Part shown: in pieces, positions 1 to 64,000 of the stretch
Layout: every line of letters starts with the position of its first letter
Position numbering within the stretch: the stretch's first letter is position 1
Assembly (NCBI GenBank): GCA_963726745.1
Contig: CAVSDR010000003.1
Location: 576,001 to 640,000 of the forward strand
DNA from: an uncultured Verrucomicrobiae bacterium
Lineage (GTDB): Bacteria; Verrucomicrobiota; Verrucomicrobiia; Chthoniobacterales; UBA10450
DNA length: 64,000 bases
Direction of reading: 5' to 3'
Made by a program: the position numbers and the translations under genes
Notes under the pieces: model-generated
Told to the model about the DNA's origin: nothing
Seen by the model: only the letters and a program-made list of their open reading frames with translations
Database searches by the model: none

Positions 1-620
1 GCCTGCCCGCGCACGATCGAAAACAACAGCGCCGCCAGGGCGTTCGCGCTCGCGCGGTTGCGGTTTTCTTTGTTCGCGCCCAGGAGCTGCATTTCGCGGC
101 CGTAGGGGCCAAAGCTCCACGGCTTCATCATCAGGCTAAGGTCGTAGCCTAACGAGCTGAAGTAGCGATTGCTGGTGCGCCGGCGGTCGATGAATTCCTC
201 CAGCGCCCTCCCGGTCAGTTCCGGGCCGGCGGTCGTGCCGCTGAGCACGTCCATCAGGTAGGCGGTGGCGTCGTTATCCGAGACGCGGATCATCTCGCGC
301 AGCGCGCGCTCGATCTCCGGCGAGCGCCGGCCTTCCTGGAAAATGTGCGCCATGATGAAGAGCTTCATCACCGAGGCGGGGTAAAACGGCGCCGCGCCGT
401 GAAAGTCCGCGCGCCGCGGCGCGTCCGGCTGCGAGAGATCGATCACGCTGAGCGCAAGGTTCTCCGCGGTGAGCTGCGGGAATTGCCTGCCGGCGGCTTC
501 CGCCGTCGCCGCCAAAGCGCTGCCTAACGAGTCGTCGACCGGGATTTTTTCGAACTCGCGAAAATCAGCCTGCGCCATCGCGGTCATCGCCAGGAGCAGC
601 AGAAGCGCGCCGGGTTTCAC
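1..620 (-). CDS. Class A beta-lactamase-like serine hydrolase, secreted (runs off the window start)
   Basis: Translated by hand from GTG at 620: MKPGALLLLLAMTAMAQAD (signal peptide), FYPASVMK (SxxK), VSDNDA (SDN). Frame stays open to position 1. Confidence 0.8.
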   Translation of the reverse strand, partial: MKPGALLLLLAMTAMAQADFREFEKIPVDDSLGSALAATAEAAGRQFPQLTAENLALSVIDLSQPDAPRRADFHGAAPFYPASVMKLFIMAHIFQEGRRSPEIERALREMIRVSDNDATAYLMDVLSGTTAGPELTGRALEEFIDRRRTSNRYFSSLGYDLSLMMKPWSFGPYGREMQLLGANKENRNRASANALAALLFSIVRGQ

Positions 621-622
621 GC

Positions 623-1264
623 TCAGGAAAAGCGGTCTTCGGTCCACGGATCGGCGGTATTGCTGTAGCCGCGCACTTCCCAGAAGCCGAGTTTGTCCTC
701 CGCGCTAAACTCGATCGCGCGGATGAATTTGGCCCCTTTCCACGCGTAGAGCTTGGGGATGATCACCCGCGCCGGGCCGCCGTGATCGCGTGGGAGCGGC
801 TGGCCGTCGTACTGCGTCGCGATGAGGACGTCGTCATCCATCATTTCGTCGAGGCGGACGTTGGTGGTGTAACCGTCGTAGCTCGAGAAGAGGACGTGCT
901 TCGCCTCCGGCTTCGGCTGCACCAGTTCTGCGAGGGTGAAGAAAGCGACGCCCCTCCAGCGGACGTCGAACTTGCTCCAGGTAGTGACGCAGTGGAAATC
1001 GCTCACGTCCTCGAACTGCGGGAGCGCGTTGAAGCTTTCCCAGGTGAACGTCTGCGGATTTTCCACCAGCCCGCCGACTTCGAGCCGCCAATCGGCCAGC
1101 GGCACCTCGGGTTTGATCCCGAGATCGAGCACGGGAAAGCCGGGCGTGAGATGCTGGCCGGGCGGGAGGCGATCCTCGGAACGCACCGCCGGCTTCGCCT
1201 TCCCGCTCATCTTGCGGGCGAAGCGTTCCTTGCGCTCGATGAAACTCGGATTGGAACTGCTCAC
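623..1264 (-). CDS. Sulfite oxidase-like molybdopterin oxidoreductase (YuiH/MsrP-like)
   Basis: RLPPGQ, DFHCVTTWS (Mo-ligand Cys), HGGPAR, WKGAK and GFWE-RGY motifs. Confidence 0.9.
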   Translation of the reverse strand: MSSSNPSFIERKERFARKMSGKAKPAVRSEDRLPPGQHLTPGFPVLDLGIKPEVPLADWRLEVGGLVENPQTFTWESFNALPQFEDVSDFHCVTTWSKFDVRWRGVAFFTLAELVQPKPEAKHVLFSSYDGYTTNVRLDEMMDDDVLIATQYDGQPLPRDHGGPARVIIPKLYAWKGAKFIRAIEFSAEDKLGFWEVRGYSNTADPWTEDRFS

Positions 1265-1324
1265 GGCAAAAAGGAGACAGCGTTTTCGCGATTACTCAAG
1301 ATCGCGCCGCGCTGAGAATGCCGG

Positions 1325-2083
1325 CTAAACCCGCGACTCGGAGTTTTGCAGCAGCTTGATCGCGTCGCGCAACTCCGCCGCGCGCTCGTAGAGCTCGTTA
1401 TTGATCGCGACTTCCATCTCGCGCTGCATCACCTCGAGCTTCGAAAGCGGGCGCTTCGCGCGCACTTCCTCGAGCCATTCGTCGAGAAACGCGATTTCGG
1501 AGCTCTTCTGCGCGAGTTCCGGGAAGTTCGACTGGAGGAAGAAATCCTCGATCGCATCGCGGCCGCGCTCGATCTCGCTCAAGGCTTCGCCGAAACGTCC
1601 GTCCGCCAGGAGCACGGAGGCTTTCGCGCGCGTGTTCATCATCAGCACGTACGGGCGAAACTGCTGGAAGCTCCAGGCCACTTCGTCGCGCTCGGTGTGA
1701 TGAGCCACGAAGTCGAAAAGGTCGAGGTTCCGCTGGGTGTCGCGGATCACGCCGGCGAAATCATTGATCTGAAAGAGGCTCAGGTAGCGATGGTAATACT
1801 GGATGCCTTCCTGCTGGAGCTCGTTGCACTGGTCGTTCGAGAGCTCATAGCTGTCGCCGCGCGCTTCGGAGCGGGCCGCACGCCGCTGGTGATACTGCAG
1901 AAGCGAATCACAATTATGCGGACGGCCCCCGTCCGGCCGGCCGGTCATCTCCATCTGGAGCATGCCGAGATCGATCCGCAGCTGCAGTTTCTCGCGGCCA
2001 TCGAGGCCGAGAATCTTGCGCACCTTGATCGAGCCGGCTTCGTGCGGCCAGTCGTTCAACAGCGTGTTCAGGTCGAGGCTCAT
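1325..2083 (-). CDS. UvrB/UvrC (UVR) motif-containing protein
   Basis: C-terminal 'MEVAINNELYERAAELRDAIK' UVR motif; N-terminal GRPDG-RPH segment. Start taken at the ATG at 2083. Confidence 0.75.
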   Translation of the reverse strand: MSLDLNTLLNDWPHEAGSIKVRKILGLDGREKLQLRIDLGMLQMEMTGRPDGGRPHNCDSLLQYHQRRAARSEARGDSYELSNDQCNELQQEGIQYYHRYLSLFQINDFAGVIRDTQRNLDLFDFVAHHTERDEVAWSFQQFRPYVLMMNTRAKASVLLADGRFGEALSEIERGRDAIEDFFLQSNFPELAQKSSEIAFLDEWLEEVRAKRPLSKLEVMQREMEVAINNELYERAAELRDAIKLLQNSESRV

Positions 2084-2277
2084 GGCTATCAATGTTCGAT
2101 TAAGCGCTTCCCTTTTGTCAATCGATCCTCCCCGCGACAAAGGTTTCAAAAGGTTCTTCGAATCGGTTCCGCGGGGAGATGCAACAATGAGACGCGCCTC
2201 GCGGCGGCACTGTTCAAATAAACTCCGCGCGCGGACGGTCGTTGCGGGCGGCGCGCTTTTCAGGGAACCTCGCCCTC

Positions 2278-3168
2278 GTGGACCAGGAGATCGATCGCTT
2301 CATTCGCTATCTCGCGACCGAGCGCGGGCTCTCCGATAACTACCAGCTTTCCACCCGCCGCTCGCTCGAGGAATTCGCCCGCTGGGCCGAAACAGCCGGC
2401 AAGATCACCAGCGTGCGCGAGATCACGCTCGCGGCCGTGGGCGATTATCTGGCGACGCTCAAGGCGCGTGGGCTTGCGGCTTCGTCGATCAAGCTCAACG
2501 TCGTGGCCTTGAAAATCTTTTGCCGCTTCCTGCTCGCGAAAGGCGTGCTCGAGCGCGATCCCGCGAAAACGCTCAGCCTCCCGCGGATCGAGCGCTACCT
2601 GCCGGAGACCTTGAATGAGCTCCAGGTCGAGCAATTGCTCGAAAGCATCAACACCGCGCATCCGCTCGGCCTGCGCGATCGCGCGATCGTGGAACTCCTC
2701 TACGCCAGCGGCCTGCGCATTTCCGAACTGGCGAATGCGCGCCTGGAAAACTACGACAGCGAAGGACGGATCCTGCGCGTCACTGGAAAAGGCAACAAGA
2801 CGCGCCTGGTGCCGGTGGGCGCAAAAGCCTGCGCAGCGCTCGCGGCTTACCTTTCCGCCGAGCGCCCACATCTCGTCGGCAAAAAGAGCGGGAGCGAAAT
2901 CTTTCTCTCGATCCGTGGGACGAAACTGACCACGGCGCGACTTTGGCAAATCGTGAAAGAGCGGGCGGAAGCCTCCGGCCTGGAGGCAAATATTTATCCC
3001 CACCTCCTGCGGCACAGCTTCGCCACCCACCTCCTCGGCAATGGCGCCGATCTTCGCATTATCCAGGAAATGCTCGGGCATGCCGACATCTCGACCACGC
3101 AGGTCTACACCCACGTCGACCAGCAACGGCTCAAAGCGGTGCATCGGAAATTTCATCCGCGCGCCTGA
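2278..3168 (+). CDS. xerD: Site-specific tyrosine recombinase XerD
   Basis: RDRAIVELLYASGLRISEL, GKGNK, HLLRHSFATHLL, LGHADISTTQVYTHV, C-terminal FHPRA. Confidence 0.85.
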   Translation: MDQEIDRFIRYLATERGLSDNYQLSTRRSLEEFARWAETAGKITSVREITLAAVGDYLATLKARGLAASSIKLNVVALKIFCRFLLAKGVLERDPAKTLSLPRIERYLPETLNELQVEQLLESINTAHPLGLRDRAIVELLYASGLRISELANARLENYDSEGRILRVTGKGNKTRLVPVGAKACAALAAYLSAERPHLVGKKSGSEIFLSIRGTKLTTARLWQIVKERAEASGLEANIYPHLLRHSFATHLLGNGADLRIIQEMLGHADISTTQVYTHVDQQRLKAVHRKFHPRA

Positions 3169-3193
3169 GCAGGCCGCGGGATATTGTGCCGCG

Positions 3194-4879
3194 ATGAAAC
3201 GCATTTTCTTGATCGTGCTGCTCGCGCTCGCGGCGGCCCTCGCCGTCTGGCTCGGGATGCGCGGCTCTTCCCGGATCTCCAGCACCACCGTGACCGCGCT
3301 GCTGCCGAAGGAAACCGTGGCCTTCCTCCATCTGCCAGACGTCAACGAAGCCCGCACGAAGTGGCACGAAACCGAGCTCTACAAGCTTTGGCAGGAGCCC
3401 GCGGTGCAGGCATTCCTGCAGAGGCCGCTGGCGCGCAATCGGAACACCGGGCGATTAGCCGGCAAGCTGGAGGAGGTCGCCCCGCTCGGGATGCGCGACG
3501 CCTTCCTGGCCGCGATCGCCTGGGAAGATGCGCAGCCGAAATTAATCGGCGGTTTCCGTTTTAAAGGGAGCCAGGAAGACGCGGAGAAAATCATCGGGCG
3601 CTGGCGCGCGGAAGGAGCAGCGCGCGAGACCGTGACCTACGCGGGACACGCAGTGGAAATCGCGCACGCGGGCGAGGTCCTCCTGGCCACGGCTTACGAT
3701 GGCGACTGGTTCTTCGCGGCGAACGATCTTCCGGCGCTGCAGGCCCTGCTGGACCGCGCGGATGGCCGCGCGAAAGAGGCGGGTGGCGCTTTGACGACCG
3801 AAGAGAACTTTGCCGGCGCTTTCCGGCACATGCCGCGAAGTTACGTCGCCCTCGGCTACGCGCGGCTGGACCAATACCTGCAGAAGTTGCTGGCTAAATC
3901 TCCCGGAATCGCCAACCACCAGCGGCTGGCACAGGTGAAGACCGTGGCCCTCGCGACGGATTTCGACCGCGGCTGGATTCGCGACGTGCTCTTCCTGGCC
4001 ATGCCCAAGGCGCAGGAGCACGGCGACCTCGCCCGCACTTCCCTGGCATTGACGACCGCAAACACCTTCCTCTACAGCGCCGGCTTTCTCCAATTCCCGC
4101 AACCGGCAAGCGATCCCGCGACAAGCGGAACCGCGCCGAAGTGGTCGCAATTCCTCGCAACGCTCTCGGCCAATGGCGTGACCCCCGCGGACTGGAAAGC
4201 GGCTTTCGGCGGCGAGTTTGGGCTCATCGGCGACTGGGCTCCCGGCGCCCGCATGCCGGCGTTGCTCGCGACTTTGCCGGTGCAGGATGCGGCCAAGGCA
4301 AACGAACTCGTGGCCACGCTCACCGCCGGCGGTGGGGAGCGCCCGTGGACCGCGGCGGAGAAAAATGGCGTGCGGTTTTTCTCGCAAGCTCCGGCGAACC
4401 CGATGGTGCCGCTTACGCCCACGGTGGTGCTTGCGGCGAAAAGCCTCATCGCCGGGCTCAACCTCGCGACGGTGGAAGAAGCCGTCGCGCGCAGCGTCGC
4501 GCCTGCCGCCAGCGTCAGCACGAGCGCTCCCTACCAGGCCGCGGTGGCCCGCGTGCCGACGCCGGCAAACGCCTTTCTTTACCTCGACACGGCGCTCTTC
4601 TACACGCGGCTGGATGAAGCGATCCGGCCCATGTTGATCATGGCCGGCGCATTCGTCCCGGCGATTGCCGAAACCGTCGATCTCGGCAAGCTCCCGGCCT
4701 CGGAAGTCATTACCCAGCATCTTGGCCCGGTCGTGCTCTCGCAATCTTACGAGAACGACGGGTATGTAGCGCACTCGATTGGGCCAATTTCGATCTACCA
4801 GGCGGCGGTCGCGCTCGCCGCGGCGATCGGCGCCGGCTCGCAATTTTACCAGCAACTTCAACCCGCCGGGACTCCTTAG
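3194..4879 (+). CDS. Membrane-anchored or exported hypothetical protein (DUF3352-like)
   Basis: Long ORF with an N-terminal hydrophobic helix MKRIFLIVLLALAAALAVWL followed by LLPKET; family call is tentative. Confidence 0.6.
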   Translation: MKRIFLIVLLALAAALAVWLGMRGSSRISSTTVTALLPKETVAFLHLPDVNEARTKWHETELYKLWQEPAVQAFLQRPLARNRNTGRLAGKLEEVAPLGMRDAFLAAIAWEDAQPKLIGGFRFKGSQEDAEKIIGRWRAEGAARETVTYAGHAVEIAHAGEVLLATAYDGDWFFAANDLPALQALLDRADGRAKEAGGALTTEENFAGAFRHMPRSYVALGYARLDQYLQKLLAKSPGIANHQRLAQVKTVALATDFDRGWIRDVLFLAMPKAQEHGDLARTSLALTTANTFLYSAGFLQFPQPASDPATSGTAPKWSQFLATLSANGVTPADWKAAFGGEFGLIGDWAPGARMPALLATLPVQDAAKANELVATLTAGGGERPWTAAEKNGVRFFSQAPANPMVPLTPTVVLAAKSLIAGLNLATVEEAVARSVAPAASVSTSAPYQAAVARVPTPANAFLYLDTALFYTRLDEAIRPMLIMAGAFVPAIAETVDLGKLPASEVITQHLGPVVLSQSYENDGYVAHSIGPISIYQAAVALAAAIGAGSQFYQQLQPAGTP

Positions 4880-4999
4880 AGCGGGACCAATTGGCGCAAC
4901 CGTCAAAGTCCGAAAGCGTTCAGCGAATAGCCTTTATTTGCTTCTCGCCGAGAAATGTGCTGCGAAAAGGCCAGAGTGTGATATCGTTGGCATTACCTT

Positions 5000-5353
5000 A
5001 TGGCCATCTTGAAGAAAAACGCATTCTCCCGCCGAGTTCCTGACCTCGTGACCGAAGAATTGGTCGCGGTTCTTTCCCGCCGTTCCTCTTACGAGTTCAA
5101 GCAACTCTTCGATATCGTCCACGAGAATCTTCGCGCGCGGAATGCGGCCAGTGGTGGGGAAGAAATGCTCCGCCTCCGGGCTTACGAGAAATTGCAGAAC
5201 CTGGTGGCCCGCGGCGCCGTCAAGAAGACGGGAAAAAAGTATAAGGGTCTTCCATCGGCGCTCGCGCAGGCGATCGCTCCGCAGAATGGCCACCTCCCTG
5301 CCCTCGCGGCCCGCGCCGCCGCGGCCAAATCGACCGCGACCGCTGCGAAGTAA
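5000..5353 (+). CDS. Small basic hypothetical protein, possibly a winged-helix DNA-binding protein
   Basis: 117 aa, host-like codon usage, K/R-rich, helical core followed by GAVKKTGKKY. Confidence 0.6.
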   Translation: MAILKKNAFSRRVPDLVTEELVAVLSRRSSYEFKQLFDIVHENLRARNAASGGEEMLRLRAYEKLQNLVARGAVKKTGKKYKGLPSALAQAIAPQNGHLPALAARAAAAKSTATAAK

Positions 5354-5390
5354 AACTTGACCCCCGGCGGACATCCGCCGACTCCAGCGC

Positions 5391-5762
5391 ATGATCCGCG
5401 ATTACCTTCCCGTTCTGCTGCACATCGCGGTGGCGATTGGCTTTGCCGTCTCGGCGCTGGTCATCAGCGTCGTTCTCGGCAAAGCCGGACGCCGCAGCGC
5501 GACGAAAGACACCGCCTACGAGTGCGGCATGGTCCCGCAGGGCGAGGCGCAACCGCGCTTCAGCGTGAAGTTCTATCTCGTGGCGATGCTCTTCATCCTC
5601 TTCGATCTCGAGATCGTCTTCATGTATCCGTGGGCCGTGGTCTACCGCGAGCAGATCCTGCAGGGCAAAGCCATCCTCTGGAGCATGCTCAGCTTTGTCA
5701 GCATCCTCATGGTCGGCTACATCTATGCGCTCAAAAAAGGGGCGCTCGACTGGAAGAAATAG
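5391..5762 (+). CDS. nuoA: NADH-quinone oxidoreductase subunit A
   Basis: YECG loop, FSVKFYLVAMLFILFDLE, C-terminal KKGALDW. Confidence 0.95.
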   Translation: MIRDYLPVLLHIAVAIGFAVSALVISVVLGKAGRRSATKDTAYECGMVPQGEAQPRFSVKFYLVAMLFILFDLEIVFMYPWAVVYREQILQGKAILWSMLSFVSILMVGYIYALKKGALDWKK

Positions 5763-5837
5763 GCGCGCGGCCGCTGGCAAAAGCGTTGGCAGGTTACCGC
5801 TTGCCTGCGCTTCTTTCACCGCCTAAACCTTACGCCC

Positions 5838-6155
5838 ATGGTGCACCATATCGCTCTCTATAAGCTCAAACCCGAGGTCACTCCGGCACGAGTGGAAGAG
5901 ATGATGATGCACACGCGGATGCAGCTCCTGAAGATCCCGGAAGTCCTCAGCATCAAGTGCGGCAAACGGATCAAAAGCGAGATGCCGTGGCCCTTTTTTA
6001 TCGCGATCGACTTCGAGTCGATGGATAAATTCGAGATCTTCCGGGAGGACCCGATCTACGTGAAATTTGTCGAAGACGTGGTGAAGCCGAACGTAGCCGA
6101 AACGATCGCGCTCGATTTCGAGATGGATCCCGGCAAAGACGTGCAGTTTTCCTAG
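5838..6155 (+). CDS. Dabb family (stress-responsive A/B barrel) protein
   Basis: MVHHIALYKLK, IPEV, DFES and ALDFE pattern; 105 aa. Confidence 0.8.
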   Translation: MVHHIALYKLKPEVTPARVEEMMMHTRMQLLKIPEVLSIKCGKRIKSEMPWPFFIAIDFESMDKFEIFREDPIYVKFVEDVVKPNVAETIALDFEMDPGKDVQFS

Positions 6156-6176
6156 GCTCGTCTTCCGGCGCGCCGC

Positions 6177-7394
6177 GTGCATCGTTCAGCTGTGCGCCTC
6201 GGCTACCTCTACTCGCGCTACCCGGTCCTCTCGCAGACTTTTTGCGACGCCGAGATGCTGGAACTCGAGCGGCGCGGCGTCCCGCTCACGGTGGCCTCGA
6301 TGTTCCCGCCGAAGACGCCGGTGCGGCATGAATATCTCGCCCGCCTCCAGGCACCGGTGCACTACGCGCCAGAGAAAGCCGCCCTCGAAAAGCTGGTCAA
6401 GATCGCGAAGCGCAAAGGCCGCTGGCCGGAGCGCTTGATCGCCGAGCACGAGAGCAAATACGGCCCGGCCTACAAAGCCGCCCTGCGCGCGCGCAACGCC
6501 CTCTTCTTCGTCGATCTTTTCGAACGGGAACGCGTCACCCACGTGCATGTGCACTTCGCGAATCGCGCGGCGCACACCGCGCTTTTCGTGAAGGCGATCA
6601 GCGGGCTCCCTTTCAGCGTGACCGCGCATGGACAGGATTTCATGAGCGATCTCGGCAGCGCGGAGTTGCTGCGCGAAATTTGCGCCAACGCAGAGTTCGT
6701 GGCGGCGGAGACCGACTTCAGCCGTGACCTCCTGGCGGCGGCCTGCCCGAAATCAGCCGGCAAGATCTGCCGCGTCTACAATGGCATCGAGCTGCGAAAA
6801 TTTGCCGGCAAGATGAACGCGCCCCGCGGGCCGCTGCGTTTGTTAAGCGTCGGCCGCCTGGTGGCCTTCAAGGGCTTCGAGGTTTTGATCGACGCCTGCG
6901 CACAACTCCACGACCGCGGCCTCGATTTTCGCTGCGAGATCATCGGCGATGGCCCCCTGCGCGCGGAGTTGGAAACGCAGGTCGCCGCGCGGGATTTAGC
7001 CAGCCGGATCACGTTTTCCGGCGAACGCGCGCAGGATTACGTCCTGCAGGCCTTCGCCGCTTGCGACCTGTTTGTGCTCGCCGCCGTGGTCGACGAACTG
7101 GGCGCGAGCGATGTCTTTCCCACGGTCATCGCCGAGGCCATGACCAGCGCCAAGCCGGTTGTCTCGACCACCGTCGCCGGCATTCCCGAGCTCGTGGCCG
7201 ACGGCGAAACCGGGCTGCTGGTCCAGCCGCGCGATCCCACCGCCCTGGCCGCGGCGCTGGCGCGCCTGCTGGCGGACGCCGAGTTGCGTGAGCGCTTCGG
7301 CCGCGCCGGTCGCGCGCGCATCGAGACGCATTTCACGATCGAGAAAACGATCGAGCCGCTCCTGGCACGATTCGCGCAAACGAGTCCTGTTTGA
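6177..7394 (+). CDS. GT4 glycosyltransferase (WcaL-like)
   Basis: YPVLSQTF, HVHFA, SVTAHG, SVGRLVAFKG, EAM..KPVVST..GIPE. Confidence 0.9.
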   Translation: MHRSAVRLGYLYSRYPVLSQTFCDAEMLELERRGVPLTVASMFPPKTPVRHEYLARLQAPVHYAPEKAALEKLVKIAKRKGRWPERLIAEHESKYGPAYKAALRARNALFFVDLFERERVTHVHVHFANRAAHTALFVKAISGLPFSVTAHGQDFMSDLGSAELLREICANAEFVAAETDFSRDLLAAACPKSAGKICRVYNGIELRKFAGKMNAPRGPLRLLSVGRLVAFKGFEVLIDACAQLHDRGLDFRCEIIGDGPLRAELETQVAARDLASRITFSGERAQDYVLQAFAACDLFVLAAVVDELGASDVFPTVIAEAMTSAKPVVSTTVAGIPELVADGETGLLVQPRDPTALAAALARLLADAELRERFGRAGRARIETHFTIEKTIEPLLARFAQTSPV

Positions 7395-7405
7395 AAAGCC
7401 CACCC

Positions 7406-8284
7406 ATGAACAAACGAGCCATTCTCCTCGCCGGCGGCGCCGGCACTCGCCTTTACCCGCTCACGCAGATCGTCTGCAAGCAGCTCCTCCCGGTCTACGA
7501 CAAGCCGATGATCTGTTACCCGCTGGCGACGCTCATGCTCGGCGGGATTCGCGAGGTGCTCATCATCTCGACGCCGAAAGATTTGCCGATGCTGGAAGAT
7601 TACCTGGGCGATGGCGCCCGCTTTGGCATTCGCCTCGAGTACGCCGCGCAACCAAAGCCGGAAGGGATCGCGCAAGCCTTTCTCATTGGCGCCGATTTTC
7701 TCCAGGACCGAGGCGCATCGTTGATTTTAGGCGACAACATCTTCTACGGGAAACTCGACTTTTACCGCGAAGCGCTGCAGGTCGAGCGCGGCGCCTGCGT
7801 CTTCGGCTACCAGGTGCGCGATCCGGAGCGCTACGGCGTGGTGGAGTTCGCCGCTGATGGTCGCGTCCTCAGCCTGGAGGAGAAACCGAAGGTGCCGAAG
7901 AGCCACTTCGCCGTGCCCGGGCTCTACGTCTACGATGACCGGGTGGTCCGTTACGCGCGGGATTTAAAACCCTCACCGCGCGGCGAATTGGAGATCACGG
8001 ATTTGAACCGGCGTTATCTGGACGATGGCGAATTAAGCGTAAAACTTCTGGGCCGCGGCATGGCCTGGCTGGATACCGGCACGCAGACGAGCCTGCTCGA
8101 GGCCGGGAATTACATCGCCACGATCGAGCATCGCCAGGGCCTCAAGATCGCCTGCCTGGAGGAGATTGCGTTCCGCATGGGGTTCATCGATGCGGATGAA
8201 CTCAGCCGCGTGATCGCCTCGGTGCCGAAAGGCGAATACCGGAGTTACCTCGAGATGGTAGCGACGGAAGCGCCGGCGATTTAG
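7406..8284 (+). CDS. rfbA: Glucose-1-phosphate thymidylyltransferase
   Basis: LAGGAGTRLYP, KQLLPVYDKPM, LGDNIF, EEKP, RGELEITD, WLDTGT. Confidence 0.95.
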   Translation: MNKRAILLAGGAGTRLYPLTQIVCKQLLPVYDKPMICYPLATLMLGGIREVLIISTPKDLPMLEDYLGDGARFGIRLEYAAQPKPEGIAQAFLIGADFLQDRGASLILGDNIFYGKLDFYREALQVERGACVFGYQVRDPERYGVVEFAADGRVLSLEEKPKVPKSHFAVPGLYVYDDRVVRYARDLKPSPRGELEITDLNRRYLDDGELSVKLLGRGMAWLDTGTQTSLLEAGNYIATIEHRQGLKIACLEEIAFRMGFIDADELSRVIASVPKGEYRSYLEMVATEAPAI

Positions 8285-8382
8285 CCGACGAGATGCGCTT
8301 CCGCGAGGGACGGAGCGCGTTATGGTAATTATGGGATCGGCATGCCCTTTGCTCCAATGGTCGGCAGATTCCTATCCGCGCC

Positions 8383-8889
8383 ATGAAAGCTCCCACTCCT
8401 TCCTCACTCGCCGGTTCCACCTTGGTCGAGGCCAGCATCGCTGCCTGCACCGCGGCCTTTTTCCTCGGGTCGCTGTTCACCATGAACATGACCGGGCTCC
8501 GCGCCGTGCGCACTGCGCGCGAAGCTTCCAGCGCCAGCCAGGTCCTGCAGCAACGAGTCGAGAGTCTGCGCATCGCCAATTGGCAGCAGATCACCAACGC
8601 CCGCTGGCTGCGCGATAACCTCCTCAGCACTTCCGCCTCCGGGACCGACAACCTCCGCGGCGTCAGCGAAACGCTCACCCTCGTCCCCTACGGCAGCAGC
8701 ACCTTGGGCAACACCCAGATCAGCCGCAGCGCCGGCACCGCGAAAATCGTGAACGAGAATCCCGCCCTCCTCACCGAGAGCGCGGTGAAAGTGATCTGGA
8801 CCGTGGCCTACAACGGCGGCCAGCAAGGCGACTCGACGATCCGGCAGACCGTGGCCATTCTCGGCAAGGGGGGAGTCGCGAAGTGGTGA
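8383..8889 (+). CDS. Prepilin-like protein (PilV-like minor pilin)
   Basis: G|STLVEA prepilin-type cleavage motif followed by a hydrophobic helix; overlaps the next gene. Confidence 0.65.
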   Translation: MKAPTPSSLAGSTLVEASIAACTAAFFLGSLFTMNMTGLRAVRTAREASSASQVLQQRVESLRIANWQQITNARWLRDNLLSTSASGTDNLRGVSETLTLVPYGSSTLGNTQISRSAGTAKIVNENPALLTESAVKVIWTVAYNGGQQGDSTIRQTVAILGKGGVAKW

Positions 8890-9491
8890 AACCGCTGCCT
8901 GTCCCAGGCGGTCCGGCGCGCTCCCGATTGGGCGGCTTCTCGCTCGTGGAGTTGATGATCTCCACCATGATCGTCTCGGCGATCACCGGGGCGCTCCTGC
9001 TCGCGTTCGTCGCGCTCAAGCGCAGCTATGCGGCGACGACTGATTTCGCGCTCAATCACGCGGACCAGATGCGCATCTCGGATTATCTCGCGCAGGATTT
9101 CCGCAGCGCGATCAGCATCAATCCGCCCGTGGCCAACGACGTCACGCTTTACCTGCCCTGCTTCTACGACAGCACCCCCGCGAAATCGCCGCAGACGCCG
9201 CTGCTCAACGGCAACGGTGGCGTCTACTACGGCGCCGCCAATTGCTCGGTCGCAGTGCATTACTTCCTCTCGAACGCCATCATCTACCGGCAGCAAGGGA
9301 CGGCCGCTGCGGTGCCGATCGCGCGCGACGTGCAGGATTTTGTCTTTCAAGCGTCGGACCTCGGAAAGGTGATCAAGACCACGATCACCTTCCGTCCGAC
9401 CTTTCGCTCCGCCATCGGGAGTGAAGACGTGCGCACCGCGACCGCCTTCTACAACACCACCCTGCTGCGAAACAACCGAGGCGTGTATTGA
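8883..9491 (+). CDS. Prepilin-type N-methylation domain protein (PilW-like)
   Basis: G|FSLVELMI canonical type IV pilin N-terminus. Confidence 0.8.
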   Translation: MVKPLPVPGGPARSRLGGFSLVELMISTMIVSAITGALLLAFVALKRSYAATTDFALNHADQMRISDYLAQDFRSAISINPPVANDVTLYLPCFYDSTPAKSPQTPLLNGNGGVYYGAANCSVAVHYFLSNAIIYRQQGTAAAVPIARDVQDFVFQASDLGKVIKTTITFRPTFRSAIGSEDVRTATAFYNTTLLRNNRGVY

Positions 9492-10936
9492 TGAAAACGA
9501 GACGACAACTAGAACAGGGCAGCGTCCTCATCTGGACGATTCTCATCATCACCATTCTCTCGATGGTCGCGGCCGAATTGCTCCAGGTCGTCTCCGCAAA
9601 ATACTTCACCGCCCTCCATACCTCCGTCTGGCAGGAGTCGCTCCTCGCGGCCGAATCTGGCGTCGATTTGGCGATCGTCGAATTGCGGAAATCGCTCTAT
9701 CCGCCGCCGAACAACGCCTGGAGCGGCTGGACCAACAGTCCCGGCGCCGGCGTGACCAGCTACGGCCTCACGACCATTCCAAACGCCGGACTCGCGGGCA
9801 CGCCGATGAACATCGAGGTCAATGTGGATGCGCCGCTGCAGCTGCGCGACCCGGCTAATTCCTGGCAATACTATCGCATCCGCACTGTCGGCACGATGCC
9901 GCTCACCGGCCCGGTGCGCGCGGGCGACAACCGCCAGGACACGCGCCTGCGGAAGCTCAGCCTGCGCTGGGAGCGCTTCATGAATACCTCGGACACCTCG
10001 CCCGAGCTGAGCACGCCGCGCGTCTCCCGCCGCATCGAGGCGATCGTGCGCCCCGTCTCCGCTTTCGACCAGGCGATCATGAGCGTCGGCTCGCTCGACC
10101 TGACCGATCATAACATCGTGATCGACAGCTACGACTCACGCGATCCGGCGAAGTCGACCAGTGGCCTCTACGATGTGGCCAAGCGCCAGCAGCACGGAAA
10201 CATCGCGACCGACGGCAACCTGATCAACGCCGGCAACGCCTACATCTTCGGCGACGTCGCGACCAATGCCGGCACGGTCAATGGCACCGCAAATATCACC
10301 GGCATCCAGCGGACCGATTTCTACCAGGAACCCATCCCGGTGGGCGCGCCGAACTGGCCCTCGATCAATGCTTCCACCACTACAGTCACGAACACGACCA
10401 CGCTGCCGGCCAACGCCGTGGAAGGCTCCGCTGCCTCACGTTTTGTGCTCAACTCCGTGAGCCTCTCCGGCAATCAAACGCTCACGCTCAGCGGCGCCGC
10501 AAATGGCTCCACCACCTACATCGAGATCTACGTGACCGGCGACGTCGATGCCAGCGGCAATGCCCAGATCGTGGTCGCTCCGGGGGTCAAAGCGAAGCTC
10601 TACTTCTCCGGGAATGTAAAAATCGCTGGCAACGGCTTGGTCAATTCCAACAACCAGCCGGGTGACCTCCTGATGTATGGCGTCACGCCGCTCAACTCCT
10701 CCACTCCGCGCAGCATCGCGATCAGCGGAAACGCACAGCTTTCCGCCGCCGTCTACGCGCCCTCTTTTGACGTCGAGATCAACAACGGCGGCACCCGCGG
10801 GAGCGTCTTTGGTTCCTTCGTCGGTAAGAGCGTCACCATGGTCGGCGTGACCGATCTACACTACGACGAAGCGCTCGGTGCCGGCGGCACGATCAACAAT
10901 TATAAGATCGTGAGCTGGTTCGAGGACACTCGGTAG
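9491..10936 (+). CDS. PilX-like protein with a C-terminal beta-solenoid/adhesin-like domain
   Basis: QG|SVLIWT and AAESGVD PilX-type N-terminus; IDSYDS, repeated SGN, AVYAP and LHYDEAL in the C-terminal part. Confidence 0.7.
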   Translation: MKTRRQLEQGSVLIWTILIITILSMVAAELLQVVSAKYFTALHTSVWQESLLAAESGVDLAIVELRKSLYPPPNNAWSGWTNSPGAGVTSYGLTTIPNAGLAGTPMNIEVNVDAPLQLRDPANSWQYYRIRTVGTMPLTGPVRAGDNRQDTRLRKLSLRWERFMNTSDTSPELSTPRVSRRIEAIVRPVSAFDQAIMSVGSLDLTDHNIVIDSYDSRDPAKSTSGLYDVAKRQQHGNIATDGNLINAGNAYIFGDVATNAGTVNGTANITGIQRTDFYQEPIPVGAPNWPSINASTTTVTNTTTLPANAVEGSAASRFVLNSVSLSGNQTLTLSGAANGSTTYIEIYVTGDVDASGNAQIVVAPGVKAKLYFSGNVKIAGNGLVNSNNQPGDLLMYGVTPLNSSTPRSIAISGNAQLSAAVYAPSFDVEINNGGTRGSVFGSFVGKSVTMVGVTDLHYDEALGAGGTINNYKIVSWFEDTR

Positions 10937-10943
10937 GCCACGC

Positions 10944-11597
10944 CTAACGAGTTGCCGGCTGTTCGCGCAGGAGATGGCTCGTGTCCGCCAGGAGGGTGGT
11001 CACCCCGTCCGGCGCGGTCATGTCATAATACCCGCGAATCACGCCCTTCCGGTCGACCAGGGCGGCGTTCGTGCTGTGAATCGGGAACCCGGTTTCCTCG
11101 GCGCCATCCGAGGCCGCGAGATGAAAGCCACGCTGGATTAGCGCGTAAATTTCCGCGCGCGGGCCGGTGAGAAAATCCCACCGCCCCGGCCGTGCCTTTA
11201 GCCGCTCGGCGTAATCTTTCAGAACTGCGGGCGTATCGTTCTCTGGGTCGACACTGAAGGAGACGAGGTGCACATCGGAATTTTCCAGGGGCCGCTGCAT
11301 CTCCGCCATGCGGCTACTGATGATCGGGCATGGGCCTGGGCACTGGGTGAAAACGAAGTCGGCGATCCAGATCTTGCCGGCTAATTCCGCCGAGCCAAAG
11401 GGCTGGCTATTTTGATTCGTTAGGCGGAACTCCGGAACGCTCCCAAGCTCCCGCAGGACACGCTCGCCGTGCGCGCGCACCTGCGCCTGCCGCAGGCCGA
11501 AGAGCAAGGCCGCGGTGACCAGCGGCAGGGCGATGAGGAAAGCGAGCCAGGCGATCGACTTGAACGAACGCGCTGGCGTAGTGCGCGCCGCGCTCAC
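10944..11597 (-). CDS. SCO family copper chaperone
   Basis: FTQCPGPCP (CxxxC), SVDPENDT, conserved His in IHS. Confidence 0.92.
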   Translation of the reverse strand: MSAARTTPARSFKSIAWLAFLIALPLVTAALLFGLRQAQVRAHGERVLRELGSVPEFRLTNQNSQPFGSAELAGKIWIADFVFTQCPGPCPIISSRMAEMQRPLENSDVHLVSFSVDPENDTPAVLKDYAERLKARPGRWDFLTGPRAEIYALIQRGFHLAASDGAEETGFPIHSTNAALVDRKGVIRGYYDMTAPDGVTTLLADTSHLLREQPATR

Positions 11598-12511
11598 GAT
11601 TTTGTCGCCACCAGTAGCGCGAGCAGGAGCGGCAGGTAAATGATCGAGCCGAGGAACAGTTGCCGCGCGCGCCTCACCTCGCGGTCCCAGGCAAAACGAA
11701 GCGCGAGCACGAGGAACAATCCGCTGGCTAGAATTGCCAGCGGCAGGGCCAGGCGCGAAGTGATGTTGAGCAAGGCTGGAGTCGCGCTCGCGGCCAGCAG
11801 GAGCACAGAAAAGAAAACGCTCTGCCGTCCGCTGCGCGCGCCATCGCGGTCACGGCTCGAGAGCATGCGGAAGCCCGCGCGGGCGTAGTCTTCGCGATAC
11901 ATCCAGGAGATGGCGAAGAAGTGCGGCATCTGCCAGCAGAAGAGAATCGCAAACAAGCTCCAGGCGCCCCAGCCGAGCTCGCCGCGGGCGGCGGCCCACC
12001 CGATCATCGGCGGGAGCGCGCCCGGAATCGCGCCCACAAGGGTATTTGTGGTGCTGAGGCGCTTCAAGGGAGTGTAGGCGAGGAGGTAAATCGCGATCGT
12101 GGCCAGGGCGAGCAGGGCGCTTAGACCATTGCAGGCCCACGCCAGGTAGAGCACGCCGCCTAACGAGAGCAAGCTGCCGACGACGAGCGCATCGCGGGGC
12201 AACATCCGGCCGGCGGGGATCGGCCGCGCGCGCGTCCGGTGCATCAAGGCATCGAGCCGGCGCTCCCACCATTGGTTCAGGGCGGCCGCGCCCGCTGCGG
12301 CCAGCGCGGTTCCGAAAACCGCGTGCATCAACGCCAACCCGCCTACTTCCTCGGGTGCGCCAAGGTAAAAACCAACCGCCGTCGTCAGAAGGACGAGCAG
12401 AGTCAGCCGCGCCTTGACCAACTCGGCAAAGTCTCCAACAACGCGGCTGCGGGCCGCGTCCTTGGCGGCGGGTGTTTCCAGCGCGGGCACATCGAGCACG
12501 ACCGTCTTCAA
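11594..12511 (-). CDS. ctaB: Protoheme IX farnesyltransferase (heme O synthase)
   Basis: DALMHRTRARPIP, YTPLKR, GAIPGALPP, WQMPHF. Confidence 0.95.
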   Translation of the reverse strand: MKTVVLDVPALETPAAKDAARSRVVGDFAELVKARLTLLVLLTTAVGFYLGAPEEVGGLALMHAVFGTALAAAGAAALNQWWERRLDALMHRTRARPIPAGRMLPRDALVVGSLLSLGGVLYLAWACNGLSALLALATIAIYLLAYTPLKRLSTTNTLVGAIPGALPPMIGWAAARGELGWGAWSLFAILFCWQMPHFFAISWMYREDYARAGFRMLSSRDRDGARSGRQSVFFSVLLLAASATPALLNITSRLALPLAILASGLFLVLALRFAWDREVRRARQLFLGSIIYLPLLLALLVATKS

Positions 12512-13542
12512 AACGCCGCGACCTCCTCACGTCGAAGCGGGCGGACCGCAACCGTCGCGGTCTCACGCGCACGCAAGCGCAGCGCGAGCGCACAGATGCT
12601 CACGCCTAACGAGAGCATGGTCGCCCCCACCGCGACGTGCGCAGTCGCAACATCGGCGGGCTTGTTGTACCAGATCGTGGCCGCTCCGAGCGTGATCTGG
12701 CAGGCGAGAAAGAACACCCAGAGCGACGAAAGAACGCGCAAAAGCGCGAACCGGCCATCTGCCCGCCGACGCAGGGCGATCCAATAGGTGACCACGCCCG
12801 CGAAGATCAACCCCGCCATGCCGCGATGCGCCATTTGCAGCCAAATCTGGCCCGCGGTCACATTGGAAAGCGCTTGGGCATCGCGCCATTCGTTCACCGC
12901 GATCAGATGCTCCGCGCTCGTGTCCGGCAAAACCCGGCCGTAGGCGGTGGGGAAATCGAGAATGGAAAGATCGCGGTGCTGATGCCGCATGGTCGCGCCC
13001 AAGCCGAGAGTGAAATAAATGCAGAGCGTCGTGATCAGCGGAAGCCAAAGGTGCGCGGAAGGAAGCTGACCCTTGAGGGCGCCCCAGGTGCGGGAATTAG
13101 CCAGCGAGATCACAACCAGTAAACCGAGGAAAGCCTGCGCCAGGAGCGCATGAAAAATCCCGATCTCATCCTTCAACATCGTGACCCGCAACCCCCCAAG
13201 CAGACCCTGCAATATTACGGCACCAAGCGCGGCCCAGCCGAGGACGCGCATCCAGCGGCGCTCATCTGCCCGCCACGTCCAGACCGCAAGAATGATCGTA
13301 AGAAAGCCAACCGTGCTCGCGAGCAGGCGGTGCGTGTGCTCGAAGAAAATTCCGCCGACCCATTGGGAAACGGGGAAAAGGAACATGTTGTAGCCAAAGG
13401 TCGTCGGCCAATCCGGCACTGCCAGGCCCACGCCTTTACTCGTGACCATGCCGCCACTGCAGATCAGAAAAAGGGTAGTCGCCGCCAGCAGCCAGCTGAA
13501 GCGTTGCCGCCAGGAATTGGTTCTCGCCGGTGATGCGCTCAT
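12508..13542 (-). CDS. ctaA: Heme A synthase (COX15/CtaA)
   Basis: GLAVPDWPT, FEHTHR, IFHA, MAHR and TAHV His motifs. Confidence 0.9.
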   Translation of the reverse strand: MSASPARTNSWRQRFSWLLAATTLFLICSGGMVTSKGVGLAVPDWPTTFGYNMFLFPVSQWVGGIFFEHTHRLLASTVGFLTIILAVWTWRADERRWMRVLGWAALGAVILQGLLGGLRVTMLKDEIGIFHALLAQAFLGLLVVISLANSRTWGALKGQLPSAHLWLPLITTLCIYFTLGLGATMRHQHRDLSILDFPTAYGRVLPDTSAEHLIAVNEWRDAQALSNVTAGQIWLQMAHRGMAGLIFAGVVTYWIALRRRADGRFALLRVLSSLWVFFLACQITLGAATIWYNKPADVATAHVAVGATMLSLGVSICALALRLRARETATVAVRPLRREEVAAF

Positions 13543-13614
13543 CTCGTCACCTAATATACGAATGCACCGGAGCCTCAGCCGTCGGGCGAATGATATCGCC
13601 GGCTGCGCGCACGC

Positions 13615-14532
13615 CTACTGGCCCCCGGGAGGCGGTGTACTGCCGGCCGCGGGCGGCAAGGTGGCAGTCGGGTCAGCCGTCTTCGGCGCGCCCGGAGGCG
13701 GCACCGTCCCTTGGTTGGATTCCGGTCCGGGTTCACCCGGCGGACGCACCAGCGGCGGCGGCGCACTGGCCGTGCCCGCGAGCTCGGCGCGCTCCTTCAA
13801 CCAGGCCTGGTAATCCTCCGGAGTGTCGACCACAACCATGCCCTTCATGCTGTAATGGCCGAGGCCGCAAAGCTGACCGCAGACCACCTCGTAGTTCCCG
13901 GTCTTGATTGGGGTGAACCACATCGGGATGATCTGGCCGGGAATCGCGTCCTGCGCGATACGCATCGCCGGCAGGGCGAAATTATGGATCACATCCTTCG
14001 ACGACAGTTCGATGATCACCGGCCGGTTCACCGGCACGTGCAATTCTCCGAGCGCGACGAGATCGTCCTTCCCTTCCGGGCTCGCGGGATCGAGACCAAG
14101 CGGGTTCGAGGTGCTGACTAACGAGACATCGCGCCGGCCAAACTCGCCATCCGGCCCGGGAAGGTGGTAGTTCCAGTTAAACTGCTGGCCGACGACGTGG
14201 ACCAGGAGCGCATTGCTCGCATCCGGAAAATCGTTTACCCGCTTGGCCCAAAGCGGAATCGCAAAGCCAACCAGCAACACCGCCTCGATCAAAACGACGG
14301 CAAATTCCAAGTGCGTCGAGATGCCGCTTTTGACGCCTTCGTGATCGGCTTTCGGGTTCCGGCTCTTGTGAAAGCGGATCAGCACGTAGACGAAAAAAGC
14401 CGACCACCCAAGGAAGAGCGCGCCCATAAACCAGTGGCTGAACTCCAGGATATGGTCGATCTGGAAGCCGTGCGCCGAGGCGTTCGGCGGCTGGCCCAGA
14501 AATTCGTTAATCAGCGCGAGGCAATTAGTCAT
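13615..14532 (-). CDS. coxB: Cytochrome c oxidase subunit II
   Basis: Two TM helices, GQQFNW, DVIHNF, QDAIPG, CuA motif CGQLCGLGHYSM. Confidence 0.93.
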   Translation of the reverse strand: MTNCLALINEFLGQPPNASAHGFQIDHILEFSHWFMGALFLGWSAFFVYVLIRFHKSRNPKADHEGVKSGISTHLEFAVVLIEAVLLVGFAIPLWAKRVNDFPDASNALLVHVVGQQFNWNYHLPGPDGEFGRRDVSLVSTSNPLGLDPASPEGKDDLVALGELHVPVNRPVIIELSSKDVIHNFALPAMRIAQDAIPGQIIPMWFTPIKTGNYEVVCGQLCGLGHYSMKGMVVVDTPEDYQAWLKERAELAGTASAPPPLVRPPGEPGPESNQGTVPPPGAPKTADPTATLPPAAGSTPPPGGQ

Positions 14533-14785
14533 ACTGGTTCAAATCTTCCTGCACCAACTCCTGGTGCGGCTCGAGCGGCATGCGGGCGTGACGCCACAGG
14601 TGAAAACCAAAAACGCTGACGCCCCCGAGGACGGACATGACCGCGCCCATGAGGAACCAAATCGCTATTGCCATGCTCTGGGTCGATTTCGAATTCGGCG
14701 CGCCATAACAGACGGCACAGGCCATGGCTTGACCCATTTGGGTCCCGAGCAAAAGCGCGAGCGTAACCAGCAACTTCATTCTCAT
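14525..14785 (-). CDS. Small exported/membrane protein with CxxC, in the cox operon
   Basis: Signal peptide followed by ACAVCYG and a TM helix; overlaps both neighbours. Confidence 0.65.
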   Translation of the reverse strand: MRMKLLVTLALLLGTQMGQAMACAVCYGAPNSKSTQSMAIAIWFLMGAVMSVLGGVSVFGFHLWRHARMPLEPHQELVQEDLNQYD

Positions 14786-14991
14786 GTGAAGATCCTTAGG
14801 CGTTTCATTTTCCGATAAAACCAGATGCCGTAGACGAAGAGCCCCACGGCGGCAGCAAAGGAGACGGTCGCTCCCAAAGTGTAGGCGGAGGTGGCGAGGA
14901 CGACATTCAGCCAGATGCACCAGCTTCCAAGCGCCAGCGCGAGAAGCACGGAGAAGGTGATGAAAACGAAATGAAAACCTTTAAGCGACAT
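14782..14991 (-). CDS. Small membrane protein in the cox operon
   Basis: 69 aa, two TM helices, MSLKGFH..FI start, tight operon packing. Confidence 0.65.
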   Translation of the reverse strand: MSLKGFHFVFITFSVLLALALGSWCIWLNVVLATSAYTLGATVSFAAAVGLFVYGIWFYRKMKRLRIFT

Positions 14992-14993
14992 AG

Positions 14994-15335
14994 CTAGCGA
15001 CTGACCGGGTCATACCAGGCAAAGTAAGTAAGCCAAAACAAGGCGAGCACGAAGAAACCAGTGAAGATAAGCACGCGGTAGATGAGTTTTTTCTCCGCCG
15101 CGAGGTGCATGAAGATGGCGGCTACGAGGCAAGCCTTGAAGGTCGCCACAAGCATGCCGATGGCCATGTTTGCCTTGTGCGAGCCGAAGTCGACATAGGA
15201 GAGGAAGACCGTCAGCGCAGTGAAGACGATGAGGACCGCGCCGACCATGAGGTATTTTTTGACGTGGTGCGAAACGTCATGCGCATAAGCCTCATGCTCG
15301 CTCGGATCGGGAGTGACGTCGGGCGGGTTGTTCAT
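14994..15335 (-). CDS. Cytochrome c oxidase subunit IV family protein
   Basis: Three TM helices and the ATFKA-LVAAIFMHL motif. Confidence 0.88.
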   Translation of the reverse strand: MNNPPDVTPDPSEHEAYAHDVSHHVKKYLMVGAVLIVFTALTVFLSYVDFGSHKANMAIGMLVATFKACLVAAIFMHLAAEKKLIYRVLIFTGFFVLALFWLTYFAWYDPVSR

Positions 15336-15337
15336 AT

Positions 15338-16213
15338 TTAGAGGAGGTAAAACAGCGGGAAGACGAAGATCCAAACCAGGTCGACAAAGTGCCAGAACAA
15401 GCCGGCCACCTCAACTCGGTTGGCCAAATGTTCCGGGTTCCGCTTGTAGAGATTTGCGCCCCACGGCAACCAGAGATAGGCGAACACGATCACGCCTCCG
15501 AGCACGTGCAGGCCGTGCAGGCCGGTGATGGTGAAGTAAGTTGAAAAGAACGTGCTGTGGCGCGGGATAAACATCTCCGCGTGGTCCACATCGGCCTTCT
15601 CGATCACCGCAATTTTATCGGATTTCGGCAGTGGCCAGAAATGCGGGCGATCGCTTAACGGGTCGGTCGGAGCAGCGTTCACCTGGTCGAGTTGGATCTC
15701 GTATTCGTGCACGTTTGGATCGTGCAAGGCCTCGTGATTATGCAGGTGTCCCGTGATCTCGACGCGCGGCTCCAGACCTTTGGCGGCGAGGTGCTGGTTG
15801 CCGAGGTATTCCTCGTATTTTTGCAGCCGGTCCTGGCGGATATAGGCACCAAAATGCTGGAATTTATCCGGCCACTCGTAGGCCAGCTTGACCACGAGGA
15901 AGATGATTCCGCAGAGGATCGTGATCCCCATGTAGAACTTGTATTTACCGAACTGCCGCATCTTTAAGGCAGCCCAAGCGAGGACTACGGTCACGGAAGA
16001 AGCGATCAGCACCGCGGTGTTCATGGTGCCCACGGGGACGTTCAGGAGACCATGCGGCCAGTAGCCCGGAAGCGCATCGAGCCGCAGGAATACGTAAGCG
16101 GAAAAGAGTCCGCCGAAGAGCATCACTTCAGAAGCGAGAAAGAGCCAGATGCCGATCTTCGCGTTCCAAAGCCCGGTGTCCGGACGTGCAGCAGTCGTGT
16201 AAGGAATTTCCAT
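15338..16213 (-). CDS. coxC: Cytochrome c oxidase subunit III
   Basis: [34 protein letters not shown]. Confidence 0.93.
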
Positions 16214-16231
16214 GGCGCGTGCTTTTTTCGA

Positions 16232-18118
16232 CTAATGCGTCACCGCAGCCGCTTCCGCGTAGGCGCGGCGATCTCCTTCGGTGACCGGCTCGCTTTGCAT
16301 GGTGAAATCATCCGGTCGGCCGGGCAGGCTGTATTCGTAAGGGCCGCGATAGGCCGTCGGCACCACGTCGAAATTTCCGTGCGGCGGCGGCGAGGGCGCG
16401 TCCCACTCGAGGGTCGTCGCCTTCCAGGGATTGATGTCCACCTTCTCGCCCTTCCAGATGCTCCAGAAGAAATTGATGATAAACGGGACCTGCGCCAGAG
16501 CCATCGTCCAGGCCGCAATCGAGATCGGGATGTTCCAGTGGAAACCGGAGAGACCCCAGACCTTCTCGTTCGCCAGGGCCCAGCCTTGTCCGCCGTCGTA
16601 CCAACGGCGGTGCATGCTCAGCATGCCCTGGAGGAACATCGGCAGAAAGATCACGTTCATGCAGATGAGCGACGGCCAGAAATGCACCTTCCCCCAGAAC
16701 TCGTTCATTCGTCGCCCGGTCGCTTTCGGGAACCAGAAGTAGATCCCAGCGAAGAGCGCGAAAATCGTTCCCGGCGCGACGATGTAATGGAAATGCGCGA
16801 TCACGTAATAGGTGTCGTGCAGGTAAAGATCCGACGAATTGAACGCCAGCGGAATGCCGGTCAGACCGCCAATGCCGAACATCGGCAGGAACGCAGTCGC
16901 GAAGAGCATCGGGGTGTTGAAGCGAATCGATCCGCCCCAGAGCGAGATGAAAAAAGCGCTCAGAATAATAACCGACGGGATGGAAATGATCAGCGTGGTC
17001 GTTTGGAAGAACGCACTCACGACTGCGCCCATGCCGGTGAGCCACATGTGGTGCGCCCAGACGATGAAGGAAAGAAAGCCGAGGACGAGCGCGGCGAAGA
17101 CCAGGCTCTTGTAACCCCAGAGCGGCTTGCGGGTGTTGTTCGCAATGATCTCGGCGACGATGCCCATGCCCGGGAGGATGAGCACGTAGACTTCAGGATG
17201 CCCGAGGAACCAGAACAAGTGCTGCCAAAGAATCGGGCTGCCGCCACCGGCAATTGCCAGCGGTGCGCCGTTCACGACCAAGCCCGTCGGCATGAAAAAG
17301 CTCGTCGCCGCCACGCGATCCATCAGCTGCATGACCACCGCCGCCTCCAGCGGCGGGAAAGCAAGCAGGAGCAGGAACGCGGTGATGAACTGCGCCCAGA
17401 CGAAGAACGGCAAGCGCATCCACGTGAGCCCGCGCGCGCGCAGCTGGATAATCGTGGTGATGAAATTCACCGCGCCCAGGAGCGAGGAAGTAATCAGCAA
17501 GATGAAGCCGATCAGCCACAGATTTTGCCCGTTCCAAAACCAATGATATTCCGGACCCTTATCCGCGATCACCGAGAGCGGCGTATAGGAAGTCCAACCG
17601 CCCTTGGCCGCGCCGCCGGGGACAAAGAAGCTCGCGAGCATGACCACCCCGCCGAGGAAAAACGACCAGTAGCTGGCCATGTTGATCTTCGGGAAGGTCA
17701 TGTCCGGCGCGCCGATCTGCAGCGGCACCACGTAATTTCCGAAGGCCGCGAAGGCCACCGGCACGATCCCGAGGAAGATCATGATCGTGCCATGCATCGC
17801 CCCTAACGAGTTATAAAAGTCCGGCGTCATCATCCCGCCGGGCATGCTTTTGGCCCCAAAAACGTTGCCCAGGATATCGCCCAAAATCGGAATCGCTTTG
17901 CCTGGGAAAGCGAGCTGCCAGCGCATCATCATCATCAGGGTGAACCCGAAGAAGAGGAAGATCAGGCCGGTGATGAGATACTGGATCCCGATGATCTTGT
18001 GATCGGTCGAGAAGACCCATTTCCGCCAGAAGCCGAGCTCGTGATGATCGTGTCCGTGGTCGTGCTGCGGGTCGTGGCCCGCATGGGCGTGGGAAGCGAG
18101 ATCAGTGTGGGCGTCCAT
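16232..18118 (-). CDS. coxA: Cytochrome c oxidase subunit I (A1-type heme-copper oxidase)
   Basis: STDHK, MHG, WFLGHPEVY (A1 Glu), WAHHM, HDTYYVIAHFHY: all ligands present. Confidence 0.96.
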   Translation of the reverse strand: MDAHTDLASHAHAGHDPQHDHGHDHHELGFWRKWVFSTDHKIIGIQYLITGLIFLFFGFTLMMMMRWQLAFPGKAIPILGDILGNVFGAKSMPGGMMTPDFYNSLGAMHGTIMIFLGIVPVAFAAFGNYVVPLQIGAPDMTFPKINMASYWSFFLGGVVMLASFFVPGGAAKGGWTSYTPLSVIADKGPEYHWFWNGQNLWLIGFILLITSSLLGAVNFITTIIQLRARGLTWMRLPFFVWAQFITAFLLLLAFPPLEAAVVMQLMDRVAATSFFMPTGLVVNGAPLAIAGGGSPILWQHLFWFLGHPEVYVLILPGMGIVAEIIANNTRKPLWGYKSLVFAALVLGFLSFIVWAHHMWLTGMGAVVSAFFQTTTLIISIPSVIILSAFFISLWGGSIRFNTPMLFATAFLPMFGIGGLTGIPLAFNSSDLYLHDTYYVIAHFHYIVAPGTIFALFAGIYFWFPKATGRRMNEFWGKVHFWPSLICMNVIFLPMFLQGMLSMHRRWYDGGQGWALANEKVWGLSGFHWNIPISIAAWTMALAQVPFIINFFWSIWKGEKVDINPWKATTLEWDAPSPPPHGNFDVVPTAYRGPYEYSLPGRPDDFTMQSEPVTEGDRRAYAEAAAVTH

Positions 18119-18189
18119 AGGCGAGAGAAGCGAAGCTCGTTTTCGAGGGCGTGGTTTTCAAGAGAAAAGGCGGCGCTTTCACGGCTATT

Positions 18190-19212
18190 TCACGAGCGTG
18201 ACGCGTTGGCGGCGTTTTTGGGCAAAACTTCCGGAACGGTTTCTTCCTCGGCCAGTTGCACCGCGCGAAACCGGCGGAGGGAATGGGTCGCCAAACTCTC
18301 CTCAAAGAGGTCGCGATTGATCGCCTGCGCGGCCGTCGCCCCCTGCCCCGCGGCGATGATCATCTGGCAATTAGCCGGCGTCACGCAGCCGGCGGCGTAG
18401 ACCCCTTTGACGCTCGTGTGCAGGCAATGGTCGACCTCGATCTGGCCATCGGAGTCGAGCTTCGCGCCCAGCGATTCCGCCAGCTCCGTGTGGAAAACAT
18501 CGCCGCGCGTTGTGAAAAGATTGTCGATCTCCACCTTGCGTCCATCGGCGAAGCGCAAGGCAAGGATCTTCCGGTCGCGATGCTCCACATCGGCAATTTT
18601 CTCCCGGTATACCGGGATCTCATACTCCTCGATCCAGGCTGCGTGTTGCGCGCTCCAGCGCGGCTTTTCGCCGTTGGTTGCGATGACTACGCAGGGCGAA
18701 TAAGTCAAAATCCCGAGCGCATACTCGACCGCGTCATCGTTGGCTCCGCAGATGGCGACGTTCTTCCCCTTGACCCGCCAGCCGTCGCAGTCCTTGCAAA
18801 AAAACATGCTGTGTCCCAGGCATTCCTTCACCCCGGGGATGTCCGGCGGGATGTGGAAAATCCCCGTTGCCAGCAGGAGCCGCTTCGCCCGATAGGTCTG
18901 CCGCTTTCCGCGGACGGTGAATTCTCCTTCCTTCGGTTCGATCGCGACAATCTCGTCCTCCGCGAAGCGCACCTCGTGCTGCTCCGCCTGTTCGCGCCCG
19001 CGCTTCAGCAGATCCTCGCCGCCCACGCCACCGGGGAAGCCGAGATAATTCCACACTTCCGGCTCCCACTTTGCCATTGAATGGCCGGAATCGATCACGA
19101 GCGCGGCGCGCCGCGCGCGGCCAAGATAAATCGCCGCCGAGAGGCCGGCAATTCCGCCGCCGATCACGATCACTTCCGGCCGGGCCGGATCCTCCACATC
19201 GTTCGGTCGCAT
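18190..19212 (-). CDS. Thioredoxin reductase-like NAD(P)/FAD oxidoreductase
   Basis: GGGIAG FAD motif, LATG, CKDCDG (CxxC), TSVKGVYAAG. Confidence 0.85.
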   Translation of the reverse strand: MRPNDVEDPARPEVIVIGGGIAGLSAAIYLGRARRAALVIDSGHSMAKWEPEVWNYLGFPGGVGGEDLLKRGREQAEQHEVRFAEDEIVAIEPKEGEFTVRGKRQTYRAKRLLLATGIFHIPPDIPGVKECLGHSMFFCKDCDGWRVKGKNVAICGANDDAVEYALGILTYSPCVVIATNGEKPRWSAQHAAWIEEYEIPVYREKIADVEHRDRKILALRFADGRKVEIDNLFTTRGDVFHTELAESLGAKLDSDGQIEVDHCLHTSVKGVYAAGCVTPANCQMIIAAGQGATAAQAINRDLFEESLATHSLRRFRAVQLAEEETVPEVLPKNAANASRS

Positions 19213-19346
19213 CATAAGCTTGCCAGTGATTCGTTTGCCGACGGGATGGTGGCGCGGGAAATCTTTTGCCGCCGGTGGTTGCGCAGCGGCGCGGCGGTGG
19301 TCATCTTCGCCCCGGCGCCGTCTTTTTCCGTCGCTCTTTTTCCCCG

Positions 19347-20813
19347 ATGGCCAGTCCTACTCTCGACCTCCGCCGCTACGCGCTCGACGGATTTTTCGAC
19401 GAGATGTTCGCCGCCCCCGACCGGGTTCATCCGCACTACGAGCAGCTGCGCGAGCGCTTCGAACGCCTGACCGTGGCGGAGCTCGAGCGCCGCCGGCAGA
19501 TGGCCGACGCCTCTTTTCGGAATCAAGGCATCACTTTCACGGTCTATAACGATGATCGCGGGACCGAGCGCATCTTCCCGTTCGATCTCCTCCCGCGCAT
19601 CATCCCCGGGCACGAATGGCGCACGATCGAGCGCGGCCTGACCCAGCGGATTACCGCGCTCAATCTCTTCCTGCACGACATCTACCATGGGCAAAAGATC
19701 ATCCGCGATCGCGTGGTCCCGCGGGAGTTGATCGAGAGCGCGACCCATTTCCGACGCGAGTTCATCGGCTTCGATGTCCCGCGCAACATCTACATCCACG
19801 TTTGCGGCACCGACCTGGTGCGCGACGAGAGCGGCCAATATCTCGTGCTCGAGGACAACGCCCGCTGCCCCAGCGGTGTCTCCTATTTACTCGAGAATCG
19901 CCAGACGCTGAAGCGCGTCTTCCCTTCGCTCTTCAATGCCTACGGCGTGCGCCCGGTGGAGCAATATCCGCAAGAACTGCTCAACCTGCTCAAGTTCATC
20001 GCCCCGCACGCAAAGCCCAACCCCACGGTCGCCCTGCTCACGCCCGGGATTTACAACAGCGCCTACTTCGAACACTCCTTCCTCGCCCGGCAAATGGGGA
20101 TCGAGATCGTGGAAGGCGGCGACCTCGTGGTGCGCGACCAGCATGTCTACATGCGCACGACCAAGGGCCTGCACCTGGTCGACGTGATCTACCGGAGAAT
20201 AGACGACGACTTCCTCGACCCGACCGTTTTCCGAAAGGACTCCGGCCTCGGCGCTGCCGGCCTGGTCGACGCTTATCGCGCGGGCAACGTCTCGTTAGCC
20301 AACAGCATCGGCACCGGCGTGGCGGACGACAAGGTGGTCTACCATCTCGTTCCGCAGATCATCAAATATTACCTCGGCGAGGAGGCGATCCTGCCGAACG
20401 TCCCCACCTACCTGGCAAGCGACGCGCAGGATTTTGCCTACATCATGGAACACTTGCCGGAGCTGGTGGTGAAGGCGGCGAATGAATCCGGCGGCTACGG
20501 CATGCTCATCGGTCCGAAGGCGACCAAGGCCGAGATCGAAGATTTCCGCGACCTGATCCGGGCGAACCCGCGCAATTACATCGCCCAGCCCACGCTCGGC
20601 CTCTCGCGTTCGCCCTGCCTGGTCGATGGCGAACTCCAAGGCCGCCACGTCGACCTGCGGCCTTACGTGCTCTTCGGCGAGCGCGTCTCGATCACTCCCG
20701 GCGCGCTCACACGCGTCGCCCTAACGAAAGGTTCCCTGGTGGTAAACTCCAGCCAGGGCGGCGGAAGCAAGGACACCTGGATTTTGGACGAGGAGGAAAC
20801 GCCCGATGCTTAG
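19347..20813 (+). CDS. Circularly permuted type 2 ATP-grasp protein
   Basis: [61 protein letters not shown]. Confidence 0.92.
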
Positions 20814-21843
20814 CCGCGTCGCCGAGTGCCTCTACTGGATGAGCCGCTACGTCGAGCGCGCGGAAAACCTCGCGCGCATCGTCGAGGTCAACAGCCAGGT
20901 GATGCTCGACCTGCCCTACGACGATTCACAAAAGCTGGAGCACGATTGGTCGCCCGTGCTCGCCTCGCTGGGCGAAGACGACGACTACGCCACCACCGGG
21001 CGCGACCTCGGGCGAATGAGCGTGACCAATTACCTCGTCTTTGCGCGCGACAATTCGAACTCGATCATCAGCTGCCTCTCGGCCGCACGGGAAAACGCCC
21101 GCACCGTGCGCTCGGAAATATCCACCGAGATGTGGGAGCAAATTAACCGCGCCTACCTCTGGTTTACCTCCGATGAAGCGGGGGCGCTCTTCGGTCGCGA
21201 CCACTACGATTTCTTCCAGCGGCTCAAGGAAACGTCGCAGCTCTTCCAGGGCATCACCGATTCCTCGATGGTCCATGGCGAAGGCTGGGAATTCATCCAG
21301 CTCGGGAAACACATCGAGCGCGCCGACAAAACCTCCCGCGTGCTCGACGAGAAATATCACATCCTGCACAATGCCGAGGACGAGGAGCGCATGGAGACGA
21401 TGGAGTGGAGCGCGGTCCTGCGCAGCTGCAGCGCGCGCCAGGCTTACCAAAAAGTCTACGTGGCCAACGTGAAGGCCGAGTCCGTGACCGAGTTGCTCCT
21501 GCTCAACGCCAGCTTCCCGCGTTCGGTGCGCTATTGCATCGGCGAGATCGATCGCTCCCTGCGCGTCATTTCCGGGGTCAAGCAGCTCCACTTCACGAAC
21601 GCAGCCGAGAAGCTCACCGGCCAGTTACTCAGCGAGCTCTGCTTCAGCGAGATCGAGGATATCTACCAGCGCGGCCTCCATGGCGCGATCGACCGGATCC
21701 AGCTGCAGCTCAACCAAATCGGCGACGCCATTTTCCGCACCTACATCGATCCTGGCCTGGTCACCGAAAGCATCGTGCCGAGCACGATTCACCCCAGCGG
21801 CAGCAGCCAAAGCCAGGGGCAATGGCAGCGGCAAAGCGCCTAA
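20806..21843 (+). CDS. Alpha-E domain protein (DUF403)
   Basis: [38 protein letters not shown]. Confidence 0.92.
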
Positions 21844-21864
21844 CGACACGAAAGAAAATCTCTC

Positions 21865-22668
21865 ATGCTGATCAAAGTCGGTTACGACATTAGTTACGAA
21901 GTCTGGGGCCGCACCCCCATGGTCTTGATGCTCTCGATCCATCCCTCGCTCGACCCGCTGGTGCGCCAGCCGGAGCAGCACCGGATCGAGCCGGAGATCC
22001 CGGTGGAATATTTTACCGACGGCTTCGGGAATCGCTGCGCGCGGATTGTCGCGCCGCCGGGAATCATCCGGCTGACCGGTGAAGCCGTGGTCGAGAACGA
22101 CGGCCTCCCCGACAAAGTCGTGCCCGATGCGATCCAGCATCCGGTGGAAGACTTGCCGGTCGAGACGCTGCAATTTCTCCTCCCCAGTCGCTACTGCGAG
22201 ATGGAGAAGTTGAACAACATCGCCTGGGACCTTTTCGGCGACACGCCACCGGGCTGGCCGCGCGTGCAGGCCATCGTGACCTGGGTGCACCAGCACATCA
22301 CCTTCGGCTATCACTGGGCCCGGGGCGACAAAACCGCGCTCGAAGTTTACCACGAAAAACAGGGCGTCTGCCGCGACTTCATGCATCTCGCGCTCACCTT
22401 TTGCCGGTGCATGAATATCCCCGCGCGCTACGCCACCGGTTACCTCGGCGACTTCGGCGTGCCCGTGACCGGGCCGATGGATTTCAGCGCCTGGTTCGAA
22501 GTTTATCTCGGCGGCCAATGGCACACCTTCGATGCGCGACACGACAAGCGCCGCATCGGCCGCGTGCTCATGGGCACCGGACGCGACGCGATCGACGTCG
22601 CCCTCACGACCACTTTCGGGAAGCACGCGCTGCGCAATTTCACCGTCATCTCCGATGACGTTTCATGA
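21865..22668 (+). CDS. Transglutaminase-like protein
   Basis: DGFGN, PSRYC, GVCRDFMH, ARYATGY, DFSAWFEV, TGRDA. Confidence 0.9.
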   Translation: MLIKVGYDISYEVWGRTPMVLMLSIHPSLDPLVRQPEQHRIEPEIPVEYFTDGFGNRCARIVAPPGIIRLTGEAVVENDGLPDKVVPDAIQHPVEDLPVETLQFLLPSRYCEMEKLNNIAWDLFGDTPPGWPRVQAIVTWVHQHITFGYHWARGDKTALEVYHEKQGVCRDFMHLALTFCRCMNIPARYATGYLGDFGVPVTGPMDFSAWFEVYLGGQWHTFDARHDKRRIGRVLMGTGRDAIDVALTTTFGKHALRNFTVISDDVS

Positions 22669-25145
22669 GCGACGCCGCGGTCACCGAGAAGCCTCCGCTG
22701 CCTGAGGGCGAGCTGACCGCAGCCCCGCCGGCGGCGCGCGCGGTCTATGAAAAATTAGCCGACGCCTTGAGCGAGCCCGTGGCGCGGCAGGTCAACGCCA
22801 AGGCCGAGCGCCTGATGCGCGACCTCGGGATCACCTACGACCAATATGGCGAGCAGGCCGGCGACGCGATCGTGCCCTTCGACAGTTTTCCGCGCGTCCT
22901 GGAAACGGCGGAATGGGACCGCCTGACCCGCGGCCTCTCGCAGCGGCTCACAATCTGGAACGCGTTTTTCCGCGACATCTACGACGGCCAGGAAGTGCTC
23001 AAGGCCGGCGTGATTCCCTTCGAGTTCGTCTACGGCGACCCGCATTACCTCCGTGGTTCCGTGGGCGTGAAAGTGCCGGCTAATATCTATGTGCACGTGG
23101 CTGCCTTCGACCTCGCGCGCGACGCTCGCGGCGGCTGGACGGTGATCGACGATTACGTCTCGCGGCCGATGGGCGCGAGCTACGCGCTCCAGGCGCGGGC
23201 CGTTCTCAGCCAGGCGCGCCCGGAGCTTTTCACGCTCGCCGAGGTCGCCTCGGTCAGTGGCTACCCGGCGGAGTTGCTCGCGCTGCTCCGCGGCTGCGCG
23301 CAATCCGGCTCCTCCGAGCCGCGGGTGGTCGCGCTCACCTCGCGCGATGAATCGCATGCCTATTACGAGGACAGTTTTCTCGCGCGGCAAATGGGCATCC
23401 CGCTGGTCGTCGGGAGCGATCTCGTGGTTCTCTACGGGCGCGTTTATTACAAAACCATCGAAGGCCTCGAGCCGATCGATGTGATCTACCGGCGCACCGG
23501 CGACTCCGGGATTGATCCGGTGGCGCACGACAACACCAGCGGCGGCATTCCCGGTCTGATGTCTTGCGTGCGCAAGGGCACCGTCGCAATCGCGAACGCC
23601 ATCGGCACCGGCCTGGGCGACAACCGCGCGCTTGCCGCTTATCTCCCGCGGCTCGCGCGTTTCTATCTCAACCAACCGCTCGAGCTGCCGGTGATCCCGC
23701 GCCTGCTCTGCATCGATCCCGATCAATGCCAGGAAGTGCTGGATGATTTACGCAGCTACTTCATCGCCACGGTCGCGACCGGCCCGGGCCAGCGCGTCTG
23801 GCGCACGGCCGAGATGAGCGACGAGGAAATTGCCACTCTGCACACCGAAATTGCCAGCCATCCCGCGCGCTTCGTGGCCGAGGCGCACGCGCCCGCCAAC
23901 ACCATGCCGACGGCCAACGGCGGCCTGCGCCACGCCGGGCTGCGCGTTTTTACCCTCGGCGGCCGCGCGCTCCCGGAGCATCCATGTGCTCTCACCCGCG
24001 TGGCCGCGGACCCGGATTCGCGCGTCATCTCCACCGGGTTTGGCGGCGGGATCAAGGACACCTGGATCTTGCGCGGCGCGCAACCGGAGAGCCTGCCGGC
24101 TAACGAGTCGTTCTCCATTCAGGGCCGGCGGCTCAGCTTAGGCAGCCGCACGGCGGAAAGTCTCTATTGGATGGGGCGCTACGCCGAGCGCGCGGAAAAC
24201 ACTACCCGCATCGTCAAGGTGCTGCAGACCATCCGCGCGCAAGGCCACGCCCTGGGCGACGACCACAGCTGGAACCCGCTCTGGGAAGCGCTCGCCCGCG
24301 CCACCGGGCACGTGAGTAATTTCTTCAAAAAGTCAGCCGCGAAACAGCGCAGCGTCACCTCTTACCTGCTGCTCGACCGGAGCAATAAAACTTCCGTCAT
24401 CGGCTGCATCGAGCATTGCCGGGCCAATGCCTTGACCACCCGCGAATCGGTCGCGCCGGAAGTCTGGCTCGCGCTCAACCGCACCCGCTCGCTCCTGGTC
24501 GAGCGGCTTGCCCGCCCGGAAGAATCGGCCGACGCGGCCGCGCTCGAAAGCGCCATCGTCCTGGAGGATTCGATCCTCAACCAACTCAACGCCGTCTCCG
24601 GCGCGGTCCAGAAGCACATGCTGCGCGACAACGCCTGGCAGTTTTGGAATCTTGGGGTGCACCTCGAGCGCGCGGTCACGGTCGTGCTCGTGATGCGGCA
24701 GGTCTTCCTCAAGCGCCAAAACGAAGCCCTCCCCGCGCAGCAAATAGACAGCAACCTGGAGGCGCTCCTGCGGATGCTTTCGTCGCTCTACGCCTATCGC
24801 AGTCGCTTCCAGACGCGCCCGACCCTGCGCAATGTCGCGACCATGCTCCTGCAGGATGTACAAGTGCCGTACTCGCTCTTCTTTTGCGTCGAGCGCATCG
24901 ACGCCACGCTCGGCGCGGTTTTCCACGGCTCGACCTCGGACGCAACCAGCCCGGCGCGGCTGGCGGAGCAGTTAAAGTTCGACGCCAAATTTCTCGAGGT
25001 GGATCGCTTCTTCGAGGCCGATGCCAAAGGCGAGCGCGCCGACCTCGGGCGGGTGCTCGAGAGTTTCGAGGATCGCCTGGGCACGCTTTCCACCGCGATC
25101 TCCGATCACTATCTCTACCACCAGGCGATCAATATCCTGCGCTAG
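22665..25145 (+). CDS. Circularly permuted ATP-grasp / alpha-E fusion protein
   Basis: N-terminal CP-ATP-grasp (DVIYRR, GGGIKDTW) fused to alpha-E (SRTAESLYWMGRYAERAEN, HLERA). Confidence 0.9.
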   Translation: MSDAAVTEKPPLPEGELTAAPPAARAVYEKLADALSEPVARQVNAKAERLMRDLGITYDQYGEQAGDAIVPFDSFPRVLETAEWDRLTRGLSQRLTIWNAFFRDIYDGQEVLKAGVIPFEFVYGDPHYLRGSVGVKVPANIYVHVAAFDLARDARGGWTVIDDYVSRPMGASYALQARAVLSQARPELFTLAEVASVSGYPAELLALLRGCAQSGSSEPRVVALTSRDESHAYYEDSFLARQMGIPLVVGSDLVVLYGRVYYKTIEGLEPIDVIYRRTGDSGIDPVAHDNTSGGIPGLMSCVRKGTVAIANAIGTGLGDNRALAAYLPRLARFYLNQPLELPVIPRLLCIDPDQCQEVLDDLRSYFIATVATGPGQRVWRTAEMSDEEIATLHTEIASHPARFVAEAHAPANTMPTANGGLRHAGLRVFTLGGRALPEHPCALTRVAADPDSRVISTGFGGGIKDTWILRGAQPESLPANESFSIQGRRLSLGSRTAESLYWMGRYAERAENTTRIVKVLQTIRAQGHALGDDHSWNPLWEALARATGHVSNFFKKSAAKQRSVTSYLLLDRSNKTSVIGCIEHCRANALTTRESVAPEVWLALNRTRSLLVERLARPEESADAAALESAIVLEDSILNQLNAVSGAVQKHMLRDNAWQFWNLGVHLERAVTVVLVMRQVFLKRQNEALPAQQIDSNLEALLRMLSSLYAYRSRFQTRPTLRNVATMLLQDVQVPYSLFFCVERIDATLGAVFHGSTSDATSPARLAEQLKFDAKFLEVDRFFEADAKGERADLGRVLESFEDRLGTLSTAISDHYLYHQAINILR

Positions 25146-25153
25146 AACCTGCC

Positions 25154-26044
25154 GTGTATTTCCACATCGAACACACCACCGAGTACACCTACCCGGAGGC
25201 GGCCACGGAAGCATTCAGCGAGTTGCGCCTGCGCCCGCGCGAGTCCGGCCGGCAATTCGTGACCGAGCACAGCACCTTCATCCAGCCGCAGGTGCCGGTG
25301 GAATCGTACGTCGATTACTTCGGCAACTACGTGGAGACGATCTCGATTCCCTTCCGCCACACGAACCTGCTCGTGCGCTCCGTCTCCGCGGTCGAGACCC
25401 GCGAACAGGTCGACGCGCTCAGCGGCGTGGATCTGTCGATCAGCGAAGCGCGCCAGCTTTACCACCCGCTTCGGCGCGAGCTTTTCGATTTTCTCCAGCC
25501 GTCCCACTTCATCTCCTTCACCACCGAGATCGAGGAAATGGCGCGCGAACTCCTTCCGCCGGGCGCGCCGTTTGCCCAGAGCTTGCAGGATTTAAACAAC
25601 TACATCTTCGAGAACTTTCGCTACGAGCCGGGCGTAACCACTGCGCGCACCACGGTGGCGGAGTTCTTCGAGCACCAACGCGGCGTTTGCCAGGATTTCG
25701 CGCATCTCATGATCAGCGTTTGCCGCTGCGCGGGCTTGCCGGCGCGCTACGTGAGCGGCTATGTCGAAAGCGATCTGCCCTCGGAAAATGGCGAGCCCCC
25801 ACCAGACGCGGCCTTGATCGGGAGCGCCGCGAGCCACGCCTGGGTCGAGGTCTTTTCGCCGAACAATCACTGGGTCGGGATGGACCCGACGAACAACGTT
25901 CTCGAGGGCGAGCGCCACATCCAGATCGGACTCGGGCGCGACTATCACGACGTCCCGCCGCTCTCGGGCGTCTTCAAGGGCCGCAAGCACCAGATCCTGA
26001 AGGTGGGCGTGCGCGTCTTGCGCACCCAGGTGCTGCCGGAATAG
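25154..26044 (+). CDS. Transglutaminase family protein (with N-terminal bacterial transglutaminase domain)
   Basis: IEHTTEYTY, DYFGN, GVCQDFAH, ARYVSGY, ASHAWVEV, DPTN, GRDY-DVPP. Confidence 0.92.
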   Translation: MYFHIEHTTEYTYPEAATEAFSELRLRPRESGRQFVTEHSTFIQPQVPVESYVDYFGNYVETISIPFRHTNLLVRSVSAVETREQVDALSGVDLSISEARQLYHPLRRELFDFLQPSHFISFTTEIEEMARELLPPGAPFAQSLQDLNNYIFENFRYEPGVTTARTTVAEFFEHQRGVCQDFAHLMISVCRCAGLPARYVSGYVESDLPSENGEPPPDAALIGSAASHAWVEVFSPNNHWVGMDPTNNVLEGERHIQIGLGRDYHDVPPLSGVFKGRKHQILKVGVRVLRTQVLPE

Positions 26045-26075
26045 CCGGCAGGATCATTGCTGCGCCTAACGAGTG

Positions 26076-26834
26076 CTAAGACTTGGGCGGGGCCGCGGCG
26101 CCGGCAGCCGGAGCCGGCTCAGCCGCGGCGCCACCAGGCAGCATCGCGTCCGCGGGAATCGCGTTCAGCGTGTCCGCATGCAAGGTGGCGTCCTGGCCGG
26201 CCATCTCCTTGCGCAACGCGCCGATGCTTTCCTTCGCGACCGCATCCGCCTTGTTGCTCCAGGCGCTGCGGATGTAGGTGAGCACGTCGGCTATTTTCTG
26301 GTCGTTGAGCGTTTTCTCCCACGCCTGCATGACCGCCGAGCCGTAGGGCTGGCCTTTGACCACGATCGGACCTTCAAGGCCCTTAAGCAGAATCATGCCC
26401 AAGCGACGCGTCCCCCCGGTCACGTATTCCGAACCGTCGAGCGGCGGATATTGTCCGGCAATGCCGAGGCCATTCGCCTGGTGGCAGGTGGCGCAGTTGG
26501 CCATGAAAACTTTCTTGCCGCGATCTGCAGGCGACAACTCCGCTGCCGCGCCGCCGCCCGCGCCTCCGCCGGCCGCGATCTTGGCCTGCGGAGCGTTGCC
26601 GAAATCCAAACTGCTGCCGCTAAACCCGCCGGAGAACCGGCCGAGGTAGGCGCCGCCAAAAAAGACCGCGAGCCCATAAATGCCGATGAGCCAGATGGAG
26701 AGCGGTTCGAGGCCGACGCGCGGCTCGGTCTTCTCCCGTTGGATCGCGGCGTGCACCTGCTGCACGTCTTCGGTTTCGCCGTAGTCCATTCCCTGGCGGC
26801 GAAGTTCTTCGGGTGATGGAGTGCGCTCGTTCAT
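26076..26834 (-). CDS. Membrane-anchored monoheme cytochrome c
   Basis: TM helix, CATCH, YPPLDGS, axial Met in VMQAW, TYIRSAWSN. Confidence 0.9.
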   Translation of the reverse strand: MNERTPSPEELRRQGMDYGETEDVQQVHAAIQREKTEPRVGLEPLSIWLIGIYGLAVFFGGAYLGRFSGGFSGSSLDFGNAPQAKIAAGGGAGGGAAAELSPADRGKKVFMANCATCHQANGLGIAGQYPPLDGSEYVTGGTRRLGMILLKGLEGPIVVKGQPYGSAVMQAWEKTLNDQKIADVLTYIRSAWSNKADAVAKESIGALRKEMAGQDATLHADTLNAIPADAMLPGGAAAEPAPAAGAAAPPKS

Positions 26835-27701
26835 TTGGCAGCGGCGGGTGCGGCGGCGGCGGCAGGAGCAGCCGGGCCGGCTTTTACTTCCGCGAGCGGA
26901 TGAGTCTGATCAAGGGACATGAGGTAGGCGACAAGGCACTGCGCGTCGTATGTGGGTACGATCTCAAATTCCTCGGGCGCGTTGCCACTCGTTAGGCCAA
27001 GGGCGTTATGATCGCGCTGCCCGCTGATGCGGCGCTTCTCGTAGAGGAAGCGATACGACGGCATGTTCGAATCCTCCACCAGGCTGCGCGGGTTGTAGAG
27101 ATGGCGATGGTGCCAGGCCGCGGAGTAAGCCGCGGGCGTGCCGTCCTTGGCGATGACCGGGGCAGGCTCAGGCGCCGCAGGAGCCACCGCAGGGGAGGCC
27201 ACGGGAACCGCAGGAGCGGCAGCAACCGCGGGGGCCGTCGCCGCACCAGGTGCCGGTGCCGGCGCACCCGGAGCCGGAGCGGCGGGAGCAGCACCCGGAG
27301 CGGAGCGGAGCCGGAGCGGCAGCGGCCTCGGCTTCCAAGGGCGCGCGCTTGCCGACGTTCGAAAGATCGGGACCCATGCGGGCTTTCCCGAGTAAGACCG
27401 GCTGATCGAAAATGTAATCCCGCGGAGCGCTCCGACGTTCGCCCCACTTCCGCTCGATGTCGGAGGCGATGTAATCCGGACGAACTTGCTGGCTATGGCA
27501 GTAGAAGCAGCCATTTGCCACGTAGACCTGGCGGCCGCGCTCGGCCATGCCGGACTTCGGCATCGGGTAAATGTCGGTGCCCTCCTCGTCCATCTGCGGA
27601 TTGAGGTTCCCGATCTGCGCGTTCGGAATAAGGATCAGGCCAGTCCACGAAAAGAGGAACGTGCCGAAGATGCCGAAGAAGAGTGGTGCGAAACCTTTCA
27701 T
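26831..27701 (-). CDS. CcoO/FixO-like cytochrome c subunit; frameshift near 27295-27320, probably a sequencing error
   Basis: GRQVYVANGCFYCHSQQVRP and RMGPDLSNVG in one frame; WHHRHLYNPR..SNMPSY..LVAYLMSL in the next frame after an Ala/Pro linker. Confidence 0.82.
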
Positions 27702-29200
27702 ACGGTGACCGTCGCCGCCTCCTCTTCCACGGGGTTCAAAAATGTGGGCACACTCGAAGTGCGGCCGAGACCGAAGAGCATCATGCCGTAGTGGAAGGCA
27801 AAAACGCAGTGACCCACCGTAAGCAGGATGGCCGCGAGGCTGCGGCCGCGAAGATACGGCAGGATGGTCTGGATACTTTCGGTAAAGGCAAGCGCCGGGT
27901 CTTGCATGTTCAAGCCTTGCACGAAGCCGCCCACAAGGAGCAGCAGCACCGTTAGCATGATGCCGTAGGCGCAGGCCCAGAAGTGGAGCTTGATCAACGA
28001 AGCGTAACGCCATTCACGCCCGACCAGCCGCGGCACGATGTAATACATCGAGCCAAACATCGTCATGGTGAAGAAAGCGTAGAGGCCGAGCTGCGTGTAA
28101 CCGTCGCTCGCTTCCGAGAAATTCACGATCGCCGCCATCGAACGCAGCGAAATGATCACGCCGACCAGGCTGAAAACGGTGTAGGAAATGGCGCCAAAAA
28201 CCGTGAAGCGCAGCGTGGGGCTGTAGCGCATGAGCGGGAAATATCCGCGCATGGTCATGTGGTGATTCAAGCCCACGGTCGCCACCGGGATGATCGTCAA
28301 AATCGTGGCCGCAATGCTGGCCGTGATCATCCACGCGGGGAACGGTCCGTCGATCAACCGCTGCATACCGGTCCAGCTGGCAAAGAGCGCATAAGTCCAG
28401 AAGCCAATGGCTGCGAGATGGTAGCTGTAAACCGGACGGCCAATGACCTTCGGGATCATGTAATAAGCCGTGCCCAGCCCGATCGAGCCGAGGAAGAGGA
28501 ACAAGAAGTTGTTGGCAAACCACCAGTTCACCGCCGCCTGCATCACGCCCTGCACCGGGGCGACGAAGAGCATGATCTCAGTCGCGCCGTAGAACCACGG
28601 AAACCAAAGGAACGCGCCCAGCAGATACCATTGCGTGATGTAAATGTTTACTCCGCGCCGGAAGCGGAACATGAGCACCGCCCACGAGACAACCAAGGTG
28701 TAAGCCACGAAAAGAATCAGCCCGGCATAAGGCGGAAACTCGAGCCACTGATAGCCGGTGCTGTGGCCGGCCAAAATGCTGCCTATTCCGATGAGCACCC
28801 CGACGTTCCAGAAAGCCGCCCCCGCCACCAGCAAGAGCGGATGCCGCAAAGTCGTGCGGCAAAGGCGCGCCATCAGCCAGATGGCCGTACCCATGCCGAC
28901 CATCGCCGCCCAGCCATACAGCATGACGTCGACCTGCGCGGGCCGCAGACGGCCCCAGCTAAGGAAGCTGATTCCGCCGAGCAAATTCGGCATGTGCAGG
29001 CCGAAAGAAGTGAGCAGGGAAAGCAAGGTGCCCAGGAGCAACCAAACCATCGCCGAAGAGTAAAACATCAGCACCGGCACGCGCGTGGAAGCGTCGATGA
29101 GCGCACGTTCCACCTGCTCGACATCGCCACGCGTCACTTGCGCGTCCGGCGTCGGAACGGTGCTGCCTGGAGCTTTCAACGGGATCTCAGCGGGAGTCAT
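27698..29200 (-). CDS. CcoN-like (cbb3 subunit I homologue) lacking heme/CuB His ligands
   Basis: GRLRP, IYITQWY, WWFANN, YYMIPK..RPVYSYHL, PTLRF, YYIVPR and LHFW align to CcoN, but the ligand histidines are replaced. Confidence 0.85.
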   Translation of the reverse strand: MTPAEIPLKAPGSTVPTPDAQVTRGDVEQVERALIDASTRVPVLMFYSSAMVWLLLGTLLSLLTSFGLHMPNLLGGISFLSWGRLRPAQVDVMLYGWAAMVGMGTAIWLMARLCRTTLRHPLLLVAGAAFWNVGVLIGIGSILAGHSTGYQWLEFPPYAGLILFVAYTLVVSWAVLMFRFRRGVNIYITQWYLLGAFLWFPWFYGATEIMLFVAPVQGVMQAAVNWWFANNFLFLFLGSIGLGTAYYMIPKVIGRPVYSYHLAAIGFWTYALFASWTGMQRLIDGPFPAWMITASIAATILTIIPVATVGLNHHMTMRGYFPLMRYSPTLRFTVFGAISYTVFSLVGVIISLRSMAAIVNFSEASDGYTQLGLYAFFTMTMFGSMYYIVPRLVGREWRYASLIKLHFWACAYGIMLTVLLLLVGGFVQGLNMQDPALAFTESIQTILPYLRGRSLAAILLTVGHCVFAFHYGMMLFGLGRTSSVPTFLNPVEEEAATVTV

Positions 29201-29217
29201 CGTGCAGAAATTTTTGG

Positions 29218-29907
29218 CTAGGGTCGCGGGGTGGCTCCTCGCACCGGGATCGGAGTTCCAGCGGGGACCTGCACTGGCGTCGGCCCAGGCGTGCTTTCAT
29301 TGAAGCGGAAAAGTTCGGTGCGCGAATCCGGCCCGGCGGCGGGGGTGGAAGACGGTCCCGGCTGAGTGCCGGCAGGCGCTCCCGGAGGCTGAGCCTCGGC
29401 GTTCGATTGGCCTTCCATCTCAGAGTCTTTCCCGGCTTTCGCGGTGTGCGGGGTAGCGCTCGGGGATGCGGAAGCGGCCGGAGCCGGCGCGGGCACTGCG
29501 GGAGCCGCAGCCTGCGGGCCCGGCTGCGGCGCGGCGGCGTCAGAAGTGGACGGAGCGGCCGCGGCGGGAGCGGGCGCGGCAATCGGGCCGGCCGGCGCGG
29601 GCTTGCGCTGCGCGAGATCGGCCACCGTCAATTCCATCGCGCGATGAATCGGGATTCGTGCCGTGCCCTTGGCCTGGTCGACCCAGGCATAGTCGTGCAG
29701 CTGCGGATTCACTTCCTGATGGAGTTTATCGAGTTTCTCCTGCCGGGCCTGGGCGCGCTTTTCTTCGTAGTTGGTCGTGCGCGGCATCGCGCCGATGACC
29801 ACCCAGACGAACAATCCGAAAACCAGAAAGAGCAGGACGACGCCCAGCCAGGTTCCGAAGGTGGAACGCGGTTGCTCAAAGCGCAGTGATGTCTCGGGTT
29901 GGGCCAC
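29218..29907 (-). CDS. ActG-like single-TM subunit with a Pro/Ala-rich tail
   Basis: TM helix, then YAWVDQAKGTARIPIHRAMEL as seen in ACIII-associated ActG-type proteins; directly after actF. Confidence 0.6.
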   Translation of the reverse strand: MAQPETSLRFEQPRSTFGTWLGVVLLFLVFGLFVWVVIGAMPRTTNYEEKRAQARQEKLDKLHQEVNPQLHDYAWVDQAKGTARIPIHRAMELTVADLAQRKPAPAGPIAAPAPAAAAPSTSDAAAPQPGPQAAAPAVPAPAPAASASPSATPHTAKAGKDSEMEGQSNAEAQPPGAPAGTQPGPSSTPAAGPDSRTELFRFNESTPGPTPVQVPAGTPIPVRGATPRP

Positions 29908-29909
29908 GG

Positions 29910-31112
29910 TTAGTTCTGGATGCGCAGGGATTCGATGAGGCGCGGATCACGCAGCGGGAAGAGCGAACTCTTGGTGATCAAGCGCAGGAAAACGAAGACG
30001 AGCGTGCCGCCGATGCCAAGCAGCGGGGTGAAATCCCACAGGCTTACATGCACCCCAGTGCGATGCAGCTCCGGCAGAATAACGACATACATGTCGACCA
30101 TCTGCATGAAGACGATCCAGCAGGCGACAAGGACGAGCTTATCCGGCTTTTTCTTGGTCGCGCGCAGCAAGAGGATGGCAAACGGCAGGAAGAAGCGCCC
30201 GATAACCAACGAGAGGCTGAGCAGATTCCACGACTCGGTATTGCGCAGGATGAAGTAGTCAGTCTCCTCCGGGATGTTCGCATACCAGATAAGCATGTAC
30301 TGGCTGAACCCGATGTAGGCCCAGAAGACACTGAAGGCCAGCATCCACTTACCCATGATGTGGTAATGCTCGATCGTGATCGTCTCGCGCAAATAGCCAG
30401 CCTTATGGAGCAGCCGGGTCACGATCACCAAAAGCGACATCGAGCTGCCCGCGGCACCGGCAAAGATATAGACGCCCCACATGGTGGAGAACCATTTGTA
30501 GTTCAGGCTCGCGAGCCAGTCGTAGGCGCCGAAGGTGAGCGAAATCCCGAAAAGCGGCAGGCAAACAAACGCCATCTTCCGCATCGTGAGCGTCTTCGCC
30601 GGGCTGCCGTCCTTGTCCTGGGCAATGGAGATTTTCCGGTAGAGAAAGGCGGCTAACGAGAAGTAGGTGAAAAAGAACACCGCGCGAATGAGCCAGAACG
30701 GGAGGTTCAGGTAAGCGCGCTTGGCGTCGAGCAAGTGATCGCCGCCGCGCGGGATCACCATCCACTCGTAGAGATGGGTCCGCAGGAGGACGACCGGGAT
30801 GAAGAAGATCGCCATCACCGGCAGGAGGAGGGCGATGTTCTCAAGTTGCCGCCTAACGACCACGGACCACTCGGCATCGACCGCGTGGTGCACCAGGATC
30901 CAGAAATAGCAACCGGCGCAAAGGGTGAAGAAAAAGGCAAACCCAAAGAGCCAGGAGTAAGCCATCTGCGCCGGGTTTATCAGCATCCCGACAACGCTGA
31001 GTGCCAGCCCGAGGAGCGCGCACAGACCAGCAATCATCGACACGCCGCCGAAGCGGTTGCGATCAAAGTATTCGCCTTCCGGCGTGGGCATGACGTGGGC
31101 TCTCTCGCTCAT
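29910..31112 (-). CDS. actF: Alternative complex III subunit ActF
   Basis: Polytopic; WSVVVRRQLE, YLN-PFW-IR, WFSTMWG, YIGFSQYMLIWYANIPEE, DPRLIES. Confidence 0.88.
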   Translation of the reverse strand: MSERAHVMPTPEGEYFDRNRFGGVSMIAGLCALLGLALSVVGMLINPAQMAYSWLFGFAFFFTLCAGCYFWILVHHAVDAEWSVVVRRQLENIALLLPVMAIFFIPVVLLRTHLYEWMVIPRGGDHLLDAKRAYLNLPFWLIRAVFFFTYFSLAAFLYRKISIAQDKDGSPAKTLTMRKMAFVCLPLFGISLTFGAYDWLASLNYKWFSTMWGVYIFAGAAGSSMSLLVIVTRLLHKAGYLRETITIEHYHIMGKWMLAFSVFWAYIGFSQYMLIWYANIPEETDYFILRNTESWNLLSLSLVIGRFFLPFAILLLRATKKKPDKLVLVACWIVFMQMVDMYVVILPELHRTGVHVSLWDFTPLLGIGGTLVFVFLRLITKSSLFPLRDPRLIESLRIQN

Positions 31113-31825
31113 TTCTTCTCCAATAAGGCTTGAGCGTCCGGCGGCACATCCGCGGCGGTGGCGTTCTGGCTGCGTTGCAAGGCGCGCAGGTAGGCGATGA
31201 TCGCCCAGCGGTCCGGCACGGTCACGTTCGGCCCGTAGGCAAACATGGTGTTCTTGCCGTGCGTGATGGTGTTGAAGATCTCGCCGTCGGCCATTTTGCG
31301 GATGCGCTCATCTTGCAGGCTAACGACCGTGGCCAGGCCGTATTGCTTGGTGATGCCGTTGCCGGCCGCGCTCGCACCGTGGCAGATCGCGCAGTTGATG
31401 TTGAATCGCTGCTCACCGCGCAGCATCAACTCCGGCGTGACTGGAACCGGAATTCCCGTGCCCCATTGGTCGCCCATCTTGCCGGTGTTCACGTAATCCG
31501 AACCGACGCTGAAAGCGACCGCGCTCCCGCGCTCGGACGATCCGGGAATCGGCGTGCCCGCAGGCAAAGCCGGAGCGCCGGGACTCACGGTCGCGCCCGT
31601 CTTCGGCATGTCGTAGCCGATCGGGACCGTCCCATCGATCGGTGGGCGCATTGCGCGTTCATCGGCGTAGAAATTCGACGACGCTTGCGCGCGCAGCTTT
31701 GGCTGGCGAACCATGTCCGGGAAAATTTCCGTGGGCTCGGCGCGGTGATGTTGTCCGCGGAAACCAAGGATCGCGACCATCGCGACGCCGGTGAGGGCAA
31801 AGATGAGGAAGAAAGCGCGCAACAT
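31109..31825 (-). CDS. actE: Alternative complex III subunit ActE (monoheme cytochrome c)
   Basis: DMVRQPK, MRPPIDGTVP, CAICH, DGEIF-TITHG, DRWAIIAYLRALQRSQ. Confidence 0.88.
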   Translation of the reverse strand: MLRAFFLIFALTGVAMVAILGFRGQHHRAEPTEIFPDMVRQPKLRAQASSNFYADERAMRPPIDGTVPIGYDMPKTGATVSPGAPALPAGTPIPGSSERGSAVAFSVGSDYVNTGKMGDQWGTGIPVPVTPELMLRGEQRFNINCAICHGASAAGNGITKQYGLATVVSLQDERIRKMADGEIFNTITHGKNTMFAYGPNVTVPDRWAIIAYLRALQRSQNATAADVPPDAQALLEKK

Positions 31826-31828
31826 ACT

Positions 31829-32383
31829 TTAGTCCTCGTGCACCACGGTGAGGCGTTGCCCGCCGGTTGCTTCGAGCAATTGCACCACTTCCGCTTCCGT
31901 GAAACGCGGGTCGCGCGCTTCGATCGCAAGGAAGAAGCCATCGTCGGTCACGCGGCGAAAACGATCCCAGTTAAACATCGGATGATACCAGCGCGGCAGG
32001 CCGTTCATCACCAGGACGGAGAAGAAAGCAGTGAAGGCCGAGAAGAGCACCGTGAGCTCAAACATGATCGGGAAAAACGCCGGGACCGTGCGCCAGTCGA
32101 ACGGCTTTCCGTGCACGATCAACGGGTAGATAAAGGTCGAAGGCCCAAAGGTGAGCACGCAAGCCGTGAGCAGACCGGTGATGCCGCCGACGAGGACGTT
32201 GGCGCTCAGCCAGGATTTACCGATGCCCATGGCGTCGTCCATTCCGTGAATCGGGAATGGCGAGTAGACGTCCCAGCGCTTAAAACCGGCATCGCGCACG
32301 CGTTCCGCCGCATGGTAAAGCGCGGCCGGCGTCGGGTATTCCGCCGCGATTCCGTAAACCTTGTTTCCGGATGGCGTCCTCAT
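31829..32383 (-). CDS. actD: Alternative complex III subunit ActD (DUF3341)
   Basis: DVYSPFPIHGMD, GKP, PIMFELTVLF, DDGFFL. Confidence 0.9.
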   Translation of the reverse strand: MRTPSGNKVYGIAAEYPTPAALYHAAERVRDAGFKRWDVYSPFPIHGMDDAMGIGKSWLSANVLVGGITGLLTACVLTFGPSTFIYPLIVHGKPFDWRTVPAFFPIMFELTVLFSAFTAFFSVLVMNGLPRWYHPMFNWDRFRRVTDDGFFLAIEARDPRFTEAEVVQLLEATGGQRLTVVHED

Positions 32384-33843
32384 CAATTGCGCTCCATTCC
32401 GCCGGCCTGGACCGGGTGATGCCCCTCGGGCGTGTGATGATGCGGATCCGCTTCAGGCAGGACGATCTTCACCTCCGACATCGCGATCATCGGGAGATAG
32501 CGAATAAAGAGGAGGAAGAGCGACATGAAGATGCCGAAGGTGCCGATGAAGGTCCAGATGTCGACCCAGGTGGGATAGAACATCCCCCAGCTCGACGGCA
32601 GGAAGTCGCGATGGAGACCGCCCACGATGATGATGAAGCGCTCGAACCACATGCCGGCGTTCACGCACATGCAGACGAAGTAGACCACGTAGATGTTGAA
32701 GCGGAAGCGCTTGAACCAAAAGAGCTGCGGCGCCAGGAAATTGCAGAAGAGCATGCCGACCCACCAGTACCACCAGTAAGGACCGAGGATGCGGTTATAG
32801 AAGGCGTATTTCTCGTATTGGTTGCCGCTATACCAGGCGACGAAGAACTCCATCGCGTAGGCGTAGGAAACGATCGAGCCGGTGAGCAGGATGATCTTGG
32901 CCATCTTGTCCACGTGCTGCGGCGTAATCACGTCATGCAGCTTGTAGATCGCGCGCGCGGGGACCAAAAGAGTCAGCACCATGGCGAACCCACCGAAGAT
33001 GGCGCCGGCGACAAAGTAGGGCGGGAAGATGGTGGTGTGCCAGGTCGGGATAACCGACGTAGCGAAGTCAAAAGAGACGACACTATGCACCGACAGAACC
33101 AGTGGCGTCGAAAGGCCGGCTAACAAGAGGTAAGCCATCTCGTAATGCCGCCAGTTGCGGTTGGAGCCGCGCCAGCCGAGCGCGAAGATGCCGTAGAGTA
33201 GCTTCTTGATCTTGGAGCTCGCGCGATCGCGCAACGTGCCCAGATCAGGAATGAGCCCGGTATACCAAAAGAGCACCGAAACCGAGAAGTAGGTCGAGAC
33301 CGCAAAGACGTCCCAGAGCAGCGGCGAGCGGAAGTTTGGCCAGATGCCGTAGTTGTTCGGCAACGGTGCGAGGAACCAGGCCATCCAAACGCGGCCAACG
33401 TGCACCCCCGGGAAAATCGCGGCGCAAATCACCGCAAAAAGCGTCATCGCTTCCGCGGCGCGGTTGATCGAGGTGCGCCATTTTTGCCGGAGCAGGAAAA
33501 GAATCGCCGAGATCAGGGTGCCGGCGTGACCGATGCCGATCCAGAAAACGAAGTTGGTAATGTCCCAAGCCCAGCCGACCGGATGATTCAGGCCCCACGT
33601 ACCGACGCCCGTAGAGATCTGGTAGGCTAAACAAAAGAGACCGATGCCCGCGACCATCGCGGAAACCGCAAAAGCGACCCACCACCAGCGCGGCGCTGGC
33701 TCCTCGATCACGCCGGAAATGCGATTCGTGATCCAGGTGAAGTTGCGCTTGTTCAGCACCAACGGCACCCGCGCGAGCGGACGCTCCACCGAAGAGGAGG
33801 CCTCGCCCTCGATCACATCAGGGACTGTGCTCGCGCCGTTCAA
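32383..33843 (-). CDS. actC: Alternative complex III subunit ActC (NrfD family)
   Basis: [56 protein letters not shown]. Confidence 0.95.
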
Positions 33844-36800
33844 TGTCTCTCCTCCGGATTCCTGCTACCTTCCGCCGGCTGTGCCTGCGCACCGTGCGCT
33901 GCTCCTTCTCCGTGCGTCACCTCACTCGCGACCCCAATGCGATGAGCATCCGGCATTTTCATGTTCGGGTTCCGCAGCCGTGCGAGGTAACTCGTGCGCG
34001 GTATGACATTCAAATACGAGAGCAGACGGTAATTTCGATCCTGCGACTTCATCTTCGAAACCCGGCTTTCCGGATCGGCAATGTCGCCAAAGACAATCGC
34101 CTCCGTCGGGCAAGCCTGGGCGCAGGCGCTGGTAAAGGAATCGCGCGGAATGAGCGTCTTGTCGGAAGCGCCCGCGTGCACGTGCGCCGCGATTTTCGCT
34201 TCCTCGATCCGCTGCACGCAATAGGTGCACTTCTCCATCACGCCGCGCATGCGCACGGTCACGTTCGGGTTTTTCTGCAGCTTGGAAATATCCGGCGCGC
34301 CCTTCTTGGTCAACGGCCCGAGGTATTCCTCGTAGACGTTGAACAAGCCGGCGACCTTCTTCTTGCCTACAGGACGCTGGTTGTAGTCGAAGAAATTGAA
34401 GCGCCGCACCTTGAACGGGCAGTTGTTCGCGCAATAGCGGGTGCCGATGCAGCGGTTGTAGGCCATCACGTTCAGGCCGTCTTCGCTGTGCACCGTCGCG
34501 TTCACCGGGCAGACGGTTTCGCACGGCGCATTCTCGCAGTGCTGGCACATCATCGGTTCGTGCACCATCTCCGGATCTTCCGGAATCTCGCCGCGATCCT
34601 GGTTGAACTTCTTCGCGTCGGCAAAATAACGGTCGATGCGAATCCAGTGCATCGCGCGGCCGTGGCTCACCTGGAGCTTGCCCACGATCGGGATGTTATT
34701 TTCCGCCTGGCAGGCAATCACGCACGCGCTGCAACCGGTGCAGACATTCAGGTCCACGCTCATCCCCCACTGCTGCGGCGCAGTCAGCTTCGGATGGCTA
34801 TAAAGTGTCGGCAATTTCGGCGGCAACTCTTCGTCGCCCGCGATTTTTTCGACAAACTCATTGTCCGCGCGATAGCCCTCGAGCGTCGCTTCGCGGACGA
34901 GCCCACGGCCTTCGATGCTCCAATGCTCCTGCGTAATCGCAAAGGCATAGCTCCCGGGAACCTTCTTCACCTGCACCTTCGAGATCGTCTTGCCGTCGAC
35001 CGTGATGAAGTGCGGGTTGCTGCTCGTGCGCAGGAGGTAGCCATTGAATCCGGAGCTGTCGCCCGCTGGCGGATGCAGCATCCCCTTTTCACCGGAGTAC
35101 GGGAGCGGGCCTTCGTTGTTCAAGCTCCGCCCGTAGCCGAGCGGAATCGTGATCGAGTTGTCTGCGTGCCCGGGCGAAATCAGCGCCGCGATGACGAGCT
35201 GGCGTTGCACCGGCTTGCCTGCGCTGGTGCCGGCCTCGGTGACCGTGACTTCGATCAAGTCGCCGGTGTTCACGCCAAGGTGCCTTGCGTAGGCCGGGCT
35301 AATCAAGGCCGCGTTATCCCATGTGAGCTTCGTCACCGGGTCGGGCATTTCCTGCAGCCAGCCATTATGAATGTAGCGGCCGTCGTCGACCGAGTAATCG
35401 CGCACGAGCACGATCTCCGGTGAATCGGCCGTCGGTGCCGGCGCGGAAGACCAAAGCGTGTGCGCCACGCCGCCGGCGGCGTTGCCGTTAAAAGTCGGCG
35501 CCTTGTCCGTCGGCTGCACATGCGCGGCGAAACCGTCGCGCAAAAGTTTCGACCAGGCCGCGGCCGCGTCACCCGGAGGGTTGCTCGCGCGGAAGGTTTC
35601 CTGGACGAGCTCCGGCCCTTCCACGAACGGGCGGCCCAGCAGCAGATTCAGCAGCTGAATTTCCGACAGCCCGTCGAAAAGCGGCAGAATCATCGGCTGC
35701 ACCGCGAGGTAGCTGCCCTCGGCCGTGAGCGCGTCGCCCCACGACTCGAGATAATGCGCGCCCGGCACGTGCCACTTCGCGAGTTGCGAAGTGCTGTCTT
35801 CAAAATAACCGACACGCACCACTTCAGGAACGCGCTTCTGCAGGTCGGCCCAATCGAGCAGTTCCTTCGTTTCCTTATCTTCCGCGAGACCGCGGGGCGC
35901 GTTGTAGACCGGGTCGCCGCCAATAATAAACAGCTGCTTGATCCGGCCCGCGTTGATGTCCGCGGCCAGCTGCAGAATACTGCTCGTGCGCGGATTCCGC
36001 GGAAAATTCCGCACCAACACCGTGGTCCCGATGTTCCGGAGCGCAGCGTTGATCGCATACGCCATCAACTGCACCACCACCGGCTGGTGCGAACCGGCGA
36101 GGACGATGCCCGCGCCGGCTTTCGACATCAGGTCGTTGGCGCATTCGTTCAGCCAGGCTTCATCAAACGGGGTCGCACCGGCCGGCGCCGTGAGCGTCGC
36201 CATGACCGAGCCGAGCCCGGTATCCTTGGTCGTGCCGGCGATCTTCATCGCGAGCGCGTGAGTGAACGCCGGGATCTGGCTGGCGGGCAAACGCAACCGG
36301 TGATCGGCCATCGCGCCCGTGAGCGTGAAACGATTTTCCACCACGTAGAGGCGGTTCATCGAATCCTTCGCCGTGGTCACCCGGCGACGATTCGCAAACG
36401 CCCGCGAGGAAGCGACATCGCCTTCGCCGCAATCCAGGAAGTCGCTGTCTAAAGCCAGGATCACATCCGCGCGTTCGAAGCGCGGGACCAGGCGCGTGTT
36501 GTCGCCAAAACTGATTTGCGTGCCGAAGTTTTGCGCTTCGCTCAAGGCCGGCTCGTATTGGGCCCAGCGCATTTTCGGGAACAGCTTCTCGAGCTCGCCG
36601 CGGAGGCGTTCGCGCGTCGGCGATAGCGTCTCCTCCGTGAGCACCGCAAACCCAGCGCCGCCATCCGCACTCATCTGCGTGCGCAGTTCCGCGAGATATT
36701 TCTCGAAGGCCGCGCGGTCGCGCACCTTCGTCACCGTGCGCGTCTTCGCGGGCACCCCGTGCTCGCCCTTATACTTCGGGCCTTCGTGCTCCTGCACCTT

Positions 36801-37274
36801 CTCGGTGTAACGATTCGCGCGCGCCGGATCGTAAAGATCGAGAATGGAAGCCTGCGCGAAGCTATCGGTCGCGCCGCCGCTCGCCGGATGGAGCGGGTTG
36901 CCCTCGATCTTGATCGGGCGGCCGTCGACGGTTTGCACCACCAGCGGCAAGGCGCCGGTGCGGCGCGGCATCGCAGTCGCGTAATAGAGCGGCTTACCCG
37001 GGATGGTCCACTCGACGCTCTTCGAGAACGGAAGCAAATGCGCCGCCGGACGGCGGCAGCTCGTGAGCCCAAAACCAGCCAGCGCCATGGAAGCGCCCAT
37101 GAGCTTGAGAAAACCGCGACGCGACCACTCGTCTCCTTCGAGTTGCGCGGCGCCCGCAGGGAATTCGCGGTCGAGCCAGTCGCGGAACTCCGGCGTGTCG
37201 CTCAGTTCGCCCACGCTCCGCCAGTAACGGCGGCCCGTTTGCGCTTCCGGGGGATGTTCGAGGATGCGTTTCAT
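33840..37274 (-). CDS. actB: Alternative complex III subunit ActB (molybdopterin oxidoreductase-like plus Fe-S domain)
   Basis: YWRS, TAT motif [62 protein letters not shown]. Confidence 0.93.
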
Positions 37275-37996
37275 CGATGACAACCCTGGCAGCCGAGCGG
37301 CGGGTTAATGTTCCACTTTTCTTTCAAGGTTTGGCCGATCTCCCGCTGGGTAAGTTTGTCCTTCTTCGCGAAATCTTCCTCCGCGCCTTTTGGCTGGCCG
37401 TATTTCGCGACGAACTCCGCGGGCTTCACGTCTTCCGGCTTCCAATCGAGATTGAAGATCTGATCCTCCGGGCGCAGGAAATTCTCCGGCGCGCGGTGGC
37501 ACTCGAGACACCAGGCCATGCTGTGGGGCTTCGCGTGGTAGACCTCGGCCATGTGGTTGATTGGGCCGTGGCAGCTGGCGCAACTGATCCCGCGATTCAC
37601 ATGCGCCGCATGATTGTAATAGACGTAGTCCGGCGTGCGATGGATCTGCACCCACTTGATCGGTTCGCCGCTCTTCCAGCTCGCGCGCACTGGCTCGAGC
37701 TTTGGGTTTTCCTTCTGCACCTGCGTGTGGCAGGCCATGCAGGTCTGGGTGTTTGGGAGATTCGAGTGCGCCGCCACGTCGACGAAGCTATGGCAATACC
37801 GGCAATCCATCCCGAGCTGGGTCACGTGGAGATCGTGCGGGAACGGGACCGGCTGGATCGGTTCGTAGCCCACGCGGGTATATTTCGGCGTGACATAATA
37901 CCAGGTGGCCGCGGTGAGGCCGGTCACGACCGTGGCGCCACAGACGAGAATCTTTAGCGGGAGCCAGTTCGACCAACGTGGAAAAAAGTTCGCCAT
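37271..37996 (-). CDS. actA: Alternative complex III subunit ActA (pentaheme cytochrome c)
   Basis: Five CxxCH (CRYCH, CMACH, CASCH, CLECH, CQGCH), QPVPF-H, N-terminal TM helix. Confidence 0.93.
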   Translation of the reverse strand: MANFFPRWSNWLPLKILVCGATVVTGLTAATWYYVTPKYTRVGYEPIQPVPFPHDLHVTQLGMDCRYCHSFVDVAAHSNLPNTQTCMACHTQVQKENPKLEPVRASWKSGEPIKWVQIHRTPDYVYYNHAAHVNRGISCASCHGPINHMAEVYHAKPHSMAWCLECHRAPENFLRPEDQIFNLDWKPEDVKPAEFVAKYGQPKGAEEDFAKKDKLTQREIGQTLKEKWNINPPLGCQGCHR

Positions 37997-38230
37997 ACGG
38001 AGACTACAGGCGAACCGCCGATTTCTCTTCGCACAGCCGCTTCCTTAAAAACGCGGCCGGGGACGATTTAGGATGTGCTGTGGCGCTCCGGAAAATTGCT
38101 TGGAAAATGTCGTGCGCAGCCACAGTGGCGAGCACTCTATAAACCGAGGTGGCAATGGCAAAAGAAATTTCGCCGCGCCGGCAATTTCCTCGATTTTCGC
38201 CGCGGCGCGGGCCGCTTCCTCGCGTGCGCG

Positions 38231-38259
38231 GAGGCCGGAGGGGCGCCTCCCGCGGCCTC
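38231..38259. terminator. GC-rich hairpin between the PstS-like gene and the ACIII leader
   Basis: GAGGCCG/GAGG pairs with CCTC/CGGCCTC; no clear U-tract. Confidence 0.35.
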
Positions 38260-38300
38260 ACCCTAACGAGTGAAGTTGCTGCCTAACGAGCGCGTCCGGG

Positions 38301-39902
38301 CTACTTTGGCAGGCCCAGGCGCGCGCGTTGCGCGACCACTTCGCTCGCCAGCAGCGGGAGATTCCCCGAGCGCGCGACCAGCGTTTGCCCCACGTCGGAG
38401 AGGAGCAGGTTGATCCATTCCCGCTCGTAGGCGCTCGCCTGGTCGAGCGAGCGCGCGGCCACGTAGCAATAGAACATCCGCTGCAGCGGATATTGCCCGG
38501 AGTAGATCGTCTCCGCGGTCGGCACCGTCGCCGGCTCACCCGAGTTCGCCGCTACCGGCACGCTCCGCACCGGATGAATCCGTGTGCGCAAGGAAGCGAA
38601 GCCTAACGAATCGGGATCCTCGGCGACCGCTTTCTCGACGCCGTGCGAGAAGACCACGTCGCTGTGCTTCATCTCTTCGCGGAACGGTCCGTCCTTGAGC
38701 ACGAGCTGCTGGAAAACGCGCGTCGTCCCGTAGCTCGGGTAGCCGCCCACGAGCTTGATCTCGCCGCCGCGTCCGCCTACTTCGCTCCACTGGCGAATCG
38801 CCGCCGGCGCACCGGCGCGCCGCTCCATCCCGAAGATGGCGTCGAGCTGCGGGATGGTGAGGAACGGCACCGGATTTGCCGCCGGGACGAGAATCTCGAG
38901 CGCGTCGCGCGCGATGCTCACCTCCAGGAGGGAATGCCCGCGCTGGCGGAAGAATTCCTCCTTCTGCGCCGAGCTCATCGCCAGGCTCATCAAGCCGAGC
39001 TGCGCCTGGCCCTTGATCAATTCCTCCGCTGCTCCCGGGCTGCTGGTAAAGCTCGGTTTGAGCTCGGCCCCGGCCACGCGCAGCGCGATCAGGCGCACGG
39101 CGTTGCGCGTGATGTAGCTCACGGTGTTCGCGGTCGCGATCGCCGGCGGCACCAGCCGGCCACTCGTTAGGGGACGATAGACCGGATAACCCGGCTGCCG
39201 GAGCACGGCCGCGCCGGTTTGGTTTACCTGGGCCAAGGGCGGGAGCGAGTGCACCTGGCCCACGTGGGCATTTGCATCGCCGGCCACCTCCCGCCCGCCG
39301 CCTTGCGCAAAGGACCAGTGCCCCGGACTGAGCAAAACGCCCAGCCGTTCAGCCAGCGCTTTCTCGGTTTGCACTTCCGCAGTCACCGCGCTCAGCACCG
39401 GATACAACCCGCCGCCTAAAAGCCGCAGATCCCCGCTCAAACGCCGCACCACGATGATGGTCGCGTCCGGGTAACGGCTCAGCGGAACCACGAAAGTATC
39501 GGTGCCGACTGCGCGGGCGTTGTGCGCCGTCTCGCCGAAGAGGTCTAGCGCGAGCGCGCGGCCGGTGGCATCGAGCAGTTGCACCGCGATGTCGGTGTCT
39601 TTTTGCCAATCAGTCCGCAGCACGAGCGCGAGATCGCCTTCGATTTGCGCGCGCTCGAGCTCGAAACGCAGGGCGCCTTCGCCGAAGGGCTGGCTCGCGG
39701 CCACATGCCACCAGCCATTTTGGATTTCTCCGCCGCTCCGGTGGAGCGCGCGCAGGTAAGCCGGGTCGCCTGCGGTGGTGGTCTTGATTCCCTCCGCGCC
39801 CTCGGCCGAGAACTCAAACTCGACCGTCGCCGGGACCGGCATTTCCGCCGGCGCGAGCAAGGCGCCGAAGACAACCAGCAAGATGGCAAGCCGGAGTTTC
39901 AC
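38301..39902 (-). CDS. Exported protein with a C-terminal PstS-like substrate-binding domain
   Basis: Signal peptide from GTG at 39902; IARDAL..LVPAANP, LT-PQLDAIF, YGT..FQQLVL, YPLQR, LLSDVGQ. Confidence 0.75.
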   Translation of the reverse strand: MKLRLAILLVVFGALLAPAEMPVPATVEFEFSAEGAEGIKTTTAGDPAYLRALHRSGGEIQNGWWHVAASQPFGEGALRFELERAQIEGDLALVLRTDWQKDTDIAVQLLDATGRALALDLFGETAHNARAVGTDTFVVPLSRYPDATIIVVRRLSGDLRLLGGGLYPVLSAVTAEVQTEKALAERLGVLLSPGHWSFAQGGGREVAGDANAHVGQVHSLPPLAQVNQTGAAVLRQPGYPVYRPLTSGRLVPPAIATANTVSYITRNAVRLIALRVAGAELKPSFTSSPGAAEELIKGQAQLGLMSLAMSSAQKEEFFRQRGHSLLEVSIARDALEILVPAANPVPFLTIPQLDAIFGMERRAGAPAAIRQWSEVGGRGGEIKLVGGYPSYGTTRVFQQLVLKDGPFREEMKHSDVVFSHGVEKAVAEDPDSLGFASLRTRIHPVRSVPVAANSGEPATVPTAETIYSGQYPLQRMFYCYVAARSLDQASAYEREWINLLLSDVGQTLVARSGNLPLLASEVVAQRARLGLPK

Positions 39903-40044
39903 CTTGGAGCGCAGCCTAACGAGAGACGCCGGTGCGCGACAACCGCAAACTCTGGCCGGCCGCGGGATTATTTCCTCGAAAAAGAAAACACGCAATCCGC
40001 GTGCCTCGCGCGATTTCGTGGTGAAACAATAAAGGAGCGACGCG

Positions 40045-40233
40045 ATGGCAGAGAAAGAACACCAGCGGGAACTGATCGATACCGGCACGGACAAGCGTTA
40101 CGTCCGGCGCGACGACGAAGGGAAGTTCAAGGAAAGCGACGACCAAGGACGCTCCCTGAGCCAGGATGTGCGGCAACACGCCAAGACCGAGGTCAAGCCC
40201 GGCCAGGGCGACCGCGGCGATCAGAAGCGCTAG
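40045..40233 (+). CDS. Small hydrophilic hypothetical protein
   Basis: AAGGAG RBS upstream; 62 aa with DKRYVRRD..GKF and KPGQGDRGD. Confidence 0.7.
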   Translation: MAEKEHQRELIDTGTDKRYVRRDDEGKFKESDDQGRSLSQDVRQHAKTEVKPGQGDRGDQKR

Positions 40234-40275
40234 CGGCCTGCATCCTCCGCGCTCGCGGAAACGAAACGCGCCTTC

Positions 40276-40644
40276 GTGAATATTTTACTGCTCGAAGATC
40301 ACGGTGATAGCCGCACCGTGCTGGCACATTTGTTGACCCATTGCGGCTACCAAGTGGAAGTGGCCTCGGATATTTGCGCCGCCCGCAGCTCGCTGACTAA
40401 TCACCGTTTCGATGTGCTGCTGGCCGATATCGGCTTGCCAGATGGCGAGAGTTATAGCCTGGTCGCGCTGGCCAAGGAGTCTTCCCCGGCGATTCGCACG
40501 ATTGCGCTGACTGGTCGCGATACCGCGGCCGACTTGGAAAAAGGCCGCGTGGCGGGGTTCGATCACTTCCTCACCAAGCCGGTCGATTTCCACCAGCTGC
40601 GTTCCATTCTCGCGGAGCAGCAGGACAGCGTCGCCGCGCCGTAA
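40276..40644 (+). CDS. Single-domain response regulator
   Basis: ILLLED, DIGLPDG (phospho-Asp), ALTG, AGFDHFLTKPV. Confidence 0.9.
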   Translation: MNILLLEDHGDSRTVLAHLLTHCGYQVEVASDICAARSSLTNHRFDVLLADIGLPDGESYSLVALAKESSPAIRTIALTGRDTAADLEKGRVAGFDHFLTKPVDFHQLRSILAEQQDSVAAP

Positions 40645-40751
40645 CGAGCGCGGAAATCCGGGCTAGCAATCGCCAGATTGCGGTCTTCCCCTTTCGTCAA
40701 AAAAGGCGCTGAATCCACGCCGGGCACGCCGCGCTCGCGGAATCCCAGCGC

Positions 40752-41963
40752 TTAAGAGTAGAGATACTCGTCGTGATGCTCGCGCTGCGGGGCCGCGACA
40801 TGCGCTGCCTGCTCGCCGCCTGTTTCCGGATACTCGAAGATCTCGCCCTCGTAGTTACGGATGACGATTTTCTCCTGGTCGTGGTAGAGCACGTAGCCGG
40901 GATTGATCGGCACTTTGCCGCCGCCGCCGGGCGCATCGATCACGAACTGCGGGACGGCGTAACCAGTGGTGTGCCCGCGCAGGCCCTCGATGATCTCGAT
41001 GCCTTTCGCCACAGAGCTGCGCAAGTGCGCTGAGCCGGTGATGAGATCGCACTGGTAGATGTAATAGGGACGCACGCGACACATCAGGAGCTTGTGCACC
41101 AGCGTCTTCATCGTCTCCAAGTTGTCGTTTACCCCCGCGAGCAACACGCTCTGGTTTCCCAGCGGGATGCCATGGTTAGCCAGCAACTCGAGCGCCTGCT
41201 TGACCTCCAGGGTGAGCTCGCGCGGGTGGTTCACGTGCACGCTCATCCAGAGCGGATGGTATTTTTGCAGCATCCGGCAAAGCTCCGGCGTGATCCGCTG
41301 CGGGAGAAAAATCGGCACCCGCGTGCCGATGCGGATGAACTCAATGTGCGGGATCGCGCGCAGGCGGCGAAGGATGCCCTCGAGCTTGTTGTCGCTGAAG
41401 AGGAGCGCGTCCCCGCCGCTGAGGAGAACGTCGCGCACTTCCGTGTGCTCGCTCAAGTAGCGATAGATATCCTCGAACTCGGTGTGCAGTTCCTGTTCGC
41501 CCACCCCGCTGACCACGCGGCTCCGCGTGCAATAACGGCAATAGCTCGCGCAGCGATCGGTCACCAGGAAGAGCACGCGATCCGGATAACGATGCACCAA
41601 GCCCGGCACGGGCATGTGCGAATCCTCCCCGCACGGGTCGGCCATGTCGTAAGGCGAGGTCCAGCTTTCCTCCACCCGCGGGATGACCTGGCGGCGGATG
41701 GGGCAATCGGGATTATCCTTCTCGATCAGGTTGAAGAAATGCGGGGTCACCGCGAGCGCCAGCTTCGTCCCGGAGAGAAGCACGCCGTTTCGCTCATCGT
41801 CGGAGAGCTCCAGATGCTGCTCCAGTTGCGCGAGCGAAGTGACGCGATTTTTCAGCTGCCACTTCCAGTCATTCCACTGCTCCGCGGGGACCTCCGGCCA
41901 GTATCCCGGCGCGTGGGAAGTGAAGTTTTTTCCGTCGTTATTTACTGCGGCAAAGTTGCCCAT
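40752..41963 (-). CDS. kamA: KamA family radical SAM lysine 2,3-aminomutase
   Basis: HRYPDR, CASYCRYC, SGGD, NQSVLL, PYY, APGGGGKVP (PLP Lys). Confidence 0.9.
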   Translation of the reverse strand: MGNFAAVNNDGKNFTSHAPGYWPEVPAEQWNDWKWQLKNRVTSLAQLEQHLELSDDERNGVLLSGTKLALAVTPHFFNLIEKDNPDCPIRRQVIPRVEESWTSPYDMADPCGEDSHMPVPGLVHRYPDRVLFLVTDRCASYCRYCTRSRVVSGVGEQELHTEFEDIYRYLSEHTEVRDVLLSGGDALLFSDNKLEGILRRLRAIPHIEFIRIGTRVPIFLPQRITPELCRMLQKYHPLWMSVHVNHPRELTLEVKQALELLANHGIPLGNQSVLLAGVNDNLETMKTLVHKLLMCRVRPYYIYQCDLITGSAHLRSSVAKGIEIIEGLRGHTTGYAVPQFVIDAPGGGGKVPINPGYVLYHDQEKIVIRNYEGEIFEYPETGGEQAAHVAAPQREHHDEYLYS

Positions 41964-42184
41964 TTTTTGTTTAGTGGAAAAAAAGTTAAGGGCCTTAACT
42001 ATCGTGTCAACGCACGCACCTCATGGTGCGTTTCCGGTGCGAGCGCCGCGTCCGCCGGCCCGGTGGGGAGAAGGAAAAACATGCGCGCAGCAGGATTACG
42101 CGACCCCGCCCGCGCAGGATGCGCCCGGCCGCTATCAAAAAGCGTTTGAACGGCTACCTTGCCACCGTGTCGAATTTCAAACTG

Positions 42185-43655
42185 ATGCGCGTTTCTCTTC
42201 TCTCGGTCGTTTTTGCGCTTGGCCTGCAGGCCGCCCGGGCCCAGGTCGCACCGGAAGCGCCTGCACCCACGCCCACGGTGCCGCCAGAGGCGGCCGCACC
42301 CGGCAAGGACGTGGTCCATCAATTGAACAACGCCTTCGCGCGCGTCTTCGACCTGGTCGCGCCGAGCGTGGTCATCATCGAGGTGACCAAGAAGGAAGAC
42401 ACGAACGAGGGCGGCTCGCTCGAGGATCTTTTCTTCAACAACCAGCCGGATGAAGGCCCGCGCCGCAATCCTCACCGCGGCCAGCCATCACAAAGCGAAG
42501 GCTCCGGTTTCATCGTCCGGCCCGATGGCTTCATCTACACGAATTACCACGTGGTCGAAGGCGCGGATAAAATCGAGGTCAAGCTCAAGGACGGCCGCGA
42601 ATTTCCCGCGAAGCTCGTCGGGAGCGACGAGAAGACCGACGTCGCGGTGATCAAGATCGAGGCGAAAGATTTGTCCGCGGTCGAACTAGGCGATAGCGAC
42701 GCCGTGCGCGTGGGCCAGTTCGCTTTCGCCATCGGGGCGCCCTTCAAATTAGACTACACTTTCACCTACGGCGTGATCAGCGGGAAAGGGCGGAACAAAC
42801 TCATCGCCACCGGCGGTTACTCGATCGCCGATTACATCCAGACCGACGCCTCGATCAATCCCGGGCAACAGCGGCGGCCCACTCTGCGACATCGATGGCA
42901 AAGTCATCGGGATGAATACGCTCATCAACGGGCTCAACCGCGGCCTGGGCTTCGCCATCCCGAGCAACCTCGCGAACGAAATCGGCCAGCAGCTCATCTC
43001 CGGCCAAAAGATCATCCGCCCGTGGCTCGGCATTCGCATCGAAACTTTGGGCGACGACCCCTCGATCCGCGACCTCTTCAAGGGCGTCGACAAAGGCGTG
43101 GTGGTGCGCACGATCGAAGCCGACGCGCCCGCGTTCAAAAGCAACCTGCGGCCGTTCGACGTTATCACCGCCGTCGATGGCGCGCCGGTCGCGACAGACA
43201 CGCAGCTTCAGCGCGAGATCTTGAAAAAGAAGGTCGGGCAGAACGTCGACCTGATGGTCTGGCGCGAAGGCAAGACAATCAAAATCCCGGTGACCGCGGG
43301 GGAATTACCCGGCGAGATCGGCCGGGTCTCCAATGCCACCCCGCCGGGCCCGCGCACCCCGGAAGACATGGGCAAGTTTGGCCTGCAAGTGCAGGACTTG
43401 ACCAAGGAGGTGGCTGCGCGCCTCAAGCTCGATCTCCAGCAAGGCGTCATCGTCACCGATGTCTCCGATAACAGCATGGCCTCGGCCCAGGGAATCGAAC
43501 GCCAGGACGTCATCACCGAAGTCGACGGCAAGCCGGTCACGAACGTGCAGAGCTTCCGCGACGCCCTCGCCAAGGCCGACCCGCGGAAAGGCATCCTGCT
43601 TTACCTCGACCGCAAAGGCAGCAAGACCTTCGCGGTCCTCAAGGCCGGCGAATAG
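42185..43655 (+). CDS. DegP/HtrA serine protease with two PDZ domains; +1 frameshift at about 42863-42865, probably a sequencing error
   Basis: GSGF, TNYHVV, TDVAVIK, IQTDASINPG; removing one G restores NSGGPL and joins ORF 42912-43655 (PDZ domains). Confidence 0.85.
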
Positions 43656-43717
43656 CCGGCCAGCGGCGCGCCGCGCCTAACGAGAACAAGGTTTCGGCGC
43701 CCGCCATCTCGCTGGCT

Positions 43718-43755
43718 AAAAAAAATCGCGGCGCCGGTCGAAACCAGCGCCGCGA
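43718..43755 (-). terminator. Rho-independent terminator
   Basis: Hairpin TCGCGGCGC..GCGCCGCGA (43726-43755) with an A8 tract on the left, which is a U-tract on the minus strand; lies between convergent genes. Confidence 0.75.
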
Positions 43756-43778
43756 GGGATTTCAACGAGGCCAGCGGC

Positions 43779-44003
43779 CTAGGCTTTGCGTCCGCCCGCG
43801 AGCACCATCACGATGCCCCCGGCGATGCAGAGCCCGCCCACGATCGGGCCGACGGGAACCGGGTGGCTATTTTCCTTGTTGATCTCCAGCGGCCCGAGCT
43901 TGGCCACGTTTTCTTTCGTGGTGAAGCTGGTGTAGCCGCCGTAGGCCAGCAGGACGATGCCGACCGCGATAAGGATGATGCCAACGATGCCTGCAGGTTT
44001 CAT
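43779..44003 (-). CDS. Small membrane protein (DUF3185-like)
   Basis: TM helix, TTKENVAKLGPLEI, TM helix. Confidence 0.75.
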   Translation of the reverse strand: MKPAGIVGIILIAVGIVLLAYGGYTSFTTKENVAKLGPLEINKENSHPVPVGPIVGGLCIAGGIVMVLAGGRKA

Positions 44004-44021
44004 CTCAACGCGGGAGTCGAA

Positions 44022-44171
44022 CTACAAGGTCCGGCGACCCTGGATCAAATTGATGATCAGGATCACGACCGCGATCACGAGCAGAATGTGGATGAAGCCG
44101 CCGAGGGTATACGAACTAACGAGTCCGAGCAGCCAAAGCACGAGGAGGATAACGAAGATAGTCCAGAGCAT
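44022..44171 (-). CDS. lmo0937 family small membrane protein
   Basis: Hand translation: MLWTIFVILLVLWLLGLVSSYTLGGFIHILLVIAVVILIINLIQGRRTL (49 aa, below the ORF-track cutoff); AAAAGGAA upstream. Confidence 0.88.
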   Translation of the reverse strand: MLWTIFVILLVLWLLGLVSSYTLGGFIHILLVIAVVILIINLIQGRRTL

Positions 44172-44358
44172 ATTAGGTTCCTTTTGGTTGGTTTAACTGA
44201 TTCATCGTCTGCGGAGGCGGCGGTGCGCTTATGCGTCGCACACTTTGACTTTTTTCGGCTCCTCGACGCTGGGGCGAATTATGGAGTTTCCAAACAATTT
44301 CGCTAGCCGCGAGGCTGCAAAGCGCCTAGAACCATTCACGTTTTCCATCCCCAAATCT

Positions 44359-47023
<2,665 letters not shown>

Positions 47024-47026
47024 CGT

Positions 47027-48082
47027 TTACGGCGTCCGGTCGAGCCCGAGCGGCATGGTCAGCGGCGACGCGATCACCGGCGGCTGTTGCGCCGCAGGAT
47101 GGAATCCGGCCTCCACCGTGAAGGTCAGCTTCTCGTTCCCGCGCATGACCGTGATCGGCACTTTCTCCCCGGCGGTGATGAAGAACGACGCGTCGATCAC
47201 GTCTTCGGGCTGGTGCACTTTTTTGTCGCCTACCTGCAGGAGAACGTCGCCGGTTTGCGCGCCAGAATCCGCCGCCGGCGTACCTGGCATGATGTCGGTA
47301 AATTTTGCCCGTGAACCTTCCACTTCGTTCTCGGACTCGGCCACGTTGATCCCGACCCAGCCGTGACGCACCTCGCCGAAGCGGACGAAATCGCTCCGGA
47401 TTTTCTCCGCGGCATCGATCGGCAAGGCGTAACAGGCGGCGCCGTTATCCACGCTGCTCACAAGAATGCCGACGACTTCGCCCTTGAGATTCAAGAGCGG
47501 TGCGCCCGCCTCGCCCCGTTGCGTCGAGAGATTCACTCGCAGATGCGTGGTCGAAAAGTAGCGGCCGAGAAATTTTCGGTCGAGCCCGGCGATCATGCCG
47601 AAGCTGGGGGTCTTTGGCAGGTCGAGCGGAAAGCCGATGGTCATTACCGGTGTGGTCACCGCGAGATCGCCAGACTTGCCGATCGGCAGCGCCGGCGACG
47701 GCAGGTCGACCTTTAAAAGCGCGATGCCGCTGCGGCGATCGGCCATGACCATGCGCGCAGGCACTTCCTTGCCGTCCATCTCGACGGTAAAATCGTACGC
47801 GTCCGCGCCGACCGAGTAGGCCGTGAAGAGTGTGCCCGTGGGATCGATGAAGAAGCCGGTCCCGGCCAGCTTTCCGTGGTCGTCGAAGGCGCGGATCTTC
47901 ACCACCGCCTTCGCGGAACGCTCAAAAACCTCGCGGACCTCGCGACTGATGGCGCTGGCTGACTGCTCCTGCCCTAACGAGTGGTCGGGCAGGCCCAGGG
48001 CAACAAGCGCACTGATGGTGGCCGCGAGAAGCCACCGGCCAGGGCGAACGCCGCTGCTTTTAGAAGCGGAGCGCTGCCTCAT
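47027..48082 (-). CDS. HtrA/S1C-like trypsin-PDZ protein with a degenerate catalytic triad
   Basis: GTGFFID, FTAYSV, SGIALLKV, RGEAGAPLLNLKGEVVGI, PDZ domain. Confidence 0.82.
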   Translation of the reverse strand: MRQRSASKSSGVRPGRWLLAATISALVALGLPDHSLGQEQSASAISREVREVFERSAKAVVKIRAFDDHGKLAGTGFFIDPTGTLFTAYSVGADAYDFTVEMDGKEVPARMVMADRRSGIALLKVDLPSPALPIGKSGDLAVTTPVMTIGFPLDLPKTPSFGMIAGLDRKFLGRYFSTTHLRVNLSTQRGEAGAPLLNLKGEVVGILVSSVDNGAACYALPIDAAEKIRSDFVRFGEVRHGWVGINVAESENEVEGSRAKFTDIMPGTPAADSGAQTGDVLLQVGDKKVHQPEDVIDASFFITAGEKVPITVMRGNEKLTFTVEAGFHPAAQQPPVIASPLTMPLGLDRTP

Positions 48083-48584
48083 AGCTCACCGGAGTGCTAT
48101 CAAGGACGTAGCGCGGAGTAGCCGTGACCCGTCCCTGCATCTGCGCAGTGGGATAAGGCAGGCGGAAAGACTTGGCATCGAGCGCACGCGTGGTCACCGG
48201 GCGGGAGAGACTCCAGCCAGCGGGTTCATTCTCCACCGAAGCCACGGCGGAAACCGGCACCACGCTTTGTTCCAAGGTGGTGGACGTCCCGGCGATCGAA
48301 GGCGAAGTCTGCGGCGAGCGCGCCACATTCAAGGAAAGCACGGCCGCGCACACCAGGACAGCGGCCGCGGCCACGGGATAGGAAGTGAGCGACGGCAAAG
48401 TCGGTTGCAGGATGAACTCCTGCACGCGCTCCAATAGCACCCGCCAGGCGGGCTGGCGCAGGAGCTCGGCGCGCTGGCGCCGGTGAAACTCGCTCAAAAA
48501 ATCGTCGAAGTACCCGGGAGGCGGTTGCTCGTGCCGTTTAAAACGCAGCAGCTTTCCGATTTCGTTGTCGTCAAATTGATCCAT
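48060..48584 (-). CDS. Putative anti-sigma factor (single TM)
   Basis: Directly downstream of the ECF sigma; LLRFKRHEQPPPGYFDDFL N-domain, one TM helix, low-complexity tail. Confidence 0.6.
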   Translation of the reverse strand: MDQFDDNEIGKLLRFKRHEQPPPGYFDDFLSEFHRRQRAELLRQPAWRVLLERVQEFILQPTLPSLTSYPVAAAAVLVCAAVLSLNVARSPQTSPSIAGTSTTLEQSVVPVSAVASVENEPAGWSLSRPVTTRALDAKSFRLPYPTAQMQGRVTATPRYVLDSTPVSYEAALRF

Positions 48585-48595
48585 GCAGCAGTCGT

Positions 48596-49192
48596 TTACG
48601 AGACGGGGTTCTTCCGGAATTCCTCCAGATAATTTTGCAGTTGGCGGTTCGCGTAGAAGAGACGGGAACGTACGGTTCCTTCGGAGACACGCAAGATCTT
48701 GCTGATCTCTGCATGCGGCATTCCCTGAATGTGAAACATCGTAACCACGGCCCTGTGTTCATCAGACAGCTTCATCATCGCCTCGTTCAATCTAAGCTGC
48801 AGCTCCGAGAGATCGGCCTCGCGCACCGGGCTGCTCGATTGCGTCAGCTCGAGGAACTCCTTGTCGTTTTGCACGCTGGAGTCGACGTCATCGAGGCTCA
48901 GGTTGAAACGCCGCCCGCGTTTCTTGAGGAAATTCAGCGTCATGTTCACTGCGATCGAGTGGATCCAGGTGTAGAACGATGACTTCCCGCGGAAGCCGCG
49001 GATGGACTTGAAGGCTTTCGCAAAGACGTCCTGCAGGAGGTCGTTCGTGTCCTCGTGGTTCGAGGTCATGTTATAGACCAGGCCGTAGAGTCGCGGCGAG
49101 TATTTGACCACCAGATCGTCAAACGCAGCCACGTCGCCTTCCTGAGTTCGGGCGACGAGCTGTTGGTCCTCGTCCGGTCTGCGCTGCTCCAT
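48596..49192 (-). CDS. ECF RNA polymerase sigma factor (RpoE-like); start could lie upstream, up to 49306
   Basis: GDVAAFDDLV, DLLQDVF, FRGKSSFYTWIHSIAVN, EISKIL..SEGTVRSRL. Confidence 0.92.
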   Translation of the reverse strand: MEQRRPDEDQQLVARTQEGDVAAFDDLVVKYSPRLYGLVYNMTSNHEDTNDLLQDVFAKAFKSIRGFRGKSSFYTWIHSIAVNMTLNFLKKRGRRFNLSLDDVDSSVQNDKEFLELTQSSSPVREADLSELQLRLNEAMMKLSDEHRAVVTMFHIQGMPHAEISKILRVSEGTVRSRLFYANRQLQNYLEEFRKNPVS

Positions 49193-49309
49193 CGCGTGTT
49201 TTTTAGCCTTAACACGCGTGGGCAGGCCGGACGACAATAAATCGGAAATGCGCCGTGCCGGTGGCAAAGCGATCGCGAGGCCCATCTTGGAATCAGTCGG
49301 CGCCACTCG

Positions 49310-50008
49310 TTAACGCCGGTCGCGCACAGACAGGAGGTAAAGTAAATTTCCGAGCGTCGCCACGAACGCAGCCACGTAAGTGAGCGCGGCCGCATTCAGC
49401 ACCTTGTTCACGCCCGCTACTTCCTGGCCTGGCTGGACCATCCCCATCTGCGAAAGGATGATCTTCGCGCGCCGCGACGCGTCGAACTCCACCGGCAGGG
49501 TGATGAGCTGGAAGGCGAGCAGCACCATGTAGCAGTAGATGCCGAGCGTGATCAGCCCGGTGATGTGAAAGATGAAGCCGCCGAAAATCACAAACGGCAA
49601 CATGCGCGAGGCGATCGAGGTCACCGGCACGATCGCCATGCGCCACTTCAAGGGCGCGTAAGCTTTCGCATGCTGGATCGCGTGGCCGCTTTCATGCGCC
49701 GCAATCCCGAGCGCCGCGACCGATGGCGTGTTGTAAACGCCCGAGGAAAGGCAAAGCCGTTTGCTCGTCGGATCGTAATGGTCGCCGAGGTAATCGTTCG
49801 TCTCCACCACGTCGACATCGTGGATCTGCGCCGCGGTCAGAATCTCGCGCGCCGCTTCCGCGCCGGTGACGTTTGAGGACGCGCGCACTTCGCCCCATTT
49901 CTTGAAGGCGCTGCTCACGCGCCACTGCGCCCACAAGGCGATAATCAACGGGAGTCCGACGAGCAGAAGCCAGTTCGAACCAAATCCAAAACCGTAGGTA
50001 GGGTACAT
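49310..50008 (-). CDS. Neutral zinc metallopeptidase (YugP/Zn_peptidase_2)
   Basis: DHYDP, AAHESGHAIQ, LITLPVEFDASRRA, AAALTYVA. Confidence 0.92.
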   Translation of the reverse strand: MYPTYGFGFGSNWLLLVGLPLIIALWAQWRVSSAFKKWGEVRASSNVTGAEAAREILTAAQIHDVDVVETNDYLGDHYDPTSKRLCLSSGVYNTPSVAALGIAAHESGHAIQHAKAYAPLKWRMAIVPVTSIASRMLPFVIFGGFIFHITGLITLGIYCYMVLLAFQLITLPVEFDASRRAKIILSQMGMVQPGQEVAGVNKVLNAAALTYVAAFVATLGNLLYLLSVRDRR

Positions 50009-50095
50009 AGTTCTCTTTTAAGGGTACGCTTCTTAGACGCCGAACGATGCCGGGCGTTCATTAAGAACCTGCAATATACGCGGTGGAGGCGCTGG

Positions 50096-51232
50096 CTAAA
50101 TCTCCAGGCGCTTCTCGAACTTCGAGATCAAGCGATTCCCGTTTTCAGTCACCACGGCCACATCCTCGATCCGCACACCGCCCAGCCCCGGATAATACAA
50201 CCCCGGTTCCACCGTGATCACCTGCCCCGGCTTGAAGCTCGTTTTCTGAAAGCGCGGGATCTCGTGAATCTCCAGCCCGAGCCCATGCCCGGTGCCATGG
50301 AAAAAGCCCACTTGCTTGCCGTCGCGCACCTCCGTGGGGTAACCGCGATCGGTGAAGAGTTGCTTCACCTCCAGGTGCACCGCGAGGCCATCGGCGCCGG
50401 GCTTCATTTTCTTCAAAGCCAGCGCCTGCCCTTCGCGCACCGTTTCCCAGAGCTTTCGCTGTTCGTCGCTCGCGCTCCCGCGCACCACCGTGCGGGTCAT
50501 GTCGCCGTAGTAACCGCTCGCCGCGTCGCGCGGGAAGATGTCGAGAATGATCAACGAATCCGCGAGGAGCGGGCCAGAGCCGCGCTCGTGCGGATCGCAC
50601 GCCTGGTCGCCGCCGGCCACGATCGTGCCCGCGGGCAAGCCGCCCGCGCGCAAGACCGCGGAGTCAATTTCCGCGCGCAGAATCTCCGAAGTGAGCACGC
50701 GCCCGAACCAATCGAGCCGCTTGTTCCGCCGCGCCTTGCAGGCCGCGAGCACCTCGATCGCGCGCGCCATTCCCTGCTCCGTGATCGAAAGCGCGCGCCG
50801 CATCAGGCGCAATTCGTCGTCTGTTTTTGTTTCGCGCTCCGGGAAGAAGAGACCGCTGACGGTTTTCACGCGGATGCCCGCGCGCGCCAGCTCCTCGGCG
50901 TAGCCTAACGAGAAATTAGCCGGCACGATCGCGGACTTCACCCCGCGCTTCTGGAGGAAATGCGTGAGCACTTTCTCGTAGGCTGGGGCGCGCTTCGCCG
51001 ACCCCTGCACTTCGCGCTCGAACTCGCTGTAGGCAACAATCTCATCCGCCTGCGCCTGCTTCTTCCCGCGGTCGATCTCGAGATCGCTCAAGACCACCGT
51101 GCGCTTCCCGTTTTGCTCCAGAAAGATGAACGGATCCGGCACAAACATGCGCGTCGCGTAGAGCATGTCGGGATCGTGCTCGCTCGAAGCGACGATCAGG
51201 CGGGTGGGAGATTTCTCGGATTTCTTGCTCAC
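50096..51232 (-). CDS. Xaa-Pro aminopeptidase (M24 family)
   Basis: DIFP, GDMTRT, HGTGHGLGLEIHE, EPGLY, GVRIED. Confidence 0.92.
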   Translation of the reverse strand: MSKKSEKSPTRLIVASSEHDPDMLYATRMFVPDPFIFLEQNGKRTVVLSDLEIDRGKKQAQADEIVAYSEFEREVQGSAKRAPAYEKVLTHFLQKRGVKSAIVPANFSLGYAEELARAGIRVKTVSGLFFPERETKTDDELRLMRRALSITEQGMARAIEVLAACKARRNKRLDWFGRVLTSEILRAEIDSAVLRAGGLPAGTIVAGGDQACDPHERGSGPLLADSLIILDIFPRDAASGYYGDMTRTVVRGSASDEQRKLWETVREGQALALKKMKPGADGLAVHLEVKQLFTDRGYPTEVRDGKQVGFFHGTGHGLGLEIHEIPRFQKTSFKPGQVITVEPGLYYPGLGGVRIEDVAVVTENGNRLISKFEKRLEI

Positions 51233-51263
51233 GCGCTACGCTTAGCCGGGAAGCAATCGCTTG

Positions 51264-54200
51264 TCACCCCCGCCGCACTTCCAGCTGGCGGCGGAGGATC
51301 CAGAGGAGCAGGCCGAGGAGCGCAAGCGAGGAGGTGACCAGGACCATGGTGTTGAAGGTAAAGACGCTCACTTTCATCCCGAGGTAGCGTTTCTCCGCGC
51401 CGAAAAAGACGTTCGGCTTCCCGCCACGGCGGTAGTCGTTTTGCTCGATCTCGGCGTTCGAGATCAGGTCGGAAATCTTCTGGTTGATGTAGAGCTGCTC
51501 TGCGGTGATCTCGCCGCTGGCGTTCCGAAAATCGCTCCGCTGGAAAGGCCGTTTTCCGGCCACCACGCGATCGATCACGTCGAGGTAGCGGTCGACTTCT
51601 TTCGGCGTTTTCGCTTCGAGGCCGGAAAGGATCGCGAGGATTTCCTTCAGATCGTTCAAGCGCGCGGCGGTCTCCGGCGTCTTCGCCGCGGGCGCGAGGC
51701 GACGGATCTCGGCGTTTACTTTTTCCTGGCGCCGGGTGAGCGGATTCAGCTTCGCCTGCGCCACGATGATCTCCTCGTAGGACCAGCGCATGCCGATGAA
51801 CTGGCAGACGAACGGCACCTTGAGCTTGCTGTCCATTTTCTTGCTCTGCTCCTCGCTCGGATGCTCCGCGAACCAGCGGCTCATGGAATGGACGAAACCC
51901 AGGTTGCGATTCATGTCCTCGAATTTCAGGAGCGCCCCGCTCATCAAAATCTGCGGAATCAAGATCAACGGCACCACGTTGGCCGCGCTCTTGGCATTCG
52001 CGACTAACGAGGAGACGACCAGGCCAAGCGAGAGGCTGCTGATCGCGGTCAGGAACATGAGCCCGAGGTGAATCCAAAACATCCCGCGGACCTCGAGGAT
52101 CCAATTCCCGATGAGGACAAAGAGAGTGCACTGCACGAGCGCGAAGACCGCGAGCGAGGTGATCTTCGCGAGCACGTAATAGGGCAGGCGGATGTTGAGA
52201 TTCCGCTCGCGCTCCAGGACCGCGCGATCGGAAACGATGTCGTCCACGCTGTTGGTTAACGAGAGGAACATCGCCACCAGCAGCCCGAGAAATAGATACA
52301 TCGGGATGTGATAAGCGGAGGCGAAGTCGTAGGCGCCGCTGTCGGAATAGTGCAGGAGCGTGGCGATCAGGAGCGCGAGCAACGGCGCCGCGCCGATCGT
52401 GATCCGGAGGTTGCCGCGATTGCGCAGCTTGCTGATAAACGCGCGCTTCATCAGCGTGCGCAGTTGGGTCCACTCATCATGCCAGCGGATCTGCGTGCGG
52501 CGCTCTTTTTTAGGCGGCGCTTTCGGCAGCGGCACCGCCGGTTCGCGTCGCAGCGAGATCTGCTTCACGTCCTGGATCAGGCGGAAGGCCTCGTATTTAT
52601 CGCGCCAGAATTCCGGCGAGTAACGCCGCGCCGGGACGAGCTGCCCGCGGTTGTTCTCCTCGTAAATGACGTCGCCGCTGATGTCGCGCAGCGGCGTTTC
52701 GAGGACGTCGAAGATGAATTCCGGCCGCGTCGTCCCGCAGGACGGACACGCGCCCAGGTCGGCGCCGAATTGATGCTGATGCTCCGCTTCCGCGAAGTAG
52801 CGCAGCATGTCCGTGGGCGTGCCGAAGAAGACCAGGCGGCCGCCTTTGTCGAACAGGATCGCCTTGTGAAACATCTGGAAAAGTTTCGAGCTCGGCTGGT
52901 GGATCGTGACCACGATGATCTTGTTGTGCGCCATCCCGCGGATGATCTCGATCACGTGCTCGCTGTCCTTCGAGGAGAGGCCGCTGGTCGGCTCGTCGAA
53001 GAGGTAAACGTCGGCGTTGCCGATCATATCCAGGCCGATGTTGAGCCGCTTCCGCTCGCCGCCGCTGAGGGTTTTTTTCACCGGGCTGCCGACCACGCTG
53101 TCGCGCCGCTCGCTCAAGCCGAGCTCGACCAATTTGCTCTCTAATCGCCGCGTGCGATCGCGCCGCGAGAGATGCGGCGAGCGGATCGCGGCCGCGAACT
53201 GGAGGTTCTCGCCGATGGTCAGGTTCTCGTCGAAGGCGTCCTCCTGCGGAATGTAGGAGACGTAGCGCTTGAGATCGTCGAGGTGATCGTAGAGCGACTC
53301 GTCGTTGAGCAGCACCTTGCCGCTGGTCGCTTGCAACTGGCCACCGAGCACCTTTAGCAGCGTGCTCTTGCCCGAGCCGCTCGCGCCCATCACGCAAACG
53401 AGCTCGCCGCGATTGATCGCAAAGGAAATGCCCTCGAGCGCGATCTCGCCGTTGCCGAAACGGTGGTTCACATCCGTGACCTCGAGGCTGCGGATGATGT
53501 TCCGCTCCTCCTCGATGATTCGCTCGGAGAAATTGCACCGGAGGAACTGGCCGGTGTCGATCCGGATGGTCTCGCCATCCTTCAACGGCGCCGTCCCGCG
53601 CACGGCCACATCGCCGACCATGATCGGGCGGTCGGCTTCGATCACTTCCAGCGTGCCGACGCGTTCGTCGTAATCGCAGAGAATCTTCAGGAGGACATCG
53701 CCGCTGGTGCCCGGAGACAGCAGGATGTCGTCCTCCTCCAGCAGGCTGGGATTATTCGAGACGAGGTATTCCGACTTCGAGGCCTTGAGCTGGAAGCGGC
53801 CGCCCATGGCGCGCGCGCGCCGGCGGAGATCGATCAAGTCCATCTCGCTGTCGTTATGGAAAACGATCCGGTCATCGAGCGTGGCCTCGACCACCGTGCC
53901 CGACGAAAGGCGGACGCCATTGATCACCGCGTCGACATCGCGCAGCGCTTTCACGCGGACCTTCAAGCCGAAAGTGATCTCGAGAGAACTGTCGCGCGAT
54001 TTCGAGCGCTCGAGCTGCACCTCCTCGGCATCCTTCGGCACACGCACGTAGATCTGCGGGAGGGAGACGTTCTTCTTCGCGTTAAAATAGGCAGCAAGCT
54101 CTTGATACGTGAGCACGTGGTCGCCCACGAGGATGCGCTGTCCGGGATAGATCCGGCAAAAGCCCCCGCGCGGCAGCGGCCGACCGCGCACGGAGACCGA

Positions 54201-54893
54201 CTGCGCGCTGTAATTCTTCAGCAGGATGAGATCGTGATAGCGGAAGGCCAGCAGGCGGTCGCTCGCTTCCAGCGTTTTCAAACGGACGTCAAAAGTCCCA
54301 CTGGCGCCGAACGAAAGCGACTCCAGCGGCGAAGCGCCGCGCTGGTAGATCGAAGCGTCAGAATCCTCGGACGCGTTGAGCTGATAGACGATGTCGATCG
54401 CCTGCGCCGCCATCCCGAGCTGCGACATGAAGGAGTAAAACGCGACCACCTGCTCCTGCTTCAGGCCGGCCTGCGAGATCAGGTCGTAGAGCTGCACCCC
54501 GAGCATGATCTTGCGATCGGCGCTCAATTGGTTGGCTAATTTCTGCGCCATCGCCCCGAGATCCTGCTGCTCGTAGAGCGCCTGGCGGAAAAGCTGCCGC
54601 AACTCGGAATAGACCGCTTCCGGATAATCGTAACGGAGGAAGCCTAACGAGCTGTCGATTTCCTCCTCGAGCAGGACGCCGTCGGCCTTGGAAAAGCCGG
54701 CCAGCACCTGGATGAGCAGCGGGAGGAGATTCGGCGCCTCGGCCACGCTCCGCGGTTTGCGCAGCGCGCGCCGCACCCAGCGCCGGCCCTGGCGTTGCAC
54801 CCGGTAGGCAAACGGCGTCACGCGCTGCACCGCGCGATCGATCCGATCGGCCAGGCTCGGCGGGGAGGGTGGAGCGGGTGCGGGTTCAGCCAT
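51264..54893 (-). CDS. Large fused ABC transporter: TerB-like N-domain, FHA-like beta regions, NBD and ABC-2 TMD
   Basis: GASGSGKST, LSGGERKR, LFDEPTSGL, TIHQP; ERERN and LIPQIL TMD motifs; N-terminal FSKADG..EEE. Start taken at the ATG at 54893. Confidence 0.85.
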   Translation of the reverse strand: MAEPAPAPPSPPSLADRIDRAVQRVTPFAYRVQRQGRRWVRRALRKPRSVAEAPNLLPLLIQVLAGFSKADGVLLEEEIDSSLGFLRYDYPEAVYSELRQLFRQALYEQQDLGAMAQKLANQLSADRKIMLGVQLYDLISQAGLKQEQVVAFYSFMSQLGMAAQAIDIVYQLNASEDSDASIYQRGASPLESLSFGASGTFDVRLKTLEASDRLLAFRYHDLILLKNYSAQSVSVRGRPLPRGGFCRIYPGQRILVGDHVLTYQELAAYFNAKKNVSLPQIYVRVPKDAEEVQLERSKSRDSSLEITFGLKVRVKALRDVDAVINGVRLSSGTVVEATLDDRIVFHNDSEMDLIDLRRRARAMGGRFQLKASKSEYLVSNNPSLLEEDDILLSPGTSGDVLLKILCDYDERVGTLEVIEADRPIMVGDVAVRGTAPLKDGETIRIDTGQFLRCNFSERIIEEERNIIRSLEVTDVNHRFGNGEIALEGISFAINRGELVCVMGASGSGKSTLLKVLGGQLQATSGKVLLNDESLYDHLDDLKRYVSYIPQEDAFDENLTIGENLQFAAAIRSPHLSRRDRTRRLESKLVELGLSERRDSVVGSPVKKTLSGGERKRLNIGLDMIGNADVYLFDEPTSGLSSKDSEHVIEIIRGMAHNKIIVVTIHQPSSKLFQMFHKAILFDKGGRLVFFGTPTDMLRYFAEAEHQHQFGADLGACPSCGTTRPEFIFDVLETPLRDISGDVIYEENNRGQLVPARRYSPEFWRDKYEAFRLIQDVKQISLRREPAVPLPKAPPKKERRTQIRWHDEWTQLRTLMKRAFISKLRNRGNLRITIGAAPLLALLIATLLHYSDSGAYDFASAYHIPMYLFLGLLVAMFLSLTNSVDDIVSDRAVLERERNLNIRLPYYVLAKITSLAVFALVQCTLFVLIGNWILEVRGMFWIHLGLMFLTAISSLSLGLVVSSLVANAKSAANVVPLILIPQILMSGALLKFEDMNRNLGFVHSMSRWFAEHPSEEQSKKMDSKLKVPFVCQFIGMRWSYEEIIVAQAKLNPLTRRQEKVNAEIRRLAPAAKTPETAARLNDLKEILAILSGLEAKTPKEVDRYLDVIDRVVAGKRPFQRSDFRNASGEITAEQLYINQKISDLISNAEIEQNDYRRGGKPNVFFGAEKRYLGMKVSVFTFNTMVLVTSSLALLGLLLWILRRQLEVRRG

Positions 54894-55035
54894 GTTAGCC
54901 AGTTTGTAGGCTAATTCCTTGGTGCCCCGCACGCAATGCGGGGCCCGGCTCGCACTGGCTCTTCCACCTGCTCGCGAAACTTCTGCTCTCCTGTTGGTGA
55001 ACTGGGGAAGAGCCGGGCGCGCTCCCCACCCGCTC

Positions 55036-55905
55036 CTACTTCTTCTTGAAGAAATCGTCGAAGGTGGAGCCGCGCGGCGTGGCCGCCGCGCCCGGCAGTG
55101 GCGTCGCGTTCGGCGCAGCCACCGGTCCCGCTCCGGCCGCGCCCGTCGTGACAAAGGCCATCGCCTCCGCGAAGACCTCCGCCGGCGCCCATTGATGCCC
55201 GCCGTTGAACTCAAAGACCTTCAGCCGCTGGCGCGGGAAGAGCGCCTGCATCTGGGCAGCTTCGCCCTTGTTCTGGTCGGAGTTACCCATCGTCAGCGCG
55301 ATCCGCAGTTGGGCGTTTCGCCTCAGCTCGGCGATCTGGTACTGCCCATTCTTCTGCGCGGCGCCCGCCGCTTGCAGGATCAATCCCCCGAAACCCGGCC
55401 GCAGTTGCACAAAAACCGAGCTGCCGCGCGCCCCGCCCGATTGGCCCGTCGCATACTTCCGTCCTTCCGCGATCCGCAGCCGCTTGACCACGTCGTCATG
55501 CGCCGCGAGAAAATTTCCCACGATCGGCTCCCACGGTCCATTCTTCGCCTCCCCCAGCATCACGACCACGAACCCATTCGCCTTCAGCCAGGGCGCCATC
55601 GGCCCCATGGTCGCGTTGCCCCCGGCCGACATGATGAACAGGCACGGCCAACGCTTGCTCGCGTCGCTGTTGTAGCCTTTCGGAAGCCAGAGCTTGTAAT
55701 GGTAAGTGCCCCGGGCATCGTCCGCCTCCTTCTGCTTCTCGAAGACCGGCACCTGCGACGCCCGCGGAGCCTCCGTCAGCTCGCAGGTAATCGTCGTCTC
55801 CGTCTCCTCCGGGAGCGACTGATTGAGCGGCGTCCCCTCCGCCCGGAGAAACTGTGCCCCGAGAAAACAGCTACTGGCCGCCAGCATGGCGAAAACGAAC
55901 TTCAT
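55036..55905 (-). CDS. Exported alpha/beta hydrolase (esterase-like)
   Basis: Signal peptide, YKLWLPKGY, TGQSGGAR nucleophile elbow, GNSD, GGHQW. Confidence 0.78.
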   Translation of the reverse strand: MKFVFAMLAASSCFLGAQFLRAEGTPLNQSLPEETETTITCELTEAPRASQVPVFEKQKEADDARGTYHYKLWLPKGYNSDASKRWPCLFIMSAGGNATMGPMAPWLKANGFVVVMLGEAKNGPWEPIVGNFLAAHDDVVKRLRIAEGRKYATGQSGGARGSSVFVQLRPGFGGLILQAAGAAQKNGQYQIAELRRNAQLRIALTMGNSDQNKGEAAQMQALFPRQRLKVFEFNGGHQWAPAEVFAEAMAFVTTGAAGAGPVAAPNATPLPGAAATPRGSTFDDFFKKK

Positions 55906-57131
55906 TCTTGGAATTCGCGTGCGCCACAGGCTACGGACCTGTGCGCGATGCGGTATCCTTCTGCGCGCAAAACCGACCGCAGGACCAGACACTTCACTGC
56001 CCGTCCAGCCATCTATCGTCGTTAGTGCGCTGGGCGGATCGATCTTCTCGTAGCTTCGCGAAGGCGATTGTCGCCGGATCCGGTTCTCACTTTCGATTCA
56101 CAGAGGGTTCGGCGAGGAACCAAACCCTCCCCGGCGCGCTCGGAGGATTGGTGAGTCGGTCGAGATCATCGGGCAACTCCCGAAAAGTCATGCAATTGCG
56201 CCGGATGTGAAAGCAAACTGCACGATTCTGGAACTAACCCCGGCGCCCCTCCGAAACCTTGCCGCCTTCCCCTTCCAACCTGTGATAGACGAAAAAAGGT
56301 TCGCCTTTAAAGACGAAGAGCGTTTTGCCGTTCAGATCCAGCGTGGTTGTCGCGTCCTTCGTTTAATTCTCGTTAGGTCTTTGACCGTCGACGTTTCTCC
56401 TCACATGGAATCCGGATAAGTGGACGTGGAAGGCACTCGACGAGGATTACGACCTGTTGGGGCAAGGTTCTTGACGGCCGATGGAGCTGCGGACTGTCTC
56501 GGTATCGCGCGGCGACGCGTATTCCGTTCGCAGGTCGGGAGCAGCGCGCATCTGGCACGGGTGTAGTCACTCAGAAAGTCAAGAACGATATCCAATCGAG
56601 ATCGGAGGTATCGACTCGATGGAGCTTCGACGTATCGCTCGAGCAAAGCCGAAAGCAGTTACTGTCTCGAGCGCGGCTCAATGAGCCCAGCTCGCCACAG
56701 CGATCCAAACACCAGGCCGGCTTGATAGCCATCTCGACTGATGATCCGCCGCGCTAGAGGAATCGTGGCGTGGGTTTTTGCTTCGCGCGGTTACTCTCCG
56801 ATAGTTCTCGCCGAAGAGATGCTGCGGCAGAGCGCTTCTGGCGAGCGTCCGCTCCCCTAAACGGGAACGGCTGATCAGCGCGATCTCGTAGAAAGCGTCA
56901 TAGCCCATTTCCGACGTAGATGCGCGTTTGCGGCATCGACTTCGCACATGTTTTGTGACTTGGGCACTGGCTTCACTCACGTCATCACACCGACCTATCG
57001 GAGATCGCCGCGGCACGCCGGTTGATCCGCAGAGACCTGTGCCCGTTTCCCGAACGCAGGTATGCTTCGTCGCGCACGCCGCCGCTCAGCGTGACCGAGA
57101 TCAAGCGCATTCGAAATGAACGAAGACAAAG

Positions 57132-57254
57132 GCTCAACCTGTAGTGATGCAGCTAACCGCGGGCCGCTCCCTACCAACTTCTGGGATGGCTACCACAATT
57201 CCAGCTGCACCATGCGCCGCCCCGCCAGCGGTAGCTGATCTTGTCTCGTTAGGC
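57132..57254 (+). other. attC recombination site
   Basis: GCTCAAC (RYYYAAC) to GTTAGGC (GTTRRRY), 123 bp; inner arms CAGCTAACCGC / GCGGTAGCTG pair with a single bulged base. Confidence 0.75.
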
Positions 57255-57905
57255 CTGAGCTAAAGCGCCTCACGCCGACATTGTGCCCGCGGTGCTCATC
57301 ATAGGTGCGTCGATTGCTCGCGCAGAACCAGACGTTGCCAACGATCAAGAAACGCGTTCGAACGTCGAATTGGCGGTCACCGGATTGAATTGGCCGAACC
57401 CAAAACAGATTCTTTGCGGACCCAAGGCTGTCGCCTTGATAGCCCAGGGGACCCAAGATGGGCAGAAGTTTCCTGCCATTCATGTCAGCAAGGACGCCAG
57501 CAGGAATCTTCTTGCCCCGTGAGGGTAATAAGGGCAACGAGTATCCATTCTCGTCAGCTGGATACGGCGCGAGTCAGCTGCATCGAGAATTTATCTCGTC
57601 ATTTACGGCATTATCGCCGGAGATATGAACATCCGCTGCACGAAGACATTTACGAAGAATAGGCTGCTCAGCGCATATCACGAGTCCTCCGCCGTCGATT
57701 TCGGATTGAGCGGCATCGCACTCACGTTCAGACGAGAGTACCGGGATAACATTTTGATTACGTTCGGCCGGTAGATTGGCAGCGTCAGATCAGGAGATGC
57801 TCTTTTCGGCGCGTTTCGCAAGCTGGGTCGGGTACAGCGACCACGCACCGGTGATGTCGTCGACATCTCGGTTCCGAAAGACCTAACCATGCGATGCAGA
57901 TATGG

Positions 57906-57985
57906 GGGCAGAAATAGTCAGCTTCATAATCTCGCTGCGCTTTGTTGGCGGGAACGAAGTTATATGAAGCTGACCCCGAGTCGCT
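57906..57985. repeat. REP-like palindromic element, copy 1
   Basis: GTCAGCTTCATA (57917-57928) / TATGAAGCTGAC (57963-57974); closely similar to 59486-59563. Confidence 0.75.
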
Positions 57986-58006
57986 TTCCCTGACGCGCCG
58001 CTTCTC

Positions 58007-58462
58007 ATGCGTCTGGTTTTCGGCCAGGAACGGATGTGGGCCGGGTGGGCGTGGTTTCTTGGTGACATTGCCATTTTTTGGGGCAGCATTGCTTTCGCCG
58101 TGAACATGTCCAGGTGGACGAGAAGACTAGCCGATGACCGCTCTCCGGTGGATTCTATTCATTCCCGCAGCGTTGTCGTAGGAATGCTCGCGAGACTCCA
58201 TTTACGCTTGTTTCCGGCCTTTTTTCCGGCCATCAATGAGTTCATCGTGTGCGGCGCCGCGGGCGCCGTCACAATGATAATGGTGGGTTTGCGCGTCGCC
58301 CCGAAGCGGAGCGCGGCCGCGAAGTGGACATTGATCGCGATTACTGCTCTCTTGGGCGCACTTGCCGGACTCGGTTCGCTCGTAGGGTACCGACAAGCTG
58401 CAGGCGGCGATTGGGATCACTACGTTTCTTGTCGCGATTTCTTTTTGGGGCACCAGCGCTGA
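58007..58462 (+). CDS. Putative cassette-borne membrane protein, possibly decayed
   Basis: 151-aa hydrophobic ORF ending 13 bp before the attC start at 58476. Confidence 0.35.
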   Translation: MRLVFGQERMWAGWAWFLGDIAIFWGSIAFAVNMSRWTRRLADDRSPVDSIHSRSVVVGMLARLHLRLFPAFFPAINEFIVCGAAGAVTMIMVGLRVAPKRSAAAKWTLIAITALLGALAGLGSLVGYRQAAGGDWDHYVSCRDFFLGHQR

Positions 58463-58475
58463 TGACATCGCCAAC

Positions 58476-58740
58476 GCCTAACCATGCGATAGGCTGTGCA
58501 ATAAGTCTGAAGCCAAGAAAATCGGGCGAACAAGGAGGACCTATAAATCGCTTCTATTTTCTCTGAGGATGTTTCGATGGTCTTTTCTGAGCCGTCTTAT
58601 GTGCTCCGGCGACTTATTACACATCCTCGCGATGCAGCGAACCCCAGCCGGCTCTGCGTCCACATTTCCATGACTAAACCCCTAACTCCATCAGCGACTG
58701 CCTCCGGCAGAGCGTCGCTGATCTTGTCCCCGCTTAGACT
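58476..58740 (+). other. attC site interrupted by a MITE
   Basis: GCCTAACCATGCGAT [insert] GCAGCGAAC...GTCGCTGATCTTGT...GCTTAGAC; same architecture as 57132-57254. Confidence 0.68.
58491..58627. mobile_element. 137-bp non-autonomous element (MITE)
   Basis: TIRs AGGCTGTGCAATAAGTC / GACTTATTACACATCCT (15/17 match), flanked by TGCGAT / CGCGAT. Confidence 0.72.
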
Positions 58741-59485
58741 CACCATGTGGTGGAAACACGTGCTCGAATTTTGATTGTCAGCGGCCATCCTGTCAGAGGC
58801 GGCGGCTTTTGGGCTTGCCAAGCAGAGGCATCTTCAGTTCGCGGGCATTCCGAAGCCGCCGTTTCATCGGTTATCTCGGCCAGGGGATGATCGCCGAAGA
58901 AGTGCCGCGATCGAGCCGGTCTTCGGCTCGTTCGCCAAGAAGAAGATGTTTGCAGAAAGCGCCTGGCGGCGCTCCGTCAGGGCGCGGCTCCAATTGATTG
59001 GCATCTCTCCTACTCATCATCAGCTTCTTCCTCGGCGTTTGGTATTTCGTCGTCAGCTTGGCAGTGTTCGTTCTGCTCTCCATCGGCCACATACCGCCAT
59101 CAGCCAAGAACAACAACGCTACTCACGTGCACACGCTCATTTCGAACATATAAAGTGGATCAGGCCCTTGGAGGCGCCGAAGCGACTGGCACCGCATTCG
59201 TAGCGAGAATCTCGCCAATGGTGCTTTGATGCCGTCCTCCGTTCAGACCGAGTTCCAGCAGATGCTGTCGGCACATCTATTCCAGGACGCGTTCGAAACA
59301 TCACCGGTTAACACAGCGTCACTCCTGCGCCTCCGCTCGCTATGCATTGCGGCCATAGAGGAAGAGTTTGGCGCGTGAAAAGCCCTAACCAGGCGAAGCA
59401 GACATGTGGTTAGTGCAAGAAGTTTGTTTTCATGGTGAGTTTTCTTTCTGTTCCCCTCAAGAGGAGGGGTTTTGGGAACCGCAGT

Positions 59486-59563
59486 GGGCAGAAGGGGTCA
59501 GCTTCATAATCTCGCTGCGGTTTCTGGCGGGAGCGGAAGTTATGAAGCTGACCCCGAGTCGCT
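59486..59563. repeat. REP-like palindromic element, copy 2
   Basis: Perfect 16-bp IR GGGGTCAGCTTCATAA (59494-59509) / TTATGAAGCTGACCCC (59540-59555). Confidence 0.8.
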
Positions 59564-59626
59564 TCGCATCTGGGCAATAGCCGCGGAGAGATGGACGCTT
59601 TGGCCGGCGGGAGCTCAGAAGCGGGC

Positions 59627-59827
59627 ATGCGAACTTTAGTCGTGGAGGTGCGTGGCGGGGTCGTGCAGGAGATTTACACCGATGCGGAGAACCTGCGGGT
59701 GGTGGTGGTGGATTGGGATGGGGGAGACGATCCCGAGCATCCCTACGACGGCGGTGACTTCTCCGCGCAGCCGATTGGCAGTCTGCCGGAAGAAACCATG
59801 CGCGCGGTCCTTTCTCTGACGGCTTGA
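59627..59827 (+). CDS. Small hypothetical protein
   Basis: MRTLVVEVRGGVVQEIY..VVVVDWD; clean ORF with host-like codons. Confidence 0.6.
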   Translation: MRTLVVEVRGGVVQEIYTDAENLRVVVVDWDGGDDPEHPYDGGDFSAQPIGSLPEETMRAVLSLTA

Positions 59828-59891
59828 GCGTAGTTTAGCCGACGCCTTGGCCGGCGCTAAATCGCGTATCTATAGGGCTTTATCGACCGCA

Positions 59892-60270
59892 GATCGGGCC
59901 GGGACATCTTCCGCTCGGACCGAGATTACGCACGCTCGGGTCGAGTTGACCGACACTCGGGATGAGTTGACCGACGCTCGGATTCGAATGACCGACGCTC
60001 GGGTTGAAATGATCGAGGCTCGGGTCGAGTTGAGCGACGCTCGGATTGAGTGGGAGGCCTGCTCGGGTGCGGTGGAGGCAGGCTCGGGGCGCGTGGGACG
60101 AGGCTCGGGTGGTGATGCGGCGCGCTCGGGACGGAAGGACCAGCGCTCGGGGCGCGGCGCGGACCGCTCGGGTCGAGTGGGACGACGCTCCGGGTGAAGC
60201 GAACGATGCTGGGGCTGAGTGGGAAGAGGCTGGGGCGGGCGCGAAGCGGGCTGGGGACGGGATGGGGGGA
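59892..60270 (+). repeat. Degenerate 21-bp-period tandem array (about 18 units, GCTCGG core)
   Basis: Cores at 59892, 59913, 59934, 59955, 59976, 59997, 60018, 60039, 60061, 60082, 60103, 60124, 60145, 60166, 60187, 60208, 60229 and 60250. Confidence 0.85.
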
Positions 60271-60327
60271 GCGTGGGGCGGGCTTTCTCGTTGATTTTGC
60301 CTAACAACTTGTTCAATCTCCCGGGCC

Positions 60328-61022
60328 ATGAACGACGATCAAGAAAATCGACGGGGACGGGCGGGCGCCGTCTCGGGCGTGCTGGCGAAATATCAAACGG
60401 CGATCGCCGCGGTGCCGGCGATCGTGGCCCAGCAGACGGAGCTGAATGATTCCATCGCGTTGGTGGACGAGATTGCCCAAGGGCAGGCCTCGCCGACCAC
60501 GGGTGTGACCTTCCAACAAGGAGGCGTTGACCGACCTGATGGTGCGCAAAACGGTGCAGGTGGCCGGGCAATTGAAAGCTTTTGCCAGCGTGACGAACAA
60601 CAAGGCCCTGGAGGAGAAGGCCAACGTGAGCCGTTCAACGTTCATGAAGAAGCGCGACGAGCAGCGCGATGAAGTGGCGCAGGAAATCCATGATCTGGCC
60701 AGCGCGCAACGTGGCGGCGCTGGCGGACTACGGCACCACGGCGGCCACGCTCTCTGCGCTGCAGACGCGGATCGACGTTTACTCGCAGGCAGTGCAGTCG
60801 CCGCGGATCGCCAAAAGCCATGTGGCCGGGCTGACGCAACTGCTAGAAAAGGAAATTCGCCGGATGGACACGATCCAGCGGGAGCGGTTGGATCCGTTGA
60901 TGGAGCAATTCAGCGATTCGAACGAGATGCTCTACAACGAATACCAGAGCGCCCGCACGCTGGTGGACAATAAGGGCGGCGGGAAGAAGACCGCCAACCC
61001 GCCGGCTAAACCGACACCCTAG
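60328..61022 (+). CDS. Helical hypothetical protein (about 230 aa) with two apparent frameshifts (near 60512 and 60707); sequencing error or pseudogene
   Basis: Three overlapping ORFs join into MNDDQENR..TGVTF / KEALTDL..DLASA / NVAALADYG..LDPLMEQF..YNEYQSAR. Confidence 0.65.
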
Positions 61023-61037
61023 AGCGTGCGGCGGCCG
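61017..61037 (+). repeat. 21-bp direct repeat, left of hicBA
   Basis: CCCTAGAGCGTGCGGCGGCCG, identical to 61503-61523. Confidence 0.85.
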
Positions 61038-61078
61038 CGCGCTCTTGACCTGCGGCAGGCAGAGCAGAGAGTCTTCCC

Positions 61079-61288
61079 ATGGTTTTGACCGCCGTGCTCA
61101 TTCCAGCCGAGGACGGTGGCTTCGTCGCGCTGAACCCTGAGACAGGGTCTACCACGCAGGGCGAGAGCGTTGCTGAAGCGGTCGCCAACCTCCAAGAGGC
61201 GACGGAGCTTTACCTCGAGGAGTTCCCGTTGCACAGCACTGGGCAACCGCTGGTTACCACCTTCGAGGTCGCGGTTCTGCATGCCTAG
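61079..61288 (+). CDS. hicB: HicB family antitoxin (short, no DNA-binding domain)
   Basis: EDGGFVA..P, TQGESVAEAVANLQEATELYLE. Confidence 0.88.
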   Translation: MVLTAVLIPAEDGGFVALNPETGSTTQGESVAEAVANLQEATELYLEEFPLHSTGQPLVTTFEVAVLHA

Positions 61289-61496
61289 ACTGCCGCGGGT
61301 TTCCGGCGCGGAGGCGGTGCGAACTCTCGAGCGTTTAGGGTTCTCCGTCGTTCGGCAGCGTGGCAGTCACATCATCATGCGCAGAGGAGGGTCTGGGTGC
61401 GTCGTTCCGAATCATCGGGAGATCAAGGCTGGCACTCTCGCGGGCGTTCTGCGGCAGGCGGGAGTTTCCATAGAGGAATTCATTTCTGCGCAATGA
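61281..61496 (+). CDS. hicA: HicA family toxin (mRNA interferase)
   Basis: [30 protein letters not shown]; overlaps the hicB stop. Confidence 0.9.
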
Positions 61497-61502
61497 CACC
61501 CG

Positions 61503-61523
61503 CCCTAGAGCGTGCGGCGGCCG
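61503..61523 (+). repeat. 21-bp direct repeat, right of hicBA
   Basis: Identical to 61017-61037. Confidence 0.85.
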
Positions 61524-61707
61524 TGCGCGGCGATATCCAGCACGGCAAGTATTCCTTTCCCCGGCGAACCGAGCACGGCAGGGGCGGCGGCGGGTGGCTT
61601 TCCCGCCACGTCTCCCCATGGCGGCGGCGTGGCCCCTGCTCTTTTGCAATGCCAAATCCTTCATGGTAACCTCCCTGTCCCTCATTTTGGGGGCGCGCTT
61701 ACCTCTT

Positions 61708-63745
61708 ATGGCCCAACCAGATCGCAACTCGAAAAAGGAGAACAAACCCGGCGGCACCGACCCCAGTTTCAACTGGCGCGGCGTGGTCCTGATCGCCATC
61801 GCTTTCTCCCTCATTGCCCTCGCGGTGCTCTTCCGCGGCGGCGCCTACGCCAACGTGGAGGATGTGCCTTACAATCGCTTCCTCGAGCTGCTGGAAAACA
61901 AGCAGATCGCGAACGACAAAAACTTCCCGCTCCAGCTGGTGGTCGAGGAGGGTGTGCCCACGCAAACGCTCCGCGGCTATTACATCCGCCAGGCGACCGG
62001 CCCGAACCAGGCCGCGCAGGTCCCCTTCCGCACGACCATTTTCCTGAACTACAACACGAACCTGCAGGATAAGCTGAGCGAGGCCGGGATTCAGCCCGCG
62101 ATCAAGCGCGACTCGAACGTCTGGATGCAGACGCTCATGGGCTTCCTCCCGATCGCGTTTTTCCTGCTCGTGCTCTACTTCCTCTTCCGCCAGCAGATCC
62201 GCATGGCCGGCAAGGGCGCGCTCAACTTCGGCAAGTCGAAGGCGCGCATGCTCGCGCGCGACAAGAACAAGATCACCTTCAAGGACGTCGCCGGCGTCGA
62301 GGAAGCGAAGGACGAAGTGACCGAGCTGGTCGAGTTCCTGCGCGATCCGAAGAAGTTCCAGAAACTCGGCGGCCGCATCCCGAAAGGCGTGCTCCTGGTC
62401 GGCCCTCCGGGAACGGGCAAGACGCTCCTGGCTCGCGCGATTGCCGGCGAGGCCGATGTGCCGTTTTTCTCGATCAGCGGTTCGGACTTCGTGGAAATGT
62501 TTGTCGGCGTCGGCGCGAGCCGCGTGCGCGACATGTTCGAGCAGGGCAAGAAGAGCGCGCCGTGCATTATTTTCATCGATGAGATCGACGCCGTGGGCCG
62601 GCATCGCGGCCATGGCGTGGGCGGCGGGCATGATGAGCGCGAGCAGACGCTCAATGCGCTGCTCGTCGAGATGGATGGCTTCGACACGCAGGAAGGCGTG
62701 ATCATCATCGCCGCGACCAACCGCCCCGATGTGCTCGATCCGGCGCTGCTGCGTCCCGGGCCGTTTCGACCGCCAGATCACGGTGAACTTGCCGGATGTG
62801 AAGGGCCGCGAGGAAATCCTGCGCGTTCATTCCAAGAAGGTGAAGCTCGCGGAAGGCGTCGACCTCCAGGTGGTCGCGCGCGGCACGCCGGGCTACTCCG
62901 GCGCGGAATTAGCCAACGTGATCAACGAAGCGGCACTGCTGGCCGCACGTCGCGGGCTCAAGGGAATCACGCTCAAGGAACTCGAAGAAGCGCGCGACAA
63001 GGTCCGCTGGGGCAAGGAACGCCGCAGCCTGGCGTTGAGCGAAAAGGAGAAGACGAACACCGCTTACCACGAAGCCGGCCACGCGCTCCTGCTCGAACTG
63101 CTCCCGCACACCGAGCCGTTGCATAAGGTCACGATTATCCCGCGCGGCCCTTCGTTAGGCAGCACCATGTGGCTCCCGGAAGAGGACAAATACACCAATC
63201 GTAAAAACGAACTCCTCGCCAGCCTGGTGGTGAAAATGGGCGGCCGCGTCGCGGAAGAAATCGTCTTTGGCGACGTGACCAACGGCGCCAGCGGCGACAT
63301 CAAGATGGCGACGAACGTCGCCCGCCGGATGGTCTGCGAATGGGGCATGAGCGAGAAGATGGGCATGGTGGAATACGGCGAGCACGAAGACTACGTCTTC
63401 CTCGGCCGCGACATCTCGCGGGCGCGGGATTACAGCGAAGCGACCGCGGAAGAGATCGACCGCGAAGTGCGCAAGCTGATCGACGACGCTTACGCGAAAG
63501 CGAAGAGCGAGTTGACCAACCATCGCGACAAGCTCGAGATCATCGCCCGGGCGCTGTTGGAATTCGAAACGCTCGATGGCGCGCAGATCCGCGACATCAT
63601 CGAGCACGGCCGGATGTTGAATCCGCCTCCGGGCCCCGACGCCAAGGGTCCCGACATGCCGGCGGAAAAGCCGCCCAAGCAAGTCGTGCTCGCGCCGGAA
63701 GTGAATCCTCCGCTCCCCGGCGGACTGAGCGGCGCCCCGGCCTAG
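61708..63745 (+). CDS. ftsH: ATP-dependent zinc metalloprotease FtsH; +1 frameshift at about 62758-62760, probably a sequencing error
   Basis: Two TM helices, [29 protein letters not shown] across the shift, HEAGH. Confidence 0.93.
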
Positions 63746-63772
63746 CCGGCTGGCTGCCATGCGCGGCGGCGG

Positions 63773-63800
63773 GAACGCCGCCGCGTGGGCGGCGGCGTTC
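63773..63800. terminator. Hairpin between convergent genes
   Basis: Perfect 12-bp stem GAACGCCGCCGC / GCGGCGGCGTTC with a 4-nt loop. Confidence 0.6.
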
Positions 63801-63820
63801 TGCAGTGCAGAAAGCGCTGG

Positions 63821-64000
63821 CTATTCGCCGCGCTGCTTCTCGACCAGGTGCCGCAACTGGCGCTCCATCGTCTTGAAGGCGTCGTGCACCACTTTAGTCA
63901 GCGGCTTGTGCGCTTCGTCGCCGTTCTGGCTTTCATCGGCCACCAGCTCGTGCCCGCCGGCCACGGTCACGTCGATCCGGACGCGGTAAGGATTGCCTTT
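63821..64000 (-). CDS. HPF/RaiA family ribosome-associated protein (3' part only)
   Basis: Hand translation: KGNPYRVRIDVTVAGGHELVA...VVHDAFKTMERQLRHLVEKQRGE*. Confidence 0.72.
   Translation of the reverse strand, partial: KGNPYRVRIDVTVAGGHELVADESQNGDEAHKPLTKVVHDAFKTMERQLRHLVEKQRGE

What the first reader, a model, noticed from the sequence alone, without database searches (positions are those of the whole stretch)
148..63159. Highly iterated non-palindromic motif (G)CCTAACGAG written into core genes with rare codons: candidate uptake-sequence-like or chromosome-organising signal
Seen, counted by eye so possibly incomplete: exact CCTAACGAG on + at 148, 523, 10943, 12159, 12605, 17802, 26065, 38262, 38282, 39915, 43676, 45332, 47973, 50904 and 54643, and on - (CTCGTTAGG) at 26988, 39163, 56369 and 57245. 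That is 19 copies, 14 of which extend to GCCTAACGAG. Thirteen more copies carry one mismatch but keep CTAACGA (11416, 14117, 20291, 20720, 21839, 24099, 30652, 30852, 38602, 44115, 45799, 52003, 63151). A zero-order estimate at about 63% GC predicts roughly 0.5 exact copies. The motif sits in coxA, ctaA, ctaB and ligA, with variants in ftsH, coxB and actF. It occurs in several frames: TCG-TTA-GGN (S-L-G), CTA-ACG (L-T), CCT-AAC-GAG (P-N-E), GTT-AGG (V-R) and as stop codons, so it forces TTA, CTA and AGG codons that look scarce elsewhere here. It also occurs in short intergenic gaps. Established: DNA uptake sequences of Neisseria and Pasteurellaceae and cyanobacterial HIP1 show this frame-independent pattern. 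Inference: the signal acts at the DNA level (uptake, Chi-like, nucleoid-protein or methylation-linked). I do not recognise it as a described motif.
Basis: partly seen in the sequence, partly recalled or inferred. Interest (0 to 1): 0.9.

Follow-up and report, generated by a model that had tools for sequence, protein, structure and literature searches.

The report
Hyper-abundant DNA word in soil Verrucomicrobia
The 9-10-base word GCCTAACGA(G) is written about 1,300 times, by point mutation and on both strands, through the genes and spacers of this uncultured soil bacterium and most of its family, a pattern best known from the "self" tags that Neisseria and Haemophilus use to choose which DNA to take up, although its function here is untested.

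Summary
CCTAACGAG occurs 19 times in the window (0.29 expected), and the core CTAACGA 34 times. Genome-wide there are 1312 copies of GCCTAACGA in 3.41 Mb, 54-82 times the Markov expectation and 47 times a synonymous-codon shuffle. The word sits in all four stop-free frames, in spacers and on stop codons. It shows no strand polarity, no hairpin or terminator context and no flanking homology, and it aligns gap-free with ordinary codons in relatives. So it is a DNA-level signal made by substitution. It encodes 57% of all Ser-Leu-Gly tripeptides. It is family-wide: at least 3 times a control word in 60 of 81 genomes (36 genera) of one Chthoniobacterales family, and at background in 16 genomes of other families of the order. 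Copies are shared at orthologous sites between word-rich genomes (43% against 8.5% for control 9-mers). A second, unrelated word, AAGATCGACA, dominates other genera and coexists with this one in one genus. My best reading (0.45) is a DNA-uptake-like self-recognition tag; a HIP1-like chromosomal word is the main rival. Chi/KOPS, methylase-linked and ComP-dependent versions lost support. I found no paper describing it. This scan has noted the same word before in at least four other genomes.

The parts
147..156 (+). GCCTAACGAG, inside a minus-strand gene that runs off the window start
522..531 (+). GCCTAACGAG, same gene
10942..10951 (+). GCCTAACGAG overlapping the stop codon of the SCO1/SenC gene (10944-11597, -)
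11416..11425 (-). GCCTAACGAA in SCO1/SenC gene
12158..12167 (+). GCCTAACGAG in UbiA/CtaB gene, read antisense as Ser-Leu-Gly
12604..12613 (+). GCCTAACGAG in COX15/CtaA gene
14116..14125 (+). GACTAACGAG in COX2 gene
17801..17810 (+). CCCTAACGAG in COX1 gene; core also present at this site in G002 and G003
20291..20300 (-). GGCTAACGAG in circularly permuted ATP-grasp gene
20719..20728 (+). CCCTAACGAA in same gene; identical 9-mer in G044
21838..21847 (+). GCCTAACGAC whose TAA is the stop codon of the Alpha-E gene (20806-21843)
24098..24107 (+). GGCTAACGAG in ATP-grasp/Alpha-E fusion gene
26064..26073 (+). GCCTAACGAG in spacer just outside cytochrome c gene end (26076)
26988..26997 (-). GCCTAACGAG in spacer 26834-27698
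30651..30660 (+). GGCTAACGAG in 400-aa gene of the alternative-complex-III cluster
30851..30860 (+). GCCTAACGAC in same gene; relatives have TGGTGCGGC / TCGTGCGGC here
31318..31327 (+).
38261..38270 (+). CCCTAACGAG in spacer 37996-38301
38281..38290 (+). GCCTAACGAG in same spacer, 20 nt from the previous copy (a rare close pair)
38601..38610 (+). GCCTAACGAA in PBP_like_2 gene
39163..39172 (-). CCCTAACGAG in same gene
39914..39923 (+). GCCTAACGAG in same gene
43675..43684 (+). GCCTAACGAG in spacer after PDZ-protein gene
44114..44123 (+). AACTAACGAG in spacer before ligA
45331..45340 (+). GCCTAACGAG in ligA (Pro-Asn-Glu); nucleotide-identical in 10 further word-rich congeners, variable in word-poor ones
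45799..45808 (-). GGCTAACGAG in ligA; shared only with the two closest relatives; Val to Leu change
47972..47981 (+). CCCTAACGAG in trypsin-like/PDZ protease gene
50903..50912 (+). GCCTAACGAG in M24 peptidase gene
52002..52011 (+). GACTAACGAG in ABC transporter gene
54642..54651 (+). GCCTAACGAG in ABC transporter gene; identical in G044, AGCCTxGGx in word-poor species
56018..56027 (-).
56369..56378 (-). ACCTAACGAG in the insert
57245..57254 (-). GCCTAACGAG in the insert
63151..63160 (-). GCCTAACGAA in ftsH (M41 part); TCGTTAGGT in G044, TCGCTCGGC in word-poor species

Best explanation
GCCTAACGA(G), with the strict core CTAAC(G/a)A, is a DNA-level recognition word read as duplex DNA by an unidentified sequence-specific protein. 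It has been spread through the chromosome by point substitutions wherever the cost is tolerable.

The most likely driver is a transfer bias of the DNA-uptake-sequence type. Fragments carrying the word would be taken up preferentially, through the type IV pilus / ComEA / ComEC / DprA route that the genome encodes, and recombined in. The word would then accumulate in the shared gene pool of the family and tag 'self' DNA.

Shown: hyper-abundance, frame and strand independence, origin by substitution, a sharp specificity profile, family-wide spread, maintenance at orthologous sites, and scarcity in low-GC polysaccharide islands.

For: - Abundance: 1312 copies of the 9-mer and 820 of the 10-mer, which is the commonest 10-mer in the genome. 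This is 54-82 times (9-mer) and 106-188 times (10-mer) Markov orders 0-3, and 47-75 times a synonymous shuffle.
- Location: of the 1312 copies, 417 are sense and 514 antisense to genes, 232 lie in spacers and 149 on gene ends. All four stop-free frames are used.
- Proteome imprint: 424 of 742 Ser-Leu-Gly and 145 of 235 Pro-Asn-Glu tripeptides are spelled with the word. Those tripeptides are 1.6 and 2.4 times commoner than composition predicts.
- Stop codons: 183 of 867 TAA and 108 of 961 TAG stops lie in the core.
- Specificity: single changes at positions 3-7 and 9 fall to 0-28 copies, against 820 for the consensus.
- No polarity: 681 + and 631 -; neighbouring copies share orientation in 656 of 1305 pairs.
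- Spacing: close pairs are depleted (11 at 100 nt or less against 50 expected).
- Origin by substitution: gap-free alignment with non-word codons in relatives.
- Maintenance: 36 of 83 G000 sites are identical in word-rich G044, against 8.5% of control 9-mers. The figures are 7 of 18 and 6 of 20 in two other word-rich genera, and 0 of 14, 1 of 17 and 0 of 6 in word-poor genera.
- Taxonomic range: at least 3 times control in 60 of 81 family genomes. In 16 genomes of other families of the order the 10-mer count does not exceed the control word's, except in G028 (14 against 21, strongly one-sided; see noticed in passing).
- Word-free tracts: the longest are low-GC polysaccharide/O-antigen clusters with atypical codon use.
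- Machinery: ComEC, DprA, a ComEA-like HhH protein, 3 secretins and 18 prepilin-type genes are present.
Against: - No uptake or transformation data exist for these uncultured bacteria.
- The competence genes are near-universal. ComEC is present in 30 of 31 congeners, word-poor ones included, so they do not discriminate.
- No ComP_DUS family member scores over the cut-off in G000, and only 1 borderline case in 81 family genomes.
- Unlike DUS/USS, the word has no link to terminators or inverted pairs. Only 2 inverted pairs lie within 60 nt. MFE at stop-codon copies is -23.1 against -22.9 for other genes. Density is equal (0.75-0.78 per kb) in convergent, divergent and tandem spacers.
- Two unrelated words coexist at high density in one genus, which would need two readers.
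- A G000-specific low-GC insert in the window still holds 3 cores in about 6.4 kb.
- Sharing at conserved Ser-Leu-Gly sites fits independent saturation (18/5/5/4 table). Common descent of copies is therefore not shown.
- HIP1 shows that a hyper-abundant conserved word need not be an uptake signal.
Confidence: 0.45

Rival explanations
1. HIP1-like selected chromosomal word. A cytoplasmic DNA-binding protein (nucleoid organisation, repair or replication) reads the word, and each copy is kept by cell-level selection rather than by transfer bias.
For: Copies are conserved between distant word-rich genomes far above control, as the abstract of PMC5861425 reports for HIP1. Density is fairly even and close pairs are avoided. 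There is no terminator link. Two words in one genome is easy if there are two readers.
Against: Word density ranges from background to 1.35 per kb among related genera with similar genomes, which is odd for a core chromosomal function. Word-poor species keep only relic copies, 6 of 9 of them at G000 sites. No candidate reader is known, and periodicity was not tested.
Confidence: 0.27
2. Methylation-linked word. An orphan methyltransferase marks the word, and a methyl-dependent process (repair, transformation as proposed for HIP1, or defence) maintains it.
For: HIP1 carries methylase sites, and recent work links it to methylation-dependent transformation (abstract of PMC13756078; search listing for 10.1101/2024.09.10.611283). 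The second word contains GATC and TCGA.
Against: The only intact methyltransferase found in G000 with the two families searched (PF01555, PF02384) is present in 76 of 81 family genomes at 58-77% identity (full-length matches), regardless of word density. The hsdM-like genes are fragments at contig ends. Dam-class (D12) enzymes occur in 19 of 81 genomes and were not found in two of the three genomes richest in the second word. C5 and other methylase classes were not searched.
Confidence: 0.1
3. Neutral mutational or repair bias. A sequence-specific repair or conversion process keeps regenerating the word without any function for the word itself.
For: Very high saturation of suitable peptide contexts (57% of Ser-Leu-Gly) and apparently independent saturation in two lineages look like a strong directional pressure.
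Against: The pressure must recognise 7-9 positions at once and create the word from sequences two or more substitutions away (CTC to TTA), changing amino acids on the way: the peptide over the word differs from G002 at 53 of 73 sites. I know of no repair bias with that reach. One-off variants are not enriched.
Confidence: 0.1
4. Chi-, KOPS- or AIMS-like polar signal guiding a recombination nuclease or a DNA translocase.
For: Short, asymmetric and over-represented in core genes. One weak PDDEXK_1 nuclease hit.
Against: No strand polarity at any scale. Counts are 681 + and 631 -, neighbours share orientation in 656 of 1305 pairs (p 0.87), and there is no link to GC-skew sign (500:463 against 181:167). 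RecC was not found in a 94.7%-complete genome. Enrichment is far above that of known Chi sites (recalled).
Confidence: 0.03
5. Mobile micro-repeat (REP/MITE-like) or assembly artefact.
For: High copy number.
Against: There is no conserved flank beyond 10-11 nt, no hairpin and no insertion relative to orthologues. The word is present in 81 independently assembled genomes.
Confidence: 0.01

Closest known systems
USS of Pasteurellaceae (uptake signal sequence; 9-base core)
   Same: A non-palindromic 9-10-base word with about a thousand copies, mostly inside genes in every permitted frame. It distorts codon and tripeptide usage, has no strand polarity, is spaced more evenly than chance at short range, and is a family-level trait. 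My figures are; the USS properties are recalled, apart from the abstract read.
   Different: A different phylum and an unrelated sequence. There are no clear AT-rich flanking segments (only weak T at +8 and A/T at +11) and no terminator association. Uptake is untested. The proposed USS receptor (minor pilin ComN/PpdA; search listing of PMC12616744) was not searched for here.
DUS of Neisseriaceae and its dialects, read by minor pilin ComP (PMC3630211; PMC3868556)
   Same: Thousands of copies, family-wide with lineage-specific variation. Here position 10 is G in G000, C in G003 and unconstrained in G072. A short core tolerates no change (compare the CTG core in the abstract read). The word is scarce in putatively foreign islands.
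   Different: No ComP_DUS (PF16732) member was found. About half of DUS/USS copies lie in terminators, often as inverted pairs (abstract); here none do. Variation in this family includes a wholly unrelated second word, not only 1-3-base dialects.
HIP1 (GCGATCGC) of cyanobacteria (PMC5861425, PMC4390886, PMC13756078)
   Same: Over-representation of 15-300 fold, conservation of sites within and between genes, phylum- or family-scale spread with exceptional low-abundance lineages, and no peptide or RNA role (abstract; my).
   Different: HIP1 is a palindrome that embeds sites of two orphan methylases. This word is asymmetric, and no methylase tracks it. Periodicity was not tested here.
Chi sites / KOPS
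   Same: Short asymmetric over-represented words in core DNA.
   Different: Those are strongly strand-polar with respect to replication. This word is not.

Membership tests
DNA uptake enhancing sequences (DUS/USS) | Short non-palindromic word, hundreds to thousands of copies, far above composition and codon expectation | tested here: met
   1312 copies of the 9-mer, 54-82 times Markov orders 0-3. In CDS, 614 copies of the 10-mer against 8.2 in a synonymous shuffle.
DNA uptake enhancing sequences (DUS/USS) | Both orientations, no replichore polarity, inside genes in all permitted frames as well as between genes | tested here: met
DNA uptake enhancing sequences (DUS/USS) | Shared by a whole bacterial family, with lineage variants | tested here: met
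   At least 3 times control in 60 of 81 genomes of 36 genera. 16 genomes of other families of the order are at background. Position-10 variants.
DNA uptake enhancing sequences (DUS/USS) | About half of copies within transcriptional terminators, often as inverted pairs (abstract of 10.1101/2025.10.24.684340) | tested here: not met
   2 inverted pairs within 60 nt among 1305 neighbour pairs. No extra folding energy or T-runs at stop-codon copies. Equal density in all spacer classes.
DNA uptake enhancing sequences (DUS/USS) | Word-bearing DNA is preferentially bound, taken up and transformed | not testable with these tools
   Uncultured lineage. Only the generic uptake genes were located.
Neisseriaceae DUS system | ComP minor pilin receptor (Pfam ComP_DUS, PF16732) | tested here: not met
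   Best G000 hit is 21.9 bits, below the 27.3 cut-off. 1 borderline hit over the cut-off in 81 family genomes, with no relation to word density.
HIP1-type iterated words | Palindromic octamer | tested here: not met
   The word and its extended logo are asymmetric.
HIP1-type iterated words | Sites conserved between genomes beyond background | tested here: met
   36 of 83 sites (43%) against 8.5% of control 9-mers, G000 versus G044. 7 of 18 and 6 of 20 across genera.
HIP1-type iterated words | Embedded target of orphan DNA methyltransferases that co-occur with the word | tested here: inconclusive
   One intact beta-class adenine methylase is a family-wide core gene (76 of 81). D12 class is patchy (19 of 81). 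Other classes and actual methylation were not examined.
HIP1-type iterated words | Periodic spacing of 10-90 kb along the chromosome | not tested
   The genome is in 7 contigs; only short-range spacing was analysed.
Chi / KOPS / AIMS | Orientation skewed with the direction of replication | tested here: not met
   656 of 1305 neighbours share orientation. No link to GC-skew sign.
Chi | RecBCD or AddAB reader present | tested here: inconclusive
   RecC family not found. One weak PDDEXK_1 match at 31.8 bits.
REP / MITE-type repeats | Inserted unit with hairpin and conserved flanks | tested here: not met
   No flank conservation. Gap-free orthologous alignments. No hairpin.

The most novel reading that the evidence does not exclude
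One family of abundant soil Verrucomicrobia (Chthoniobacterales) runs an evolvable 'genome barcode' system. At least two unrelated words, GCCTAACGA and AAGATCGACA, are each written thousands of times. They replace one another between genera and coexist in one genus. They are read by swappable receptors of a DNA-transfer pathway, so that word turnover sets the boundaries of gene flow, and so of speciation, in an uncultured soil lineage. This would be a third, independently evolved uptake-specificity system, the first outside Proteobacteria, and the first with wholesale word replacement rather than dialect drift.
Probability: 0.3. Interest if true: 0.9.

Novelty: new variant of a known kind. Interest (0 to 1): 0.78.

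Why it matters
By the abstracts read here, sequence-specific DNA uptake is established only in Neisseriaceae and Pasteurellaceae, and the function of cyanobacterial HIP1 is still debated.

A word with the same genomic signature, in a dominant and uncultured soil lineage of another phylum, would matter in three ways:
- It suggests that self-recognition tags are a recurrent solution, not a proteobacterial curiosity.
- It predicts that these soil bacteria are naturally transformable and exchange DNA mainly within the family.
- It gives a practical handle. The word can mark which metagenomic contigs, islands and mobile elements belong to the native gene pool, and it could improve DNA delivery if a member is cultured.

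The word also measurably reshapes the proteome and stop-codon usage, which matters for codon models and gene callers on these genomes.

Tried and rejected
1. Maximum-order Markov expectation is uninformative (ratio about 1), because the sub-words are themselves dominated by the word. I used orders 0-4 and a codon shuffle instead.
2. I first took GGAAGTAGGAAG in G002 for a replacement 'dialect'. One search showed it is a tandem 7-bp repeat in a few arrays (20 copies, all on one strand). Rejected. Later k-mer scans counted only copies more than 100 nt apart.
3. ComEC presence against word density: present in 30 of 31 congeners, so no contrast.
4. Methylase tests and ComP_DUS: no association.
5. 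Rfam on the window: 0 families.
6. Paper searches for the word itself returned only primers and unrelated sequences (250 papers, 20 listed). 'Uptake sequence' with 'Verrucomicrobia' gave 3 unrelated papers. 'Udaeobacter' with 'competence' gave 9 unrelated papers.
7. Sequencing runs: only fragmentary soil-metagenome contigs from one study, holding 0.18 and 0.10 of the sampled words. One 157-nt contig covers the copy at 47972-81 with 5 differences, none in the word. This is too thin, and possibly not independent of the assembly, to count as evidence.
8. PDB and NCBIfam look-ups of the pilin-like cassette in the window: only weak similarities ('Verru_Chthon cassette protein B' at 18 bits, GspJ at 19 bits). 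No receptor candidate emerged.
9. Earlier-findings look-ups by sequence and by relatives found nothing. Look-ups by words found the same word in other genomes.
10. A receptor hunt by presence or absence of the 18 prepilin-type genes was not attempted.

Full report
OBSERVATION. Dinucleotide shuffles predict 0.29, and none of 100 shuffles exceeds 2. One search shows that 14 of the 19 extend to GCCTAACGAG and that all 13 listed variants keep CTAACGA.

GENOME-WIDE. The window is C3:576001-640000 of a 3.41-Mb, 7-contig, 63.8% GC assembly. GCCTAACGA occurs 1312 times, GCCTAACGAG 820 times (the commonest 10-mer of the genome) and the core CTAACGA 2025 times. All seven contigs carry it. Against Markov models of order 0-3 the 9-mer is 54-82 times and the 10-mer 106-188 times over-represented. 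The logo is G(0.87) C(0.75) CTAACGA G(0.64) T(0.44), with no conserved flank beyond that. Single substitutions at positions 3-7 and 9 drop to 0-28 copies. Position 8 tolerates A (93 copies), position 2 tolerates G (166), and position 10 is 'not T' (G 820, C 237, A 226, T 29). This is the profile of a specific protein-DNA contact, not of a decaying repeat.

A DNA-LEVEL SIGNAL. With my own ORF-and-codon-score gene caller (2731 genes, 84.5% coding), the 1312 copies split into 417 sense, 514 antisense, 232 intergenic and 149 straddling gene ends. All four frames without an in-frame stop are used. Shuffling synonymous codons within each gene leaves 8.2 copies of the 10-mer (maximum 15 in 30 shuffles) where 614 are observed, and 19.7 copies of the 9-mer where 936 are observed.

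The word accounts for 16% of all TTA, 18% of CTA and 8% of AGG codons. It also spells 424 of 742 Ser-Leu-Gly and 145 of 235 Pro-Asn-Glu tripeptides. These tripeptides are themselves 1.6 and 2.4 times commoner than composition predicts, while permuted tripeptides are mostly not (0.6-1.75 times). So the word has changed protein sequences, not only codons. It also supplies stop codons: 183 of 867 TAA and 108 of 961 TAG stops lie in the core.

Density is 0.49 per kb inside genes and 0.75-0.78 per kb in convergent, divergent and tandem spacers alike. Stop-codon copies show no extra hairpin energy (-23.1 against -22.9 kcal/mol, p 0.50) and no extra T-runs. Only 2 inverted pairs lie within 60 nt. Short spacings are depleted (11 at 100 nt or less against 50 expected; 33 at 200 nt or less against 98), and long gaps are in excess (10 over 15 kb against 3.7 for the 9-mer; 15 over 10 kb against 5.3 for the core).

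The two longest word-free tracts are surface-polysaccharide loci, one of them (the 25-kb C7 tract) low in GC at 0.58 and both atypical in codon use: glycosyltransferases, DegT aminotransferases, a Wzy ligase domain and exosortase. The most codon-adapted fifth of genes also carries fewer copies (0.43 against 0.57-0.59 per kb), as expected if rare codons are costly there.

NO POLARITY. Strand counts are 681 + and 631 -. Neighbouring copies share orientation in 656 of 1305 cases (p 0.87). Orientation is unrelated to the sign of local GC skew. The window's own 15:4 bias follows its excess of minus-strand genes combined with the favoured antisense Ser-Leu-Gly frame. This argues against Chi, KOPS or AIMS. 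In addition, RecC was not found, and only one weak PDDEXK_1 match exists.

ORIGIN AND MAINTENANCE. In ligA the copy at 45331-40 is nucleotide-identical (TTG/CTG CCT AAC GAG) in 11 of 28 aligned congeners, G000 included. All eleven are among the more word-rich species, and they include a deeply diverged clade. The other 17 show variable codons and residues (Pro-Asp-Glu, Pro-Gly-Lys and so on). The copy at 45799-808 is shared only with the two nearest relatives and replaces Val by Leu (rows G001, G008 and G046 are unpublished genomes). Across the window, copies align gap-free with ordinary codons, for example TCGTTAGGC against TCGCTCGGC or AGCCTGGGC. The word therefore arises by substitution, not insertion.

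At larger scale I compared G000 with two congeners. Against word-rich G044 (252 orthologue pairs, 91,347 codons, 71% median identity), 36 of 83 G000 sites carry the identical 9-mer, against 8.5% of control 9-mers. Against word-poor G002 (229 pairs, 76% identity), only 6 of 73 do (control 11.3%), and the peptide over the word differs at 53 of 73 sites. Six of G002's own 9 copies sit where G000 also has one, so they look like relics.

Between genera the same holds: 7 of 18 sites shared with G095 and 6 of 20 with G072, against 0 of 14, 1 of 17 and 0 of 6 with three word-poor genera. One caution applies. At tripeptides that are Ser-Leu-Gly in both G000 and G044, the joint table (18 both, 5, 5, 4 neither) equals what independent 72% saturation predicts. 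Shared sites therefore show ongoing maintenance in both lineages, not necessarily inheritance.

TAXONOMIC RANGE. All 31 sampled congeners exceed a reversed-word control, with 138 to 2425 copies. On a ligA tree (26 of 30 rows kept; 4 short rows dropped) the rich species form two clades. Sixteen genomes of other families of the order hold 0-14 copies of the 10-mer. Within the family (81 genomes, 36 genera) the 9-mer is at least 3 times control in 60 genomes, at least 10 times in 22 and under 1.5 times in 7. It peaks at 4336 copies in 3.2 Mb, and the strands are balanced overall (26,698 against 26,628). Titles of related records place the lineage among uncultured soil Chthoniobacterales ('Spartobacteria') MAGs. 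Earlier notes of this scan say the same.

A SECOND WORD. A k-mer scan of a word-poor genus turned up a different dispersed word, AAGATCGACA. Across the same 81 genomes AGATCGACA reaches 4941 copies (1.7 per kb). It is abundant in 26 genomes. In 23 of those the first word is weak or at background, and in 3 (one genus) both are dense (0.3-0.6 and 1.4-1.7 per kb). Seven genomes have neither. The two densities are negatively related (Spearman -0.37; the genomes are kin, so this is descriptive only). In the genus with both, each word is strand-balanced and has its own logo. G000 has 60 copies against 22-34 expected. An apparent third word in G002 proved to be a tandem heptamer array, and I withdrew it.

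CANDIDATE READERS.
- Competence genes: G000 encodes ComEC, DprA, a small ComEA-like HhH protein, three secretins and 18 prepilin-type proteins. These are common genes, and ComEC is present in 30 of 31 congeners whatever their word density.
- ComP: no ComP_DUS member passes the cut-off.
- Methylases: the only intact DNA methyltransferase found with the two families searched (PF01555, PF02384), a beta-class adenine enzyme, is a core gene of the family (76 of 81). The hsdM-like pieces are broken.
- Dam-class enzymes are patchy and were not found in two of the three genomes richest in the second word.

INTERPRETATION. The facts require a process that favours one exact 7-10-base duplex word at thousands of unlinked sites, in either orientation. 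It must be limited by coding cost, sustained for as long as the genera of a family have diverged, and able to fade or be replaced. Preferential transfer of word-bearing DNA (uptake sequences) does exactly this, and I rank it first (0.45). It differs from DUS/USS in lacking terminator copies and a ComP homologue.

A HIP1-like word kept by cell-level selection is the main rival (0.27). Methylation-linked (0.10) and pure repair-bias (0.10) versions follow. Polar signals (0.03) and repeats or artefacts (0.01) are nearly excluded.

LITERATURE. I read the abstracts of 10.1101/2025.10.24.684340, PMC3630211, PMC5861425 and PMC13756078. I saw only the search listings of PMC4390886, PMC3868556, PMC12616744 and 10.1101/2024.09.10.611283. 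No paper found or 57 describes this word or uptake sequences in Verrucomicrobia.

EARLIER SCAN NOTES. This scan has already reported the same word (as GCCTAACGA or TCGTTAGGC) in at least four other Chthoniobacterales genomes.

UNPUBLISHED GENOMES. Rows for G001, G008, G046, G048, G052 and G059 rest on unpublished genomes. No conclusion depends on them alone.

Noticed in passing
sister genera of the family (G072, G079, G051 and others); G000 has only 60 copies: A second, unrelated hyper-abundant word, AAGATCGACA (core GATCGAC), reaches 1.7 per kb. It largely replaces the first word in many genera and coexists with it in one genus.
   Followed up: partly
window 55200-61600: Stretch absent from the syntenic regions of the five relatives whose fetched region spans this junction (G044, G002, G005, G003, G015). 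GC is 0.55-0.59 over 55.5-59.5 kb. It contains only short ORFs with no Pfam family, yet holds 3 word cores.
   Followed up: partly
window 61594-63745: ftsH is read in two overlapping frames: 61594-63126 with the AAA domain, and 62729-63745 with the M41 domain. This is either a frameshift or an assembly error. My gene caller wrongly called an antisense ORF (61699-62781) here.
   Followed up: no
window 8383-10936: Three-gene pilin-like cassette: a 168-aa protein weakly like 'Verru_Chthon cassette protein B', a 202-aa protein with a prepilin N-terminus, and a 482-aa DUF7305 protein. It lies inside a 10.4-kb word-free stretch of well codon-adapted genes.
   Followed up: partly
whole genome (G000): Stop-codon usage is nearly even (TAG 961, TGA 903, TAA 867) in a 64% GC genome. 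291 of 2731 called genes end inside the word's core.
   Followed up: partly
G000 genome; G002:C1, G012:C96 and others: Tandem short-period arrays. (GCCAAC)n and (CCGACT)n hexamer runs top the 12-14-mer lists in G000. Heptamer (GGAAGTA)n arrays occur in several congeners.
   Followed up: no
G000 C4:370399-373932 and C6:1-2751: Fragments of hsdM-like methylase genes beside truncated DarT/DarG-like genes at two contig ends. This is probably a decayed or unassembled defence island.
   Followed up: no
G000 C7:47001-87000 and C3:2001-22000: The two longest word-free tracts are polysaccharide, O-antigen and exosortase clusters; the C7 tract has low GC (0.58).
   Followed up: yes
G028 (another family of the order), contigs C7, C13, C21: Twelve forward copies of the 10-mer against two reverse, spaced about 450-900 nt apart on a few contigs. 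This looks like a repeat-containing gene or element rather than a dispersed word.
   Followed up: no

Follow-up and report, generated by a model that had tools for sequence, protein, structure and literature searches.

The operon for the quinol-oxidising alternative complex III (ACIII) of an uncultured verrucomicrobium encodes a CcoN-like protein, referred to here as N, that lacks every heme- and copper-binding residue and is therefore likely a non-catalytic membrane platform, despite its database label as a high-affinity oxidase. N is almost certainly neither an O2 nor an NO reductase. We favour, with a probability of roughly 0.6, the reading that it is a non-catalytic scaffold for CcoO- and CcoP-like cytochromes that relay electrons from ACIII. 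The window, i.e. the whole stretch of 64,000 nt that was analyzed, derives from an uncultured Verrucomicrobiae bacterium (UBA10450; assembly GCA_963726745.1, contig CAVSDR010000003.1, positions 576,001–640,000, forward strand), and its focal piece covers positions 26,076–29,200 (Table 1). The host is a soil-type verrucomicrobium (genome G000, completeness 94.7%).

Table 1. Features of the window, in window coordinates.
Feature	Position	Strand	Basis or remark
A-type oxidase genes cox1, cox3, cox4, cox2	13615..18118	-	candidate electron acceptor
CcoP-like monoheme cytochrome c	26076..26834	-	PF00034, PF13442; TIGR00782 below cut-off
CcoO-like membrane-anchored monoheme cytochrome c	26831..27701	-	CFYCH, distal SNMPSY; PF02433 on both halves
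CcoN-like pseudo-oxidase subunit N (P0001, 500 aa)	27698..29200	-	PF00115, predicted model, match to P. stutzeri CcoN
N ligand-site codons	Q89 28936-28934; N230 28513-28511; A274 28381-28379; Q280 28363-28361; R281 28360-28358; Y368 28099-28097; Q370 28093-28091		
Small membrane protein between actF and N, conserved there	29218..29907	-	position
ActF	29910..31112	-	similarity to ActC, operon position
ActE monoheme cytochrome c	31109..31825	-	domain search
ActD	31829..32386	-	PF11821
ActC	32383..33843	-	PF03916
ActB	33840..37283	-	Fe-S domains
ActA, five CxxCH motifs	37271..37996	-	motif and domain search

N was aligned to the CcoN subunit of Pseudomonas stutzeri (3mk7_A; phmmer, E 4e-36), and the alignment shows substitutions at each of the six His ligands and at the cross-linked Tyr. 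RLRPLH of P. stutzeri reads RLRPAQ in N (Q89), WWYGHN reads WWFANN (N230), YIWAGPHH reads ASWTGMQR (Tyr to A274, followed by Q280 and R281), and IGHVH reads DGYTQ (Y368 and Q370). The three CuB positions are occupied by N230, Q280 and R281, the position of the proximal His of the high-spin heme b3 by Y368, the low-spin heme b pair by Q89 and Q370, and the cross-linked Tyr of helix VII by A274, where none of 120 close homologues has a Tyr. The heme His and three non-heme iron His of a NorB-type enzyme are likewise missing, as all six positions are substituted. The loss of the histidines and of the Tyr and the full-length ORF, noted in a sequence-only reading, are confirmed. The view taken there that N is not a cbb3 oxidase is strongly supported, along with the expectation that automated annotation would miscall the protein, which it routinely does.

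The segment N312-H313-H314 was considered as a source of substitute ligands and rejected, because intact orthologues carry NHH too and because in the predicted model it sits at the end of helix 303–317, which we take to be cytoplasmic by CcoN topology. No canonical ccoN was found elsewhere in the 94.7% complete genome by tblastn, PF00115 or TIGR00780, nor was ccoS/fixS found with PF03597; both the NHH segment and a second ccoN had been raised earlier as points to check. At the window locus, ccoS is also absent between the ORF at 29218–29907 and N.

The predicted structure of N (pLDDT 90) superimposes on 3mk7_A with TM values of 0.86/0.92 and an rmsd of 2.8, and is predicted to adopt the 12-helix heme-copper oxidase fold, with CcoN as its nearest relative; NorB is also among the fold matches. 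N scores 153.7 bits against TIGR00780, whose cut-off of 583 fails to separate intact from ligand-less proteins, since one intact orthologue also falls below it at 229 bits. N thus resembles P. stutzeri CcoN (3MK7 chain A) in sequence, predicted fold and CcoO- and CcoP-like partners, but differs from the cbb3 oxidase of that organism in the lack of the His ligands, the cross-link Tyr and ccoS, in a CcoP-like protein that is monoheme, and in being embedded in an ACIII operon. The fold also occurs, with altered metal ligands, in nitric oxide reductases and NO dismutase of the heme-copper superfamily; these retain the heme histidines and the majority of their metal ligands, whereas N retains none.

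The gene order actABCDEF-G-N-O-P is found class-wide in Verrucomicrobiae, and among 62 large loci that carry the gene N follows actF-G in 61, the exception being cut by a contig end; this is the co-location expected of an ACIII accessory subunit. The small ORF preceding N has no meaningful family match in PDB, Pfam or NCBIfam, and judged by its position we take it to be ActG-like. As read earlier, an ATGA overlap couples N to ccoO (27698–27701); a second one links ccoO to the monoheme cytochrome c gene behind it (26831–26834); a promoter and terminator scan of the DNA gave nothing usable. The CcoP-like protein consists of an N-terminal membrane helix, a Gly/Ala linker, CATCH and a Met motif. 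Both cbb3 partners with their heme c motifs are present, with ccoO frameshifted in the assembly: the frameshift lies at a GCTCCG repeat in the Ala/Pro linker (about 27297–27316), and SNMPSY, the distal Met motif, falls with the rest of the C-terminal half in a different frame. The earlier description of an intact CFYCH holds for the motif and not for the gene as a whole. Contigs from three read runs did not bridge the site. Further frameshifts in the G000 assembly, in C5 cox1 and cox2, point to sequencing error, and that in ccoO is probably an assembly error. CxxCH is retained in CcoO at 82/82 own-lineage and 26/26 other ligand-less loci and in the CcoP-like protein at 72/72 and 26/26, respectively; the distal MP motif of CcoO is kept at 75/76 and 23/27.

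Among 72 genomes with the N gene, 41 retain all ligands and 31 do not. The intact ACIII-linked C-type oxidase subunit of the 41 genomes is a direct orthologue (42–53% identical, with matching operon order) that, unlike N, keeps the six His and the Tyr; it is the sole PF00115 match in 4 of these genomes. PMC8498564, citing Refojo 2010, places the ACIII-linked C-type oxidase in Opitutaceae and methanotrophs. A single ligand-less clade was rejected (AU test, p 0.016, 62 rows), and state changes numbered 11 on the ActC tree (73 rows) and 4 on the N tree (79 rows, without the truncated L181 and 22 near-redundant loci); own-lineage loci were thinned in these sets (22/80 in the state-change tree set, 4 in the AU test). 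At most three His remain in 134 of 139 fully covered 50% clusters (11 partial proteins being left out), each with a different replacement pattern, while 75 scaffold positions are at least 70% conserved. The maturation gene ccoS is the immediate upstream neighbour of N at 32/32 intact loci and at 0/98 ligand-less loci (0/71 own-lineage, 0/27 other), with L144 and L174 outside the count. Two additional genomes without FixS carry a ligand-less N, as predicted beforehand; G334 and G325 have an intact N and no FixS match, and their contigs end upstream of N. At the level of gene sequence, these comparisons show that N descends from an intact ACIII-linked C-family oxidase whose ligands were lost repeatedly, with ccoS lost in step.

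The gene is nonetheless kept. The median dN/dS of N in its own lineage is 0.10 (NG86; 1910 of 3321 pairs, dS 0.05–1.5), compared with 0.08 for ActC and 0.16 for ActF, and sequence comparison thus shows purifying selection on N in this lineage, in answer to a check that had been proposed earlier. The present copy is still constrained relative to the nearest locus (dN 0.11, dS 1.2). N is more relaxed in one other ligand-less family (dN/dS 0.45; 106 of 136 pairs), and family f8 lies outside the comparison, with no pair below the dS limit. It had been raised as a possibility that close relatives keep the ligands while this copy evolves neutrally; most close relatives do keep the low-spin pair, but a dN/dS of about 0.10 speaks against neutrality.

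In the proposed arrangement, N would anchor and stabilise two cytochromes c, one CcoO-like and one CcoP-like, and these would hand ACIII electrons on to a different acceptor, in this organism likely the aa3 oxidase, by a putative route from quinol through ActC/B/A, ActE and P/O to CuA. We infer that N still binds O and P and, by analogy with other cbb3 oxidases, that O and P may need N: PMC8267372 states that both c-type cytochromes are usually lost without CcoN. Several observations count against the scaffold and relay. N is relaxed in the other family, ccoO is frameshifted here, and CcoO persists in C. jejuni biogenesis mutants, according to the same paper. Moreover, most of the lineage retains the low-spin His pair and invariant Asn, Gln, Arg and Tyr residues, beyond the obvious needs of a bare scaffold.

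An A-type-scoring oxidase is present in 31/31 ligand-less genomes, and all 8 genomes in which none scored belong to the group of 41 intact genomes, with status assigned by Pfam score and motifs examined in a few genomes. Five of these 8 genomes belong to a single genus. In the window, cox1 (16232–18118) retains its active-site His motifs, and cox2 (13615–14532) has CuA and no heme c; subunit II beside the locus likewise carries heme c in 0/20 own-lineage loci, while ActA has five hemes. PMC8552683 describes an additional heme c that connects ACIII with the A-type oxidase of F. johnsoniae and with that of R. marinus. Like the mobile ActA domain of the former and the caa3 oxidase of the latter, as described there, the proposed link would join ACIII with CuA through tethered cytochrome c; unlike them, it would comprise two distinct cytochromes carried by an oxidase subunit that is itself dead. 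Outside the lineage, 15/15 ligand-less genomes checked already have an A-type oxidase with fused heme c (caa3), so the requirement for a relay is not a general one. The suggestion of the sequence-only reading that electrons pass to an aa3 oxidase therefore suits the own lineage and not these 15 genomes. The N-O-P module is also dispensable, because in G039, whose ACIII locus is the only one found to lack N, O and P are gone from that locus too and cox2 carries no heme c; the second ACIII of G000 lacks the module as well.

Other explanations were weighed against the scaffold. N of the own lineage could still be redox-active, carrying a single low-spin heme b and working as an electron buffer, a sensor or a transmembrane branch to O/P, with the present copy a minority form without heme. 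Both low-spin His are indeed kept in 106 of 120 close homologues and 69 of 78 loci and tend to be lost jointly (11 homologues lack both, 3 lack one; in most pairings this holds for 3 of 3 independent pairs, a number too small to be significant), and members without them also relax G57, N91, R453 and G457, which presumably line the heme pocket. This reading is nevertheless unlikely, as the pair was lost 4–5 times inside the lineage with the gene retained, this copy remains constrained, and the pair is absent from most other lineages. Complete loss of His is found in a minority of the close relatives. On this sequence evidence, the lineage trait is loss of the O2-reducing centre, to which this copy has added loss of the low-spin pair, and the earlier term "cofactor-less" suits this copy and not most of its lineage. 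Slightly less probable again is that N serves the structure or assembly of an ACIII supercomplex, as a spacer in the membrane or a platform for docking, with any relay by O and P a side effect. The fixed place of N after actF-G fits, as does the spread of conserved residues over the two membrane faces and the core of the helices (24/128 periplasmic, 20/123 cytoplasmic, 31/205 mid-membrane; side assigned by hand), without the periplasmic bias expected of a CcoO docking face; the retention of O/P heme ligands in nearly all ligand-less loci and the existence of ACIII without the module argue against it.

It is improbable that N230, Q280, R281 and Y368 form a new site in this lineage, for instance an ion path or a heme bound through Tyr that performs new chemistry. 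The four are near-invariant in the 120 homologues (120, 116, 118 and 120, respectively), with a Tyr at the former proximal-His position, but this is not special, because about 228 of the 500 positions vary as little. None of the four recurs in other lineages, ccoS is absent, and polar positions of helices VI–VII, which presumably had a proton-channel role, are altered (T238 to G, S263 to A). The replacement residues are not common to different lineages, which leaves the channel or sensor role suggested earlier without support. Slow decay of a redundant subunit held by operon coupling alone is the least credible explanation, and very improbable: the dN/dS of 0.45 in one family, long branches, full loss at the G039 locus and the ccoO frameshift would suit it, whereas dN/dS stays near 0.10 at dS above 1, the 31 ligand-less matches have no internal stop except one flagged in G219, G319 retains a ligand-less copy beside an intact one, and the C5 frameshifts point to sequencing error. 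The scaffold as an ACIII accessory module, also proposed earlier, stands as the most probable explanation, with its non-oxidase and selection parts strongly supported.

The ACIII-adjacent cbb3 genes of Methylacidiphilum Kam1 have been linked to high O2 affinity (PMC6688271), and PMC8498564 attributes a cbb3 oxidase to almost every verrucomicrobial methanotroph, grouping the methanotroph copy with the intact ones. The "cbb3" proteins of Kam1, M. infernorum and Methylacidimicrobium tartarophylax, however, retain 1/6 His, and in four genomes of the family with the closest matches to the methanotroph proteins a query with N found no other CcoN. A full-text literature search found no description of ligand loss in ACIII-linked CcoN, although subscription papers might mention it. 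At slightly better than even odds, ACIII-coupled cbb3 has turned many times independently across Verrucomicrobiae, losing ccoS on every occasion, into a cytochrome-carrying pseudo-oxidase arm of ACIII, which would leave soil Chthoniobacterales and acidophilic methanotrophs mostly without the high-affinity cbb3 credited to them. Within the heme-copper oxidase superfamily, N would then belong to a widespread pseudoenzyme family whose dead members exist alongside intact orthologues, a natural experiment on the roles of CcoN apart from catalysis, with ccoS as a clean genomic marker of the two states and cultured methanotrophs making tests practical. Annotation-derived physiology, including the methanotroph cbb3 claims, would need correction, and the ligand-less family would inflate tallies of "high-affinity oxidase" genes from soil metagenomes. 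If this is true, the low-oxygen growth of the abundant soil Chthoniobacterales and of acidophilic methanotrophs depends on other enzymes.

The gene for N (P0001), the CcoN-like protein of the window, is preceded by the alternative complex III (ACIII) genes actA-F and a small membrane ORF, and is followed by a ccoO-like gene (protein O) and a gene for a monoheme CcoP-like cytochrome c (P). An ATGA overlap joins N to the ccoO-like gene, which in turn overlaps the CcoP-like gene, in agreement with the operon coupling proposed in the earlier sequence-only reading. The closest solved structure is CcoN from P. stutzeri (3mk7_A; E 4e-36). In this alignment the ligand positions are occupied by Q89, N230, A274 (Tyr), Q280, R281, Y368 and Q370, confirming the claimed loss of all six heme and CuB histidines; the cross-linked Tyr is lost as well. 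In none of its cofactor features does P0001 match a cbb3 oxidase. An AlphaFold2 model of the protein (92-row alignment; pLDDT 90.2, pTM 0.90) matches 3mk7_A with a TM of 0.86 and an rmsd of 2.8. The search for a canonical ccoN elsewhere, also suggested by that reading, was run genome-wide and no second ccoN was found.

The ccoO of the window carries a frameshift within a GCTCCG repeat. Because the gene is one ORF in 68 of the 76 loci of the window's own lineage that have both halves, and because cox1 and cox2 (with its heme c domain) are also frameshifted on contig C5 of the same assembly, the break is likely an assembly error; no sequencing reads bridged the site. In relatives, cox1 lies close behind within the locus (e.g., L001, L005, L008 and L012), so that window 18190-26044, lying between N-O-P and the aa3 genes, resembles an inserted segment of about 8 kb.

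Position of N and of further features in the window and in related genomes
Feature	Location	Strand	Basis
N (P0001, 500 aa, Pfam COX1)	window 27698..29200	(-)	gene call + Pfam
Circularly permuted ATP-grasp, alpha-E, transglutaminase gene cluster	window 18190-26044	+	
Pyridine nucleotide-disulphide oxidoreductase, between N-O-P and aa3 genes	window 18190-26044		
Protein with C-terminal phosphate-binding-protein-like domain, upstream of actA	window 38301-40094		
Radical-SAM-type ORF with CxxxCxxC, presumably lysine 2,3-aminomutase-like	window 40752-41963		
Second ACIII cluster of the window's genome, then caa3-type oxidase, no N-O-P	G000:C5:100-11821		
Intact, stand-alone ccoS-N-O cluster (ACIII-linked subfamily)	L243:1534-6316 (G319)		
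ACIII and small membrane ORF, then directly cox3; no N, O, P or cox1 at locus	L213:10193-13097 (G039)		

The close homologues, taken as the best 120 of 1683 matches, are 74-83% identical to P0001. All organism-named members come from Chthoniobacterales, Verrucomicrobiota or soil metagenome, and each is annotated 'cbb3-type subunit I', the automated miscall that had been predicted. The binuclear centre is absent from all 120, with N230 in 120/120, Q280 in 116, R281 in 118, Y368 in 120 and Tyr274 in none. Loss of all six histidines holds for the window copy but not as a lineage trait, as the low-spin His pair is kept in 106 of these 120 homologues, both are lost in 11 and one in 3; among the best 80 of 269 GTDB loci, 78 cover these positions (both kept in 69, neither in 7, one in 2). 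Since most close relatives keep the pair, the alignments indicate that the window copy reached the loss of all six through a further step, one that occurred 4-5 times within the lineage.

A survey of 301 genomes of the phylum gave 92 with a match, 72 of them in the window's class. Of 62 large loci surrounding the best match, 61 have ACIII genes upstream of N, the remaining one ending at a contig edge, and O and P come after N. Six histidines and Tyr are present in 41 of the class genomes, and the full set is lacking in 31. Outgroup CcoN/CcoNO proteins carry all ligands, which indicates that the direction of change is loss. Four changes of ligand state are needed on the N tree, built with the ligand columns removed (79 rows), and 11 on the ActC tree (73 rows). 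The phylogeny called for earlier does not gather the ligand-less forms in one clade (AU test, p 0.016; 31 vs 31 rows); loss thus appears to be repeated, its exact number being unsure because of long branches. A 50%-cluster library gave 4107 profile matches; of the best 150, 139 cover all ligand sites, and six histidines occur in 4, four in 1 and three or fewer in 134 (none in 71), counts that rest on sequence with genomic context set aside and in which clustering over-counts fast-evolving forms. Every ligand-less pattern among the 139 is unique, pointing to no shared new active site, and 75 scaffold positions stay conserved across clusters. P0159 is an intermediate: the His sets of both hemes and the His of helix VI are kept, and the HH pair and Tyr are missing. 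Two more intact CcoN subtypes occur outside ACIII operons (L171-L173, L176-L180); in one of them helix VI carries YYMHQ and the CcoO-like partner is diheme.

CcoS (FixS) functions in cofactor maturation. A ccoS mutant has no activity, according to PMC8267372. In two intact genomes the gene sits directly upstream of N; in three ligand-less genomes it was not found. With an HMM grown from the two intact-genome sequences, ccoS was detected in the actF-N interval of 32/32 intact, 0/71 own-lineage and 0/27 other ligand-less loci. In a fresh draw of 24 further genomes from the window's genus, many of them incomplete, FixS turned up in one; this genome (G319) has a ligand-less ACIII copy and a separate intact ccoS-N-O cluster. 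The latter also holds a short CcoP-like ORF and a 742-aa ORF that we take to be CcoI-like. Two FixS-negative genomes of the window's order are both ligand-less, and in two genomes with intact N and no FixS match the contigs end upstream of N, where ccoS would be. With the ligands absent and ccoS co-lost, the earlier view that N is not an oxidase is upheld, at a probability of about 0.95.

The proposed dN/dS check shows own-lineage N under selection: the median NG86 value is 0.10 (1910 of 3321 pairs, dS 0.05-1.5), beside values of 0.08 (ActC), 0.16 (ActF), 0.12 (N-terminal part of CcoO) and 0.11 (CcoP-like protein), with pairs non-independent and dS close to saturation. N has 0.14 in family f12 (3 of 6 pairs); in f9 the ligand-less form has a relaxed 0.45, against 0.16 for the intact form. 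The partners keep their motifs in own-lineage and other ligand-less loci, respectively: CcoO CxxCH in 82/82 and 26/26, its distal MP motif in 75/76 and 23/27, and CcoP-like CxxCH in 72/72 and 26/26.

We lean towards N being a putative scaffold for O and P, which would relay electrons from ACIII to an A-type oxidase. N would keep O and P stable and positioned through putative binding, and the two may form an extra heme-c link between the complexes. According to PMC8267372, both cytochromes are usually lost when CcoN is absent, and CcoO is still present in C. jejuni biogenesis mutants. PMC8552683 assigns such a link to the mobile heme of ActA or the caa3 heme, a role that O and P are proposed, by analogy, to take.

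An A-type-scoring PF00115 match is present in 31/31 ligand-less genomes. All eight genomes without one carry intact N, in four as sole PF00115 match, which suggests that N works as an oxidase in its intact form, these genomes not being independent (5/8 in one genus). The cox2 near the operon has no heme c in the window and 20/20 own-lineage loci; in other families, all 20 A-type oxidases checked, from 15 ligand-less and 5 intact genomes, are caa3. The tight constraint on N in the own lineage and f12 and its relaxation in ligand-less f9 are, over few lineages, consistent with N being needed more where the oxidase lacks heme c. A counter-example is G039, where ACIII and a heme-c-less cox2 occur without N, O or P at the locus.

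One of six histidines is kept in each of P0122 (M. kamchatkense Kam1), P0124 (M. infernorum) and P0125 (Methylacidimicrobium tartarophylax). By score and motif, the remaining COX1-family genes of the three inventoried f12 genomes class as A-type, B-type or NorB-like. ACIII-adjacent methanotroph genes are treated as a cbb3 oxidase in PMC6688271, PMC8498564 and bioRxiv 10.1101/2024.01.15.574570, and called high-affinity in the first and last. The preprint reports, for strain IT6 in the O2-replete versus anoxic comparison, unchanged transcripts of what it names cbb3 and ba3 transcripts up 6-30-fold. Limisphaera is listed with cbb3 in PMC13608581, in passages that include no ligand check. No report of CcoN ligand loss was found in the literature searched, subscription papers lying outside its scope. 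The feature is real and conserved, and it has apparently gone undescribed; in the ACIII operon of Verrucomicrobiae, N represents a pseudo-oxidase form of CcoN that has evolved repeatedly.
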